A stretch of 64,000 nucleotides of DNA from an uncultured candidate division Zixibacteria bacterium (GCA_963668625.2 CAXXKA010000010.1:224001-288000); one strand, 5' to 3'; counted from the first letter of the stretch, positions 1 to 64,000 are shown. The notes: generated by a model not told the origin, from the letters alone. Numbers and translations are program-made.

Positions 1-717
1 ATCGTTTCCTCCGAAATAAATCGTATTGGGCTCAGCCGGATCAATCGCTAAAAAGCGGCCGATCGTAGTCGTGTCTAAATCATTATGAATATTTTCCCAG
101 GTCTCCCCGTAATCATAACTTTTGTAAACTGATTTTCTGTAAGGCGCTGATTGTCCCACTCCAAAGATGATATTCGGGTTAATGGGATCAACTACAAAAT
201 CAACTATTGATGCCAATTCCATATTTAGCTCATCCCAGGTCAAGCCACCGTTTATTGATCTATAATTAATACCTGATGTAAGTATACCATTTGCCATTAG
301 TATATTAGGTTGCGTAGGGTGTACAGTAATTACTCTTACCTCATAATCATCTCCTTGCGGCAGCGATATTAATTCCCAATCCAAGCCGGAATCGCTGGAT
401 TTGTACAAACCCTTTGTTGTTGCTGCATACATAGTATCCGGTTCATTCGGATGAAACTTGATCATCCTCATGTTTCCGGGGAGAACATCACTATCTAAGT
501 GAGTCCAGTTAAAACCGGTGTTTTCCGACTTGTATAATCCGTAAGTTACTGTCCCTAAATATACCTCATTATTATTCTCGGGATGAATAGAGATACACAT
601 AACCCGGCAAGCCTCCGGGCCATTGCTTGACCACTGGTTTTCATCGGCATGAAGGCTTAAGGATAATACAAGAAAAACCGTTAGTACCTCGAAAAATTTA
701 AATTTGCATAAATTCAT
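1..717 (-). CDS. Secreted BNR/Asp-box (VPS10/YCF48-like) beta-propeller protein, partial (runs off the window start)
   Basis: Not in the ORF track. ATG at 717 with AGGAG upstream (724-728). Translates MNLCKFKFFEVLTVFLVLSLSLHADENQWSSNGPEACRVMCISIHPENNNEVYLGTVTYGLYKSENTGFNW..., i.e. a signal peptide followed by repeated LYKSxDxGxxW-type Asp-box motifs. Confidence 0.85.
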   Translation of the reverse strand, partial: MNLCKFKFFEVLTVFLVLSLSLHADENQWSSNGPEACRVMCISIHPENNNEVYLGTVTYGLYKSENTGFNWTHLDSDVLPGNMRMIKFHPNEPDTMYAATTKGLYKSSDSGLDWELISLPQGDDYEVRVITVHPTQPNILMANGILTSGINYRSINGGLTWDELNMELASIVDFVVDPINPNIIFGVGQSAPYRKSVYKSYDYGETWENIHNDLDTTTIGRFLAIDPAEPNTIYFGGND

Positions 718-755
718 AAAATACTCCTATGATAAAAGTCTACTCCAAATTTCAG

Positions 756-1769
756 TTATCTGTTTGCTAACACAAAGTTAGGGAAATCTTCAAACACCCA
801 ATTATTTTTCAAGGTGTCATAGATTATTCCCAGTAATTTTCTGGCTGTGGCAATGATAGCCTTACCGCTGCCACGACGGTTTTTTATACGATTGTAATAT
901 TTACTCAAGTAATGGTTATATCGTATGGCAACAAGCGTACACTGCACCAGTGTAGTCCGACCAATCTTAGAACCACGCTTGGTAATCCGACCATGATGCT
1001 GAATCTCGTTTGAATTGGAAACTCGCGGCACTACGCCAAAATATGAGGCCAATTTATCTTTGTCCGAAAAATCAGCAACATCACCAATTACCGAAAGCAA
1101 CACTGTAGCTGATTTGCTGCCGATTCCTTTGATGCTGGTCAGGTTCTTATGCCCGTTCAACTTGCGACCCTGATCCTCTATCTGTTTGTCCAGCTTTTTT
1201 ATCCCCTCATTCAAACTGCGAATCTGATCAACCAATACCTCAAGCTCAACAGAAACAACCTCATCAAAATTCATCTTTAGAACCCGCTCCAAACTCTTGT
1301 TGCTGGAGTAGGCCTCCTTTTTACTCTTGATACCATGATGATTGAGTATGTTGTGTATTTTATTCTTCAAAGCTGTACGTAACTTGACCAGCTTGTCCCG
1401 TGTCCCAACAAGTGAACTGATCTGCGCTTTATCTTTCGTCTTTAATCGGGCTTTCGGCAACATGTCTTTGCTCATAAAATAGGCTAAGTTCCTGGCATCG
1501 TTTTCATCCGTCTTACTGACTGATGATTTGATTATCTCAAATTTGTTCGGATCGACGACAACAACTCGCTTGACCAAATGCGATATCTCATCAACGAAAT
1601 AACGAGTGTTGCCAGTGGCCTCAACCGCTACACAATCCGTCTTTTTTAATCCTCGTTTAAATTCCTTTAGATCCTTTAGCCGATACTCCTTGATCCTCTC
1701 CCGACCACCGGCTGTCAGGTAACACACGGTCAAACTGTTTGTGTGAAGGTCTACTCCTAAGTACCTCAT
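756..1769 (-). CDS. IS110-family DEDD transposase/recombinase
   Basis: MRYLGVDLH (D), VEATG (E), KTDENDA (D,D). C-terminal SIKGIG...YFGVVPRVSNS...GRITKRGS...KAIIATARKL. Start taken as ATG 1769 with GGAG upstream (track starts at 1838). Confidence 0.95.
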   Translation of the reverse strand: MRYLGVDLHTNSLTVCYLTAGGRERIKEYRLKDLKEFKRGLKKTDCVAVEATGNTRYFVDEISHLVKRVVVVDPNKFEIIKSSVSKTDENDARNLAYFMSKDMLPKARLKTKDKAQISSLVGTRDKLVKLRTALKNKIHNILNHHGIKSKKEAYSSNKSLERVLKMNFDEVVSVELEVLVDQIRSLNEGIKKLDKQIEDQGRKLNGHKNLTSIKGIGSKSATVLLSVIGDVADFSDKDKLASYFGVVPRVSNSNEIQHHGRITKRGSKIGRTTLVQCTLVAIRYNHYLSKYYNRIKNRRGSGKAIIATARKLLGIIYDTLKNNWVFEDFPNFVLANR

Positions 1770-1992
1770 CTTCTTGCTCCATTCTATGGTTATCACTGGA
1801 GCAGACTCTCTGTCGGCGCCTACCAAACTCCTATTCAAGGTCTTTGCCTTATGGTGGCAATTCGGTTACAGGTCTGATTAATCTCCTTTACGAGGTCTGG
1901 CCTCAAGCATTCAGTTCAGCCTATAACCTATCCGCTCCAGTTAGAAATTCATTACCGAAGCTCTAACACCAACAGAATAGATTAGCAAGATG
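1770..1992 (-). ncRNA. Putative IS110 bridge RNA (left non-coding end)
   Basis: Position upstream of an IS110 recombinase. Two related 16-nt motifs, agacctcgtaaaggag (1883-1898) and agaccttgaataggag (1828-1843), end in sequences matching the target flank and the donor junction respectively. Boundaries approximate. Confidence 0.55.
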
Positions 1993-2019
1993 CTTTTATC
2001 GTACCATCTCCTTATATAA

Positions 2020-2045
2020 TTCCCCCCAATCAATATTGGGGGGAA
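2020..2045 (-). terminator. Stem-loop downstream of the 2058-2474 gene
   Basis: ttccccccaat-caat-attggggggaa, a perfect 11-bp stem. Confidence 0.55.
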
Positions 2046-2057
2046 GATATTATAATA

Positions 2058-2474
2058 TTAATCTGGCTGATCTAACAAATAATGAATATTTAACCTTGTT
2101 CCCGTACCCCACCTAAAACCGGGATAATCAATCGATGGTTGACTATCAATTCTCGCTCTATGGTCAATACCACTAGCAAATGTTGTAGAGCCAGTAAATA
2201 TCATTCGATCACCAATACTATATCCAATAGGAGATAATTCAACAGAAACGCCAGCACCTTCAATTAATACCATTACTAATGGACTACCATCGGCATCATA
2301 GGTGGATTTTAATTTCCAATTAAGTTTATTTCCGCATGGGTCATAATAATCAGTATACCCTTGTCCCATGTGAAGAGAAACTAAATTCTCGCATGCTTGA
2401 ATCGTAGATTTTCCTAAAGGCAAGAATACCATAACAAAGGCAAAGATTATTATACCAATTATAATCTTTTTCAT
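2058..2474 (-). CDS. Hypothetical secreted protein
   Basis: MKKIIIGIIIFAFVMVFLPLG signal-peptide-like N-terminus; AAAGGA upstream; AT-rich region. Confidence 0.7.
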   Translation of the reverse strand: MKKIIIGIIIFAFVMVFLPLGKSTIQACENLVSLHMGQGYTDYYDPCGNKLNWKLKSTYDADGSPLVMVLIEGAGVSVELSPIGYSIGDRMIFTGSTTFASGIDHRARIDSQPSIDYPGFRWGTGTRLNIHYLLDQPD

Positions 2475-2790
2475 TATCAAATCCTTTCAAATTAAACATA
2501 TTATTAACAACTAAAAACGTTTACGATTAAATGATGTTCATTTGAAAGAAAGGTGGACTTCTACCCCCCCCGATTCATTATTATAAGGATTAAGATAATC
2601 CCTGTATTCAAATTAAATAATAGATGCCCTTCCACGATGCCATTCCCCCAATATTATAATGTCAAAGAAAAAATATTCAGATATTCATCCGTAATATACA
2701 ATACATTGTCTAGTTGTCAATAATTAAGTGGATTTAATTGTATCATGGCTGCCGTTTTTCATAGGATACTTTCCCGTGCGCTAACACGTT

Positions 2791-2850
2791 GGCAGGCGAG
2801 GACGCCCATCAACCACATATTTGTCATTCCGGGCTTGACCCGGAATCCAG
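2791..2850. repeat. REP-like palindromes (GTGG-type and GTCAT...ATCCAG-type)
   Basis: 2791-2816 resembles 7697-7722. 2823-2850 (gtcattccgggcttgacccggaatccag) resembles the reverse complement of 7608-7635. Confidence 0.7.
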
Positions 2851-3104
2851 GGGGGCTGGCGATTTACCTCTACTAACGAATATCACTTCAACAGCGTAAT
2901 CTTCCTCGAATCATGATAATCCCCGGCAGTCAGGCGAGGCTTTTAGATGGAATGAGTAATTTGTACCGCTGCCGTTGAAAAGAAAAGCCCTGTTCCATAA
3001 GCTGGTTGAGTCTCGAGTCAGCAAGTATACCTCGTTTGAGTTTTCATAAACTTCCAATTCATATCCAATATAAATTTTATCACTACTGTCCGGTCTTTTC
3101 ATCT

Positions 3105-3198
3105 CGTTGCGAAGCGCTGCTTCGCAACGTGGCTTGTTTGCCGGCAGAATGCGCATTCTACATGATTCAAGAAGGTTTCCAAGCAGCGCTTGGAAACC
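3105..3198. repeat. Inverted doublet of 25-bp REP-like palindromes
   Basis: cgttgcgaagc-gct-gcttcgcaacg (3105-3129) and ggtttccaagc-agc-gcttggaaacc (3174-3198). Both have perfect 11-bp stems and share an AAGC-AGC-GCTT core in opposite orientation. Confidence 0.65.
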
Positions 3199-3426
3199 AG
3201 AAAACCAAGCCTAACATCGGCAGGATATGTCAGGATGAATGATACGCTGAATAAAATAATTATATCGGAAAATATTTTTCATTAACAATTCAAAGGAGAA
3301 ATTTAAAATTTAACGAAAAACACCGGACACTAGTGAAATTTTATCATAATAGATATTTTGTTTTATTTATTTAATAGTAAGGGATGCGCACTAACTATGT
3401 ATATCATGTATAGCAGTCATCCAAAC

Positions 3427-3458
3427 AAAAAAAACCGCCTCTGTTTCAAGACGGTTTT
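3427..3458 (-). terminator. Rho-independent terminator of the PEP-CTERM gene
   Basis: aaaaccg...cggtttt stem with an A-run on the + strand (U-tract on the - strand). Confidence 0.65.
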
Positions 3459-3498
3459 CTCAGGAGCCAATATGATTTTCTAAAAGGCCGAGCTTATT

Positions 3499-4191
3499 TT
3501 AAATTATTTTTTTCCTTCGCCGCAGAGCTAAACCGGTTCCAAGTAAACCACTTGCCAACAGAAATAATGTTCCCGGCTCGGGCGCGACCATCATACCCAC
3601 GACCATATCGTCGTGATCGATACCATCGGTGTATTTATCCTCGATAAATATCAGGTAGTCGTAATCGCCGCTGCCGCTCCATTTGCCGTATGAGTATTCC
3701 GAACCTTCGACTCCGCGCAGATCGTACATGATAAACGACTGGTAGTCGCTGAGTTTATCGTTAATACTCAAATCTCTCTCCGAAAATAACACCGAATTGT
3801 AATTACTTAATCTGGCTCGGGTGTTCATATCCTCGGAAAGCCAGAACCCAACGTCTGTACCATCGCTGAAATTAGTCGTGAGACTCGTATTGCTCCCCAT
3901 GAAACTATCGAACAGGATAGCTTTATTTTTGCCGTGGCCGCTATTCGCCTCGACATCCGTGTATAACCCGAATGACGGCATCGCGCCTGTATTTGCCGGC
4001 AAGTCGCTAAGCAAATTCCAATATTGAACATTGGATTCGAGCTTTATCGATAAATCCTCGGATTCGTTATTAAGCCTGTACTGGGCTGGGTCAAGCGCTA
4101 CACCGTCAATGAATAAATCCGGCACTACCGCACTTGAAACGCTGAACACGCTTATCACGAACACGATAATGGTTGCTAAAAACCTCATCAT
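3499..4191 (-). CDS. PEP-CTERM sorting-domain protein (DUF4114-like acidic motif)
   Basis: Signal peptide MMRFLATIIVFVISVFSVSSA. C-terminus VAPEPGTLFLLASGLLGTGLALRRRKK. IFIED...DHDDMVV motif. AGGAG RBS before ATG 4191. Confidence 0.9.
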   Translation of the reverse strand: MMRFLATIIVFVISVFSVSSAVVPDLFIDGVALDPAQYRLNNESEDLSIKLESNVQYWNLLSDLPANTGAMPSFGLYTDVEANSGHGKNKAILFDSFMGSNTSLTTNFSDGTDVGFWLSEDMNTRARLSNYNSVLFSERDLSINDKLSDYQSFIMYDLRGVEGSEYSYGKWSGSGDYDYLIFIEDKYTDGIDHDDMVVGMMVAPEPGTLFLLASGLLGTGLALRRRKKII

Positions 4192-4241
4192 ATTTCTCCT
4201 TACTCTTTGTTTCCGACCTTTACATAACTGAGCGTTTATAA

Positions 4242-4257
4242 AGCAACTAATATGCCA
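4242..4257 (-). promoter_or_regulatory. Sigma54 (-24/-12) promoter of the PEP-CTERM gene
   Basis: Minus strand TGGCATATTAGTTGCT = GG-N10-GC with a TTGC -12 element, about 50 nt upstream of the ATG. Confidence 0.7.
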
Positions 4258-4479
4258 AAATGAGGTAATACCTCCATACTGTTTATTGTCAATAGATTGG
4301 CCTCTGCTCTGATATAAAGTCATTGACAGATATGGAGTTTATATGAATTATAATGCATAAATAGTGTAAAAATAAAAACGTTAAATCCGAGGCTATATTC
4401 AAATAAATCTTGATTGAGAGTGTATAATACTTATATAATAGCACAAATTGAAAAGCAGGAACCTTTACCAGTAAAACAA

Positions 4480-5013
4480 ATGACAAAATCGATAGTTGGC
4501 GATTTAATAGGCAGACGAAATATAGTTTACGCTCCGGTTAACCGGGCCGGCGTTTTACTGCTTTTCGCACGCCTTCTGGATGAATTCGATATGCTGGTCG
4601 AGGAGACCGCTGAGGATTCCAGTTATGTTATTGCCAGACGGCGTGTTGATGATGGCTGGGAGCGGGTAAAGGTCAATTTTGCTTTCAAGAGTTCAGGTTT
4701 TCAAAACGGTAATTTCAGCGAGGAACAGCTTCTGATTTGCTGGAATCACGACTGGCATGATTGTCCTTTGAAAGTGTTCGAACTAAGAAGCCTGTTCATG
4801 CAGGAAGATGCCACCGCTCCAATTACTCGACCGCAGGAGGAGCCCCCCGTAAACGTGCGGATAAACCCAACGAGGGTAGCGACTTTCTCCGATATAATCC
4901 CGGAAAACCCCGGTGAGATTCTTCTGGGGAAAAACATTACCGAGAAACGATTCGAAAAAGCGATCGGCGATCTCGATGAAAAGATAAAAAATTTCTTTCC
5001 TGAAAAAACATAA
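4480..5013 (+). CDS. PD-(D/E)XK nuclease-like protein, catalytic residues apparently lost
   Basis: YAPVNRAGVLLLF...WERVKVNFAFKSSGF...LLICWNHDWHDCPLKVFEL matches, from memory, a family with YAPxNExGV...PDC...IEFE...IVCWxHDW. The acidic positions are substituted here. Confidence 0.6.
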   Translation: MTKSIVGDLIGRRNIVYAPVNRAGVLLLFARLLDEFDMLVEETAEDSSYVIARRRVDDGWERVKVNFAFKSSGFQNGNFSEEQLLICWNHDWHDCPLKVFELRSLFMQEDATAPITRPQEEPPVNVRINPTRVATFSDIIPENPGEILLGKNITEKRFEKAIGDLDEKIKNFFPEKT

Positions 5014-5246
5014 TCCTTGATTTTTTGACAAAAAATATTACTTTATAGATGGTGATCCACTTGGATCGTGTTGTTGTACCTCTGTTTGGTGTTAGGAAGT
5101 AAATCTATAATTTAATAAAAGATGCAGGAATAAGGATAAAGTTTATTTTAAGCGGATGTGAAATTCTCGAAAAGAGAATCAACTAAACTTCTTTATAAAG
5201 ATAAAACAGTCTTTTAAATATGAGCTGGCGAGTTCAGGGAGGCCTC

Positions 5247-7112
5247 ATGAACAAACGGTTGGCATTAATATTATTAACCTCGATTTTCGCGCTTACTACC
5301 ACTATTGCATTTTGTCAGGATCCCGGTGTACAGGATTCGCTGGCATTCGGTAATCCTGATGGTTCCCCTGTTCAGGTCTTTATCAGTAGCGAACTCAGAA
5401 TCCCGGTATATATCAAATGCGATGAGAACGTGTCGTTTTTGCATATCTGCCTGGCTACCGAAAACGAATTTATTCCACAAAGGGATATTTATGTCCCCGC
5501 CGAGAATATCCAGGGCTGGCGTCAGTATGGTACATTGCCGGTTGATGGTTATCCCGGGGATGGTTTAACCTCGCAATCGTTAGTCGCGATTGCCGACTAT
5601 TCGGTGGCCGAACCGGAATTTATCAATACTAACGGCGAATGGCAACTGGTATGCGAATTCGTTATGCACACCACCGATAACACTGGAGCGATGGGGCAGA
5701 TAAGCAACATGTGGCCGGGTGAGGATCCGATCGAGGGCGTGACAGTGCTTTTCGATGAGTTCTTCGCGCCATTCGTGCCGGCTATGGTTTTTTCCGACCT
5801 GGAGTTTTTGGAGGCTACACCTCCTGTTTTTACCTCGCCTGCGCCGGATACGACAATCAATCTGAATAGCCATTACCCTTATTCCGTTACCGTGGATATT
5901 ATTGATGAGGACGAGGATGAGATAACCCTGGATGTAAGCTGTGCTTACGAGGACTATGAAATAACCGAGATACTCAACGAGGCCGGTCACGCTCAATATC
6001 TGTTTAGTTGGATCCCACCCTCGGATTGCAACACCGAGGTGCCGGTTACCTTTACGGCCACCGATGAGAACAACTTGAGCGCCGACCTGACTTTGAACAT
6101 AATGGTGGAGCCGGTTAAAATTACGGTTACCCCGGACACCACGCTTTACGGTTACTCCTCCTCCGTTGATATTTATATGGAAATTAGCGGTACGAACTCC
6201 AATGTCGGATCTTTCGATTTGATGTTCGAATGGGATGCCGATGTGCTCGAGCTTATAGGTACGGAGTTTGCCGGTGATTTCGCCGAATGGGAGTATTTAA
6301 ACGCTTCTGTCGATCCGCTTGGTCCCGGTTCGTTGATTCTTTTCGGACTGGCTAATATGGAAACAGGCGATATTCCCCCGATGACGGTGGGCACATATCA
6401 TGTCGCTACGCTTAATTTCCAAACATCCGGTAATCCGGATAACCAGGGTTATGCGTTCGATATCGGTATGCCGGTTGACCAGATGAATTATAACGTACTT
6501 ACTGATTCGAGTGGCTACGTAGTTTATCACCCCGAGATCGATCCCGCATACGTTTACTTCATGCCTGTCGGGGATGTCTTGATCGGTGACGTGAATTTGA
6601 ATCTTCTGCCGTATGAAACCGGTGATGTGGTAGTGTTCGTCGACCATCTCGTCGATCCCGGCGAATCACCGTTCAATGCCGCCCAGAGATATGCCTCCGA
6701 CTGCAATCAGGATTTGATACCTGCGACTGTCGCCGATTTGATTTTCATGCTCAACGTGATCAATAACGGCCAGATATCCGGTTCGGTCGTAGAGGGTGAA
6801 TCACCCGAACTCGAATTCGATCCAACCCAATCGGGTACGACATTATCGCTGGAAAGTGATATCCCGGTCGGAGCGGTTTATGTTAAAGTTAATCACGAAA
6901 GTGTTGATATTGAAAATATCAGGGCGGCTGCCGGCTATAATATCTCGACAATGGATAGCGATGATATTCTTACCCTGGTTATTTATCCTCAGCAAACCAA
7001 TGGAGTTGTCTCGGGAGAGTTGCTGTCGCTCGATTTGAATCCCGGCGACATGCAGAATCTCGATATTATCAGCGTGGAATTTTCCACCCCCGAGGGAGCG
7101 CTCATCAGGTAA
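5247..7112 (+). CDS. Secreted cohesin-like + Ig + atypical (class B) dockerin protein, no CTD
   Basis: GGAGG RBS; signal peptide. Cohesin-like VGSFDLMFEWDADVLEL. Dockerin GDVNLNLLPYETGD...ASDCNQDLIPATVADLIFMLNVING-like. C-terminal half collinear with the 19714 gene. Confidence 0.8.
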   Translation: MNKRLALILLTSIFALTTTIAFCQDPGVQDSLAFGNPDGSPVQVFISSELRIPVYIKCDENVSFLHICLATENEFIPQRDIYVPAENIQGWRQYGTLPVDGYPGDGLTSQSLVAIADYSVAEPEFINTNGEWQLVCEFVMHTTDNTGAMGQISNMWPGEDPIEGVTVLFDEFFAPFVPAMVFSDLEFLEATPPVFTSPAPDTTINLNSHYPYSVTVDIIDEDEDEITLDVSCAYEDYEITEILNEAGHAQYLFSWIPPSDCNTEVPVTFTATDENNLSADLTLNIMVEPVKITVTPDTTLYGYSSSVDIYMEISGTNSNVGSFDLMFEWDADVLELIGTEFAGDFAEWEYLNASVDPLGPGSLILFGLANMETGDIPPMTVGTYHVATLNFQTSGNPDNQGYAFDIGMPVDQMNYNVLTDSSGYVVYHPEIDPAYVYFMPVGDVLIGDVNLNLLPYETGDVVVFVDHLVDPGESPFNAAQRYASDCNQDLIPATVADLIFMLNVINNGQISGSVVEGESPELEFDPTQSGTTLSLESDIPVGAVYVKVNHESVDIENIRAAAGYNISTMDSDDILTLVIYPQQTNGVVSGELLSLDLNPGDMQNLDIISVEFSTPEGALIR

Positions 7113-7137
7113 ATTTGTTTGAATAATACACCCGAGT

Positions 7138-7172
7138 AAAACCTGCCGATAGCAAGCTATCGACAGGTTTTT
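7138..7172 (+). terminator. Rho-independent terminator
   Basis: aaaacctgccgatagc-aa-gctatcgacaggtttt followed by a T-run. Confidence 0.8.
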
Positions 7173-7305
7173 TATTGATCCTAAAAAACACCGGCTTAGT
7201 TGGTGTGTCCATTTAAAGCGAAGCGTTTGCAGTAAATTTTATCATCCACAGCAGCGACTGATTCTTTCAATAGCGGTACTATCCTATATCTGCTCTTGCC
7301 TCGGA

Positions 7306-7453
7306 GGGATTGTTGAAAAAGTCCGTTCCACGAGTCGTTGGGCGGACGAAGTCCTTTGTTCATTTTTTCCCGGCGAAATACTGCATGATTTCAGGTGGCA
7401 GGAAGGGATTCCTGCCACCACCGTCATCCAACAAGGACTTTTTCAACAACCAC
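7306..7453. mobile_element. MITE-like non-autonomous element (~150 bp)
   Basis: Perfect 15-bp inverted repeats ttgttgaaaaagtcc (7310-7324) and ggactttttcaacaa (7435-7449). Short flanking direct repeat (c)gga(gg). Internal GTGG-type hairpin at 7394-7421. Confidence 0.65.
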
Positions 7454-7607
7454 GGAGGAAGTAATCCAGTACGGTCTTTTCTTTTTATAGTACTAAACTC
7501 TATTTCTCTTTAGTTATCTTATATAGAGGGGAGGCAAAACTAAGTTTTTAGAATACGGAGGGTTACAAAATCGGAGTTTTGTAATCAGTACAACCCTTCC
7601 CCAACCC

Positions 7608-7722
7608 CTGGATCCTGAATCAAGTTCAGGATGACATTTTGTGGGCGGCACACGTCCGCGTGTGCCCCTTAACAGTAAATTTGAGTTGGTGAATGCGGCA
7701 GACGAGGACGTCTGCCAGCCAC
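7608..7722. repeat. REP cluster including an inverted GTGG...CCAC doublet
   Basis: Palindrome at 7608-7635; gtgggcggcacacg-tccg-cgtgtgcc at 7641-7666; ggcagacg-agga-cgtctgccagccac at 7697-7722. Confidence 0.7.
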
Positions 7723-7774
7723 GGAATCTTGAGATGTTAGGAACCGGTGATAGCCTGCTTAAGCCGGCAGGATA

Positions 7775-7800
7775 AAAGCCACCGGCCCTGTGGCCGGTGG
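7775..7800 (-). terminator. Terminator of the 7851-9029 gene
   Basis: aaaag-ccaccggcc-ctgt-ggccggtgg: 9-bp GC stem, U-tract on the minus strand. Confidence 0.7.
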
Positions 7801-7850
7801 TAGTTTACTTTAAACGCCGTATCTGTTAGAGTTCGGTTAATGGGAAAAGT

Positions 7851-9029
7851 CTACGAACTGCTGTTTATTTGCTCTGTTATCTCCGAGGTCGGGGCTATAT
7901 ACCTGCTTTCGACAGTGTTCACGGCCGCTTCGACTTTATCGAAAAACGATGTCACGCTGGAGACGAGCAATTCCTTCGTCTGGGCGGTGTAACGAGATTC
8001 GATTCCGACCTGAGAGCTTAGCTCGTTGAAGAAATCATCGATTTTACCCAGTAATTGATCCTCGGCTTGTCCCATGTAATCATCGACCATATTAAAAAAG
8101 TCACCTATTAATTCACCGCCGACATTCTGGTTATCCAGGAGCGCCTCTGTAGTGTTCAAGTATTGTTCGGTATTACCGCTGTTCTCCAGCCCCGTAGCCT
8201 GCTGGCTGAACTTCTGTAACGACCTGTAATTGAACGAGAAATCCTGCGTGTAACGCATCGACATTTTACGTGAAATTCTTAAAAAGCCGTCGGAATATGA
8301 TTTATCCAGTTGAAAGCTTTTGGACATGCTGTCACGATAAAACGCCGCAGCTTTAAACTGCCGAGACTGAAGTTTCATGCTCATAGCGTTTCTTTCGCCC
8401 ACACTGTAGCCCGCGCTCCTGTTCAAATCGGATTGATCGAGAGCCTCGGGATTATCATAGGTTACTTTTTGGTTGACCAGAGCCTTAACGTTCAAATCGG
8501 TGCTCAGGCCGATCCTCAGATTATTGAGTGTCGTGGTTTCGAGTTGCCCGTCCTCGGCATCCTGGGCCAGTGTAGTAACCATGCGCTCGAAATCCGAGAG
8601 ATTGAATTTCATGCTCAGGGTAACGAGGTTGATCCATTCCCGCTCATGGGAGGTCATCACGGCCTCATCGCCGTTACCCTCGCCTTCTGCCGGTGTCGTT
8701 TCATCGGTTTCGGACGAGTTATTAGCCATCTGTGGTTTAGTATAAACCACCGGCTCGGATATATTTTTCCGATTGCCGAGATCCGGTGAGATGCTATCTT
8801 GAGGTTGCGATACTATTTCCGGTTTGATATTAATAGTGGGCTCGGCGGGTTTCTCCAGTGTCAACCCCGGCTTCTGATAACTATCGCTGCCGGTCAACCT
8901 GTTCCTGATACGAGAGGAAAGACCGAACCTGTCATCGTTATCGCTAAGGCGCGTGAAAAAACCGCCAAAATTAAATCGGCTCATTGAAAAATTATTTAGC
9001 AAACCGAACATTTCCCTGTTGGAATACAT
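7851..9029 (-). CDS. Hypothetical protein (low-complexity N-terminus, helical acidic C-terminus)
   Basis: 392-aa ORF with a strong AAGGAGGG RBS and its own terminator; no recognisable motif. Confidence 0.75.
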   Translation of the reverse strand: MYSNREMFGLLNNFSMSRFNFGGFFTRLSDNDDRFGLSSRIRNRLTGSDSYQKPGLTLEKPAEPTINIKPEIVSQPQDSISPDLGNRKNISEPVVYTKPQMANNSSETDETTPAEGEGNGDEAVMTSHEREWINLVTLSMKFNLSDFERMVTTLAQDAEDGQLETTTLNNLRIGLSTDLNVKALVNQKVTYDNPEALDQSDLNRSAGYSVGERNAMSMKLQSRQFKAAAFYRDSMSKSFQLDKSYSDGFLRISRKMSMRYTQDFSFNYRSLQKFSQQATGLENSGNTEQYLNTTEALLDNQNVGGELIGDFFNMVDDYMGQAEDQLLGKIDDFFNELSSQVGIESRYTAQTKELLVSSVTSFFDKVEAAVNTVESRYIAPTSEITEQINSSS

Positions 9030-9325
9030 ATACCCTCCTTGGTAATTACTATTTTACATTTTGTATCGGAAAAAACGGCTTTTTATAAAGCCTTTATTGC
9101 AACATATAACGTATTATAAGGTATAGAGTTAGTGAGTGTAGAGCGTTATGGTAATCAGAAGCTGATTGTAAGAAATAATGATTCAACAGGTTATGAGAGT
9201 TAATCCAAACGGCTAGTTTTGCAACATTTTATTCGAATAATTATCATCGATAAAAATCTTATTTAATCCGGCTAATTGTCCCTGACGATATATCATGTAG
9301 AGAAATGATAATATCCGGAGGAACG

Positions 9326-10351
9326 ATGTATCGAATATTGCTCTTAAGCCTGATTATGATTTTTGTGGGATGCGCTCATGATAATGTTCAAAATACTGAC
9401 GGGGACAGCAATACGATATTGGTCGTAGATTATCCCGATGATTCCCTGGTAGATTATATCAGTTCCTATAGGCTTTCGGTTATCGCCGTCGATATTATCG
9501 ACCCGGTTAGTCAATCGGCGGAAATTACATCCACGGCAAATTCGATAGATTCGATCGAGGCTTATATTCCCCCCGGCGAACAAAGGGTGTTAACCATATA
9601 TTTCCTTGATGACGAAGGTAGCGTGATTTTCTGGAGTAAGGGAGAAAGCGATATCGCCGAGGATGATAACACGACCTTATCGGTATCGGCGTACCAGGCG
9701 GCGGCGCGTTCGGCCACGCGGGTGAAAATTCTTCGCGATAATCTGCCATGGAATTCAGATGCCCTCGATGTGGTACTTTCGGATATCGGTCTCTCGCTGG
9801 GCGTGGGGGATGATCAATACCAGGTAATAGCCTCGGATGCTTTCGATACGGTCAGCCTGGAGGCGGGGGAGGACCTGGTTATAATCGCTAACGATCAGGG
9901 GCAGGTTTTTTACGATAACTACTCGGAGTCTCAGGATAAGATTGAACTGTTTATTTCCGATGGCGGCACGATACTCTGGGAGGCTTGCGATCTTGGATGG
10001 GCCAGAGGCTCGATAGACTCCTCCGGTCTGGAGTTGCCCATGGGAGTGGAAACTATAAGCGGCTATGAAAACAACAATTACATTACCAGTTCGCTTTACA
10101 ATATTACCGCTGGGTTGGACAGCGTATTAATCGGCAATTACGCCTCGCACGAGGGCTTTATCAACACTCCGCAGGGAGCTCTGGTTTATACCCGCGACAG
10201 CCGGGGATTGCCTACTCTGATGTCTTTCAGCAATGGGCTTGGCTGGGTAATTATTACCGGTCAACCGCTCGAATATAATTTCCAGGCTGATAATTCATCC
10301 TCACCGGGGTCGTTACTTCCCCGAATAATAAGCCATGTTCTGGGCATATGA
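9326..10351 (+). CDS. Hypothetical lipoprotein with a C-terminal alpha/beta (GATase-like) domain
   Basis: GGAGG RBS; MYRILLLSLIMIFVGC lipobox; FISDGGTILW and GLGWVIITGQPLE motifs. Confidence 0.75.
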   Translation: MYRILLLSLIMIFVGCAHDNVQNTDGDSNTILVVDYPDDSLVDYISSYRLSVIAVDIIDPVSQSAEITSTANSIDSIEAYIPPGEQRVLTIYFLDDEGSVIFWSKGESDIAEDDNTTLSVSAYQAAARSATRVKILRDNLPWNSDALDVVLSDIGLSLGVGDDQYQVIASDAFDTVSLEAGEDLVIIANDQGQVFYDNYSESQDKIELFISDGGTILWEACDLGWARGSIDSSGLELPMGVETISGYENNNYITSSLYNITAGLDSVLIGNYASHEGFINTPQGALVYTRDSRGLPTLMSFSNGLGWVIITGQPLEYNFQADNSSSPGSLLPRIISHVLGI

Positions 10352-10764
10352 TATACGGTACCGGGACCAATTCCTAAAGAACTTGACCATCTATCTAACT
10401 GAGCTTGTCGTGAATGCTGACATACTAATGTATGGATATGCAAAAAACGATTTATAACCATATTCAAGCGATATGTTATTTCTAGTTACCAAACTCCGTG
10501 GCACAAGCCATGCCTAACGGCTTTTAGTTTTACAAATATTTGAGAAACTCTGTTTTGGTTAGTTTTTTGTATATATAGCGATGTCAATATATAGTTAATC
10601 GAATACGGTAGATTCCAAAATCGGGATTTTAAACCAGTAATAGCCGATTTGAGCGGGCAGGATATTAAGCCGCAGCCCCGTTAGCCGGTGATAGTTTGCT
10701 AATATAATCAAGTGATATACTGATAAAAGATAATCTATATGAATTATTGAGAGTGCCGAAAAAA

Positions 10765-12006
10765 TTACTCGGCGCTTTCGGGCTTTTTGTCCAGGATTAA
10801 TTTCTTGTCCTTGAATTTATCCAGAGATAATATCACCGACCCCATACCGGCTCCGAGTATTATTGCCATTATCAACCAGTTCAGGATAGGAACCATCATT
10901 AACAGGACAACTACCACCACACCGATTAAGAACGTTATCGAGCTTAGCGGTTTTTTACCGAGATTCAGTATTTTACCTATCGCGCAACCTACGAATTGTA
11001 TGGCGTAAATTGCTCCTGAAATACCGAATATACCGAATATGAAGAGTAGTAAAAATCCCAGCGGCCATCCCAAAAAGGAGATAAAGGCAATCAGGGAGAT
11101 GAAAGGAAGCAGCAAAACGATAAGTATGCCCAATCCCAGAGCCGTAAAAAATTTCTCCTGCATAACGATGACAGCCCGGGCGGCCGTTTTCTTGCTTAAG
11201 TTCAGTATAATCAAGCCGCAAATTGCCAATGAAAACAAGGATAGGATGATAAGACCGGTGTTATTGAACACCAGCAACCAAATCATCACCCATAAGTAGT
11301 ATAAAAACGATGCTACGATGAACATTATTATCGAGATTACCATGGGCGTTAAGGCGCGATAGCCGGATTTCTTACCGTCAATTTCAACTTGCTGCCATTT
11401 CGTCTCGCCTTTGATTCGTACGCTGTTGGGGATTTTGATATCTTCGGGGGTTTTATAGGTTAAATTGCCGTTTATAACGACATTGGGCATTATCATGAGT
11501 TTTTCGGTCTGGATGTCGACATCACCGTTAATTACACCTGAAAGAGTAATCGAACCACAACCGACTTTCAAATCGTTACCGATATAGCCATCGAACTCGA
11601 CCTCATCGGCATAAATAGTGGCGTCCTTGCCGATTTTAGTTCCCGGCACGACAATCACTTTCTGGCCGGCGGCAACTAGATTTCTGCCGATTACTGAGTT
11701 TATATCGATCGTACGGGCAAATGCCCTTACGGAGGATTTGACCTCTCCGCCGACATTAACCTTTTCGCTGGCCCAAATAATATTTCCATCACAATTGCCG
11801 TAGAAAACCAGTTCGCGGCTGGCGCCTATTAAATCGCCCTCAATACTCGATTCAAAACGAACTCTGTTACCGCTGATAACAAGGTCGTCATCGAAATTTT
11901 CCGTAGATTCGAAAATCTGGCTTTCTATGCCGAGAAAGATAGTCGCCTGGCAGGCCCCTACCAGTCCAATCAGAAGTAAAATCGCGGTTATGTATTTTAG
12001 TCTCAT
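10765..12006 (-). CDS. Bactofilin/polymer-forming-like beta-helix membrane protein
   Basis: N-terminal signal; repeated IxGDLx/VxIxGxVxG beta-helix motifs; about 5-6 C-terminal TM helices; GGGAGG RBS. Confidence 0.8.
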   Translation of the reverse strand: MRLKYITAILLLIGLVGACQATIFLGIESQIFESTENFDDDLVISGNRVRFESSIEGDLIGASRELVFYGNCDGNIIWASEKVNVGGEVKSSVRAFARTIDINSVIGRNLVAAGQKVIVVPGTKIGKDATIYADEVEFDGYIGNDLKVGCGSITLSGVINGDVDIQTEKLMIMPNVVINGNLTYKTPEDIKIPNSVRIKGETKWQQVEIDGKKSGYRALTPMVISIIMFIVASFLYYLWVMIWLLVFNNTGLIILSLFSLAICGLIILNLSKKTAARAVIVMQEKFFTALGLGILIVLLLPFISLIAFISFLGWPLGFLLLFIFGIFGISGAIYAIQFVGCAIGKILNLGKKPLSSITFLIGVVVVVLLMMVPILNWLIMAIILGAGMGSVILSLDKFKDKKLILDKKPESAE

Positions 12007-12114
12007 TCGGTCCTCCCTTTAACTTTACGACCATTTTGAAAATAATGTTACAAAAAAGCGGCAATTGTAAAGAGAAAACTTGCCAGGACATCCTATATTG
12101 AATATATTAAAACT

Positions 12115-12627
12115 ATGGCAAAAAGCAGTAACAAAATCGATAGATATCCAATTTATAAAATATTACCTCGTTTGATATTAGGCGCTGCTGAGGCGGGTTT
12201 ATCCGTATACCTGGTTATTAGTTTCAAGATGTATCTGGGATTGGCGTTTAGCGCGTACTGGATTTTTTCGATGCTGGTATTATTGCCACTACTGAGATGT
12301 ACTAAATGCTATTATTATGGCAAAAGATGCAATACCGGTTGGGGCGTTTATGCCAAAGTGGTATTTCCCAGGGGTGAACCCGAGTATTTTCAGTCGGGGT
12401 ATGCCTTAACGGTTATTCTCTGGCCGCTCAGGATGTTGCCGGTCGCTGTCGGATTGTTAAATCTGATCGGTGGTCTGGAATTCATTCCTGATGGCTTGTT
12501 TGGAATTTATATTTTAATCATAATTTTGCATCGAATTTATTATCGTAGTTCGAATTGCCCGGTTTGCCATCAACAACAGGTTTGCCCGGTTTACAATCCA
12601 CACGTTTTAAAAGCGAATAAAGAATAA
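12115..12627 (+). CDS. Hypothetical 4-TM membrane protein with two Cys clusters
   Basis: Hydrophobic helices; CTKCYYYGKRC and CPVCHQQQVCP motifs. Confidence 0.75.
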   Translation: MAKSSNKIDRYPIYKILPRLILGAAEAGLSVYLVISFKMYLGLAFSAYWIFSMLVLLPLLRCTKCYYYGKRCNTGWGVYAKVVFPRGEPEYFQSGYALTVILWPLRMLPVAVGLLNLIGGLEFIPDGLFGIYILIIILHRIYYRSSNCPVCHQQQVCPVYNPHVLKANKE

Positions 12628-12889
12628 TTAAACCTGTAATTAAATGGTTATTTATGCGTACTATAATATCCGTATAGTGACGCTTAAGTTATTACTATTA
12701 GCAATAAAAGCCCACTTTACCGCGAAAATCATCTTCCGATTTGCAACAAAATATTTGATTTGAACTTAGTTTTTTCATCAAATCGATTAAACTTATTGTT
12801 CTCCACTTATCCTAAAGGCAATATCGCCGATATAGAAAGTGGTGATAGAAATAATTTTCTAACTGTCTTAAGGTAACTGGCGAATACTT

Positions 12890-14614
12890 ATGGATGATTT
12901 TTTAAAGACTCAGGTAAAAAAAACAAGCAAGTTAAATATAACATCAGAATTGAAGAAATTTAATCTTGATGTGAACAAGCAGAAAAATCCAAAAGATTCA
13001 ACTGTTGACGGCGGGATAGGTTATGACGACCTGGCCTCGCTATACGATGTCAGTCAGGCTGTCAATTCGACATTAATCCTGGATGATATATTGTCTTTGG
13101 TGATGACCCGGGCAATTCGCCTTTTGAATGCGGAACGTGGTTTTTTGATGCTTCTCGACGAGGATGGGAATCTTCAGTTTAAAACCGCCCATAATATTCG
13201 TAAGGAGCAGTTAGACTCACACGATATGAAAATCTCCACCACCGTTGCCGATATGGTTGTCAAAACCGGCGAGGCCGTGTATACCTCGGATGCCCAGATA
13301 GATGATCGTTTCTCACAAAAAGCCTCGATTATAGATTTGAATATTCGGTCGGCAATGTGCGTACCGTTGATGATTCAGAAGAGGACTATCGGTGTACTCT
13401 ATCTCGATAACTCCTCTCAGGCGAATATTTTCCTCAAACAGGATTTGAAACTGTTCGAGATGTTTGCCGCCCAGGCTGCGGTCGCGATTCATAACGCCGG
13501 CTTATATACCGAGGTCCTGGAGCTTCAGAAATACCAGGAAAACATTTTGAAAAATACGCCTGTAGGTATACTTGTAATAAATCATGATACGATTATCACG
13601 ACCGCCAACGAAACGAGCATCCAGCTTTATTCGCGTATCGGGTGGCAGGCTAACGCGAAAGGCGAGGTGAAACTTACCGGAGTCAAGCTCGAAGATACGA
13701 TGCCGGCCGAGTTCTACAAACATTTCGCTAAAACCGTAAAAGCAGCCTCCAGCGAACCGGTCGAGATAAACCGTCTCAGCGTACAGAACGAAGGTGAGGA
13801 GATAGTTTTACGTATCAAGATTTGCCCGTTCGAAAATACCAGCAATAAACCTCATGGTCATATCATTATGATAGAGGATATCACCGAACAGGTCGTAATG
13901 GAACAATACCTGATCCTTTCCGAAAAATTCATAGCGAAAGGTGAAATGGCTGCGGCTATCGGTCATGAGCTGAACAATTACTTGACCGCGATATCAACCA
14001 ACGCCCAACTTCTGGCTATGAACCTCGAGAAAGGCGTAACGGATAAAATAAACAATAAAATCGATGTCATCGTAGAAAACGTCGATCATATAAAGCGTTT
14101 TACCGATGGTCTGATGGATTTCTCATCGCTCGAATCCAAACCGGTTAATTTCGAGTTCAAGAAATTATTGGAGGATCTGGTATTTTTCGTTCATCCCCAG
14201 CAAGCTTTTAAACGCGTCTCGTTTGAAATCGATATTCCCGATGATCTACCTACGGTGTTTATCGATGTTGGTCAGATTCACCAGGTAATTTTAAACCTGT
14301 TTATAAATGCGGCTGATGCTTTTAAGGAGGAATCAGATGGCACCGGTAATATTTCGGTGGTCGCCCGCACCATTGATGACGGCAAAGCGGTACAGATAAA
14401 AATCTCCGATGACGGACCTGGAATCGCCGCCGATATCAAGGATAAGATTTTCGATCCGCACATTACCTCAAAAAAGGACGGCCACGGTTTCGGCCTGTGG
14501 ACCTGTCAGCGTATTGTAAATAATCACCGTGGCTCGGTTACGGCTTATAATTCCGAGCAGGGTGGGGCGGTTTTCGAACTGGTGTTACCGACATCTGATA
14601 CAAGGAATGGCTGA
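12890..14614 (+). CDS. Cytoplasmic GAF-PAS sensor histidine kinase
   Basis: GAF (IRSAMCVPL...GVLYLDN), PAS-like segment, H-box GHELNNYL, N-box QVILNLFINAADA, DDGPGI, FDP, GHGFGL; no TM segment. Confidence 0.93.
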   Translation: MDDFLKTQVKKTSKLNITSELKKFNLDVNKQKNPKDSTVDGGIGYDDLASLYDVSQAVNSTLILDDILSLVMTRAIRLLNAERGFLMLLDEDGNLQFKTAHNIRKEQLDSHDMKISTTVADMVVKTGEAVYTSDAQIDDRFSQKASIIDLNIRSAMCVPLMIQKRTIGVLYLDNSSQANIFLKQDLKLFEMFAAQAAVAIHNAGLYTEVLELQKYQENILKNTPVGILVINHDTIITTANETSIQLYSRIGWQANAKGEVKLTGVKLEDTMPAEFYKHFAKTVKAASSEPVEINRLSVQNEGEEIVLRIKICPFENTSNKPHGHIIMIEDITEQVVMEQYLILSEKFIAKGEMAAAIGHELNNYLTAISTNAQLLAMNLEKGVTDKINNKIDVIVENVDHIKRFTDGLMDFSSLESKPVNFEFKKLLEDLVFFVHPQQAFKRVSFEIDIPDDLPTVFIDVGQIHQVILNLFINAADAFKEESDGTGNISVVARTIDDGKAVQIKISDDGPGIAADIKDKIFDPHITSKKDGHGFGLWTCQRIVNNHRGSVTAYNSEQGGAVFELVLPTSDTRNG

Positions 14615-17600
14615 TTTTAGTCTCTTAAACTATGACCTATTAGAGAAAATCGGAGAGGGCGGTATTTGTGATGTTTACAAAATTCGCCGATTATCCGATA
14701 ACACTATTTTCGCCTTAAAAAAACTCAAGTCTCCCACGCCTGAAAATATGCACGCCCTGGAAACCGAATATTTATTCTTGGCTTTTCATGGTCACCCGGG
14801 AATACTTGGCGGCTATGAATATATCAAGCGGGGTAACCTGGTAGCCATTGTCATGGATTATCTCCCCGGCGGTACGCTTGAAATCGAATGCGGTAAAATT
14901 CCGCCTGAAAAACTGAAATCGAGAATGATGGAGATACTGGAGATAGCTAATTTCGTCTCGCATTGCGGTTATAATTATAATGACTACAAACCGCAGAACT
15001 TCGTGATAAACTCCAAAGGCAAATTGCAATTAATCGATTTTAACCTTGTCCAGAAAATCGCCGATTCGGCCAATCAAAAATCCGGGACTTTCGGTTATAT
15101 AGCCCCGGAGCTTCTAACCGGCAACCAGGCTTCGACACGGTCGGATATATACTCGCTGGGGGCTACGTTCTACGAACTGGCGAGCGGTAGAATGCCATTC
15201 GAGGCGTCCGATGAGGGAGCTCTGATTAAGCTTATCACCGAGAACAAACCCAAATCGATAAGCACGGGTAATACCCAAATAGATGATATTATTATGAGCA
15301 TGCTTGAGATCGACCCTCAGGATAGGCCGGGTAGCTTTATTCAAATAGCCTGCTCTCTGGGCGAGCAAGATGAGTTTATCGATTTGGTGAAAGCGCATAA
15401 AGGTTCGTATCTCGGCTCGGGACTTTGGCCGTTCGTAAACGATATCACGGCTGGTTTAAATCCCGATAATCCTGGAAACATGATGATAATTACCGGAAGC
15501 GATTACGAAAGCAGATTTTTATTGAAAGACATAATATCTTTAATGAAAGTAAATTACGATAAAGTCATCGACTGCGAACTCGATTGTTTAAAACCGGATC
15601 TTATAGATGAATCGAAAACTACTAATAGTTTATTAGCGGCAAATCTTTCTGATATCCATAAACCGGATATTGCCGGGGTTGTCGATTCTATAATATATAA
15701 CTCCAATCTCAAACTGACGGCACTTTTTACTACATCCTCTCCAGCGTATGGCGAGGGCGGCGACAAACTCTCTACCATATCGCTTAGAGATATCGAAAAC
15801 AGAACTGATATTTATATCGAACATTATCTGGGCAAATACTCCTTATCGGATAAACTATGTAAACAGTTGGATGAGTTAACCGGCGGTGATCCCGAGTTGA
15901 TCGAACCCTATGTCAGGATGTTAATAGACCAGGGTACTCTTACCTATACCGACCAGGGGTGGGAGGATTTCGAGGAGTTGGATACGAATAATGTACCATC
16001 CTCTATAGCCGATATATGCAACGAATGTTTTAATAAAAGCAATTCGAATAAAGCTATCATTCTTAACTTGTTGAGTGTTTTGAATCGGCCCCAGACGCTT
16101 GAGGTACTTGCCGGGATATCGGGGCAGACGAACGAGTCTTTGCAATCTGATCTGCATGAATTGTATCAAACAGGAATTTTAGTCGTTAATGATGATAAAT
16201 ATAACATAAAAGGCGAGGCCAGACGTCTGGCGTTTTACCGCTTATTAAATGACGGAATCCGACGGGAATACCACGAGAAAGCATTTATCTACTTCAGGGA
16301 TATTTCCCCGGATCTCGATCAACAGTCCTATCATTCGTATTATGCCGGGTTCTATACGGAAGCGTTAGAGTTAAATTTCCGAGTAGCCGGTAAATATTTC
16401 GAGGAATTCACTCTGAAGTCGGCCAGGAAATTCATACAATTGGCGGAAGCCGCTTATTGCGAACTCTCGCCCGAGACAGTCGATAATAATCTGGCGGTGA
16501 ACTTTTTTAACCTGGCCGGTGATATCGCTAAAACGCTGGCGGAATATAATAAAGCGATAGTAAAATACGGCCGCGCCGCGATGTTAGCTAAAAACACGAA
16601 CGATGATAAAATTCTGGCTGAGGTGTATAAAAATCTTGGCGATGTTTACCGCATGCAACAAAAGCCTTCTGAGTCCATAAATTATTCTAATCAGGCGCTG
16701 GTAATTTTCAAAAAGTATAACGATTTACCTCTTCAGGCGGCCTGTTTGAATAACCTGGGCCTGGCTCACTGGACCGCCGGAGATCATGACAATGCTCTGG
16801 AGCAATTCGGTCTGGCCTTGAAAGTAAACGAGGAATTGGGAGATTTAACGGAGCAATCCAAAATTCATAACAATATCGCGATTATCTTCGATATCAAAGG
16901 GCAGAAAGAGATGGCTTTGGAAGGATTCCGGAAAGCTCTGGATTGCGCGGTCTCGATAAAAAACCTTCAGCTCGAGACTAAGTTTCTCGACAATATCGGC
17001 TATTTCTTTTTGAACTCCGGTCAACCACAGGAATCACTGGAGTATTTTCATAAAAGCTATAAACTTGCTATGAAGATAGGCTTTGATGATGAGCAGTTAA
17101 ACATCGTTTCGAATATCGCTCAAGCATATTATAAGATGGGTGATTTTATTCAATCGGCCGAGGCAAATCAGAAAGCGCTTGCAATAGCCGAATCGCTGAA
17201 CCATCAAAAATTTCGTATGCAAGCCAGTTACCTGATCGCTCGTGATTGCCTGGCCCTGGGTAATTACAGGCTGTATTCAGAGATGATCGAAACTGCCGAG
17301 ACAATCGGCGCCGATCTATCCAATCCTGAAATGATAAATGATACCCGTCTGCTGAAATTAGCATATTTTTTCGATACCGGACAGATAAAGTCCGCCGAGA
17401 AGTTACTCGATTACTTAGGCCGGGATTCTGCATTGACTTACAGCCAGAAAGCGCATCTGGATTATTTCCGTCTGAAAAAGGCGGCATTATCGGCCGCAGG
17501 TATCGATGAGTTAAAGCAGTTATCTGAAAAGATTATAGCGGTAAATCTACCTGAATTTTCAGGGCAGGCGATTTTAGAATATGCCTCAGCCTTGATATCC

Positions 17601-18020
17601 GACGGTAATTCAGCGGAGGCTTATTCGGCTTTGAATGATTACAGCGTATTAAATATTGAGGACACCCTGATCGAATTTCAATTCAGGCTGATATATGCCA
17701 AACTACTGACCGCTCAAAATCAATTCGATCAAGCTATCGAACAGCTTTCAACCCTCGAAACCGAATCTCACGAGAAAGGTTGTATCCCAATGTTATTCAG
17801 GGCATTGGTGAATCATGCCAGCCTTTTCGATAAATGTCGAAAAGAATCCATTATGCCGTCCATGCTGGCTCAAACAGGGCAGGTATACTCGAGTCTGGTA
17901 GAGTCTTTTCCCGAAAATATTAAAGATTTTGGATTTAATCATATCGAGGAATTTAAGACATTCAGGTTTTTAGCCGATAAGTATGGTTCGGGGATAGAGC
18001 TAAAACAAGAGTCGCTCTAA
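14607..18020 (+). CDS. Ser/Thr protein kinase - degenerate STAND-like NTPase - TPR protein
   Basis: IGEGGICDV, FALKKL, YNDYKPQN, LIDFN, GTFGYIAPE, SDIYSLG. LTGGDP and winged-helix-like middle region. Many TPRs (LNNLGLAH, HNNIAI, LDNIGY). ATG 14607 overlaps the histidine kinase stop. Confidence 0.88.
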   Translation: MADFSLLNYDLLEKIGEGGICDVYKIRRLSDNTIFALKKLKSPTPENMHALETEYLFLAFHGHPGILGGYEYIKRGNLVAIVMDYLPGGTLEIECGKIPPEKLKSRMMEILEIANFVSHCGYNYNDYKPQNFVINSKGKLQLIDFNLVQKIADSANQKSGTFGYIAPELLTGNQASTRSDIYSLGATFYELASGRMPFEASDEGALIKLITENKPKSISTGNTQIDDIIMSMLEIDPQDRPGSFIQIACSLGEQDEFIDLVKAHKGSYLGSGLWPFVNDITAGLNPDNPGNMMIITGSDYESRFLLKDIISLMKVNYDKVIDCELDCLKPDLIDESKTTNSLLAANLSDIHKPDIAGVVDSIIYNSNLKLTALFTTSSPAYGEGGDKLSTISLRDIENRTDIYIEHYLGKYSLSDKLCKQLDELTGGDPELIEPYVRMLIDQGTLTYTDQGWEDFEELDTNNVPSSIADICNECFNKSNSNKAIILNLLSVLNRPQTLEVLAGISGQTNESLQSDLHELYQTGILVVNDDKYNIKGEARRLAFYRLLNDGIRREYHEKAFIYFRDISPDLDQQSYHSYYAGFYTEALELNFRVAGKYFEEFTLKSARKFIQLAEAAYCELSPETVDNNLAVNFFNLAGDIAKTLAEYNKAIVKYGRAAMLAKNTNDDKILAEVYKNLGDVYRMQQKPSESINYSNQALVIFKKYNDLPLQAACLNNLGLAHWTAGDHDNALEQFGLALKVNEELGDLTEQSKIHNNIAIIFDIKGQKEMALEGFRKALDCAVSIKNLQLETKFLDNIGYFFLNSGQPQESLEYFHKSYKLAMKIGFDDEQLNIVSNIAQAYYKMGDFIQSAEANQKALAIAESLNHQKFRMQASYLIARDCLALGNYRLYSEMIETAETIGADLSNPEMINDTRLLKLAYFFDTGQIKSAEKLLDYLGRDSALTYSQKAHLDYFRLKKAALSAAGIDELKQLSEKIIAVNLPEFSGQAILEYASALISDGNSAEAYSALNDYSVLNIEDTLIEFQFRLIYAKLLTAQNQFDQAIEQLSTLETESHEKGCIPMLFRALVNHASLFDKCRKESIMPSMLAQTGQVYSSLVESFPENIKDFGFNHIEEFKTFRFLADKYGSGIELKQESL

Positions 18021-18026
18021 AAACGA

Positions 18027-18056
18027 GAAAACCGCCTAGGAGGCTAGGCGGTTTTC
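18027..18056. terminator. Bidirectional terminator between the kinase and peptide genes
   Basis: gaaaaccgcctag-gagg-ctaggcggttttc, a perfect 13-bp stem with A/T tracts on both sides. Confidence 0.85.
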
Positions 18057-18079
18057 AAAGCACACGAGTTTAGCTCGGA

Positions 18080-18157
18080 TCAGGAGCCAGCACCGGAATA
18101 ACCGGCTGGAGCGACTCTTTCTTCCAGCTCTTCAACTACTAAGACGACCTCTTCCAT
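18080..18157 (-). CDS. 25-aa peptide MEEVVLVVEELEERVAPAGYSGAGS (leader/core-like; candidate signalling peptide or RiPP precursor)
   Basis: Below the ORF-track size cut-off. Perfect SD AGGAGGTGAT just upstream of the ATG, a TTGACA promoter upstream and a terminator directly downstream. Confidence 0.8.
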   Translation of the reverse strand: MEEVVLVVEELEERVAPAGYSGAGS

Positions 18158-18244
18158 TTAATCACCTCCTCAGGGGTTAGAGGTTACTTTTTAATATCAT
18201 AAGAAATATTTTAATTATATATATACCCATAACGCCACTAAGTT

Positions 18245-18272
18245 AAAATAACCATCTTACTCTGGATGTCAA
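18245..18272 (-). promoter_or_regulatory. Sigma70-type promoter for the peptide gene
   Basis: Minus strand TTGACA-N16-TATTTT. Confidence 0.5.
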
Positions 18273-18392
18273 GCGAAAAATGTATCGTTTTGCAACATAT
18301 AGGTAACGGATTACAACATAATAGTATAAAAATGTTCCAATTGTTATATTGGAGGTAACTTTCGATTAAATTATGCTTGACGCATTTTTTTC

Positions 18393-18420
18393 TTGACATC
18401 GGTGTTTACGGTTGTATATT
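18393..18420 (+). promoter_or_regulatory. Sigma70-type promoter toward the cohesin/dockerin cluster
   Basis: TTGACA-N16-TATATT. Confidence 0.55.
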
Positions 18421-18787
18421 GTCTCAGTGTGGAGATTATCCACTTCTGGCTTCAAGCAGTAACGCTTCGGAGAATGATGACTTAAACAAAAGTTCCACAA
18501 ATCAGGCACCAGGCGGTCTTCAATGACTTACTAAGTTTTTGCTGTAGCTTAAAAATTGACAAAAAATTAAGAATAATAAATCGGCTGTTGGAAATCGGGA
18601 ACAGCTTCTCTGGGGAGAGTCTGAAATATGCGTATGACTGCTAATTATAATAGAAAATTTACATTCTGCTTATTAGATCATTACACGGCGAATTTAAACT
18701 CCGTGGTATACCTCAGGAGCTGTATGAAATAAGAGCTAAGGGTTGTTAGAATAATAATTGGTGGTCCCTAAAGTAAAGAGAGGCAGT

Positions 18788-19543
18788 ATGTTAAGAGAAA
18801 TCGGAAAATTCGTAGTAATCATCGCTTTTTTCGCGACCTTAGCTTTACCGGTTGACGCGCAGAGCCAGAGTTGTTATGCAGGCCTTAGTATTGATTATTT
18901 GAATTATGTAGATAGGGATGGCACTCAGTATGTATCATTACCTGTTTATATCGGCTTCGATTGCCCCATCGGCGGATTTTTAATTGATATAAAAACAGAA
19001 CCATATGGCGCCCTGGAACCTGTTGATGTTAATACAGAGGGCGGGCTGGTTGATTATTGGGAGGTGATTGAGCCCTCTCGTCTCCGTCAAAAAGAAAAAT
19101 TGCGTATTCTCGGTATAGCTAACTATCCCGATGGTGAATATACTCCGCCATTGGAACCCCAGACGGGCCTCTTATTTAATGTGCTATTTCGTTTCGGATG
19201 TGATTATGATGAAAATGTCCAGGTGACTGTGTTATTGGATTCGGTTTTTATCTCCGACAGCACCGGGTATGAATTATTTGATGATGTAAATGTTTCGCAT
19301 AGTTGGGTGTATGTTGGCGAGGAGATAACCGATATTGACCGCGGAGATATGAACTGCGATGGTATGATAATCGGTGCTGATGTCTCGTTCCTGGTTAACT
19401 ATTTCAGGGGAGTGGTTCTTGATTGCCCCTGTAGTTTGTGTGCCGGTGATATCAATAATGACGGCCGGATAATAGGTAGTGATGTAACTTACCTGGTTAA
19501 TTATTTCATAGGCCGTAATCCGCCGCCGGATCCATGTGATTAA
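18788..19543 (+). CDS. Secreted cohesin-like + C-terminal (class A) dockerin protein, adaptor-like
   Basis: Signal peptide; VSLPVYI...IGGFLIDI...ISDSTG cohesin-like region; RGDMNCDGMIIGADVSFLVNYF...AGDINNDGRIIGSDVTYLVNYF. Confidence 0.85.
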   Translation: MLREIGKFVVIIAFFATLALPVDAQSQSCYAGLSIDYLNYVDRDGTQYVSLPVYIGFDCPIGGFLIDIKTEPYGALEPVDVNTEGGLVDYWEVIEPSRLRQKEKLRILGIANYPDGEYTPPLEPQTGLLFNVLFRFGCDYDENVQVTVLLDSVFISDSTGYELFDDVNVSHSWVYVGEEITDIDRGDMNCDGMIIGADVSFLVNYFRGVVLDCPCSLCAGDINNDGRIIGSDVTYLVNYFIGRNPPPDPCD

Positions 19544-19713
19544 TATTATTTATATATAAATTACCTGATTTCCTTGAAGGAGGTGATGAGACAGAGGAAC
19601 AACCAAGTTACTATTATTAAAAGAGGGGAAAGAGGAAAGGGATTTCCTCGACAGAAATTAGTTAGTGTGTTAAGTTTTAACACCTGTTATGTTCACAATT
19701 GAAGGAGATAAAC

Positions 19714-22029
19714 ATGAAGAAGATTTTAGTTCTTTCTTTTATTCTTCTCTTCGCCACAGCGGCTATGGCCCAGGACGTATACTTCTACTATGGTTGGCCT
19801 GGTTCGGGTACCGGTGATGCTGGCGATCCTATTCCGATTGGCTACAATAAAGATGTAGATATTGAAGTTTATTTCATGGGTACTACTGGTGTTGGCGGTG
19901 GTTCGTACAATGCCCCGTTAGCCATTAACAATGCTTATGCTGACTATATTGATACCCTCCAGTGCTACTTTGATGCTGCTGGTACGGTAATCAATTGGGA
20001 TAGCAAAAACTTCGGTAACTACGAAGAAGACAAAGACCTGATTGCTATTGCTTATGGCACCGACGGTGTCAGCACCTGGGATTCCTGGGGTAACAATGGT
20101 ATTATCGAGCTCTTCCCCCCATATGATTCACCTCCGTTCGTATCGATGGTTCCGGAAGTCAACCTTCACTACATGATTCATACCAATGATGATCCTGCCC
20201 TTATCGGCGAGAGCACTTGTGCTCTGGTTAATGGTGGTTGGGACCCCTTCCAGGAGTGGCCGTTAATGTCCGATACTTCTGGTACTATCACATATAATGC
20301 TATCTGGGAAGGCGCTTGCTATTTCTTCTCACCCAACCAGCCGGTTGAGTTTGTTGAAGGCGACGCCGTACCTGGTTGCACTTATGTTGATTTCTCGATG
20401 ACCGCGACTTTCTGGGATCCCGATGGTGATGTTCCGGATATTACCGTGAACGTTCCGCTGGCTACCTATACAGTCGAGGAAGTTGCCGATCCGGCTAACG
20501 AAGACGCTGCTTTCTTTATTGTTACAGTCGATTTCGACATGGAAAACTTCTGCGGTACTTGCTTCAATGACGATGTCATTATTACCGCTGTCGATCCTAA
20601 CAATGCTGAAGAGCCGTCTGAATTCAACGCTGGTAACTTGACCATCGTTGGTCAGATGACCGCTTCCATGGATCCTGCCCTGTACATCTGGCCGGGTCTC
20701 GAAGATTGGATGCCGATCTACTTAGATACCTGTGGTGATTGCTTCTGCCTCGGCGGTTTCGTATTCTCCATAGAGTGGGATTCCTCCATCCTCACCGTCA
20801 CCGACGTTGAGCGTGGCGCTATCCTCATGGGTGGTGAGTACTGGAATGTCAATATGGGTGTTGATGGCGCCGGTACCCTCCGCGTCACCTTCATCAACGA
20901 TCTTGACAACCAGACCGAAGTCGAGCCGATCTGCGGTATCGACGCTGGTGAGCCTCTGTTCAGAGTTAAATTCCTGCTCAGTGCCGCTTTCCAGTATCCT
21001 GTAAACCATTGCGTTCCGATTTGCTTCATGTATGACCTCGAAGGCGAAGATCACTACGATTACAACAACGTAGCCGACGCCGAAGGTTATCACGTTTGGT
21101 TCAACGATGGCTGCGACGATGCCCCGGATTCCTCACAGTATGGAACTCTGGATCTGGATCTCGTCTGTGGTAACATCAAGGTCTTAGACGAGCACAATAT
21201 TGTTCTCGGCGACATGAACTTGAACGGTTACGAGTTTGAAGCTGGTGACGTCGTTGTCCTGGCCAACTATCTGATCGATCCTATCAACAACCCGCTGAAC
21301 CTCCGTCAGATGTATGCTTCAGACGTTAATGATGACGATATTCAGGGCAGCATTGCTGACCTTATTTACATGATCAATACTGTCAACGGTTACGACGGCT
21401 TTGGCAAGCTTGCTCCGCTTGATGTCATTGCTACCGTTTCCATGCCGGCTGTCACTGCTGGTAACGTTGATGTTTCCATCAACTCCGAGGCTGCCGTTGG
21501 TGGCGCTCGCGTTGAGATCGCCCATGCTGGTGTTGAGCTTGGTGTCCCGACCGTCGATGGTATGGATATTGAGTACAACGATAACGGTGAAGTCATGACT
21601 GTCATCGTTTACAACATGGATTCCCAGGCATTTGCCGCTGGTACCAACACCCTCTTTACCATTCCGGTTATGGGTGAAGGCGCCGTTTCCATCAATGACG
21701 TTCAGGTTGCCGATAGCCGTGGTGCTCTGTTAGACGCCCGTTCCGAAGTCGCTGCCGCGATACCGGAATTCTTCGCTGTCAACCAGAACTTCCCGAATCC
21801 GTTCAACGCCAAGACCAGTATCGCTTTCGGTCTGCCGACTTCCGCTGATGTTACTATTAACATCTTCAACGTCGCCGGCCAGCTGGTCGAGTCAATGGAA
21901 CTGGGTAATGTCAATGCTGGTAACCACAGTGTGGTATGGGATGCCAGTGATGTCGCTAGCGGTGTCTACTTCTATAAAGTATCCGCCGGTGACTTCACCG
22001 AGACTCTGAAGATGACCCTGCTGAAGTAA
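19714..22029 (+). CDS. Secreted Ig + cohesin + class B dockerin + FlgD-Ig/T9SS-type CTD protein, probably abundant
   Basis: AAGGAG RBS; signal peptide; LGGFVFSIEWDSSILTV; GDMNLNGYEFEAGD...ASDVNDDDIQGSIADLIYMIN; QNFPNPFN...SGVYFYKV...KMTLLK; strongly biased codons (GGT, GCT, AAC, TTC). Confidence 0.88.
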   Translation: MKKILVLSFILLFATAAMAQDVYFYYGWPGSGTGDAGDPIPIGYNKDVDIEVYFMGTTGVGGGSYNAPLAINNAYADYIDTLQCYFDAAGTVINWDSKNFGNYEEDKDLIAIAYGTDGVSTWDSWGNNGIIELFPPYDSPPFVSMVPEVNLHYMIHTNDDPALIGESTCALVNGGWDPFQEWPLMSDTSGTITYNAIWEGACYFFSPNQPVEFVEGDAVPGCTYVDFSMTATFWDPDGDVPDITVNVPLATYTVEEVADPANEDAAFFIVTVDFDMENFCGTCFNDDVIITAVDPNNAEEPSEFNAGNLTIVGQMTASMDPALYIWPGLEDWMPIYLDTCGDCFCLGGFVFSIEWDSSILTVTDVERGAILMGGEYWNVNMGVDGAGTLRVTFINDLDNQTEVEPICGIDAGEPLFRVKFLLSAAFQYPVNHCVPICFMYDLEGEDHYDYNNVADAEGYHVWFNDGCDDAPDSSQYGTLDLDLVCGNIKVLDEHNIVLGDMNLNGYEFEAGDVVVLANYLIDPINNPLNLRQMYASDVNDDDIQGSIADLIYMINTVNGYDGFGKLAPLDVIATVSMPAVTAGNVDVSINSEAAVGGARVEIAHAGVELGVPTVDGMDIEYNDNGEVMTVIVYNMDSQAFAAGTNTLFTIPVMGEGAVSINDVQVADSRGALLDARSEVAAAIPEFFAVNQNFPNPFNAKTSIAFGLPTSADVTINIFNVAGQLVESMELGNVNAGNHSVVWDASDVASGVYFYKVSAGDFTETLKMTLLK

Positions 22030-22062
22030 TTTAACTTTAGCGGCGATTTTTCATAGATCTAC

Positions 22063-22094
22063 AGGTGGGAGAGGCTTAGGTCTCTCCTGCCTTT
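22063..22094 (+). terminator. Stem-loop/terminator after the 19714 gene
   Basis: aggtgggagaggc-ttag-gtctctcctgcct, 13 bp including G:U pairs, then tt. Confidence 0.65.
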
Positions 22095-22230
22095 AATTGT
22101 TAAAGGTATCGTTGCAGGTAAGTTGCAATTATTTGCGTTTTATGAGGAAACACTTTTTGAAACATCAAGTTAATCAGAATATTAGCCCTTGTATTATAAT
22201 AACTTGTAATGCAATAGGTTAACTGAAAGG

Positions 22231-22246
22231 CGGCACGGTATTTGCA
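22231..22246 (+). promoter_or_regulatory. Sigma54 promoter for the genes from 22290 onward
   Basis: CGGCACGGTATTTGCA, a near-consensus GGCAC-N5-TTGCA about 45 nt before the ATG. GTTGCA-N5-GTTGCA direct repeat at 22111-22127 lies in enhancer position. Confidence 0.75.
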
Positions 22247-22289
22247 TATTTGATATTGAATAAATTAAAAAGTGTTTTTCGGGGGAAAA

Positions 22290-23111
22290 ATGAAAAAAAT
22301 AGCCGTACTTTTGTTAGCCGCCGTTCTTTCCTTTAATGTTATTTTACTCGCCCAAGATGATAGTTTATATTTAACATCAGTTACCGTTGAGGCTGGTGAC
22401 ACCGCTGTGGTTGGTTTGTATTTACAGAACCAATCTTTTAGTGTTGGCGCTTTTCACACGGAAATGACGTTATCCGATACATCCCTGGCTAAGTTTGTAT
22501 CGGCGACTAGAGGCGATGATGTTCAGGATTTCAGTTATTTTAATGGTGTGGTATTTTCGCCGGCGAAAATATCATTGACTGGTATTGCCAGTATGCCGCT
22601 GGCGCCATCCGAGCCTTTGCCCGTTGGTTATCATCACTTAGCCACCTTTAGAATAGCGATTTCAGACAGTGTACATTCACGCTCGGAGGTTTCCGTATCG
22701 TTTTTCAACGATGAAGAGTTTACGAACGTGATAAGCGATACCACCGGGTATGATGTGGTTGAACCGGTCCTGGTAAACGGTTCTATTACGATACTTCAAT
22801 TTCTCTCAGTTGATGACAACATTATCATTCCCAATGAATTTTCTCTTAAAGGGAATTATCCAAATCCCTTTAATGCAAATACTATAATAGAGTTTTCTTT
22901 GAACAAGCCCGGGCATGTTACCCTGAATATTTATGATATCAGGGGTAGAAAGGTACGCGGACTTGTTTCAGGTTATTATAATTCAGGCAATCATTCGGTA
23001 AGTTGGGACGGATGTACATCAAGCGGTACGGTCCTGGCTTCCGGTATTTATCTATATCGTTTATCTACTGGCGGTTACAGCCAGACTGGGAGAATGAATT
23101 TTATCAAGTAA
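22290..23111 (+). CDS. Single cohesin-like domain + FlgD-Ig/T9SS-type CTD protein
   Basis: Signal peptide; VEAGDTAVVGLYLQN...VGAF...ISDTTG...LVNGSITI; NYPNPFN...WDG...SGIYLYRL. Confidence 0.85.
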   Translation: MKKIAVLLLAAVLSFNVILLAQDDSLYLTSVTVEAGDTAVVGLYLQNQSFSVGAFHTEMTLSDTSLAKFVSATRGDDVQDFSYFNGVVFSPAKISLTGIASMPLAPSEPLPVGYHHLATFRIAISDSVHSRSEVSVSFFNDEEFTNVISDTTGYDVVEPVLVNGSITILQFLSVDDNIIIPNEFSLKGNYPNPFNANTIIEFSLNKPGHVTLNIYDIRGRKVRGLVSGYYNSGNHSVSWDGCTSSGTVLASGIYLYRLSTGGYSQTGRMNFIK

Positions 23112-23124
23112 AACGGTAAAAAAA

Positions 23125-23955
23125 ATGTATTATAGACTTGTGTTTTTTACACTTATTATTATATTGATTTCAGCATTAAATAGTAATGCGCAGATACCTT
23201 CTGAAATCGATTCAGTAAAAATTGAGAGTAGTACTTCAAGACCAGGAGAAGTTGTAACAACATCAATCCATTTGGTTAATACATTTCCGGTAGGAGGAAT
23301 TTCTACAAGGTTGGAATATAATCAAGATGTTTGTAGTATTCAGTCAGTTAGTCTTTCTAGTCGTGTATCATTTATGAATATCTTCGCAGTCGATACATCC
23401 AATACAGGAGTTTTAATGCTTAGCGCGGCTTCACTGTTTCCGCGGACCAGTTATATCGCGCCCGGCTCGGGTGAGGTGTTTGATATCGAGTTCGTGATAA
23501 ACGGTAGCGCACAACCGGGATCCTATGATTGGGATTTACGGAATTCGAGCGCGTATAATTATGAGAATCATCTTTCCGATACTACCGGGCTTTACATGTA
23601 TTTGCCGGTTCTCGCTGATGGTGAACTGGAGATAGAGCCACCGGTATTTTTAGATTATACCGATAATAAGCCTGAAAATATTAATATTCTTACCAACTAT
23701 CCTAATCCGTTTAACAATCACACCGTAATATCGTTTAGCCTGGTTGATGCCGGGCAGGCGAGGTTGGTTGTTTACGATCTTTTGGGCCGAGAAGTAACAT
23801 CTATGGTACTGGGGTATAAGTCTCCCGGTAGCTATGCCATAAGATGGGATGGACGCGATAATTCTAATAAGGAGGTATCCACCGGCGTCTACAGCTATGC
23901 TTTGTATTGTAATAATTATGTAGTGTTAACAAGTAAAATGATTTTATTAAGATAA
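23125..23955 (+). CDS. Single cohesin-like domain + FlgD-Ig/T9SS-type CTD protein
   Basis: Signal peptide; PGEVVTTSIHLVNTFPVGGISTRLEYN...IAPGSGEVFDIEF; NYPNPFN...WDGRD...TGVYSY. Confidence 0.85.
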   Translation: MYYRLVFFTLIIILISALNSNAQIPSEIDSVKIESSTSRPGEVVTTSIHLVNTFPVGGISTRLEYNQDVCSIQSVSLSSRVSFMNIFAVDTSNTGVLMLSAASLFPRTSYIAPGSGEVFDIEFVINGSAQPGSYDWDLRNSSAYNYENHLSDTTGLYMYLPVLADGELEIEPPVFLDYTDNKPENINILTNYPNPFNNHTVISFSLVDAGQARLVVYDLLGREVTSMVLGYKSPGSYAIRWDGRDNSNKEVSTGVYSYALYCNNYVVLTSKMILLR

Positions 23956-23965
23956 ATGGGGCTTT

Positions 23966-26389
23966 GTGATGTTTAAAAAAGAATACCAAGTGCCTGGTTC
24001 TCGCGTATTGCTTTTGTTGGCTGTGTTATTCTTTTCCGCCCTCTCTACCTCTGTTGTTTTAGCCCAGGCTGATACGTTAAGAATAGGGACAGTCACCGGC
24101 GATCCTGGTCAGCAAGTTGACCTGAATATCTATCTAGGCAACCAATCTGTGGCTATAGGTGGTTTCCAATTGGTTTTGTCCTATAACACTAATGCGCTAA
24201 GCACGACACGATCCAACATTATAGCATTACCCAGGGCAGCGAGCTTAAGATTTGGCTCCAGTATTGACGCGGATACGATTTACATTGCCGGTTATGATGA
24301 TTCCTTCAGTAATCCCGTACAGCCGGGATTCGGCGATATCGTTCAGATACAATTTACGATTGGTGCGGATGTGCCGGGCGGTGATTATTATGTAAGATTC
24401 GTACCGCGCTCAGTAAATCCTGCCTATAACACTCTTTCCGATCGATTCGGGAATGCTCGCTTTCCGGTGTTAATCGATGGTTATGTCAGGGTGACCGGAC
24501 CGGGCAATAATCCGCCTGTGTATACTCCCGCCCTTGTTTCGCCGCGTCAGGTTCAGGTCGGCTCGACTTTACAGTTCAGTGTCACCGCAACGGATTCCGA
24601 TGGTGATGAGGTTATGTTAAGCGCAACCGGCTTACCGGATAACTCGACATTCGCCGGAAACAGTGGTCAGGGAGAGGTCTCGAGTACTTTTTACTTTACG
24701 CCAGCGAGCTCTCAGAACAATAATTCATATGATGTCGTGTTCACGGCCTCGGATGGTTATGCCGAAACCCGGGGAACGGTCACTATCGATGTCGGCACTG
24801 TTCAAACTGATCCCCCGCCGATTATCAACGATCCGGGCTCCCAGAATGTCGCCGAAGGTGGCCATTTGGAATTCACTGTCAGCGCTTACGATCCGGAGAA
24901 CCAATACGTTACTTTAACCGCTACCGGAGTACCAACTAATGCCTCATTCGAGGGCACAAGTGGTTCCGGTACTATCTCATCTGTTTTCTCGTTCGATCCT
25001 GATTACAATCAAAACGGAGTGTACAATGTTGTTTTCCGGGCGGAGGACACCGCCGGTAGCTTCGCTACACGTACGGTTACGATAAATGTCGTTGATGCTA
25101 TCAACGACTTATTGAGCGTTGCCGCTCTACAAGGCGCGCTGCCCGGTTCGCTCGACCGGAGTTTGATCGTGAATATGCAAAATCCGAATCCTATTTACGC
25201 GATTCAATTCGACGTGCTTTACGATCCTCTGGTTATAGATATCAAAGACGCCAAACCGGATTCATCCCGAGCGTTTAATTATAATTTATTCCAGAACTCG
25301 CTCGAGGATGGCAGGTACAGGGTAGGTATTTTACCGCTCGACCTGGACACTATTCCTGCCGGTAATGGCCCGATCGTCGAATTCGTGGTTGATGTCGATG
25401 GTGCGGCGCTACCCGGTCCATCCGTAATTTCTTTCGATTCTACCTCCACGGTTCAGGATACCGCCGGTACCTCGGTCGAGATGATATTCGACGAGGGATC
25501 TTTCACGATTGATATTCTGGGCGACGCTAACCTTGACGGCGTGTTGTCGTTGGGTGATTGTGTCGCCGTACTGGCTTATAATATAGGCCGCCTGGAGATG
25601 AGTGTGCGTACCCGTGATGCGGGCGATTACAACCGTGACGGTGATGTCAGGGTTTCAGATCTGCAGGGTATTCTCTGGGATGTGTTTAATTGGGATTCAC
25701 CGGCGCCACCGCTGGTTAGCGATGCCGGCAGTGTCGAACTGAGGCGTGATTATATTTATGCCGGCTATAGCGGCGAGATACCGTTATGGCTCGATTTGAG
25801 TACCGAGGCGGGCGCTGTCCAGTTCACCATCGAGTATGACCCCGAAGAGGTTATTATTAACGATATTACTCCTGGTGAGATGATTTCGAATTTGAATCTG
25901 GAATATAACGACATGACCGGTGAGATTCGCGGTGTAATTTACACTTATAGTTTTACCGAATTCGGACCCGCTATGGGCGAGCTCGTAAATCTCGATATCG
26001 ATATTATCGGAGACAATATCGACCCGGCCAGTGTAGTCAGGCTGACCGATTTCGAGATTGTCACCGTTGATGCTTACAGGTTAAATGTTGATGTGATTGG
26101 GGAATTACCGATTGCTTACGAGCTTTACCAGAACTACCCTAATCCTTTCAACGCCAAAACGACGATATCCTTTGACTTACCATATAACTCTGTGGTTCAG
26201 GTAGTGGTCTACAACGTACTTGGACAAGAAATTAAGGAAATTCAATCCGGCTATTTGAATGCCGGGCATCATCAGATGATCTGGGATGGGACTGGATCTG
26301 ATGGTGAGGAAGTAACCTCTGGTGTATACTTCTACCGCGTTAGCGCGGATGATTTTAATAAAACGAAAAAGATGTTGCTTGTGAAGTAA
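23966..26389 (+). CDS. Scaffoldin-like protein: cohesin - 2x Ig/cadherin - cohesin - dockerin - cohesin-like - CTD
   Basis: PGQQVDLNIYL...IGGFQLVLSYN; two NxPP...ATDxDGD...F.FxP repeats; IYAIQFDVLYDP; GDANLDG...AGDYNRDGDVRVSDL; AVQFTIEYDP; QNYPNPFN...KMLLVK. Confidence 0.87.
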   Translation: MMFKKEYQVPGSRVLLLLAVLFFSALSTSVVLAQADTLRIGTVTGDPGQQVDLNIYLGNQSVAIGGFQLVLSYNTNALSTTRSNIIALPRAASLRFGSSIDADTIYIAGYDDSFSNPVQPGFGDIVQIQFTIGADVPGGDYYVRFVPRSVNPAYNTLSDRFGNARFPVLIDGYVRVTGPGNNPPVYTPALVSPRQVQVGSTLQFSVTATDSDGDEVMLSATGLPDNSTFAGNSGQGEVSSTFYFTPASSQNNNSYDVVFTASDGYAETRGTVTIDVGTVQTDPPPIINDPGSQNVAEGGHLEFTVSAYDPENQYVTLTATGVPTNASFEGTSGSGTISSVFSFDPDYNQNGVYNVVFRAEDTAGSFATRTVTINVVDAINDLLSVAALQGALPGSLDRSLIVNMQNPNPIYAIQFDVLYDPLVIDIKDAKPDSSRAFNYNLFQNSLEDGRYRVGILPLDLDTIPAGNGPIVEFVVDVDGAALPGPSVISFDSTSTVQDTAGTSVEMIFDEGSFTIDILGDANLDGVLSLGDCVAVLAYNIGRLEMSVRTRDAGDYNRDGDVRVSDLQGILWDVFNWDSPAPPLVSDAGSVELRRDYIYAGYSGEIPLWLDLSTEAGAVQFTIEYDPEEVIINDITPGEMISNLNLEYNDMTGEIRGVIYTYSFTEFGPAMGELVNLDIDIIGDNIDPASVVRLTDFEIVTVDAYRLNVDVIGELPIAYELYQNYPNPFNAKTTISFDLPYNSVVQVVVYNVLGQEIKEIQSGYLNAGHHQMIWDGTGSDGEEVTSGVYFYRVSADDFNKTKKMLLVK

Positions 26390-26468
26390 CTTTTGCTTCA
26401 CTCCAAAGCCTTTTTTCCGTTCCGTTGTGGGAGTTTCTTAAGAGTTTGGGATTAAAAGAGAGGCTAAG

Positions 26469-29400
26469 ATGAAGATAAAGGCTTTATTGTGGGCGATATT
26501 GTTTATGAGCGTTACGGGTGGGTTGGCCTATGCTCAAAATGCCCCGGTAATTGACCCAATTAGTCCCCAATTTGTTGATGAGGGCGAACACCTGGAATTC
26601 GTAATCACTGCTTCCGATACGGATGGCGATTCTCTGGAATATACTTTATTGAATTTACCAACGAACGCCTCGTTTGTCGATAGCGGTAATGGCCATGGAT
26701 TGTTTACTTTCGACCCTGATTATTCGCAATCCGGTAACTTACAGATTAGCGTAATAGCGCAGGATAGTTCTATGGCCGACACTGAACTGGTTGATATCAC
26801 TGTTAACGATGTCAACCGCGCGCCGGAGTTCGATCCGGTAACCGCGCAATCGGTTGATGAGGGAGCGCATCTCGAATTCGCGTTAATCTCTTCCGATCTC
26901 GATGGTGATGGTTTGACACTCACCGCCGAGGATTTACCTGCCAACGCCACATTTGTCGATAGCGGCAACGGTCATGGTTTGTTCGAGTTCGATCCCGATT
27001 ACACGCAATCGGGGGAGGAGCAGGTACGGTTTATCGCTAGCGACGGTACGCTTGCCGATACTATTACGGTAGATATCACTATTAATGATTATAACAGCGC
27101 GCCAACACTGACGGCTATCAGTGGTCAGTCGGTGGACGAGGGTTCGCATCTGGGGTTCCTTGTAGAGGCTACCGATCCTGAGAGTGATATACTGACATTG
27201 ACAGCGGAAAACTTACCGACCAATGCCACGTTCACCGATAGCGGCAATGGAACCGGTTTGTTCGAGTTCGATCCCAGCTACATTCAAAACGGTACATATA
27301 ATGTAAGGTTTATTGCAGACGATGGTTTCTATGCAGATACCCAGATGGTTTCGATAACGGTAAACAGGGTGAATGTCTCGCCCGTGATTACCGCGATACC
27401 CGTCCAGGCGGTAGATGAGGGACAGCATCTCGAGTTTGCTATTTCTGCAACGGATATTAATGATGACGTGATTGACCTGCTGGCTGAAAATATGATAGCC
27501 AACTCATCATTTACCGATAACGGTAACGGTCAGGGTACGTTTACTTTCGATCCCGATTATTCCCAAAGCGGTATATATAATGTGAGGTTTGTCGCCGAGG
27601 ATGGCGAGTTGGCTGATACTCAAGTAGTAGAAATTACAGTCAACCATATCAATCTCGCCCCTGTAATAGATACAATAACGGCGCAATCCGTGGATGAGAA
27701 CACCCATTTCGAGTACCTGTTGACCTCCTCAGATTTCGACAGTGACGCGCTGACTTTCACCGTGGGATCCAGCCCTCTGAATAGCTCGTTTACCGACTAC
27801 TCGGATGGCACGGGCTTATTCGAGTTCGATCCGACTTATCTTCAGAGCGGCGTATATAATGTAAGCTTTATTGTCGCTGACGGAGCCTTAAGCGATACTA
27901 TGACTATGTCGGTGACTGTTAATGATGTTAACGCCCCGCCTGTTCTCGGTCCTATCGGCTCGCAGGTAGTGGATGAGAAACAATCACTGGGCTTGCTGAT
28001 CACCGCCTCGGATGTTGATGGGCAATCCATAAATATGACTGCCGAACAATTGCCTGAAAACGCCTCGTTCATCGATAGCGGCAACGGTAACGGCTGGTTC
28101 GTGTTCGATCCTGATTCGACCCAGAGCGGCGAGTACGCCGTCAGGTTCATTGCAAGTGACGGTGCGGCTGCGGATACCCAACTGGTCGATATAACGGTCA
28201 ACCAGGTTAACGTTGCCCCGAGTATTGACCCGATCAGCTTGCTGGCTGTTGATGAGGGTGACCATCTGGGGTACGTGATTACCGCCACCGATTTCGACAA
28301 CGATGCGATCACTTTATCGATGTATAACGATCCGCTTAACTCGGCCTTTGTCGACAGCGGTAACGGTCATGGCCTGTTCACTTTCGATCCCGACTTTTCA
28401 CAGGAGGGATCGTACACTGTCAGGTTTATTGTCAGCGATGGCGTATTGGCTGATACATCGACGATGGGAATTTCGGTCAATCATTTTAATACCGCCCCGG
28501 TGATAATTCCCATAGGCTCACAAGAGGTGGCCGAAAATCAAACATTGGATATTCATGTTTTAACTACGGATAATGAAAACGATAACAGGACGATTACGCT
28601 GAGAAACGCTCCGGCCAACTCCTCGCTGGCCGATTCGGGTAACGGCAACGCCTTGTTTACGTTTACTCCGGGCTACGATCAGACAGGAAATTATAATGTC
28701 ACTTTCATAGTTAATGACGGTGAGTATGCCGATTCGGAAATCGTAGCTATCGAGGTAACCAATACCAACCGCGCGCCCGAGCTTAACGCTGTTGGTTCTC
28801 ATTTCGTGGATGAGAGCTCACACCTGGAGTTCGTGGTCACTGCCACCGAACCTGATTTACAATCGATTACTTTAACCGCCCAGAATTTGCCGTTGAACGC
28901 ATCATTTACCGACAGCGGTAATGGCAATGGTCTGTTTTCATTCGACCCGAATTACGTTCAGGCGGGAACATATACGGTAAGGTTTATCGCCAGTGATGGC
29001 GAGCTAGCGGATACATCTTTCGGTGATATCGTCGTTAATAACATAAACCGTCTACCGGTACTTGCATCAATAGGCAGCCAGGCACTGAATGAGGGTGAGC
29101 ATCTGGTTATTTCTCTTACCTCAAGTGATGAGGATACCGATGATGATCCGGTATTGAGCGCCGAAAACGTTCCCTCGATGAATGCGACATTCACCGATTC
29201 CGGTAACGGTAACGGTTCATTCATATTCGATCCCGATTATACGCAGAGCGGAGTTTATAACGTTCTGTTTATAATCAATGACGGTATAGCCGCCGATTCG
29301 GAGATGGTTACGATAACGGTGAACGAGTACAATCTCGCTCCGGAACTTGCAGCGATTGGCACGCCGCAAAATGTCTCTGAAAACCAGACTTTGCTGTTTA

Positions 29401-32400
29401 ACATCTCCGCCACCGATCCCGACGGCGTTATTCCGACGCTGGCTGCTTACGATCTTCCCTCCAACGCGACGTTCGTCGATAGCGGCAATGGTGTCGGTAC
29501 GTTCACGTTCAGCCCCGATTATTTCCAGGCCGGAAGCTATGATATCATATTTGCGGCCTCCGATGGCAATCTGGCCGACAGCCAGGTGGTTGAGGTTATC
29601 GTCGATAATCTCAATCGTGCGCCCGAGCTTACTCCGATAACAGCTCAGTCTGTCGATGAGGGTGGATATCTGGGATTCAATATCAGCGCCTCTGATCCTG
29701 ATCTGGAGACTTTGACGATCACCGCGCAAAATATCATGCCGAATGCCAGTTTTACCGATTCGGGCAATGGTGCTGGTTTCTTCGAGTTTAATCCAAATTA
29801 TACTCAAGCAGGTAATTATATAGTACGGTTCATTGTCAGTGATAGTGAGTTTGCTGATACTATTTATGTTGATGTTACCGTAAATGCGATAAACGCTCCA
29901 CCTGTTCTCGCCGCTATTCCAACTCCACAGGTAGTCGGTGAGGAGGATAATCTCGAGATAATAATTACGGCGATAGATCCCGACGGTACAACCCCTACTT
30001 TGGCCGCCGAGAATCTTCCCACTAACGCCGCGTTCTCGGATAACGGAGACGGCTCCGGTGGATTTACATTCGATCCGGTTTATGGACAGGCCGGCGGATA
30101 CGATATTTTATTCATAGCCGGCGATGGCGAATACGCCGACAGTCAAATAGTCCATCTCGATGTGGTCGTGACCAACAGCCCTCCGATACTCGATCCTATC
30201 AGCGCTCAGGCTACCGCCGAGGGTGATATTCTTCAGATAATAATAACCGCCTCCGATCCCGATTTGACCTCGCCGTTTATCTCGGCATTCGATCTTCCCG
30301 AAAACGCCGCCATGTACGATAGCGGCAACGGTCACGCAATGTTAGAATTCATACCCGATTTCGACCAGGAAGGCGTCTATAATATAATGATAATCGCCTC
30401 GGATGGTTCTTTCTCCGATACCGGCTATGCCGAGATTACGGTTTCGAATACCAACGTTAGCCCGGTCTGGCAGGTTATCGATGACCAGGATGTTGACGAG
30501 GGCGATTCGTTATACCTTCATGTAATCTCCTCCGACTACGATAACCAGGCTCTCACCCTGACAGCTCAGTCCTTGCCTCTGAATTCGGTATTTTCCGATA
30601 GCGGCAACGGCCACGGCCTGTTCCGGTTCGGCCCGGATTTCACTCAGAGCGGAATTTATAATCTTAATTTTATAGTAAGTGATGGCGAGGCCGCCGATAC
30701 GGAAGCTGTCGAGATTACGGTAAATCAAATTAATATGAAACCGGCCATGACCGCGATAGGCTCGCAATCAGTGGATGAAGCCGGACATTTGGAATTTACC
30801 ATAAACACGATCGATTTCGACGGCGACTCTCTGATACTTTCGGCCGAAGATGTGCCGATTAACGCCACGTTCACGGATTTGTATAACAACCGAGGCGACT
30901 TTACGTTCGATCCCGACTATACTCAATCGGGTGTTTTCGATGTTCTGTTCATTGTCAGTGATGGTGATATGGCGGATAGCGAACTGGTGGCGATTACGGT
31001 CAACGATATCAATCTGCCACCGCAAATAGACGACGTGATCACCCAATCAGTAGATGAGGGCGAGCATCTCGAGTTCGTGGTGACATCCTCTGATTTTGAT
31101 CCTGATTTGCTGACTCTTATCGCTGAGAATATGCCGACTAACGCCGCATTCTATGATTCGGGTAACGGGCATGGTCTGTTTATTTTCGATCCTGATTATT
31201 CTCAGGCCAATAGCTACCAGGTAAGGTTTATCGTCGATGACGGCGATGATGCCGATACCACCCAGGTAGATATCACGGTAAACGATATTAATGTAGCTCC
31301 CGAATTAGCCGGTTTGAGCGATCAAACGGTTAATGAGGGTGAGACCCTCGAGTTAAACGTAACCTCGATCGATTACGATCTGGATACGATTATCCTGACC
31401 GCTTTCGATTTGCCTGCCAATGCCTCGTTCTACGATTCGACTAACGGTACGGGGCTGTTGACTTTCACTCCCGACTATACCCAGGGCGGAGATTATACTA
31501 TAGGCTTTATCGCCGCTGACGGCGCGCTGGCCGATACCGAATATGTTACTATCAACGTAGAGCAGATTAATATCGCTCCGGAGTTGGCCGCGATCGGCGC
31601 TCAGAATGTCGATGAGGGCGGCTATCTGGAGGTTCCTGTCTCGGGTACCGATTTCGATAATGACGCCTTGACACTGATCGCCCAGAATCTGCCCACCAAC
31701 GCCTCGTTCTTCGATTCGGGCAACGGCAGCGGTTCGTTCGTATTCAATCCAAGCTATACACAGGCCGGTAATTACCAGGTACGTTTCATTGTCGATGATG
31801 GCGTGCTGGCCGATACCGAGCTTGTTGTGATCACCGTTGTCGAGACTAACCGCGCGCCATCGATTACGCCTCTCAGCTCTCGTTCACTGGCTGAGGGTGG
31901 CTCGACCAGTTTCGTGGTATTCGCCACCGATCCCGATGGCGTGATTCCGGCGCTCGAAGCTTTCGACATACCGACTAACTCGACTTTCGAGGATTTCGGT
32001 ACCGGTTCGGGTCTGTTCGGATTCAACCCCGATTTCACTCAGGCCGGTATATATAATGTAGGATTCATAGCCTCGGACGGCGAACTGGTCGATACCGAGT
32101 ACGTTGAGATAACGGTCAACCAGGTTAATATCGCACCCGAATTAAACCCGATTACTGATCAGGTAATCGATGAGGGGGATGTTTTCAATCTGGTTGTCAT
32201 GTCAACTGATTACGATAACGATATATTGACCATGGTAGCGGAGGATTTACCTTCCAACGCCACGTTCACCGATAGCGGTAACGGTCACGGTCTATTCAGG
32301 TTTAGCCCCGATTATACGCAAACAGGCGACTACACGGTTCGTTTCATTGTCAGTGATAGTGATCTGGCTGATACTTTAGATGTCGGGATTATCGTAAACA

Positions 32401-35400
32401 ATACTAACCGTGTTCCTGTACTGGGTACGCTGACAGACCGAAGTGTGAATGAGGATGATTTCATTAGTTTCATCGTCGGCGCCTCCGATCCCGACGGCGT
32501 TATCCCGGTGTTAACGACAATCGATTTGCCGGCTAATGCCTCTTTCGAGGACTATAGTACCGGTACCGGTTTGTTCACGTTCTCTCCCGATAACTCACAA
32601 TCAGGCTTGTACACGATCGGCTTCGTCGCCTCTGACGGCGATCTGGCGGATACCGGCTATATTGATATCACGGTTAACCAGGTTAATTTAGCGCCGGTAC
32701 TCAATCCACCGTCGCCACAATCGGTAGAGGAGGGTGGACATCTCGAGTTCGTGGTTACCTCCTCGGATTACGATTTGGATGCTTTAACGCTTAGCGCGGA
32801 GGATATACCGCTTAACGCCACATTCACCGACTCGGGTAACGGCCACGGCTTATTCACTTTCGATCCGTCATTTGACCAGGCCGGAGTTTACCATGTGCGT
32901 TTCATTGTTTCTGATTCCGAGTTCAGCGACAGCGCCCTGGTATCGATTACGGTAGGTGGAACCAACTTGCCGCCTGTCGGTGAAGCCATTACCGATAGGG
33001 AGGTTAATGAGGGTGGTTTCCTGTCAATTACCGTGAATTTCTCCGATCCCGACGGCCAATTGCTGGCTATCTCCTCGTTCGATAGGCCCTCGAATTCGTC
33101 ATTCGTGGATAACGGCAATAATTCGGGCCGCTTCGAGTTTAACCCCGATAGCTCACAGGCCGGATCATACATTGTTGGGTTTATCGGTTATGATGGTTCG
33201 CTTTCGGATACGATTTACGCAAATATAGATGTTAACGATATCAATGTCGCTCCTTATCTGGATCCGATCACGACACCGCAAACGGTTACCGAGGGGCAGA
33301 CTTTAACGTTTAACGTTTCCGCCTCCGATTACGACGGCAACACGTTAACCTTGACAACTTCCTCGTTGCCGGCTCACGCGGCGTTCACCGATTCGGGTAA
33401 CGGTGTCGGGACTTTCAGGTTCACTCCTAATTTCGAGCAATCCGGCGATTACGAAATCTGGTTTAATGTCAGCGATGGCTCCCTGAACGATTCGCAGTTG
33501 GTCGAGATAACGGTCAACGAGATCAACCGCGCCCCGGAGATTGCGGATATTATGTCACAGGTCATTGATGAGGGGAGCGATCTGTTCCTGTATATAAAGT
33601 CAAGTGATCCTGACGGCCAGATACCCGTATTGAGCGCGTTTGATATGCCTATCAGAACTGAGTTGATTGACAGTAGTAACGGCAGAGGTACTCTTATTTT
33701 CCGTCCTAATTACTCCCAGAGTGGTATTTATAATATCGGCATCGTTTCTAGTGATGGCGATCTTGCTGATACATTCGTAGTCGATATAACGGTAAACGAT
33801 ATAAATCTCGCTCCTGAAATCGATCCTTTAAATTCACAACTAACAAACGAGGGCGAGCATCTCGAGCTGGTCGTAACCTCCTCGGATTTCGATGAAGATA
33901 ACCTGGTATTCACGGTGAATGATTTACCGCTGAACGCTGTCTTTACCGACAGTTCTAACGGACACGGTCTGCTTACATTCGATCCCGATTACAGCCAGAG
34001 CGGTGTATATAATGTCCAGTTTATCGTAAGCGACGGAGATTTATCTGACACGGCCACGGTTGAGATTACGGTACTTCATATTAACATGCCGCCGGAGCTG
34101 GCCTCCATCGGCAGCAGGAGTGTCGCCGAATCGGGGCATCTGGAGCTGTTGATTACCGCTACCGATCTTGACGCTCAAACGTTGATATTAACCGCTGAAA
34201 GTCTGCCGCTAAACGCGGTATTCTCCGATAGTGGTAATGGTCACGGACTGTTCATGTTCGATCCCGACAATACGCAGGCCGGAACATATAATATAAGATT
34301 CATAGCCAGCGACGGTACATTAGCCGATAGCGAGCTGGTCGAGATAACGGTTAACGATGTCAACCAGGCGCCTGTTTTGGCCGCTCTTGGCGATACTACT
34401 GTCAATGAGGGTGGTACGCTGGTAATGACAGTAACGGCCACTGATTTCGATAATGATACGATAACACTTAATGCTTTCAACCTGCCGACTAACGCTTCCT
34501 TTACCGATAACGGCGGAGGATCGGGGACGTTCGATTTCAGTCCCGATTATTCGCAGGATGGGGCTTATACGGTCGGTTTCGTTGCCGGCGACGGCGATCT
34601 GGCGGACACTGTTCAGATAACCGTAACCGTAAACAATAGTAACCAGTCGCCCACGGTAGCTTCGATAACCGATAGAAATGTTAATGAGGGCGCTTACCTC
34701 AGCTTCATAGTTTCGGCAACCGATCCTGACGGAGTTACGCCGAGCCTTGCGATGATTGACGGACCTCTTAACGCAACGTTCGATGATAATGGTAACGGTT
34801 CCGGCCTGTTCACGTTCTCGCCCGGTTACACTCAAGCCGGCGCTTATGATATCGGTTTCGTAGGTTCCGATGGTGAACTGGCCGATACCGAGTACGTTCA
34901 AATTACGGTCAACCAGATTAATATCGGGCCGTCATTCGATCCGATTTCCGCGCAGGTTGTCAGCGAGGGCGGGCATCTGGAGTTCGCGGTTATCTCTACC
35001 GATTTCGATGATGATCCGCTGGTAGTTAATGAATATAGTTTACCGACTCACGCGGCTTTCGAGGATAGCGGTAACGGTCACGGCCTGTTTACCTTCGACC
35101 CCGACTATGGCCAGAGTGGAGTATATACGGTCAGATTCATCTCCAGTGATGGCAGTCTGTCCGATACTATCGATGTTGCCATAACGGTAACTAACAATAA
35201 CCTTCCGCCTACCCTGGGGAGCCTGGCCGACAGGATTATCGATGAGGATGATTACCTCGGTTTCGTAGTCAGCGCCGGTGATCCCGATGGCACCACGCCG
35301 GTTTTATCGGCTTTAGACGTGCCGGTAAACGGTACATTCGAGGACAACGGCAATGGTTCGGGGCTGTTCACTTTCAATCCTGACTACACTCAGTCCGGCG

Positions 35401-38400
35401 TTTATACTGTCACCTTCTTCGCCACCGACGGCGAACTTTCCGATACCGGTACTGTTGAAATTACCGTCAATAATGTCAACCTGGCTCCCGAGCTTGATCC
35501 CATCTCGCCGCAATCGGTCGAGGAGGGCGGAAATCTGGAGCTTGTAGTTTCCTCGACGGATTTCGATGGCGATCAGCTTTATCTGTCAGCCGAAAATATC
35601 CCCGCTAACTCATCATTTGCCGATAGCGGAAACGGTCATGGGCTGTTCACGTTCAACCCATCATTCGATCAGGACGGCGTGTATTATATAAGATTTATTT
35701 CATTCGACGGTAGCCTGGCCGATTCGCAGCTCGTTTCGGTTTCGGTTGGTCAGACGAATTTACCGCCGGTCGGGGAGGAGATATCGGCTCAGGTCATAGA
35801 TGAGCAGGCGACTCTTAATTTCCCCGTAAGTTTTACCGATCCCGACGGACAACTTCTGATACTATCCTCGATAAACGCCCCTGCTAATTCCTCATTCCAC
35901 GATAATAATGATGGCACGGGTGAGTTCGAGTTCAATCCCGACAGTTCGCAGGCGGGTGATTACACTGTCGGCTTTATCGGTTATGATGGTTTGTTGGCCG
36001 ATACGGTGTATGCCGAAATCACGGTTAATGATGTTAATGTCGCTCCGATACTGGGCCAGATTACCTCGCCGCAAACGGTGGCCGAGGGACAGCTTCTGAC
36101 ATTCGCCGTGGCAGCCTCCGATTTTGATGCAAATATTCTAACTCTGACAGCTTTGCCGCTGCCGACGAATGCCGTATTCGATGATTCGGGCAACGGTCAC
36201 GGGCTGTTCACGTTTAGCCCGGATTATACTCAATCCGGGCAGTACGATATCTGGTTCAAGGCCGCCGACTCATCACTGGCCGACTCACAATTGGTCGTGA
36301 TCAATGTTACCGAATTTAACCGCTCGCCGGTAATAACCTCGGTACCATCGCAGGTAATAAACGAGGGCGAGACATTACAGGTTGTTATCGAGGCTGTCGA
36401 TCCCGATGGCCAGATTCCTGTCCTTAGTGCTCTGGATATGCCGACGAATGCGGTTTTCACCGATAGCGGCAACGGTAACGGTTTATTCGAATTTACTCCC
36501 GATTTCAATCAGAATGGAAATTATACGGTCAGGTTCATAGCTACCGATTCGGAACTGTCCGATACGATTTCGGTCGAGATAACGGTTAACGAATCCAATC
36601 TGCCGCCGGAACTCGAAACTATAACCGATCAGGATATGGATGAAGGAACTCATCTCGAGTTCATTGTCAGTTCCTTCGATCCCGATCTGGATGAGTTAAC
36701 CCTGACTGCTCTTAACCTGCCCAGTAACGCAGCTTTCACCGATAGTGGAAACGGCCACGGCCTGTTTACCTTCGATCCTGATTACACGCAAGCCGGTGAT
36801 TATCAGGTTAGCTTCATCTCCAGCGACGGCGACCTGGCGGATACTATGGCGGCTAATATCACGGTCAACCATGTTAACCTTCCGCCGGAGCTGGCCGAGA
36901 TCGGCGCTCAGTCCGTTGACGAGAATGGCCATTTGGAGTTCGTAATTACCTCCAGTGATTTCGACGAGCAGGCATTGACATTGAACGTCGTCGATCTGCC
37001 GATAAACGCGGCATTCACCGATAGCGGTAATGGTCATGGGTTGTTTGCATTCGATCCCGATTACACCCAGGCCGGCGTCTATCCGGTATTATATATTGTC
37101 AGTGACGGCGAATTAGCCGATAGCGAGATGGTTAATATCACGGTGAACGATATAAACCTCGCTCCGGAGATAGCCGAGATAACCGACCAATCGGTTGCCG
37201 AGGGTGAACATCTGGAGTTTAACGTTATCGCGACAGATTTCGATGAGAACTCGCTTAGCCTAACAACAATCGATTTGCCGGCTAACGCAACGTTCGATGA
37301 TAGCGGCAATGGCCACGGCTTGTTTGCTTTCGATCCCGATTTCAACCAGCAGGGTGTTTATGATATCGGTTTCGTTGCCGGTGACGGTAACCTCGCCGAT
37401 ACCGAATACGTGCAGGTGACGGTATATGAAACAAACTTGCCGCCTGTTATAACCCCTGTTGCCGATAGAACACTCGATGAGGGCGCGTTCCAGAGTTTCG
37501 TGGTTAGCTCCTCTGATCCTGATGGTACGACGCCGACCTTAACCATGTTCAATAATCCCGCTAACACTCTTTTCGAAGATAACGGCAACGGTACGGGCTT
37601 GTTCCAGTTCTCGCCGGACTATACTCAGTCTGGTGTCTACGATATCGGCTTTATCGCCTCGGATGGCGTACTGGCGGATACCGAGATGGTTCAAGTAACC
37701 GTAAACCATATAAATATAGCGCCGGTGTTAGAGCCGGTTGCCTCACAGGTAGTAAGCGAGGGCGGTCATCTGGAATTCGTGGTTGCCTCCTCGGATTTCG
37801 ATGCGGATGTTCTGACATTACTGGCCTCCAACATGCCTTCTAACGCGACATTTGCCGATAGCGGCAACGGTCATGGGCTGTTCGAGTTCGATCCGGTTTA
37901 CGATCAGGGTGGTAACTACAATGTCCGCTTCATATGTTCGGATGGCGACCTGACCGATACGATTGATGTAACGATCACGGTAAATAACACTAACCAGTCG
38001 CCCGAACTCGGGACACTGACCGATAGAAATATCGATGAAGACCAGTATTTGGGTTTCGTGGTTTCGGCAACGGATCCGGACGGTACCACACCGATACTAA
38101 GTGTTTTCGATTTACCGACCAACGCCCAGTTCGAGGATAACGGTAACGGTACGGGGCTGTTTACGTTCCGTCCCGATTATTCGCAAGCGGGTGTTTTGAA
38201 TGTCGGATTTATAGCCAGCGATGGCGAGTTGCGCGATACCGGTTACGTCGAGATCACCGTAAACCAGGTTAACCTCGCTCCCGAGCTTGGTTCGATTCTG
38301 CCTCAATCCGTAGAGGAAGGCGGACACCTGGAGATGGTCGTACTATCCACTGATTTTGACAATGACGCACTGACACTATCCGCCGAGGACTTACCCGTTA

Positions 38401-41400
38401 ATGCGGTGTTCTCCGATAGCGGAAACGGTCACGGCTTGTTTGTCTTCGATCCTACATTCGATCAGGAAGGCATATATTATATCAGATTCATAGTGACGGA
38501 CGGTGCACTGGCCGATTCGCAGTTAGTTTCGGTTTCAGTCGGCGGCACAAACCTGCCACCGGTAGGAGAAGCTGTTGCCGACCAGGAGGTCGCCGAACAG
38601 GGTAATCTGCAGTTCGCGGTTACGTTCGCCGACCCGGACGGACAACTTCTGAGCCTGTCGAGTTTCGATCGACCGGGGAATTCATCATTTATTGATAATG
38701 AGGACGGCACCGGTTCGTTCACTTTCGATCCCGATAGTTCACAAGCGGGCGTCTATGATGTCGGCTTCGTCGGTTTCGATGGTTTACTGGCGGATACGGT
38801 GATGGTTAGTATAACCGTTACGGATGTTAATGTCAGGCCGAGTCTCGATACGATCCAGACACCTCAACTGGTTGTTGAGGGCGAAAGTTTGATTTTCGGT
38901 GTAACGGCTGATGATTTTGACGGTAACGTGTTGAACCTGACGACCTCGACCTTACCGACTAACGCGGCTTTCGTGGATTCAGGCAATAACGCCGGATCGT
39001 TTAGTTTCTCGCCCGACTTTACTCAGTCGGGAAGTTACGATATCTGGTTTATCGCCTCGGATACCGCTCTGGCCGATTCTCAGATGGTCACGATCTCTGT
39101 GGTCGAGGAGAATCTGCCGCCGGTGTTAGCTGATGTTCCGGCCCAGTCTATAGATGAGGGCGGACTGCTCGAGTTCGTGGTTATCTCCACCGATCCTGAC
39201 GGCCAAACCTTATCGTTATGGGCACTGGATATGCCGGATAATGCCACATTCGATGACAGCGGTAACGGTCATGGCCTGTTTAGTTTCTCGCCCGACAATG
39301 CTCAGGCAGGGGAATATGCGGTTGGCTTCGTTGCCAGTGATGGCGGTTTGAACGATACTATCAGTGTAGATATCACGGTAAATCATATAAACCTCGCGCC
39401 GGTGCTCGATACTATCGGTCCGTTGACATTATATGAGGGAACACGTTTCGAACTGGTTATCACCTCGAGTGATTTTGATCTGGATGAACTTACCCTTACC
39501 GCCTCGAACCTGCCGGTTAACGCCTCGTTCGCCGATAGCGGCAACGGTCACGGCCTGTTCGTATTTGATCCGGCTTATGGTCAGGCAGGTGATTATACGG
39601 TTACGTTCATCACTAATGACGGTGTGCTGGCTGATACCGAGATAGTTGAGATAACGGTGCAGCAATCTAACCGTCCCCCGAAATGGGAAACAATACCGAA
39701 CTACTCGGTACAGGAGGGCGGTATTCTTCAATTTACCGTAGCTGCCTCCGATCCAGATTCCACTACTCCGGCTCTTTCAATCGATAACTATCCGGCCAAT
39801 ATTACCTTCGTCGATTCCGGCAATGGTCATGGTTGGTTCAGGTTTGCCCCATCCTACACGCAATCCGGGGTGTACGATATATTGTTCTTGGCCTCTGATG
39901 GCGATCTGGTGGATACCGCGATCGTTCAGATTACGGTTAACGAGTCGGGCAACCAGCATCCGGTGATAACACCCGTTCAGTCACAAGAGGTCAACGAGGG
40001 CGAGCATCTCGAGTTCGTACTGATCGCTACCGATCCTGAAGGCTCGATACCGATTCTATCGGCTATGAATATGCCGGCCAACTCGGCGTTTATCGATTCG
40101 GGTAACGGTCATGGACTTTACCAGTTCGATCCTGATTTCTTCCAATCAGGCGTGTACGATGTCAGTTTTATCGCTTTTGACGGTCAGTATGCCGACACTG
40201 AATTGGTCGAGATCACCGTTTACGATGTAGGGTTCGCGCCGGAACTCGATCCGATAGGGCCGCAGACCGTTGCGGAGGGTTCGAGTTTAGAACTAACGAT
40301 AACCGGTTCCGATCCCGACCTGACATTCCCCGAGCTTATAGCCGAGAACTTGCCTGAAAACGCCACTTTCACCGATAGCGGTAACGGTGTCGGTGTGATG
40401 ATATTCAATCCCGATTATACTCAGGCGGGAGTTATTACGGTGCTGTTTATCGCTACGGATGGCGCGCTCTCCGATTCGGAATACGTTCAGGTGACAGTTA
40501 CCGAATTCGGTAATGTTGCGCCAATACTCGAACTGATACCCGATATTAGCTTGAGCGAGGGTGATTCGGTCGGTATAACTATTTCGGCTGCCGATCCCGA
40601 TGGCAACGTACCGTTCCTGTCGGTAACCGATACGCCGTCCAATACCGAGTTTGACGATAATCTCGATGGAACCGGGACATTCATTTTCCAACCCGATTAT
40701 TATCAGGCAGGCGAATACGATATCACGTTTATTGCGGATGATGGCGAACTGGCCGATTCCCAGATGGTTCATATAACGGTATCCGACCGCAATGGTCCAC
40801 CGGCTATCGACGAGATCATGGCGCAAAGCGTAACCGAGGGTGACAGCCTTGGATTCTTGATTAACTCGGTCGATCCCGATAACAATGCTGTTACATTAAG
40901 CGCTGACGATGTTCCTGAAAACGCTTACCTGGTTGATAATACCGATGGTACCGGTGTGTTCAATTTCCTGCCCGGCTACACTCAAGCAGGTTTATACGAG
41001 GTTTTCATAATTGCTAGTGATGGCGAAAGCAGCGATAGCCAGATTGTCAGTATCACCGTTAATGAGGCCGGCAATCAGGCGCCACAATTTAATCCAGTGG
41101 ATACTCTTCTGACAGTTGTAGAGGGCGACAGCCTTGGTGTCGTTATATCAGCTTACGATGAAGATGGAGATATGATCTCGTTTAATTACGGATCGCTGCC
41201 ATTTAACTCCGGCTTTACGAATCTGTCCGCAGATTCGATCCTGTTCTATTTCAAACCGAACTATACTCAGGTTGGAAGTTACACGGTGAATATGAATGTC
41301 AGTGACGGCAGTCTTTCGACTGATTTGAGAATAAGTATTGATGTTCTCGAGGCCGGCAGCCTGGCGCCGATTTTCGATCCGATTGAAGCGCAGAGTGTTG

Positions 41401-43919
41401 ATGAGGGGGATACGCTCCTGGTTAATCTTTCTGCGAATGACCCGGATGGTACCGAACCGCCGATTATTACTATCAACAACCCGCATCCGCACTCTGAATT
41501 TACCGATAACGGCGACGGCACCGCAATCTACAGGTATATGCCTGATTATCTCGATGCCGATCTCGATACACTTGTTTTCATTGCGATAGATTCGGAAAAT
41601 CTGCAAGGTATACTCAGGGTTGAGGTGACCACGGATGAAACTAACCTTCCGCCTGATTTGATGTACGAGGGTGATTCGGTTGCCATTCAAGGTGAAACCA
41701 TGAGAGCGCAATTGATCGCTACCGACACAACTGATTCGGATGGCGGTCCGTTATTCCTATCGGCATTATACCTGCCGGATAACGCCCAGTTTACCGATAA
41801 CGGTGATCATACCGGTGAATTCGAATTCTCGCCGGCATACGATCAGGTAGGATTGGATTCAGCAGTGTTCATCGCGGTGGATGATGATTTACCGTCAATG
41901 TCCTCGACGATAACTGTTCATATTGAGATAAGAAGTCAGAACCGACGACCCGTTTGGGATCCGATCGATTCTTATGAGATTGATCAGGCTGAAACGCTCA
42001 CTGTAGACATATCCGCCACCGATCCCGATGGGGATACATTGATACTGCAACTGGCCCAGACTCCCGCGCCCCCGAGAAACGCCAGTATTGTAGATAACGG
42101 TGACGGCACGGGCGAACTTATATTCGCACCGGATTATACTCAGCAGGGAGTATTCATTATAAATCTGGTGGCATACGATCTTCTGGATAGAGCCACAACT
42201 TATGCCTTTGTCATGGTAAACGATCTGGGGAATCAGCCACCTACGCTGAATTTCATAGAGGATATCACGCTTGATGAGGGAGATAGTATCGAGGTTGTCG
42301 TTACAGCCACCGATCCTGATTCGACCTCGCCCGCTATACTGGTTGAAGGCGCTCCGCACAGGTTTAATTATCTGGATAACGGTGACGGGACAATGGATAT
42401 ATCGTTTATTCCTCTTTTCAACCAGGCTGGAACTTATGAGCTGCTGTTTATGGCGATGGATTCCGATGGCGCCGCTGATTCACAATATGTAAATATAACC
42501 GTAATTGAGGTGGGCAACCAACCGCCGAGAATCGATGTTATCAGTTTCCTGCCCGTCGATGAAATGCAGACGGTGAACAGGTTGATCAGCGCCAGCGATC
42601 CAGATTCTACTATACCATCCTTGCGCCTGCTTAATCCGCCGGAGAACGCGACATTCGTCGATTCCGGCAACGGCTATGGAAGGTTTATCTGGACGCCTAA
42701 CTACTTCCAGTCAGGTACCGATACACTGGTATTCAGGGCTATCGATGAGGAGGATTCGACGGTTTTCTACGATCGCCAGGCGATTCTGGTAATCAATAAT
42801 GTGAATCGTCCTCCAACCATGGAGGAAATAGTTGGCCATGTCGTAGCCGAGGGTGAAACGCTTGGATTCCTGGTAACGGCCGACGACCCTGATAACACTT
42901 TCCCGATTTTACGTATGGTTACACAACTGAATAACACCACCTTTACGGACTCCGGTAACGGCGTGGGTTATTTCAGTTTCACGCCCGCCTATAATCAATC
43001 GGGATACCGACCGGTAATGTTCTATGCCAGGGATGTCGATGACACCACGGTATTTGCCGAGGCGCTCGCCAGAATCACGGTGACTAATGTCAATCGCCCG
43101 CCGGTTATGGAGAGTTTACCCGAAGACACGACTATTGCGGATGGCACTCAATTCGAGTTAACGATCACCGCTAGTGATCCTGATGGAAATACTCCGTCAT
43201 TGCTAGCCTCCAATATGCCGTCCACGGCAACATTCGTGGATAATGGCGATGGTACCGGACTATTCAGATTCCTGACTGATTTTGGCGATGTTGGAGATTA
43301 TGCGGTAACATTCTGGGCTCGCGATCCCGATAATTCATCAGTGTTGGTAAGCCAGACCGTGACTATTCATGTCATAGCCGCCGCTGAGCATGCACCGTAT
43401 TTCGTCAACAGTGATACTACGATTTCTACCCGACCTCTTGAATTGTTGAATATCATGATGGAGGCGATTGATTATGACGGCGATGCACTGACATTCTCTT
43501 ATATCGGTTCTCTGCCGACTGGAGCTGTTTTAACCGATGGTGGCGATGGAACCGCCGTGTTTAACTGGACGCCAAGCTATGCTCAGAACGATTCGCAATA
43601 TACACTACAATTCGTTGTTACCGATGCTACCGACAGATCGGATACATACACGATGCAGATTGAGGTGAGAAATTGGATCAGGGGTGACGCCAATGGTGAC
43701 GGAAGCGTACTTGGCTCGGACGTTGTTTATCTCGTGAATTATTTCAGATCGCTTGTCCCGAGACCCGAACCCGTACAGCGCGGTGATGCTAACGGCGACG
43801 GCGATATTCTTGGCTCGGATGTCACTTACCTGGTTAACTATTTCAGAGGTGTAGGCCCCCCGCCTCCGCCGGGTCCGGCCACAGATGATAACAATAACCT
43901 TTTTGAACTAAGGGACTAA
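26469..43919 (+). CDS. Giant (5816 aa) tandem Ig/cadherin-like repeat surface protein with a C-terminal class A dockerin
   Basis: Signal peptide; about 61 repeats of ~93 aa (NxAP...QxVxEG...DxDxD...LPxNAxFxDSGNGHGLFxFxPDYxQxGxY...SDG..D); ends RGDANGDGSVLGSDVVYLVNYFR...RGDANGDGDILGSDVTYLVNYFRG; no CTD. Confidence 0.93.
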   Translation: MKIKALLWAILFMSVTGGLAYAQNAPVIDPISPQFVDEGEHLEFVITASDTDGDSLEYTLLNLPTNASFVDSGNGHGLFTFDPDYSQSGNLQISVIAQDSSMADTELVDITVNDVNRAPEFDPVTAQSVDEGAHLEFALISSDLDGDGLTLTAEDLPANATFVDSGNGHGLFEFDPDYTQSGEEQVRFIASDGTLADTITVDITINDYNSAPTLTAISGQSVDEGSHLGFLVEATDPESDILTLTAENLPTNATFTDSGNGTGLFEFDPSYIQNGTYNVRFIADDGFYADTQMVSITVNRVNVSPVITAIPVQAVDEGQHLEFAISATDINDDVIDLLAENMIANSSFTDNGNGQGTFTFDPDYSQSGIYNVRFVAEDGELADTQVVEITVNHINLAPVIDTITAQSVDENTHFEYLLTSSDFDSDALTFTVGSSPLNSSFTDYSDGTGLFEFDPTYLQSGVYNVSFIVADGALSDTMTMSVTVNDVNAPPVLGPIGSQVVDEKQSLGLLITASDVDGQSINMTAEQLPENASFIDSGNGNGWFVFDPDSTQSGEYAVRFIASDGAAADTQLVDITVNQVNVAPSIDPISLLAVDEGDHLGYVITATDFDNDAITLSMYNDPLNSAFVDSGNGHGLFTFDPDFSQEGSYTVRFIVSDGVLADTSTMGISVNHFNTAPVIIPIGSQEVAENQTLDIHVLTTDNENDNRTITLRNAPANSSLADSGNGNALFTFTPGYDQTGNYNVTFIVNDGEYADSEIVAIEVTNTNRAPELNAVGSHFVDESSHLEFVVTATEPDLQSITLTAQNLPLNASFTDSGNGNGLFSFDPNYVQAGTYTVRFIASDGELADTSFGDIVVNNINRLPVLASIGSQALNEGEHLVISLTSSDEDTDDDPVLSAENVPSMNATFTDSGNGNGSFIFDPDYTQSGVYNVLFIINDGIAADSEMVTITVNEYNLAPELAAIGTPQNVSENQTLLFNISATDPDGVIPTLAAYDLPSNATFVDSGNGVGTFTFSPDYFQAGSYDIIFAASDGNLADSQVVEVIVDNLNRAPELTPITAQSVDEGGYLGFNISASDPDLETLTITAQNIMPNASFTDSGNGAGFFEFNPNYTQAGNYIVRFIVSDSEFADTIYVDVTVNAINAPPVLAAIPTPQVVGEEDNLEIIITAIDPDGTTPTLAAENLPTNAAFSDNGDGSGGFTFDPVYGQAGGYDILFIAGDGEYADSQIVHLDVVVTNSPPILDPISAQATAEGDILQIIITASDPDLTSPFISAFDLPENAAMYDSGNGHAMLEFIPDFDQEGVYNIMIIASDGSFSDTGYAEITVSNTNVSPVWQVIDDQDVDEGDSLYLHVISSDYDNQALTLTAQSLPLNSVFSDSGNGHGLFRFGPDFTQSGIYNLNFIVSDGEAADTEAVEITVNQINMKPAMTAIGSQSVDEAGHLEFTINTIDFDGDSLILSAEDVPINATFTDLYNNRGDFTFDPDYTQSGVFDVLFIVSDGDMADSELVAITVNDINLPPQIDDVITQSVDEGEHLEFVVTSSDFDPDLLTLIAENMPTNAAFYDSGNGHGLFIFDPDYSQANSYQVRFIVDDGDDADTTQVDITVNDINVAPELAGLSDQTVNEGETLELNVTSIDYDLDTIILTAFDLPANASFYDSTNGTGLLTFTPDYTQGGDYTIGFIAADGALADTEYVTINVEQINIAPELAAIGAQNVDEGGYLEVPVSGTDFDNDALTLIAQNLPTNASFFDSGNGSGSFVFNPSYTQAGNYQVRFIVDDGVLADTELVVITVVETNRAPSITPLSSRSLAEGGSTSFVVFATDPDGVIPALEAFDIPTNSTFEDFGTGSGLFGFNPDFTQAGIYNVGFIASDGELVDTEYVEITVNQVNIAPELNPITDQVIDEGDVFNLVVMSTDYDNDILTMVAEDLPSNATFTDSGNGHGLFRFSPDYTQTGDYTVRFIVSDSDLADTLDVGIIVNNTNRVPVLGTLTDRSVNEDDFISFIVGASDPDGVIPVLTTIDLPANASFEDYSTGTGLFTFSPDNSQSGLYTIGFVASDGDLADTGYIDITVNQVNLAPVLNPPSPQSVEEGGHLEFVVTSSDYDLDALTLSAEDIPLNATFTDSGNGHGLFTFDPSFDQAGVYHVRFIVSDSEFSDSALVSITVGGTNLPPVGEAITDREVNEGGFLSITVNFSDPDGQLLAISSFDRPSNSSFVDNGNNSGRFEFNPDSSQAGSYIVGFIGYDGSLSDTIYANIDVNDINVAPYLDPITTPQTVTEGQTLTFNVSASDYDGNTLTLTTSSLPAHAAFTDSGNGVGTFRFTPNFEQSGDYEIWFNVSDGSLNDSQLVEITVNEINRAPEIADIMSQVIDEGSDLFLYIKSSDPDGQIPVLSAFDMPIRTELIDSSNGRGTLIFRPNYSQSGIYNIGIVSSDGDLADTFVVDITVNDINLAPEIDPLNSQLTNEGEHLELVVTSSDFDEDNLVFTVNDLPLNAVFTDSSNGHGLLTFDPDYSQSGVYNVQFIVSDGDLSDTATVEITVLHINMPPELASIGSRSVAESGHLELLITATDLDAQTLILTAESLPLNAVFSDSGNGHGLFMFDPDNTQAGTYNIRFIASDGTLADSELVEITVNDVNQAPVLAALGDTTVNEGGTLVMTVTATDFDNDTITLNAFNLPTNASFTDNGGGSGTFDFSPDYSQDGAYTVGFVAGDGDLADTVQITVTVNNSNQSPTVASITDRNVNEGAYLSFIVSATDPDGVTPSLAMIDGPLNATFDDNGNGSGLFTFSPGYTQAGAYDIGFVGSDGELADTEYVQITVNQINIGPSFDPISAQVVSEGGHLEFAVISTDFDDDPLVVNEYSLPTHAAFEDSGNGHGLFTFDPDYGQSGVYTVRFISSDGSLSDTIDVAITVTNNNLPPTLGSLADRIIDEDDYLGFVVSAGDPDGTTPVLSALDVPVNGTFEDNGNGSGLFTFNPDYTQSGVYTVTFFATDGELSDTGTVEITVNNVNLAPELDPISPQSVEEGGNLELVVSSTDFDGDQLYLSAENIPANSSFADSGNGHGLFTFNPSFDQDGVYYIRFISFDGSLADSQLVSVSVGQTNLPPVGEEISAQVIDEQATLNFPVSFTDPDGQLLILSSINAPANSSFHDNNDGTGEFEFNPDSSQAGDYTVGFIGYDGLLADTVYAEITVNDVNVAPILGQITSPQTVAEGQLLTFAVAASDFDANILTLTALPLPTNAVFDDSGNGHGLFTFSPDYTQSGQYDIWFKAADSSLADSQLVVINVTEFNRSPVITSVPSQVINEGETLQVVIEAVDPDGQIPVLSALDMPTNAVFTDSGNGNGLFEFTPDFNQNGNYTVRFIATDSELSDTISVEITVNESNLPPELETITDQDMDEGTHLEFIVSSFDPDLDELTLTALNLPSNAAFTDSGNGHGLFTFDPDYTQAGDYQVSFISSDGDLADTMAANITVNHVNLPPELAEIGAQSVDENGHLEFVITSSDFDEQALTLNVVDLPINAAFTDSGNGHGLFAFDPDYTQAGVYPVLYIVSDGELADSEMVNITVNDINLAPEIAEITDQSVAEGEHLEFNVIATDFDENSLSLTTIDLPANATFDDSGNGHGLFAFDPDFNQQGVYDIGFVAGDGNLADTEYVQVTVYETNLPPVITPVADRTLDEGAFQSFVVSSSDPDGTTPTLTMFNNPANTLFEDNGNGTGLFQFSPDYTQSGVYDIGFIASDGVLADTEMVQVTVNHINIAPVLEPVASQVVSEGGHLEFVVASSDFDADVLTLLASNMPSNATFADSGNGHGLFEFDPVYDQGGNYNVRFICSDGDLTDTIDVTITVNNTNQSPELGTLTDRNIDEDQYLGFVVSATDPDGTTPILSVFDLPTNAQFEDNGNGTGLFTFRPDYSQAGVLNVGFIASDGELRDTGYVEITVNQVNLAPELGSILPQSVEEGGHLEMVVLSTDFDNDALTLSAEDLPVNAVFSDSGNGHGLFVFDPTFDQEGIYYIRFIVTDGALADSQLVSVSVGGTNLPPVGEAVADQEVAEQGNLQFAVTFADPDGQLLSLSSFDRPGNSSFIDNEDGTGSFTFDPDSSQAGVYDVGFVGFDGLLADTVMVSITVTDVNVRPSLDTIQTPQLVVEGESLIFGVTADDFDGNVLNLTTSTLPTNAAFVDSGNNAGSFSFSPDFTQSGSYDIWFIASDTALADSQMVTISVVEENLPPVLADVPAQSIDEGGLLEFVVISTDPDGQTLSLWALDMPDNATFDDSGNGHGLFSFSPDNAQAGEYAVGFVASDGGLNDTISVDITVNHINLAPVLDTIGPLTLYEGTRFELVITSSDFDLDELTLTASNLPVNASFADSGNGHGLFVFDPAYGQAGDYTVTFITNDGVLADTEIVEITVQQSNRPPKWETIPNYSVQEGGILQFTVAASDPDSTTPALSIDNYPANITFVDSGNGHGWFRFAPSYTQSGVYDILFLASDGDLVDTAIVQITVNESGNQHPVITPVQSQEVNEGEHLEFVLIATDPEGSIPILSAMNMPANSAFIDSGNGHGLYQFDPDFFQSGVYDVSFIAFDGQYADTELVEITVYDVGFAPELDPIGPQTVAEGSSLELTITGSDPDLTFPELIAENLPENATFTDSGNGVGVMIFNPDYTQAGVITVLFIATDGALSDSEYVQVTVTEFGNVAPILELIPDISLSEGDSVGITISAADPDGNVPFLSVTDTPSNTEFDDNLDGTGTFIFQPDYYQAGEYDITFIADDGELADSQMVHITVSDRNGPPAIDEIMAQSVTEGDSLGFLINSVDPDNNAVTLSADDVPENAYLVDNTDGTGVFNFLPGYTQAGLYEVFIIASDGESSDSQIVSITVNEAGNQAPQFNPVDTLLTVVEGDSLGVVISAYDEDGDMISFNYGSLPFNSGFTNLSADSILFYFKPNYTQVGSYTVNMNVSDGSLSTDLRISIDVLEAGSLAPIFDPIEAQSVDEGDTLLVNLSANDPDGTEPPIITINNPHPHSEFTDNGDGTAIYRYMPDYLDADLDTLVFIAIDSENLQGILRVEVTTDETNLPPDLMYEGDSVAIQGETMRAQLIATDTTDSDGGPLFLSALYLPDNAQFTDNGDHTGEFEFSPAYDQVGLDSAVFIAVDDDLPSMSSTITVHIEIRSQNRRPVWDPIDSYEIDQAETLTVDISATDPDGDTLILQLAQTPAPPRNASIVDNGDGTGELIFAPDYTQQGVFIINLVAYDLLDRATTYAFVMVNDLGNQPPTLNFIEDITLDEGDSIEVVVTATDPDSTSPAILVEGAPHRFNYLDNGDGTMDISFIPLFNQAGTYELLFMAMDSDGAADSQYVNITVIEVGNQPPRIDVISFLPVDEMQTVNRLISASDPDSTIPSLRLLNPPENATFVDSGNGYGRFIWTPNYFQSGTDTLVFRAIDEEDSTVFYDRQAILVINNVNRPPTMEEIVGHVVAEGETLGFLVTADDPDNTFPILRMVTQLNNTTFTDSGNGVGYFSFTPAYNQSGYRPVMFYARDVDDTTVFAEALARITVTNVNRPPVMESLPEDTTIADGTQFELTITASDPDGNTPSLLASNMPSTATFVDNGDGTGLFRFLTDFGDVGDYAVTFWARDPDNSSVLVSQTVTIHVIAAAEHAPYFVNSDTTISTRPLELLNIMMEAIDYDGDALTFSYIGSLPTGAVLTDGGDGTAVFNWTPSYAQNDSQYTLQFVVTDATDRSDTYTMQIEVRNWIRGDANGDGSVLGSDVVYLVNYFRSLVPRPEPVQRGDANGDGDILGSDVTYLVNYFRGVGPPPPPGPATDDNNNLFELRD
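26535..43670 (+). repeat. About 61 intragenic ~279-bp domain repeats with a 2793-bp higher-order period in the middle
   Basis: Counted by hand from the translation. TNLPPVGE begins at 32961, 35754 and 38547, exactly 2793 bp apart. Confidence 0.85.
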
Positions 43920-43951
43920 GTTTAAAAGCTCCACCGTGAGGTTTGGTTGAG

Positions 43952-45460
43952 ATGAAAAAAATAGCAGTAAGTTTAATCATCCTGATAATGCTCCTGAGCG
44001 GCAGCGCTGCTTTTGGAGAGTTTAACCATAAAAATATGGTTTTACTCGAGGATCAGGATGGGTACGAAATTTCATTCGGGCCATCCGTGGAAGCCTACCA
44101 GGGACAGGAAAATATAATTGTACCGATTCGATTGGTAAGCGAGGAGGAGGTCAATTACATTTATTCGTATATTGAATATGACGCCTCGTTGCTGGCGCCG
44201 GTTACAGTGGCTCCATCCATGTTTTTTCAGCATTTCGAGTACGATTTCGTCTCTGAAGGTAAAATCGAACTGGAACTTCAATGCAACTTGCTGCCCCCGC
44301 CGGCGGTAGACCCGATTCCTCCCGGTGATACGGCTTTCGCTTATATAGTATTCGATGTTCTGGCGGAAAATATCGATCATGACCTGGCCGCTTTGCTGGA
44401 TTTTGCCGAGGATATAAACACGCCGTTTCCGGATAATTTTATCATGCTGGATAATGGTTACTTTATTGTACCTCCGCAACTCAGTCTTACCCCGGGCTCG
44501 GTTTTCATTTTTCGGCCTCTTTATGGAGATATCAATCTCAACAATATGGTTTATGAAATCGGAGATATGATTACATTTATTTCGCATTTGAGCGGGGAGA
44601 CAAGTTTCACTCCCCGCCAAACTGCGAATTCGGATTGTAATCGTGATGGCGTAGCGGCTACGGTTTCGGACCTGGTTTACATGCTAAATGTGATAAATGG
44701 AGAACCCGATACATTGCTGTACTCGCCGGGTATGCCGATTGAACCATATCAGCTCACGGAAATCTATACCATATATGCTCCAGATCGGCTTAAAATCCTT
44801 GACAATAATTATATAATCCATATATTTCTAATAGCTGAAGAGCCTCTTAACGGCTTTTTAATTTCGCTTAAAACTCCTGATTTTATTTCGAGTGTCGGTG
44901 ATGTAGCTCTTGGCAGCAACGGAAACGACAAGATAGTTCTGAATTCAAGATCAAACAACGACAACCTGAATATTATTGGTTGTTGTCAGGGTGATGCTTT
45001 GAGTTCAACCGGTAAAATTCATTTACAAATCCCGGTTACCAGTAATGTATGTTTTACCAAGTCGGATTTAAGCGTTACGTTCAAAGACTTTTCAGATGAA
45101 GTAGGGAATATGATTAACGCAGAATTTGAAGTGCAAATCGAAGAATTGAATACTATTGCTATTAATACTACGGAGGAGGAAGATATATCCTCAGATGTAA
45201 GCATTTATCCCAATCCTTTCAACTCACGCGTTAATATTTCTTACGCTCTCTCACAGCAGAGCCTGGTTTCGGTGGAGGTCTTCGATATACTTGGCAGAAA
45301 GGTCAAGGTACTCAAGGACGGTTACGAAAACGCCGGAGTTCAGCATGTTAGCTGGGATGGTCGCAACTCGAGCGGAAGAATCGTATCATCGGGAATGTAT
45401 TTTTGCAAGTTAAGGTTAAATTCGCAGGAACAAACTATCAAAATCCATTTTTTGAAGTAG
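43952..45460 (+). CDS. Cohesin-like + class B dockerin + FlgD-Ig/T9SS-type CTD protein
   Basis: Signal peptide; IIVPIRL...YIEYDASLL...IPPGD; GDINLNNMVYEIGD...NSDCNRDGVAATVSDLVYMLNVING; IYPNPFN...WDGRN...SGMYFCKL. Confidence 0.85.
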   Translation: MKKIAVSLIILIMLLSGSAAFGEFNHKNMVLLEDQDGYEISFGPSVEAYQGQENIIVPIRLVSEEEVNYIYSYIEYDASLLAPVTVAPSMFFQHFEYDFVSEGKIELELQCNLLPPPAVDPIPPGDTAFAYIVFDVLAENIDHDLAALLDFAEDINTPFPDNFIMLDNGYFIVPPQLSLTPGSVFIFRPLYGDINLNNMVYEIGDMITFISHLSGETSFTPRQTANSDCNRDGVAATVSDLVYMLNVINGEPDTLLYSPGMPIEPYQLTEIYTIYAPDRLKILDNNYIIHIFLIAEEPLNGFLISLKTPDFISSVGDVALGSNGNDKIVLNSRSNNDNLNIIGCCQGDALSSTGKIHLQIPVTSNVCFTKSDLSVTFKDFSDEVGNMINAEFEVQIEELNTIAINTTEEEDISSDVSIYPNPFNSRVNISYALSQQSLVSVEVFDILGRKVKVLKDGYENAGVQHVSWDGRNSSGRIVSSGMYFCKLRLNSQEQTIKIHFLK

Positions 45461-45755
45461 TTGTATTTACCGGCTGTCAAATATGCTTCTATTCTTCAGT
45501 TGTTTCTTGAACTGCGTTTGCCTTGCATAGAGCTTTGAAAAGCATAAAATTAAATAAGAAAGTAACTTGCGTGTAATTGGTAAGTGTAAACTTATTTTTC
45601 TAAGAAAGGAAGGTGTCAATAGGTTAAAGGAAATTACAAGATTGATACTCATTACAATTAACTCTTTGGCTTTGGAAATCAGGGTAATCATAGAGAAAAA
45701 AAGAAGTGTAAGTTAGTTTAACAAATTACTCCAAAGATTTTATGGAGGAAAAGTA

Positions 45756-48700
45756 ATGAGAAAAACTCTGTTACTTACAACAGTAATTATTCTCGCATTC
45801 AGCTTGGTTTTTGCCTGGGCTGGTGACAAGAAGGACCAGGTAGAAAAGAAGATTACTGCGACCAGTAATACGCACGCGCCTCAGGTTGATGATGTTAAAG
45901 AACAGAAAGCTCCTGAAGTCGCTCCTGCCGAACAACCGGCCGTAGTTCCTGAAGCTAAGGCTAAATTCATCGATCCCAATGATGAAAGAGTAGCTAAAGC
46001 TGACGAAGAACTGTATTTGCAGAAACAGAATGGTGCCTTTAAACCTGTCGAGCAGGTTGAAGAGGTTAACACCGTAGTAAAAGCAAAGGCAAAAGAAGTC
46101 AAAGCCGAAGAAGAAAAAGCAGTACGCATCATATCCGAGCATGAATTATTGAAAATCAAAGCCTCGGAAATGGGTGTTTCCGTAGAAGAGCTTCTCCACA
46201 AGGAAAGTATTGTACCTCTTACTCCTCCCGGATTGACTACTGCTACCGGTGATAATTGCGCCGATCCTATCACTCTGACAATTCCCGCAGATTTGCCCTT
46301 TGTCGATCAAGATCAGGCTACATGCGGTAGAGGCAATTCAGACAGTACCTCTTGCATGGGGAACTATGACGGTGGTGAAGATATCGTCTACGAAATCACC
46401 GTTACTGCCGATACCTATGTTAATTTCATTTTTGATCCTAAGGGAACAATCTGGACCGGTTTTGCTTTAGCAGCCGAATGTCCCCCTGTGACCTGTATTT
46501 TTAACAATACTTCAGCATCCGGTTCCGAGAGATCTCAAGACGGCGTTTTACTTGAGGCTACAGTCGGCACTTATTACCTGATGATCGATACCTATCCCGA
46601 TCCCGATTGTATTCCGGATTTTGATTTGACTATCGAAGAGTATACGGCTCCTACGGGTCGTTGCTGTGATTACACTGATCCTCCGAACCCGGTTTGTACC
46701 GATGGTGTTGAAGAGGCTGACTGTGATGGCGCGGCCATGACCTGGGTTGAAGGTCTTCTGTGTTCCACAGATCCTTGTCCGTCATATATTGGTAACGATT
46801 GCGCATATCCGATTGTCATTACCGATGCTGATCTTCCTTATTCCGAAACCGGGCAGACTACCTGTATGCGCGGTAACACTTACTCGGAAACCTGTCTGGG
46901 TAACTACGACAATGACGAGGATATCCTTTATGCATTCACCAATACATCTGGTGCAGATATCTTTATCGATGTCGAGGTAACCAATGCTACCGCGGCATAT
47001 CTCGGTATATTAGCCGATACACTTTGCCCCGGTGGTTCTTCATGTTTAGACTATGAGACCGGCTATTACGGCTCTTATGATATCTCCTTAGAGATCGTAC
47101 CGGTTAATGCGGGTCAGACCGTATATATCATGGTTGATAACTATGAAGAGGGTTGTTTCGATTTCGATTTCGATATAACCCAGTACTTAGTTCCTACCGG
47201 ACGTTGCTGTAACTACGATACCGATCCTGATAACCCGACCTGTACTGACGCTATGGAAGAAGACGACTGTGTTGCTTCCGGTACTGATGTAAGCTGGGTT
47301 GAGGATTATGATTGTACCACCAATCCTTGCCCGGTTCCCCCGGTTAACGACGATTGCGCTGATGCTATGACCGTCGTTCCTGATGTCGAGTATACAGTGG
47401 ATAACACCAGAGCTACCGATGATGGCGATGGCGGTGAAGACATTAGACATAATGTCTGGTACTGCTATACAGCTACCTTGACCGGTACAGCTCAGATCAG
47501 ACTGTGCGATTCTGATTTCGATACCGAATTAGCGGTTTATGAAGGCTGCAATTGCGATGCCGGTATGGCCAGCCGCATGCTCGCGTATAACGATGACAAC
47601 TCTACGGTTTGCGGTTCCGGTGGTCGTTCCGCTCTCGATCTGGATATCACTCTTGGTGAGAGTTACCTGATTGAGGCTGGTACGTATTCATCTTATACCA
47701 CTTTTGGCGATATCGTGCTTATCATCGAAGAAACCGCGGCTCCGGTCGAGGGTGATTCGATTGAGAACGCCTACACTATTCCCAGCTTGCCGTACAGCGA
47801 TGCGGGTAACACCTCCGCCTTTACCGACAACTACGTAGGTAGCTGCGGCACTCATGTCAGTGCCCCGGATGTCGTTTACGCTTATACCGCCACTGTCGAT
47901 ACGTTTATCGATATAAGCCTTTGCGGTAGCTCGTACGACACTCGTTTGTATGTATACGAGAACGATACCAGCACTGAGGTTGCCTGTGACGACGATGGTT
48001 GTCCCTCCGTGACTACAACAACTCGGTCCTGGATTAATGCTCTCTATGTAACCTCCGGCGACACTTATTACTTTGTTATTGATGGTTATAGCTCAAACAG
48101 CGGCGATTATGTAATCGACGTTGACTTTGCCGATCCGCCGGCTCTTGGTGATGCCTGTTCGAATCCGATCGACATTACCGCTTTCCCATACACCTTCGCG
48201 GATAACTCCTGCAACTACACCAACAAAGTCAGATACGACGGCCCGGATGTAATCTGGAGATTCACCCTGGCTGCTGCTGCTCGTCTCCAGTTCTCGCTGT
48301 GTAACTCCGATAGCGTCTTCTACGATAACCTCTTCCTCCATGAAGATGGTACTTGCGGAGGCGATTATCTTACTTACGAGTACGATGGTTGCGCATCCTC
48401 AGCTATGACTGAGTTCACTTATGACCTTGGAGCCGGTACCTACTATCTGGTGCTCGATGGTTCTTCCTCAACTCCGAATTGCGGCGAGTTCCAGTTAGAC
48501 ATCGCGGAAATCGTGATTCCGACCGGTCGTTGCTGTTATTACGATACTAATCCTGCTGATCCATACAGCCCGATCTGTGTTGATGCTATTACCGAGGTCG
48601 ATTGCGATGCCTTGATCGATACATTCAGCGGTACCTGGACCGAAGGTCTGGATTGTACCTCTGATCCTTGCCCGGTTCCTGTTGACTTTACAGGCACTGA

Positions 48701-51700
48701 GACATTCGATGATGCGGTCAATTCGTTCTACAACTACTCGATGGCTGATGACGCTGCCTGGGAATGGACTGCTACTTATGGCAATCCCGCCCCTGGCATG
48801 TATCACAATGACACTTATGTCGAATGTGATGACTATCTGGTCTCCAACGGCTCATATACCGTTCCGGATGTCGAGATGATCTCACTGTACTTCGATCAGG
48901 ATTGTAATTATCCGACATATTATCAGCTGCATGAGGTCCTGGTATCCACCGACTTTGCCGGTGATCCTTCCACTGCTACCTGGGTTACTCTTTATGAAGG
49001 TTTCGGTGATGAAGCATGGACAACCATGTCGTTCAGCCTGGAAGCTTACAGAGGCCAGGATGTCAATTTCGCGTTCCATTATATGGGGAACGGCGATACC
49101 GAATGGTATATCGATAACGTTAAAGTGCAGATTCCGCCCACCGGTCGTTGCTGCGATTACACCGCAGATATCAACAACCCCGTTTGTACGGATGACGTAT
49201 ACGCCGATGCTTGCGCCGGCGAACTTATGACCTGGCTCGAGGCTGGCACATGTAGCACCGATCCTTGCCCGGTTCCGCCCGCCAACGACGATTGCGCGAA
49301 TGCCATTGATGTGACCGGTACATATCCTGTTTCCGGCACCGGTACTACCATTATGGCTCAACCGGATTGTCCCGATTCGCTCGATGAATTCCGTGCCGTA
49401 TGGTACAAATTCGACTTAGCTTATGCTTACAATAATGTCACTATTACTATGTGTGGTGATGACACTGATATAGATACCGTTGGCATTATTCTTACTGATG
49501 ATTGTGTCTGCGATGATTATATCTTGGCAACCGGTTACGATTTCGATACTACTTACTGCTCCACTGGTTATACGGGCGTTCAGTTATACATCAACTATCT
49601 CCCGGCTGGAACTTACTACTGGCCAGCTAAAATGACGGATGCCAACGGCGAAGGTATGGATTTCTCCTATACTATCGACGTAGTCGAGTACGTACCGCTT
49701 CCGGGTGATATGTGTGAAAACGCGTTAACCGTAGATGCTATGCCGTTTACTTCCGATACTCTCAACACCTGTAATTATGGTGACTTCTGCGATATCTCGG
49801 GTTTAAACTCTTCGGAAATCATTTTCGAGTGGGTTGTCCCGGCTGAGTATGTCTACACGGTTTCGTTGTGCGATAGTATTACCGACTATGACACCAAAAT
49901 CGCCATTTATGCCGATGAGTGTTGCACTGGACCCGAAACCTACTATGCTTACAACGATGATGCTTGTGGAACAGCTTCCGAGATCACCACAACTTTCTTC
50001 CCCGGCACTTATTATGTCGTGGTTGATGGTTATGATGGCGACTGTGGTCTGACCATCCTCGATATCTCTGAGTTTGGTGAGCCGCCGGTTGGCGCTTGCT
50101 GTTATGGTGATTTCTACAACCAGTCCTGTGCCGATGCGACTGAATTCGAGTGTATCGATACTTATGCTGGTTTCTCATGGGTCGAGGGCGATTCCTGTGC
50201 CACGGCCGAATGCCCCTCATACGGCGCATTCAACTCTGATGTCACAGCTATTGACGACTCTGTTGATGCTGTTGGACCTGGCAATGTTAAGACCCAGGTA
50301 ATCAATATCAGCAATACTGGTGCCGATACTCTGACATTTACCGCTAATGCTATTATCGATCCTCCTACTCCGGCTGTTGGTTTAAGCTCTGCTCAGTTTA
50401 CTACACTTAGTGGTATCTACAATGATGTCAACCTCCAAAAGGGTGACCCGCTAGATAGAGCCCAAGGCTTGAAATTCCAACAGAGCTTATTGGCTGATTA
50501 TACCGGTTTTGAAACATTTGATTCGAATATCGGTGAATTCACTGCCTACAATGTTGATACTGGTGATACTACTACATGGTACTGGTATGATAGCGATGGT
50601 AATCCTGCCGGCTGTGCTAGAATTGACTATAATTCCTACAACGCTGAGGATGATTACCTCATTTCGAACGGTACATTCACGGTTCCTGATGTTGACGATG
50701 TTGCCTTGACATTCGATCAGAGGGATGTATTCACTTATGGTTTATACTATAATACCCATGAGGTTTTAATCTCCTTAGATTTCGCTGGAGATCCTGCAAC
50801 AGCCACCTGGGTCCAGCTTTACGAAGATGATGCCCAGTCAACATGGGAAACTATTTCCATTAGTATGGAAACCTATAGAGGCGATGCTGTAAATATCGCC
50901 TTCCATTATATCGGTGATGACGCTGATGATTGGATGGTCGATAATGTTTACATCGGCACTCCGCAAACAGGTCGTTGCTGTTATGGTAGCATTTACGAGC
51001 CTGATTGTGTTGATGGTGTCACTCTTGACTCCTGTGATGCTCTTAGCGGAATATTTACTGCTGAGATCGACTGTAGCACCCCTTGCGAATACTGGCCGCA
51101 TTGTGATGATGATGCTCTCGTTGGTCAGTATCCGGATATGGAAACGTGGACTGGCGGAACGGCTGATGCCGGTGTTTCGTTAAAACGTTACGATAGCTAT
51201 GCCGGTGCTTATGGTCTCATCGAAGAGGTAACATTCTGGGGCTTCGACCGTTGGCATGACGGTACCAGCTGGGTTGAGTGCGATGAAGAGCCGATGGACT
51301 TCGAGATTCAGTTCTGGACTGACGATGCCGGTATTCCCGGAACCTTAGTTTACAGTGAATCATTATCGATTAATCCTGAAGCATACACCTGGGATCTTTC
51401 CGGCAGAACTCTTAAAGAGTTCCACGCTGTATTAAACACGGCTGTTGAGCTGGATAATGGTTGGATCTCGATTCAGGGTATCAGCATCAATGATCCTGAT
51501 TGCTGGTTCCTCTGGCTCTCCTCCACTGATGGTGATGATCAGTCACTCACCGACGATGGTACAGGTTTGGCAGTTGAAGCTTTTGACTTAAACTTCTGCT
51601 TCAATGGTACCTACCAGGCTCCGTGGTTGACTATCGATGTCGATGAAGGCGAAATTGCTGCCGGCGATCCGGCTATTGCGATTACCGCTAGAATGGATGC

Positions 51701-52142
51701 CGAGTTCCTGAGCTGCGGTAATACCTACACTGGTAGCATTAACTTCACCAGTAACGATCCGCAGGTTCCCACGTACTCCGTGCCTGTTTCATTCACTACA
51801 GATTGCGGTCCTAACGGATACGAATATCTGCCTGGTGATGCCAATATGGCTGCCGGTGCCTGGCCGCCGAACGTAATCGGCGCTGACGTGACCTACCTGG
51901 TCAACTACTTCCGCGCTATCGCCTCGCCGTGTCTGCTCGGTGGTTACTATGCCTCCGGTGACGCTAACGGTGATTGCTTGGTAATCGGTGCCGACGTTAC
52001 TTATCTCGTCCAGTATTTCCGTGGTGCTAATACGATCAAGTACTGCGGCGATGATGTTGGCGAGGATGACTACACACCTGCATGGCTTAATACTGGGGAA
52101 CTACCCCCGAGTGCGCCTGCCGGTTGGCCGAACTGCGAATAG
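45756..52142 (+). CDS. Large Cys/Asp-rich mosaic surface protein with a C-terminal class A dockerin
   Basis: GGAGG RBS; signal peptide; 7 PPC-like beta modules; 6 GxCC six-Cys modules; 2 cleaved-adhesin/MAM-like domains (WYIDNV, WMVDNV); GDANM...IGADVTYLVNYFR...GDANGDCLVIGADVTYLVQYFRG. Confidence 0.88.
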   Translation: MRKTLLLTTVIILAFSLVFAWAGDKKDQVEKKITATSNTHAPQVDDVKEQKAPEVAPAEQPAVVPEAKAKFIDPNDERVAKADEELYLQKQNGAFKPVEQVEEVNTVVKAKAKEVKAEEEKAVRIISEHELLKIKASEMGVSVEELLHKESIVPLTPPGLTTATGDNCADPITLTIPADLPFVDQDQATCGRGNSDSTSCMGNYDGGEDIVYEITVTADTYVNFIFDPKGTIWTGFALAAECPPVTCIFNNTSASGSERSQDGVLLEATVGTYYLMIDTYPDPDCIPDFDLTIEEYTAPTGRCCDYTDPPNPVCTDGVEEADCDGAAMTWVEGLLCSTDPCPSYIGNDCAYPIVITDADLPYSETGQTTCMRGNTYSETCLGNYDNDEDILYAFTNTSGADIFIDVEVTNATAAYLGILADTLCPGGSSCLDYETGYYGSYDISLEIVPVNAGQTVYIMVDNYEEGCFDFDFDITQYLVPTGRCCNYDTDPDNPTCTDAMEEDDCVASGTDVSWVEDYDCTTNPCPVPPVNDDCADAMTVVPDVEYTVDNTRATDDGDGGEDIRHNVWYCYTATLTGTAQIRLCDSDFDTELAVYEGCNCDAGMASRMLAYNDDNSTVCGSGGRSALDLDITLGESYLIEAGTYSSYTTFGDIVLIIEETAAPVEGDSIENAYTIPSLPYSDAGNTSAFTDNYVGSCGTHVSAPDVVYAYTATVDTFIDISLCGSSYDTRLYVYENDTSTEVACDDDGCPSVTTTTRSWINALYVTSGDTYYFVIDGYSSNSGDYVIDVDFADPPALGDACSNPIDITAFPYTFADNSCNYTNKVRYDGPDVIWRFTLAAAARLQFSLCNSDSVFYDNLFLHEDGTCGGDYLTYEYDGCASSAMTEFTYDLGAGTYYLVLDGSSSTPNCGEFQLDIAEIVIPTGRCCYYDTNPADPYSPICVDAITEVDCDALIDTFSGTWTEGLDCTSDPCPVPVDFTGTETFDDAVNSFYNYSMADDAAWEWTATYGNPAPGMYHNDTYVECDDYLVSNGSYTVPDVEMISLYFDQDCNYPTYYQLHEVLVSTDFAGDPSTATWVTLYEGFGDEAWTTMSFSLEAYRGQDVNFAFHYMGNGDTEWYIDNVKVQIPPTGRCCDYTADINNPVCTDDVYADACAGELMTWLEAGTCSTDPCPVPPANDDCANAIDVTGTYPVSGTGTTIMAQPDCPDSLDEFRAVWYKFDLAYAYNNVTITMCGDDTDIDTVGIILTDDCVCDDYILATGYDFDTTYCSTGYTGVQLYINYLPAGTYYWPAKMTDANGEGMDFSYTIDVVEYVPLPGDMCENALTVDAMPFTSDTLNTCNYGDFCDISGLNSSEIIFEWVVPAEYVYTVSLCDSITDYDTKIAIYADECCTGPETYYAYNDDACGTASEITTTFFPGTYYVVVDGYDGDCGLTILDISEFGEPPVGACCYGDFYNQSCADATEFECIDTYAGFSWVEGDSCATAECPSYGAFNSDVTAIDDSVDAVGPGNVKTQVINISNTGADTLTFTANAIIDPPTPAVGLSSAQFTTLSGIYNDVNLQKGDPLDRAQGLKFQQSLLADYTGFETFDSNIGEFTAYNVDTGDTTTWYWYDSDGNPAGCARIDYNSYNAEDDYLISNGTFTVPDVDDVALTFDQRDVFTYGLYYNTHEVLISLDFAGDPATATWVQLYEDDAQSTWETISISMETYRGDAVNIAFHYIGDDADDWMVDNVYIGTPQTGRCCYGSIYEPDCVDGVTLDSCDALSGIFTAEIDCSTPCEYWPHCDDDALVGQYPDMETWTGGTADAGVSLKRYDSYAGAYGLIEEVTFWGFDRWHDGTSWVECDEEPMDFEIQFWTDDAGIPGTLVYSESLSINPEAYTWDLSGRTLKEFHAVLNTAVELDNGWISIQGISINDPDCWFLWLSSTDGDDQSLTDDGTGLAVEAFDLNFCFNGTYQAPWLTIDVDEGEIAAGDPAIAITARMDAEFLSCGNTYTGSINFTSNDPQVPTYSVPVSFTTDCGPNGYEYLPGDANMAAGAWPPNVIGADVTYLVNYFRAIASPCLLGGYYASGDANGDCLVIGADVTYLVQYFRGANTIKYCGDDVGEDDYTPAWLNTGELPPSAPAGWPNCE

Positions 52143-52166
52143 TAGATATTCAAGTACGGCAAATAC

Positions 52167-52262
52167 ATGGTCGTTCCGTTCTAAACGGAGCGACCATTCC
52201 TTAGCCAATAGGAATGGTAAAATAAAGATTAGGGAGTCGCTTATGGTGGCTCCCTATCTTAT
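52167..52262 (+). terminator. Two tandem stem-loops ending the cluster
   Basis: atggtcgttccgtt-cta-aacggagcgaccat (52167-52197) and tagggagtcgc-ttatg-gtggctcccta (52230-52256). Confidence 0.7.
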
Positions 52263-52290
52263 TGTCTAGCATAGTATTAGTAGATTTAAG

Positions 52291-52319
52291 TTGACAAAGC
52301 GTATTATTTTTTTTACTTT
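52291..52319 (+). promoter_or_regulatory. Sigma70-type promoter of the GH35-like gene
   Basis: TTGACA-N17-TACTTT. Confidence 0.6.
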
Positions 52320-52377
52320 ACTACTCGGTTGTAAATAATTAATGAGAAATATGGTTTTTAAAGAGAAATAAAGTAAA

Positions 52378-54543
52378 TTGTTAGGACTAATTGACAACAA
52401 ATTCATGATTGGCCGCGATACGTTCCTGCCTGTATCCGCTGAAATACATTATTTCAGAGTTCCTAAGAGATATTGGTCTATTTGTTTCGAAAGAATCAAA
52501 AGGGCTGGTTTCAGGATAATATCCAGTTACGTCCCCTGGAATCTTCATGAGGAAAAACCCGGCCAATTCGATTTTCAGGGACTTGATAATCCGCATAAGG
52601 ATTTGATCGTTTTTCTCGAGTTAGCGCGCGAATTCGGTTTTAAGATAATTCTCCGGCCCGGTCCATGGATTAAATCGGAATGGCCCGATGGCGGTTTGCC
52701 CAAATACATTTTTTCGGATGAATCGATCATCGCCCGTGACAGCACCGGCGAGTTATTGATTGCCAAAAACAGTGGTGGGGTTAAACCCAGTTACCAACCG
52801 TCATACCTTCACCCGAAATATATGAATCATGTCAAGCGCTACATAGGTGGCCTGGTGGAGGCTATTCAAAATTACATTTTCCCAAAAGGGCCCGTGTTTC
52901 TGGTTCAACTCGATAATGAAATTAATTTCGGGGGGAACGATAAATTACTCGAATCCGATTATAACAATTATGTCGTAAGTGAATTATATCCGGCGTTTTT
53001 AGAGGATAAATACGAAAACGTTAAAAACTTGCCGTCATGTTATGGCAAGAATAGAAGTTTTAACGGTATACTCCCGCCGACCGAGATAACAGTAAAGAAG
53101 GCCGAGCAACTCGTTCATTATTTCGATTGGCTCGAATTTAAAGGTACGATAGTCAGAGATTATATTAACCAGTTGCGCGATAGATGGGAATCTATGGGCG
53201 TTGGCTGTATGTTCTCAGTGACGATACCGTCCTCATTCGATTTTAATATACCGATACCATGGGGCGAAATTCGCGGCGAGCGTACTATACTCGGTACCTC
53301 GATCGAGCACGAGGATGATATCACCCAGGTTACCCGCAAACTGAGACTGACCGAAAGCATAACAGGCTACTGCTGGTCATCCCAGTTGGCAACCGGCGAA
53401 CCGGGTGAAATCTCGGGAAAAGCCTCTGAGGATATATATAAAAAACAGCGTTTCCTGCTTATCTCCTCGCTGGCTGCCGGCCTTAAAGGATTGAACTATT
53501 ACATGTTCGTCGGACGCGATCACTGGAAAGGCTCAGCGCTCGATGCTGATGGCACTGTTAATCCTAATTACGATGATATCCGGAAACTGAATGTCGCGCT
53601 TGAGGTGATGGATTTAGGCACGGCTTCGTCGAAATCCAGTGTCTCGATAGGCTTGTATAAACCTTATCAGTGGTATTCCGAAATCGATCCTAAAGGCGAG
53701 TTCGCTTATATCAGCGATCTGGTCGATCAAACTTTCTCGAATATTTTAGCCGATCTTTCAGGCTTGAATTATGACTATAATATTTACGACCTGGACAGCC
53801 TGGATGAGAGCTGGCATGCCGAGGATTTCAGTGAGACGAAACTGATGTTCGTACCCTGCGCCGAATATATGTCCGATCATTTGCAGAAAAAGCTGTTAGA
53901 TTTGGTTAACGATGGTATGATAATCGTGTTCATCGGCCTGTTGCCGAGATTCAACCTTCAGTTCAAATCCTCGAGAATTCTTGCTAAAGGCCTGGGTATT
54001 CAAACAAGAGCCGGTTATTCGCCGGGATTCATTGAGGCCAATAACCATTCGTTCCGATCGATTATTTACGGTACCATTCAGGGCAAAGACTCAACCAAAG
54101 TGATAGCTAAAGCGGGGCCGAAGATTGTCGGAGTTAGCAGGAAACTAGGCAAAGGCAAATCTTATTTCTTCAGTTACGATATCGCCGCCGGCGGTGAGCC
54201 GGGGCGTCTTTGTTTCTTAAAAGATATACTGATGGAAAACGAAATAACCACAGCTATTAATTGCTCCGAATCGGATATCGACGTGGTGATTAAAACCAAC
54301 GATAAAGGCGCCGCCTTGTTCCTGATGAATGCCGGATCAGGGCAATTAATCAGGCATAAACGCAAGAAAGTTGTGGTCTCCGTCGATCTATCCCAGTGCG
54401 GAATCAGGCAGGCTAAAATAGTTCTACATGACATTTTCGATATGGAAAATGTTATAAAAACTACCTCACAGGAATTGCGTGATGGTTTGATATTCGAGAT
54501 GGATTATCTTGATGCCCGAGTGTTCTGGATTCCCAAGAAATAA
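52378..54543 (+). CDS. GH35-family beta-galactosidase/exo-beta-glucosaminidase-like protein, cytoplasmic, possibly inactive
   Basis: AEIHYFR, YVPWNLHE, LRPGPWIKSEW..GGLP, QLDNE, GLNYYMF; GATase-like trimerisation region; TTG start; no signal peptide. Confidence 0.85.
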   Translation: MLGLIDNKFMIGRDTFLPVSAEIHYFRVPKRYWSICFERIKRAGFRIISSYVPWNLHEEKPGQFDFQGLDNPHKDLIVFLELAREFGFKIILRPGPWIKSEWPDGGLPKYIFSDESIIARDSTGELLIAKNSGGVKPSYQPSYLHPKYMNHVKRYIGGLVEAIQNYIFPKGPVFLVQLDNEINFGGNDKLLESDYNNYVVSELYPAFLEDKYENVKNLPSCYGKNRSFNGILPPTEITVKKAEQLVHYFDWLEFKGTIVRDYINQLRDRWESMGVGCMFSVTIPSSFDFNIPIPWGEIRGERTILGTSIEHEDDITQVTRKLRLTESITGYCWSSQLATGEPGEISGKASEDIYKKQRFLLISSLAAGLKGLNYYMFVGRDHWKGSALDADGTVNPNYDDIRKLNVALEVMDLGTASSKSSVSIGLYKPYQWYSEIDPKGEFAYISDLVDQTFSNILADLSGLNYDYNIYDLDSLDESWHAEDFSETKLMFVPCAEYMSDHLQKKLLDLVNDGMIIVFIGLLPRFNLQFKSSRILAKGLGIQTRAGYSPGFIEANNHSFRSIIYGTIQGKDSTKVIAKAGPKIVGVSRKLGKGKSYFFSYDIAAGGEPGRLCFLKDILMENEITTAINCSESDIDVVIKTNDKGAALFLMNAGSGQLIRHKRKKVVVSVDLSQCGIRQAKIVLHDIFDMENVIKTTSQELRDGLIFEMDYLDARVFWIPKK

Positions 54544-54548
54544 AATAA

Positions 54549-54574
54549 AACCGGGCTTGATGGCAAACCCGGTT
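54549..54574. terminator. Hairpin between convergent genes
   Basis: aaccgggcttg-atgg-caaacccggtt. Confidence 0.55.
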
Positions 54575-54599
54575 GGATAGATTCTAATTTAATCCCATA

Positions 54600-56891
54600 T
54601 TAAAATTCATACTCGATGCCACCGATAGGGATGAAGCTCCATTGATATTCGGTTTCTATTTCATTGTCATACTCATCCCATGTATACGCTGCCACGTTTT
54701 TTCGATTATAGACGTTCCACAGGCTCAGATAGGCAACTATAGCCGAGTTTTTGAAATTATAGCGTTCATCATACCTGATATTCAGCGAGTGGTAGGCGGG
54801 GTAACGTTCGCCGTTAAGCCTGCTGATATCCACTATACCGGTACCGTATTGAGCGGAGAGGTTCTCATCTAACGGCGTATAGGGCACGCCACCTGCGTAG
54901 ATCCATTTGAAACTGAATTCGTATTTATCGTTTAGCTTGTAACCGCTTATTACGCTGAAAATATATTTATTATCGTAAGCGCGGTCTCTCCATACGCCGT
55001 TTAAATCTTTATAGCGCGATCTGAAAAACGAGCCGCTTACTAAGCCATACAGTTTTCGAGCAAGCTTTTTCTGTATTAAGACCTCAATGCCGCGCGTATA
55101 TGCTTCGCCTAAATCCACCAGCTCGATATACTGAGACGCCTGCCCGCCGATACTGATGGCGTCATCGATAATGAATTTTGCGGGGTCACCGGTATCGAGC
55201 GGAAAATGCTCGTATTCCTTATCGTACGCCTCGACCGTAAATTTGGTATCCTCGGTCAGCATGTAATCGAAACCAACCACATAATGAGTCGCTTTAAGGT
55301 CTTTCAACTTTTTGTAACTATCATCTAATGATAAAATGGTCATGGGCAAATTTTGATAGAAAATACCCGTGGAGCCGTTAAGCGTGAGACGATTGGTTAA
55401 GTTCAGAGAGGTGGTAAAGCGAGGGGAGAAGTGAATGTTTTCGTTATACGAGAAATAATCGGCGCGGCAGCCTAATGTCGTGGTGAGACGTTTAACCGGT
55501 TTGAAACTGTAGTTAGCGAATCCTCCCGATTTCCAGGAGTTGAACCTGTCATTTATATCTATCTCAGGCACCGTTTCCCCCAGACGGTTATACTCCTCGG
55601 CCACGAACCAATCGTAATCGGCCAATTCGTATTCGCCGGTGAGGCCCAGTTGAACGGAGTTGGAGTTGTTGATTCTATAATGATTGACATTACGCAGCCT
55701 TACCTGCCCCTCGATATAATCGTTGTCGAAATTCAGGCTATGGTCATCGACCTTGTACCATGTCATATCGGTTTTTACGAACGAGCATGATACGGAGGTG
55801 TTGGAATAGCCGTTCCTGCTCCATAAGGACCGCCAGTTGATACCGCTCGTGTTCATGTAAGCTAAGTAATCGCCGTAGGCTGATGTTCCTATGTCGATAG
55901 CGTCCTCGCGTGAATATTTGATATGGCTGTGCCCGAATATATCAATTAATGTAATAATGTTGGATGGATTGATATGATAGGTTGCCTTAACGTGAGCATC
56001 CCCGTAGCGCGGCACCGAACCCGACCCGATGGCGTCGGCGAAAAGATCGAGGTAGCTTTCGCGCGCGGACACGATGAATGAGCCTTTGCTTTCATGAAGA
56101 GGTCCCTCGACCACGCAACCGGCGCCGCCCATGCTCAAATCGAGCTGTGCGTCGTACTCATCCGGGTTGCCCTCTCGAAGCTTGATATCGACCACCGATG
56201 ACAGCCTGTTACCATAGGCGGCGGAAAACCCGCCGGCGTAGAATGTGGCGTCCTCGATGAGATCGACATTTAGAAGCCCGATCGGCCCGCCGGATGATCC
56301 CTGTACGGGAAAGTGGTTGATATTGTTAATCTGAATATTATCAACGAAAAAGCCGTTCTCTGTCGGGCTGCCCCCTCTCACGGCAAGATCGTTGGCGTTA
56401 TCGGAAACCATCGCGGTGCTGGGTAGGCTCATCAATATACGGCTAACATCCCCCGCCGAACCCGGCATTCGTCTCACCTCCTCGCCGCTGAAATCCACTA
56501 CGCTGGTGGGATCGATATCATCCTTGATGTAATAACTGGTGGTTACCACGATATCATCGCCTGGTACGGTTGCCTGTTGAAGTTCGGCGTTTACGAAAGT
56601 AATACGACCTGAGCGGATAATTATATCCGGCTTAATTGTCTTCTGATAGCCTATTTGCTGGTACGAAAGCGAGTAACTGCCGACCGGTACGTTTTTGATC
56701 TCGAACTCGCCGTTGGTATCGGTGGCTTTGCCTATATTCAGGCGGGTAATGGTAACAGCCACACCGGTCAATGGCTCCAGGGTAGATATATCGACAACTT
56801 TTCCCTTGATACTTCCGACCGGCGTTTGAGAAAGTATAGGTTGGCAGGCGATAAATACTGATAATAGCGTAAACAGGGTTTTCTTCATCAT
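54600..56891 (-). CDS. TonB-dependent receptor with an N-terminal carboxypeptidase-regulatory-like domain
   Basis: GSIKGKVVD...TDTNGEF; plug VRGGSPTENGFFVD...GGFSAAYGNRLSSV; C-terminal GIEYEF. Confidence 0.92.
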   Translation of the reverse strand: MMKKTLFTLLSVFIACQPILSQTPVGSIKGKVVDISTLEPLTGVAVTITRLNIGKATDTNGEFEIKNVPVGSYSLSYQQIGYQKTIKPDIIIRSGRITFVNAELQQATVPGDDIVVTTSYYIKDDIDPTSVVDFSGEEVRRMPGSAGDVSRILMSLPSTAMVSDNANDLAVRGGSPTENGFFVDNIQINNINHFPVQGSSGGPIGLLNVDLIEDATFYAGGFSAAYGNRLSSVVDIKLREGNPDEYDAQLDLSMGGAGCVVEGPLHESKGSFIVSARESYLDLFADAIGSGSVPRYGDAHVKATYHINPSNIITLIDIFGHSHIKYSREDAIDIGTSAYGDYLAYMNTSGINWRSLWSRNGYSNTSVSCSFVKTDMTWYKVDDHSLNFDNDYIEGQVRLRNVNHYRINNSNSVQLGLTGEYELADYDWFVAEEYNRLGETVPEIDINDRFNSWKSGGFANYSFKPVKRLTTTLGCRADYFSYNENIHFSPRFTTSLNLTNRLTLNGSTGIFYQNLPMTILSLDDSYKKLKDLKATHYVVGFDYMLTEDTKFTVEAYDKEYEHFPLDTGDPAKFIIDDAISIGGQASQYIELVDLGEAYTRGIEVLIQKKLARKLYGLVSGSFFRSRYKDLNGVWRDRAYDNKYIFSVISGYKLNDKYEFSFKWIYAGGVPYTPLDENLSAQYGTGIVDISRLNGERYPAYHSLNIRYDERYNFKNSAIVAYLSLWNVYNRKNVAAYTWDEYDNEIETEYQWSFIPIGGIEYEF

Positions 56892-57061
56892 TTCGATATT
56901 CCTTTCGTTACTGATAAATTACTATCTTCATGATCCAGTATACGAAAGGTGATTGAAATTATAGCCCTGATGAGTCAATCGGGACGTTCGACTTTATAAA
57001 GTTGTACTCATAGGGATGATTAATTAGGGTATTATTAGGATTGGCTCTTGTCGTCTCGATT

Positions 57062-58183
57062 TCAGGCAATCGTTTTACGGTATTCCGAGGGGGTCATTTT
57101 CATGTATTTCTTGAACGAGGTATTGAAAACGGATTTTGAGTTGAATCCGGCCTCGTAGGCGATTGCCAGGATGGAATAACTTTCGTAGTGTTTATCGGAA
57201 AGCATTCGTTTGACATCCTCGATCCGATAGCGGTTGATGAAATCGAAAAAGTTCTGGTTCAGCTTCTCGTTTATTATCTGCGAAATATGGTAGCTTGGGA
57301 TTTTGACTTTCGAGGAAAGATCTTTTATCGTCAGGTTGCTTTCCCGATATGGCTTTTCGGATTCCATGAATTCGAGCAGTTTCTCCTGGTATGACTGTGC
57401 TTTATCATCCGTGAGTGAGGATTTCTCGTACCGTTTGCCGCCTTCCTGTTCATCCTTGCCTATGAAAATCTCCGGCTGATGGATAGTTTTATATGTATCG
57501 TAAAACAGCACCGTGGCTACCAAAATCGGGATGATCAACTGCAAATAAATCCCCCACACGGACTGGCCGCCGCCGAAACTTATTAATATAAGCGTCATCA
57601 TGATGGCGAAAATCAGGGCCATACCGTAGATAGAGTGCCGAAGCCACCTGAGATTAATTTTATCCAGTGAGGAGTAAGAGTTTTTGACTTTTTCCTCATA
57701 GTTATTTAAGACTTTCTGAGAGAGGAGTAAATATATAAAGACATGCGCTACTATAAATATCGAAACGATAAGTTCTATAATCATCTCATCATCGCTGTCG
57801 GTCCTGATAATTTCCAGTTTGCTTTCGGCTGGCAATAGATATATTGGCGAGAGGGGTATTATATAGATGATAAAAGGCAGAAAATGTAACGTGAATTTCA
57901 AGCCGGGTTTGTAATCACCGTAGGTTATATAGCGAGTGTATAGCATCATTAGCGGCCCGAATAGCAAAACCAGCGGGTGTCCTGTCATATATAAATGGGG
58001 AGCGTAAGTTATATACCCGGAGGTAATAAGCACTACCGGGAGTATGCTGAATCCGAACAAGATAAGCAACAGCCCCCAGACACGATTGGCTTTCCTGTTG
58101 CCGCGAGTGAGTGTGATCATGAGTATTCCCATGAAAGTGCCCTGGGCTATCGCGAACAGTATTATTATTGTTAAGACATTCAT
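57062..58183 (-). CDS. Membrane-bound (about 7 TM) AraC-family regulator
   Basis: Hydrophobic N-terminal half; KPYRESNLTI...FFDFINRYRI...IAYEAGFNSKSVFNTSFKK..TPSEYR. Confidence 0.93.
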   Translation of the reverse strand: MNVLTIIILFAIAQGTFMGILMITLTRGNRKANRVWGLLLILFGFSILPVVLITSGYITYAPHLYMTGHPLVLLFGPLMMLYTRYITYGDYKPGLKFTLHFLPFIIYIIPLSPIYLLPAESKLEIIRTDSDDEMIIELIVSIFIVAHVFIYLLLSQKVLNNYEEKVKNSYSSLDKINLRWLRHSIYGMALIFAIMMTLILISFGGGQSVWGIYLQLIIPILVATVLFYDTYKTIHQPEIFIGKDEQEGGKRYEKSSLTDDKAQSYQEKLLEFMESEKPYRESNLTIKDLSSKVKIPSYHISQIINEKLNQNFFDFINRYRIEDVKRMLSDKHYESYSILAIAYEAGFNSKSVFNTSFKKYMKMTPSEYRKTIA

Positions 58184-58346
58184 CCGTAATATTATATACG
58201 GCTTGAACGCTATTCTTGAAAGAAATAATTTACTGTTTTTCGTTAGTTAATATGTGAAATTCGGCGTGAAGTAATATTACGGTTATTACCGGCACTATAA
58301 CATACTTTATGAAAAACTTGAGATTTAATCCTAAACGACAAATGCT

Positions 58347-58592
58347 TTACATCATCATATCAACAGAACCTGTCTGAGATTGTTTTTTGTCCATCATGTT
58401 GGGTTTGGAGGGGGCGTAGGCCATTCCCTTCTCTTTGTCTGCTTGCATCGTCTTTTTATCTTTCTCTTTTTGCTGCTCGATTATGTTTTGCTTATCTTTT
58501 TCTTGTTGCATCTGAGTGACAGGCTTGTTTGTCGTTCTGGATGACATCATATCTTCTCTGCCAATCATTCCGCTATATGAACCTACTCTCAT
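58347..58592 (-). CDS. Small hypothetical charged protein
   Basis: 81 aa, rich in Q/K/E/M, GGGGG RBS-like site, ends TGSVDMMM. Confidence 0.6.
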   Translation of the reverse strand: MRVGSYSGMIGREDMMSSRTTNKPVTQMQQEKDKQNIIEQQKEKDKKTMQADKEKGMAYAPSKPNMMDKKQSQTGSVDMMM

Positions 58593-58724
58593 CTTATTTC
58601 CCCCGTGTTCGGTTTTATTGGTTTGGTCATGTAAACGATCCGATATAATGAATGGTTTTCGATTTTCTAAGAATGTTCAATGATTATACAGTATTGCAAA
58701 CGGAGAAAATTAGATCTTCAATTA

Positions 58725-59084
58725 TTACTTATCCAACCATATGGAGTCGCCGGATTCGTGGTTGGTTTTAAAAACGAACACTTTCCAGGCTTTATCGGAA
58801 TCGTTTTTGACACTGTGTATATCGTCAGGTTCGGTCAGGATAATATCGCCCGGAGCGGTATGAACGATTTCGCCCTTAATAATCATTAACGCATTGCCCT
58901 CGACAACATAGATTACCTCGAATGCGCCGGCGTGATAATGCGGCTTAACCTCACTGCCCGGCTCGACGACTACGATCTGGGCCAATGTGCCGGGTTGATG
59001 TAAATCATCTTCGTCGAAAAATATCTTTTTCTTATAGCCGTCGGCGATCGTCCATTCGGTATTTTCATTTTTAATAATTTTCAT
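58725..59084 (-). CDS. Cupin domain protein
   Basis: PHYH...EVIYVVEG and PGDIILTEPDDIHSV metal-binding motifs. Confidence 0.9.
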   Translation of the reverse strand: MKIIKNENTEWTIADGYKKKIFFDEDDLHQPGTLAQIVVVEPGSEVKPHYHAGAFEVIYVVEGNALMIIKGEIVHTAPGDIILTEPDDIHSVKNDSDKAWKVFVFKTNHESGDSIWLDK

Positions 59085-59383
59085 GATATGAATGTAAACT
59101 AGTTTAACGAGATTCGAGTTTCATCATCACCTTTTCGTTATTGATATGGCGGCGATTAAAGTAAAAATTGTATTTTCTTAATATTATAGCCCTCTATTGT
59201 TATTAATTCCTTGACACTGTACGTTTTGTTTTCTTATAATCAGGTTAATTCGACATTTTTTTTAGCTATCAGATTAACACTAATAATTGCAAGCATAATA
59301 GTTAAATATTACTTGTTATTTCCAGTATTGATATATTGGAAGATTCTCTATTTATCACAACATTAACCAATAGGAGGCAAAAC

Positions 59384-59641
59384 ATGGCTTGTAGTGCGGT
59401 AACTTATCACGGCGTAAACCAGAAAGTGTTCGATTGTCTTAAATCGGCGCTGGAAAAGGCCGGCATCAAAGTGCCGGATAGTCATAGCGGGACGATATCG
59501 GGACACGGCATCAAAGCTGATTTCAAATGGGATGGCAACGATAGCCTTTGGATTAAGGTGACCGATAAACCGTTTATCATTACCTGTAGCTATGTTGTCG
59601 GAAAAATACATTCTGCGATACATGGCTGCGGCGGTCAGTAG
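59384..59641 (+). CDS. Small hypothetical 4-Cys protein (85 aa)
   Basis: AGGAGG RBS before ATG 59384; MACS...DCL...KPFIITC...GCGGQ. Confidence 0.75.
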   Translation: MACSAVTYHGVNQKVFDCLKSALEKAGIKVPDSHSGTISGHGIKADFKWDGNDSLWIKVTDKPFIITCSYVVGKIHSAIHGCGGQ

Positions 59642-59767
59642 TCGATAGATTTGGGAAGGGATTCCTCTTGTCATATGCTGCGAACATCAAGAGCTGGATT
59701 TCCTTCCCTTATTAATATCTTTTCTCCCGATACTCATCATGGGAGTCAACAAACCGGAAATAATATC

Positions 59768-60889
59768 TTACCTGCAGACATCTTTGAATAATCTCAGAAA
59801 ATTGCCATATGCTATTTTATGAATATCATCCTTTTTATAACCATGTAAAATTAATTCCGCCGGTATATTTTGCACCATCGAGCAATCCTCGAGTCCCGTA
59901 GGCGTGGAGGATATACCATCGAAATCCGAACCGATCCCGACATGTTCGATACCGGCCAGTTTCGTCACGTAGTCAAGATGATCGGCTATTTGTTTAACGC
60001 CGGGTCTTAGATGCCGGTAACTTCGTTCGCCCTCTAGTATGAACTTGAAATCGCGTTTCAACGCCTCCTGATATTCGGACTCGCTTATTTCGGAGGTATA
60101 AAGCTTTAACAGCTCTTTTAATTTCTCGGCGGGTACCAGGCTCCAGAACTGCTCGTAAGCTTTATCGAATTCATCGGAGATGAAATTGTTAACGAATGTT
60201 ATGCCTATCAAACCGCCTGATTTTGCTATGCAAGTGATGAGCTCATCCGGTAAATTACGGCTGTGTCGGGCCAGTGCGCGGGCGTTCGAGTGCGAGGCGA
60301 TTACCGGCGCGGAGGATATCCCGAGCACATCGGCGGTGGTTTTATCGCCGCTATGTGATAAATCTATAATCATACCAAGCCTGTTCAACTCGGCGATAAT
60401 CTCCCGGCCGAGATCGTCAAGTCCCCTGGTTTTGGAGTCGACCTCCTTGTGGCAGGTACACCAATCCAACGGTAACTCGTGCGCGATGGTGAAAATACGT
60501 ACGCCTTCATCATAGAAACGCTCGAGTTTGTAGGGATCATTCGTCAGCGCCTGTCCACCTTCTATTGCCAGTATGGCTGCGATTTTACCGGATGAGCCGA
60601 CGCGCTCGATATCATCCGAGCAGGTGCATAACTCGATCGATTCGGAAAGCCTGCAGAATTCGCGTTTTAGTAATTCGATCTGCTTACTCACATTATCGAA
60701 ATGATCTCCCGGTTTTTCGGCGTAGACCGAAGTCGTGGCGAATACCTGAAGTTTCACGCCGCCCTCGATCAGTCGGGGAATATCTATATGATTCCTGTCG
60801 TGGCGTTTACCGATATCATAACCACGTTGCATCGGTAATACGGTGTCACAGTGAAAGTCAGCTATGGGGAATTTATCTTTTTTATTCAT
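59768..60889 (-). CDS. M19-family (renal dipeptidase-like) Zn dipeptidase
   Basis: DFHCD, AIEGG, IDLSH, ASHSN, RNLPD, HVGIGSDFDG, GNFLR. Confidence 0.93.
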   Translation of the reverse strand: MNKKDKFPIADFHCDTVLPMQRGYDIGKRHDRNHIDIPRLIEGGVKLQVFATTSVYAEKPGDHFDNVSKQIELLKREFCRLSESIELCTCSDDIERVGSSGKIAAILAIEGGQALTNDPYKLERFYDEGVRIFTIAHELPLDWCTCHKEVDSKTRGLDDLGREIIAELNRLGMIIDLSHSGDKTTADVLGISSAPVIASHSNARALARHSRNLPDELITCIAKSGGLIGITFVNNFISDEFDKAYEQFWSLVPAEKLKELLKLYTSEISESEYQEALKRDFKFILEGERSYRHLRPGVKQIADHLDYVTKLAGIEHVGIGSDFDGISSTPTGLEDCSMVQNIPAELILHGYKKDDIHKIAYGNFLRLFKDVCR

Positions 60890-60999
60890 TCATGATTTCC
60901 AGTCGGTGATTCGTTATTTTACCGGAAAAAGTAGAGATACCTCTAGCGACTCTACTTCTTTAATCGGTTGTATTTATTTGTTTACGACTTACGAGTGCT

Positions 61000-63579
61000 T
61001 TATTTTACCAGTGTCATCTTCCTGGAACTCTGACCATCCGCCGTCCTCATGCTCAGGAAATACGTTCCGCTGGCGAGTGGGGAAGCGTCATAGGTTAGCT
61101 TATGTTCACCTGCTGAAACTTCGCGATCGACCAGCGTGGCGGCTAATCGTCCTGTTATATCATAAACCGAGAGATTGACATGACCTGGTTTTAAGAGCTC
61201 GTACGAAATCGTAGTTGCGGCATTGAACGGATTGGGATAGTTCTGATTTAGTTTATAGGATACGGGACGCGACCGGTCGGGATCATCGATACCGACCGCG
61301 CCGAGATCGAACTCATACATCGAACGGCCGTGCGTCCCCGATATCAGCTTGAATGGATTGGAGCAGATATCGATATCGAACACCGGGCAGATCGGGTGAT
61401 CCGGGCTCATACCCTGCCAGGTAGTACCGTTGTTGTCGCTGTAGAACATGCCGAAATCGGTACCGATATATAACCATCCCCTACGTTGCGGGTCGGGCAG
61501 TATATCGTTAACCGGCACGCCCTCGAGGTTACCCGAGATATCGCTCCAGGTGGCTCCCAGGGTTTCGGTTTTGAAAATGTGCGGCATTAAATCATCAACT
61601 TTATAGCCTGTGAAAGTGACATAACATACGGTCTCATCGTAAACATCCGCACTGACACGACTGCACCAGCGATCCGGTAGATCATCCGAAACCATCTCCC
61701 ACGAACCGCCGCCGTCCTCCGTAACCCACACCCGCGAATCATCCGTGCCCGCCCAGATAATATCCGGGTTGAGAGGGGACTGGCTGATAGTAGTGATCGT
61801 ACCGAAAAGCAAACTGCCATCACCTGGCCCGCCTGTCAAATCGGGACTGATCGCGTTGAATGACAGGCCGGCGTTGGTTGTTTTGTACACTCGCTGAGCG
61901 CCATAGAATAGTATGTCGTTATCGAAATGACTCATTACTACCGGAGTACACCAGTTGGACCTCTCGCCATGAATGTTCGAGTTAAATATCAGGTCCCAGT
62001 TATTTCCCAGATCTGTTGATTTCCCCAGGTAGCCGTATTGTGCCTCGGCGTAGATAGTATTCGAGTTGGTGAAATCGACATTGACATAGAAACCATCCCC
62101 GTAGAATAACGTCTCCCAATCATCCACGCCCCCCGTGATAGTACCCGGTGTGCTGTTATCCTGAGTGCCGCCATATATACGATACGGCGTATTTTTATCG
62201 ATGGTGATAGCGTAGAACTGGGTGATAGGCAGATCGTAGCATTTGGTCCAGCTATTGCCTCCGTTTTCCGTGATAAACACGCCGCCGTCATTGCCGTTTA
62301 TCATGTACTCCGGGTTGGTCGGGTCGATATAAAGCGCGTGATGGTCTACGTGCGTAATTCCCGAGATATCGTACCAGTAAGAACCGCCGTTATAAGAACG
62401 CCATAAGCTGACATCCCCGAAACACACGATATCCTGATCTACGGGGTGCGCCCATATTTGCCCGAAATACCACCCAAACGAGGAAAACGAGCCGACATTG
62501 GGATTGACCAGCATATCGCTCCAGTTATCACCGCCGTTATCAGTGCGGTAGAAATCGATAAGATCGCCGGGATGATTTACCACGCTGGCGTACAACCGTG
62601 ACGGGTTGCTCGGGCAGATAGCCAGCCCGATACGGCCGATATCCTCACCAGATGGCAATCCGGTTGTCAGGCGATCCCAGTTATCTCCGCCATCGATAGA
62701 CCGATAGATACCGCTATGCGTGCCTCCCACGCGACGGTCTTCCGGTCCACGTATGCGTTGCCACATTGAGGCATATACTATATCGGTGTTGCTCGGATTA
62801 ATCACGATATCGATACAGCCGGTAGAATCGTTGGTGAAAAGCACCTGCTCCCAGTTCGTGCCGCCATTGGTGGAACGATACACGCCGCGGTCGTTGCTGG
62901 TGGAAAACAGCGAACCCATCGAGGCCACGAACAGCTTCGTGTTATCGGAGGGATCGATAGCCACCCGGCCGATATGGCAGCTATTGGCAAAACCCAAAAA
63001 CTCCCAATCATCACCGCCGTTGGTAGTGCGATATAAACCGGTACCGGCGTACGAGTCACCCGAGGAATTCGCCTCGCCCGTGCCCAGATAGAGCACATCC
63101 GGATCATCAGGATCGACCGCCAGGTCACCGACCGAAAGCGAGGGGACATCATCGGAGATGAACTCCCAGCTCTGCCCACGGTCATCCGATTTCAGCACTC
63201 CGCCCAACGCCGCGCCGGCGTATATCAGGTCGGGGGAATCCGGATGAGCGGCGATAGCCGTAATCCGACCGCCCACGTTGTAAGGTCCCACCTGGCTGCA
63301 GGGAAAATCGACTAAACCGACGGAGGCGTGATGTACCGCCCGGGCTATATGGAGAGCTGCTTTGTACTCGGCTTTAGGGATGTCACGATAGGGGTATGCA
63401 CGCGAGATAGTGAACCACTCGGTTGGCTTTTTGGAGGTCAGGCCTTCGCGTTTTTCTATCTTATATTTAGTAAATTGCTCTTTGGTGGATGGGCTTCCAT
63501 CTATGCCAAGTTGATATATGGCAAAACCCGTGATTAACGCGACTACGATTCCCGCGATAATATATTTCCAGACAGACAT
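61000..63579 (-). CDS. VPS10/BNR beta-propeller (GH74-like fold) protein with a T9SS-type CTD
   Basis: GGAGG RBS; GPYNVGGRITAI; many SxDGGxxW Asp-boxes; HVDHHA; GGTQDNS; THGRS; QNYPNPFN...KMTLVK. Confidence 0.9.
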   Translation of the reverse strand: MSVWKYIIAGIVVALITGFAIYQLGIDGSPSTKEQFTKYKIEKREGLTSKKPTEWFTISRAYPYRDIPKAEYKAALHIARAVHHASVGLVDFPCSQVGPYNVGGRITAIAAHPDSPDLIYAGAALGGVLKSDDRGQSWEFISDDVPSLSVGDLAVDPDDPDVLYLGTGEANSSGDSYAGTGLYRTTNGGDDWEFLGFANSCHIGRVAIDPSDNTKLFVASMGSLFSTSNDRGVYRSTNGGTNWEQVLFTNDSTGCIDIVINPSNTDIVYASMWQRIRGPEDRRVGGTHSGIYRSIDGGDNWDRLTTGLPSGEDIGRIGLAICPSNPSRLYASVVNHPGDLIDFYRTDNGGDNWSDMLVNPNVGSFSSFGWYFGQIWAHPVDQDIVCFGDVSLWRSYNGGSYWYDISGITHVDHHALYIDPTNPEYMINGNDGGVFITENGGNSWTKCYDLPITQFYAITIDKNTPYRIYGGTQDNSTPGTITGGVDDWETLFYGDGFYVNVDFTNSNTIYAEAQYGYLGKSTDLGNNWDLIFNSNIHGERSNWCTPVVMSHFDNDILFYGAQRVYKTTNAGLSFNAISPDLTGGPGDGSLLFGTITTISQSPLNPDIIWAGTDDSRVWVTEDGGGSWEMVSDDLPDRWCSRVSADVYDETVCYVTFTGYKVDDLMPHIFKTETLGATWSDISGNLEGVPVNDILPDPQRRGWLYIGTDFGMFYSDNNGTTWQGMSPDHPICPVFDIDICSNPFKLISGTHGRSMYEFDLGAVGIDDPDRSRPVSYKLNQNYPNPFNAATTISYELLKPGHVNLSVYDITGRLAATLVDREVSAGEHKLTYDASPLASGTYFLSMRTADGQSSRKMTLVK

Positions 63580-64000
63580 GATTAGCCTCCAGTTTTTGAT
63601 ATTAGTAGTTTGTATCAATATACGAAAAATTAACAGGATGGGGAAATACTAATTTGGAAGAGATCCAAAGAAGCAGGGGATTTCAGTACAAAAAGTATTA
63701 TCTATCGTAAGGTGATAAGCTAAACCCGACCCGCCGGCGACCTGTCCAGCATGATGTTTGCTCTGTTCTCGAATCAACCCCTTATTTACCATCTACAGAA
63801 AAAACGCCGGTACGATCTAACGGATATCGAGTATGATATATTTGCGGAAAAATTATCATTAAGTTGTATTTTGACTAAACGGCTAAAATATTTTCGTGAA
63901 ATGTCAGGTTAAACCAGAACCTACCGACAGGTTTGACTGGAGTCGCAATACCTCGGAATTGAGGTTTATCGATATCCTGCCACGATATCCCGGTGAAAGA

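Follow-up and report, generated by a model that had tools for sequence, protein, structure and literature searches.

Gene order and surroundings of the locus

The locus described here, from an uncultured Zixibacteria bacterium, occupies positions 18788-52142 of the window, that is, of the whole stretch of 64,000 nucleotides that was analyzed, and consists of eight genes. Their products are called P1 to P7 and PG, the last being encoded between P5 and P6. All eight open reading frames lie on the plus strand, as do all other features given below, and their coordinates agree with those of an earlier note on this DNA; each N-terminus is hydrophobic and, judged by eye, signal-peptide-like. P2, P3, P4, P5, and P6 each have a T9SS type A sorting domain (CTD) at the C-terminus and jointly contain nine cohesin-fold domains, and P1, PG, and P7 are dockerin-ended and have no sorting domain. 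The earlier note had likewise described eight co-oriented secreted proteins built of cohesin, dockerin, and T9SS-type tail modules, and this description is borne out by the open reading frames, by Pfam and NCBIfam matches, by two AlphaFold models for which the PDB offers cohesins as the closest structures, and by profile-profile comparison.

Two kinase genes recognized by Pfam lie directly upstream of P1, namely those for a GAF-PAS histidine kinase (12890-14614) and a Ser/Thr kinase with TPR repeats (14529-18020). One or both are found 5' of P1 in eight of nine related loci, the ninth contig being too short, and from this position we can only infer a regulatory role. Terminator-like hairpins were found by a consensus scan after P2 (22063-22092, 13-bp stem) and after P7 (52230-52256, 12-bp stem). 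Both are weak, because the number of terminator-like sites was not above that in shuffled sequence; the same holds for the promoter scan, and the three sites from these scans serve as weak hints.

P1 and P2 are adjacent in 9/9 loci of Zixibacteria MAGs, P3 comes next in all seven loci that reach that far, and the order P3-P4-P5-giant is kept wherever the contig extends, with one locus being devoid of P4. PG directly follows P5 in five loci, and always does so in relatives. A genome of another genus (G004) has the entire P1-to-P7 order together with GH35, and one related at class level (G031) has kept P2-P5-PG. Conservation of the gene set, which the earlier note had left to a synteny check, is therefore seen as a gene order recurring in every related locus, so that the layout goes beyond chance.

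Cohesin and dockerin modules

P1 (18788-19543, with the open reading frame starting at 18758 or 18788) has a signal peptide, one cohesin, and a classical dockerin, an adaptor-type architecture with no T9SS tail. In the 261-residue frame that starts at 18758, the cohesin spans residues 38-189 (nucleotides 18869-19324; AF2 and Foldseek) and the dockerin residues 196-252 (nucleotides 19343-19513), the latter scoring 26.5 bits against Pfam PF00404 (cut-off 22.9). The AF2 model has a pLDDT of 85, and all Foldseek PDB matches listed for it are cohesins (TMt 0.66-0.76), the best being 4dh2_A (E 5.6e-10). Thirteen full-length relatives could be aligned, and two paralogues occur within the genome.

The anchored proteins carry the remaining cohesins. 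P2 (19714-22029, start 19699 or 19714) consists of a signal peptide, an N-domain of about 300 residues, a cohesin (322-470), an internal variant dockerin (503-564), a short cohesin-like domain (570-692), and a T9SS type A CTD (698-772), which scores 46.6 bits against TIGR04183 (cut-off 23 here and below) and is also matched by Por_Secre_tail. For the N-domain (22-320) the best ESM Atlas score was 0.82, under the meaningful level, and a PDB sequence search gave no family. A paralogue of P2 at 5220-7112 has the N-domain, a cohesin (307-447), a variant dockerin (456-515), and a short cohesin-like domain, with no T9SS tail; it has no Pfam match and was found by HMMs built here and by BLAST to P2 orthologues. 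P3 (22290-23111, start 22272 or 22290) and its paralogue P4 (23125-23955) are putative surface sockets that combine a signal peptide, a single cohesin (27-182 in P3, from an HMM built here; 23-177 in P4), and a T9SS type A CTD, for which TIGR04183 gives 41.3 bits in P3 and 28.6 bits in P4.

P5 (23966-26389) is a scaffoldin in which cohesin 1 (33-178) is followed by two Big_9 Ig domains, cohesin 2 (376-511), an internal variant dockerin (518-568), cohesin 3 (586-712), and the T9SS CTD (41.8 bits). Its dockerin, detected with an HMM built here, was absent from the list of modules in the earlier note. In 29 of 40 relatives, the matches cover at least residues 323-807. P6 (43952-45460, start 43943 or 43952) is a minimal cassette comprising a cohesin (38-191), an internal variant dockerin (194-253), a short cohesin-like domain (285-401), and a T9SS CTD (421-501; 42.6 bits), and has about 70 near-full-length relatives. 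Its AF2 model (pLDDT 78, pTM 0.42) is best matched in the PDB by type I cohesins (Foldseek, TMt 0.74-0.83). The fold check by AlphaFold and Foldseek proposed in the earlier note returned PDB cohesins, which are nine-stranded jelly-roll beta-sandwiches, as best matches for both P1 and P6. However, the dockerin segment of P6 is modeled with low confidence (pLDDT about 50-70), and the model therefore gives the variant dockerin fold no structural confirmation.

Structural models cover P1 and P6, and the cohesins of the other locus proteins were assigned by profile. The Pfam cohesin cut-off (24.1) is reached by P4 (30.1 bits) and by P5 (three stretches, 70.3 bits) and not by P1, P2, P3, or P6. Compared with the profile of the P3 and P4 cohesins, hhalign gives 99.3% for P1, 98.6% for the P2 cohesin, 99.9%, 98.1%, and 87.8% for cohesins 1, 2, and 3 of P5, and 96.1% and 95.7% for domains 1 and 3 of P6; domain 3 of P2 is linked only via P5 cohesin 3 (95.4%) and P6 domain 3 (95.5%). 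When P2, P3, and P7 were searched against the PDB as single sequences, only FlgD/CTD-type matches or none were returned, so that profiles were needed to see the cohesin homology.

The dockerins fall into three types, namely the classical one, the internal variant, and that of P7. PG (26469-43919, 5816 residues) is a secreted, rod-like protein with about 61 Big_9/cadherin-like Ig domains (32 + 29 = 61 Big_9 stretches by Pfam) with no T9SS tail and with a classical dockerin at its C-terminus (residues 5739-5795, nucleotides 43683-43853; Pfam Dockerin_1 29.9 bits, cut-off 22.9). In an alignment of 14 classical dockerins (A4), each of the two 12-residue calcium loops has D, N, and D at positions 1, 3, and 5 and D at 12 and is followed by a helix of the V-T-Y-L-V-N-Y-F type; D16, N18, D27, D49, and D60 are invariant and N51 is nearly so. 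The internal dockerins of the anchored proteins have 13-residue loops (by eye) and partly keep the two-loop dockerin feature. That of P6 reaches 15.0 bits in Pfam (E 0.028), which is below the cut-off, and those of P2 and P5, like the dockerin of P7, have no Pfam match and were recognized solely with HMMs built here. The internal variant dockerins form a subfamily of their own, with hhalign values of 95.9-99.7% among themselves and 43-86% to the P1 dockerin. Besides P2, P5, and P6, four further proteins encoded in the genome have kept the cassette of cohesin, variant dockerin, cohesin, and CTD.

P7 (45756-52142, 2128 residues) is secreted and cysteine-rich (91 Cys), with six six-cysteine G(R/A)CC modules (regex count) and two choice-of-anchor J stretches (NCBIfam choice_anch_J, 81.6 bits, cut-off 30); no Pfam family matches it above the cut-off. 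It ends in a dockerin-like tail of about 100 residues (nucleotides 51825-52139; HMM built here) in which the first loop is lengthened and the two-loop feature is partly kept, and which closes with ...WPNCE. This tail belongs to a family of 967 cluster representatives, and in 144 of the 150 best representatives the match ends at most 41 residues from the C-terminus.

The locus cohesins share only 10-22% identity with solved cohesins, the best solved fold matches being 4dh2, 2vn5, 1ohz, and 5lxv. Such divergence might suggest that the modules do not pair at all, the dockerin-like repeats being tails that bind calcium and lend stability, and the cohesin-like domains acting as ligand binders or generic beta-sandwich spacers in independent T9SS surface proteins and adhesins. 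A prediction of the P4 cohesin (23-178, alignment A3) in complex with the PG dockerin (A4) and two Ca, run without controls, gave ipSAE values of 0.08 and 0.11 (mark 0.32), which speak neither for nor against pairing. Across the phylum, a dockerin profile matches in 80 of 81 genomes sampled, with at least 65 scored candidates in most, and Pfam cohesin in 79 of the 81. Such joint occurrence is expected of two binding partners and counts against unpaired modules. Single-cohesin anchors, an adaptor, and dockerin-tipped proteins also lie side by side in one conserved locus, and the calcium-loop residues are retained. We therefore regard unpaired modules as improbable.

Dockerin-tagged proteins of the genome and their possible routes to the surface

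In the eight locus proteins, no glycoside hydrolase, peptidase, or CBM family was matched above the Pfam cut-off with a matched stretch, in agreement with the earlier note, which had seen no such motif. Names of this kind appeared in the Pfam search only at noise level, as PepX_C in PG (25.2 bits, with no stretch passing alone) and AMPK1_CBM (E 0.012). The genome-wide dockerin census that the earlier note had suggested gave 71 proteins with a C-terminal dockerin, three of them at the locus (P1, PG, and P7) and 68 elsewhere, and in 70 of the 71, the distance between the end of the last dockerin and the C-terminus is 6-66 residues. By a crude signal-peptide screen, 64 of the 71 pass, as do 1227 of 2491 background open reading frames.

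Cargo among these 71 proteins was classed by Pfam at E<=1e-3 and then at E<=1e-6. Thirteen are peptidases (seven Peptidase_C25, three S8, two M14, and one C1); the others include four arylsulfotransferase-like and four beta-helix proteins, two phosphatases or phosphodiesterases, one GATase_4-like protein, and three FG-GAP proteins. The dockerin is the sole family found in 31, and none of the 71 has a glycoside hydrolase by Pfam. Therefore, the term "enzyme-free," which the earlier note had used, is apt for the locus, in which no enzyme family was found, and not for the genome; as the genome encodes dockerin-tagged enzymes, the locus is the scaffold part of an enzyme-containing system.

The layout might instead be taken, along the lines of the earlier note, for an enzyme-free, self-assembling lattice or sheath, in which P1, P2, P5, and P6 polymerize and hold only the adhesin and spacer proteins PG and P7, with the tagged enzymes using other sockets or none. 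Four of the eight locus proteins do contain both module types, the cassette is kept in P2, P5, P6, and the four further proteins, the variant dockerin subfamily would fit a separate scaffold-to-scaffold specificity, and the locus itself is without enzyme. However, the dockerin type of P1 and PG is also that of M14, S8, and C25 peptidases (52-57% identity, alignment A4), and since the classical dockerin is the same, the same sockets should accept both. Furthermore, 27 cohesin-like domains in 17 open reading frames were counted in the genome, 12 of them in the window and ten at the locus, so that few sockets are left elsewhere for 71 dockerin proteins. A lattice holding only PG and P7 is thus quite unlikely in our estimation, although a lattice could coexist with an enzyme platform.

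We consider it fairly probable that the locus supplies the structural core of a docking platform of cohesins and dockerins that is encoded genome-wide and sits on the outer membrane of this Zixibacteria bacterium. From the sequences, we read the cargo of this T9SS-anchored platform, whose docking is predicted, as peptidases, giant adhesins, and cysteine-rich proteins. P2 to P6 would be exported via the T9SS and then fixed to the cell surface like the T9SS type A cargo of Bacteroidota, and their cohesins would capture dockerin-tagged proteins in a Ca2+-dependent manner. P1 would act as a one-cohesin adaptor, which we take to be comparable to ScaC of Ruminococcus flavefaciens, and the variant dockerins inside P2, P5, and P6 could link the anchored subunits to each other or to P1. 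Proteases, long adhesin rods, and cysteine-rich proteins would thereby form a layer bound to the cell, which may serve in particle attachment and in the digestion of particle protein.

The genome encodes SprA (713 bits, cut-off 200) and PorU (682 bits, cut-off 420), the latter adjoined by a PorV-like open reading frame that, at 87.8 bits, stays below the cut-off of 250; among PDB structures, PorU 6za2 and the CTD structure 8glj gave weak sequence matches. A Pfam search for GldM gave no match, and the controls were likewise silent. The genes of about 300 residues in repeated "CTD protein + dockerin protein" cassettes were considered as PorP/SprF-like and rejected, being TrmB-like regulators. 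No SLH match was found by Pfam in P1-P7, and the T9SS CTDs occupy the anchor position. The view in the earlier note that T9SS-type tails replace the SLH and sortase anchors of Bacillota is therefore upheld by TIGR04183 matches above the cut-off in P2-P6, with a T9SS machinery that is partly recognized (SprA and PorU).

How the tagged proteins themselves reach the surface allows a further reading. In the HMM census, 222 open reading frames have a CTD and 71 a C-terminal dockerin, and none has both. The cohesin-CTD proteins might therefore bind tagged cargo in the periplasm and carry it piggy-back through the T9SS, or the tail of about 100 residues might be a signal for another outer-membrane route. 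The P7-type tail is found on 45 of the 71 proteins, with four conserved cysteines and the near-invariant end ...WPNCE, and by sequence these 45 variant tails look as much like a sorting signal as like a dockerin; the extreme C-terminal placement noted above points the same way. Choice-of-anchor domains, as present in P7, precede various C-terminal sorting signals. The two secretins found in the genome are encoded in PilM-N-O-Q operons that resemble those of type IV pili, and a canonical T2SS operon was not seen. However, the pilus-like system could serve as a T2SS, or, since the assembly is 95.9% complete, a T2SS could be absent from the assembly only, and C-terminal placement is also usual for cellulosomal dockerins. 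In addition, piggy-back export via the T9SS is without a precedent known to us. Such carriage or sorting is thus unlikely. It is doubtful, too, that the dockerin tails are plug and export ticket at once, through periplasmic pairing with T9SS-tailed cohesins, or that the ...WPNCE tail is a new sorting signal; if true, either variant would be a new, phylum-wide way to choose and export T9SS cargo.

Relation to known systems and significance

Among the closest known systems are the cellulosomes of C. thermocellum, with CipA and the anchors OlpA, OlpB, and SdbA, and of R. flavefaciens, with ScaA, ScaB, ScaC, and ScaE. The docking platform proposed here resembles these clostridial and ruminococcal systems in the cohesin fold, in a duplicated F-hand dockerin with calcium loops, in single-cohesin anchors, a multi-cohesin scaffoldin with its own dockerin, and a one-cohesin adaptor, and in the dozens of dockerin-tagged proteins per genome. 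There are also significant differences. Cellulosome hosts are monoderm and use SLH or sortase anchors, whereas the Zixibacteria locus relates to an outer membrane and a T9SS CTD; cellulosomal cargo consists mainly of glycoside hydrolases and the scaffoldin has a CBM, neither of which is seen here; and in the anchored proteins of Zixibacteria the dockerin sits between two cohesins.

The gingipains of P. gingivalis are T9SS type A cargo in which the CTD is on the C25 peptidase itself. The present genome is similar to the Bacteroidota in its C-terminal TIGR04183 domains, in SprA and PorU, and in having C25 peptidases as surface enzymes, their display being predicted here. Unlike in P. gingivalis, however, all seven dockerin-tagged C25 peptidases bear the dockerin and the CTD is on the cohesin proteins, so that anchoring would be indirect.

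The closest counterpart is the cellulosome-like complex of 'Ca. Stygibacter' (Cloacimonadota), an in silico proposal (Williams et al., 2021; PMC8542988). The earlier note knew of no characterized system with such a layout, which is correct for experiments; in silico, the Cloacimonadota proposal is very similar. Both organisms are diderms of the FCB group whose signal-peptide enzymes, among them S8 and C25 (gingipain-like) peptidases, have a dockerin at the C-terminus, and Stygibacter has a non-catalytic multi-cohesin scaffoldin with a T9SS CTD for attachment to its own surface, with an inferred use on polypeptides. The corresponding features here are the seven C25 and three S8 peptidases with dockerin and P5 with its three cohesins and CTD. 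Stygibacter has a single scaffoldin of 3755 residues that includes CBM2/CBM3, and its cargo comprises GH18 and GH57; by Pfam, the locus scaffoldin has no CBM2 or CBM3 and the genome no dockerin-tagged GH18 or GH57. Conversely, the present genome differs in having sockets spread over five CTD proteins and an adaptor in a conserved operon-like locus, the cassette of cohesin, variant dockerin, cohesin, and CTD, two giant non-enzymatic cargoes, and, on 45 proteins, a further type of tail that bears cysteines. Peptidases as such are not foreign to cellulosomes, which include some of them according to a review (PMC12484212).

In PMC and bioRxiv, the scope of our search, with subscription journals lying outside it, we found no publication on Zixibacteria with dockerin or cohesin, none on Latescibacteria with dockerin and cohesin, and for Zixibacteria with cellulosome only an unrelated mention in PMC8131844.

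The locus offers a defined and conserved entry point for binding work, with about ten cohesins and three dockerin types, and raises for the T9SS field the question of the surface route of cargo that has no sorting domain. If binding holds, a large natural set of divergent outer-membrane cohesin-dockerin pairs would become available, which would be useful for surface display in Gram-negative bacteria. Cohesin-dockerin assembly would then not be confined to cellulolytic Gram-positives and would be the standard means by which an entire diderm phylum, uncultured and living in sediment, furnishes its surface. Each genome would encode dozens of tagged proteins, most of them proteases or of unknown family, to be held on T9SS-fixed sockets. 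This would, in turn, bear on how Zixibacteria attack particulate protein.

Architecture and setting of the locus

The best-supported reading of this locus is that of a docking platform, in which anchored cohesin-bearing proteins (the sockets) would hold proteins tagged with dockerins (the plugs), and the domain content, genome-wide census and conservation are directly observed. Within the genome (G000; 4.3 Mb in 10 contigs, with the window at C10:224001-288000), positions 18758-52142 are occupied by eight ORFs, all on the + strand, encoding P1, P2, P3, P4, P5, PG (a giant of 5816 aa), P6 and P7 in that order, and the N-termini of all eight proteins, read by eye, are hydrophobic and signal-peptide-like. 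Judged from ORF coordinates, intergenic spacing is 10-79 nt among P3, P4, P5, PG and P6, with wider spacing of 155-295 nt ahead of P2, P3 and P7. Terminator-like hairpins lie 3' of P2 and 3' of P7, such sites being no more frequent than in shuffled sequences.

Pfam recognizes a dockerin in P1, only a T9SS-type tail (FlgD_ig/Por_Secre_tail) in P2, P3 and P6, a cohesin and tail in P4, three cohesin stretches, two Big_9 domains and a tail in P5, and 61 Big_9 stretches followed by a terminal dockerin in PG. P7 has no Pfam match above cut-off and contains choice-of-anchor J domains according to NCBIfam, whose T9SS type A sorting domain (TIGR04183, hereafter CTD) is above cut-off in P2-P6. Cohesins missed by Pfam were confirmed by structure prediction and profile-profile comparison: the best PDB matches of the AlphaFold models of P1 (pLDDT 85; E 5.6e-10, target TM-score at most 0.76) and P6 (pLDDT 78; E 4.1e-9, target TM-score at most 0.83) are solved cohesins, and domains of P1, P2, P5 and P6 match the P3/P4 cohesin with 88-99.9% probability. 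The domain list of the earlier note is therefore correct by Pfam, NCBIfam, AlphaFold and profile-profile comparison, with the additions that P5 also has a dockerin and tail and that P2 and P6 each have a second cohesin-like domain.

In P2, P5 and P6, the domain that separates the tail from the internal dockerin belongs to a distinct, shortened cohesin-like family (95-97% among themselves in profile-profile comparison). These three proteins thus have a common cassette of cohesin, variant dockerin, short cohesin and CTD. Two proteins encoded outside the window have the same cassette, including the CTD: a 2576-aa protein at C10:159112 and L017 (C10:210335-213082), a beta-helix protein whose gene lies 11 kb upstream of the window. 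The cassette occurs without the CTD in the window ORF at 5220-7112 and, truncated and again without the CTD, at C8:627439. In L017, the beta-helix (NosD/pectate-lyase-like) domain is fused directly to the cohesin/dockerin/cohesin/CTD cassette, so that some putative enzymes form part of the scaffold itself. Cassettes of this kind would also fit a rival reading, a purely structural lattice, which could be true alongside the docking platform.

Upstream, positions 12890-18020 encode two kinases that may regulate the surface system: a GAF-PAS histidine kinase and a TPR-repeat Ser/Thr kinase, whose genes share 86 nt. Farther upstream are three genes (9305-10351, 10765-12006 and 12115-12627) of no clear family, whose synteny with the locus holds between families of the phylum; the product of the second has a weak bactofilin match, below cut-off. 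P7 is followed at 52378-54543 by a GH35/GH42-like beta-galactosidase gene, found at the same position in the relative G004. Its product has Pfam matches solely to glycoside-hydrolase-related families, carries neither a dockerin nor a T9SS tail, and is probably outside the surface system. The window also contains an IS110-family transposase gene (756-1838) and encodes a small protein bearing a PEP-CTERM motif (3499-4323), so that this genome also uses another type of C-terminal sorting signal.

Dockerin kinds and tagged proteins in the genome

HMMs derived from the modules in the window, run against the 12,045 ORFs of the genome, identified a CTD in 222 ORFs and a C-terminal dockerin in 71, with both together in none; Pfam's own models give 24 dockerin and 10 cohesin matches. 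Three kinds of dockerin can be distinguished. The classical kind occurs on P1, PG and the peptidases; in an alignment of these domains it shows two canonical calcium loops, each of 12 residues. The internal dockerins of P2, P5 and P6 have loops of 13 residues by eye and form a separate subfamily by profile-profile comparison. The third kind, that of P7, is a tail of about 100 aa in which the first loop is lengthened and four cysteines are conserved, and is found on 45 proteins of this genome. Of the 1.84 billion cluster representatives in the library searched, 967 match it at E<=1e-3, 106 of them at E<=1e-30, and among the best 150 of the 967 the match ends no more than 41 residues from the C-terminus in 144. 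Most copies terminate the protein in ...WPNCE, and this tail resembles a sorting signal. A rival reading that gives the dockerin tails a function in carrying or sorting could likewise hold together with the docking platform.

Outside the window, a three-gene cassette comprises a TrmB-like regulator (~300 aa), a T9SS CTD protein of 570-1089 aa and a protein of 450-940 aa with a P7-type dockerin tail. It occurs in five tandem copies at C8:222000-254000 and about three at C10:416000-436400 (L162, L163), the tails being near-identical from copy to copy.

All dockerin proteins outside the window were scanned with Pfam, using a threshold of E<=1e-3 for 20 of them and E<=1e-6 for 53, and the 71 dockerin proteins of this genome were classified. 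Thirteen are peptidases (7 C25, 3 S8, 2 M14 and 1 C1), four are arylsulfotransferase-like, four have a beta-helix, three have FG-GAP, two are phosphatases or phosphodiesterases and one is GATase_4-like; 31 have a dockerin and no other family, and the other 13 comprise PG, P7 and proteins with only a non-catalytic or uncharacterized additional family match. No glycoside hydrolase was detected among the 71 in the Pfam scan. One more C1 peptidase, L008, combines a weak dockerin with a CTD. In total, 17 ORFs carry 27 cohesin-like domains; 10 of these domains lie within the locus (one each in P1, P3 and P4, two each in P2 and P6, and three in P5) and 12 within the window.

Conservation across the phylum

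The named relatives are 'Candidatus Zixiibacteriota' MAGs. Nine loci with a P1 orthologue were compared. P2 directly follows P1 in all nine and P3 is next in all seven that extend that far, after which P4 follows in six loci (it is missing from one) and P5 and then PG in five. A histidine kinase and/or Ser/Thr kinase is upstream in eight of the nine, the ninth contig being too short. G004, of another genus, has the complete P1-to-P7 order and then a GH35 gene; G021, of another family, has P1-P5 and a short PG; and G031, related at class level, retains P2, P5 and two giants. Matches to P5 cover at least residues 323-807 in 29 of 40 relatives, the others being cut by contig ends (4) or matching in the tail only (7). 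Across 81 sampled genomes of the phylum, dockerin profile matches occur in 80, most with at least 65 scored candidates, and Pfam cohesin matches in 79.

In several MAGs labelled 'uncultured Ignavibacteria' (L098, L100 and others) the gene order begins kinase-P1-P2, as in Zixibacteria, at 29-43% identity; the contig ends after P2 in L098, and the order continues through P5 and PG in L100. This label may be wrong; alternatively, the locus may also be present in Ignavibacteria. In addition, a contig labelled Candidatus Woesearchaeota (L131, JAWABG010000001.1) encodes a dockerin 47% identical to that of P1 over 62 residues, which could be a genuine non-cellulosomal dockerin of an archaeon or else reflect an error in binning or labelling.

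A putative docking platform and its relation to known systems

Export, anchoring and all binding steps of the docking platform are inferred by analogy with the T9SS of Bacteroidota and with cellulosomes. SprA and PorU are above cut-offs in the genome, and a PorV-like gene, scoring below cut-off, adjoins PorU. No canonical T2SS was seen in this 95.9% complete genome, both of whose two secretins lie within PilM-N-O-Q type IV pilus-like operons. P2-P6 would be T9SS cargo anchored at the surface, and their cohesins would capture dockerin-tagged proteins. P1 would serve as an adaptor with one cohesin, the internal dockerins would connect scaffold subunits, PG would form a rod built from some 61 Ig domains, and P7 would be another docked, non-enzymatic cargo. 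A third rival, in which there is no pairing between the modules, still competes with this reading.

The plug-and-socket logic, as read here from sequence, resembles that of cellulosomes, but two of their defining features, GH/CBM modules and an SLH or sortase anchor, are absent. The closest published proposal is the 'cellulosome-like' complex predicted in silico for Ca. Stygibacter (Cloacimonadota), which is described as combining a multi-cohesin scaffoldin that bears a T9SS CTD with S8 and C25 peptidases tagged by dockerins, and as including CBMs and GH18/GH57 cargo (PMC8542988). On that description, the S8/C25 dockerin peptidases and the multi-cohesin T9SS CTD scaffoldin are common to both, whereas the GH and CBM components are absent from the Zixibacteria system. 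The consulted sections of a 2025 cellulosome review mention Gram-negative bacteria only in the context of engineered display (PMC12484212), and the literature searched held nothing relevant on Zixibacteria with dockerin, cohesin or cellulosome.

The earlier note had described an enzyme-free surface assembly. Given the census of dockerin cargo and the cohesin counts, this description fits the locus but not the system, in which peptidases are among the dockerin proteins. Overall, the locus would be the main store of sockets for a protease-rich set of tagged proteins.
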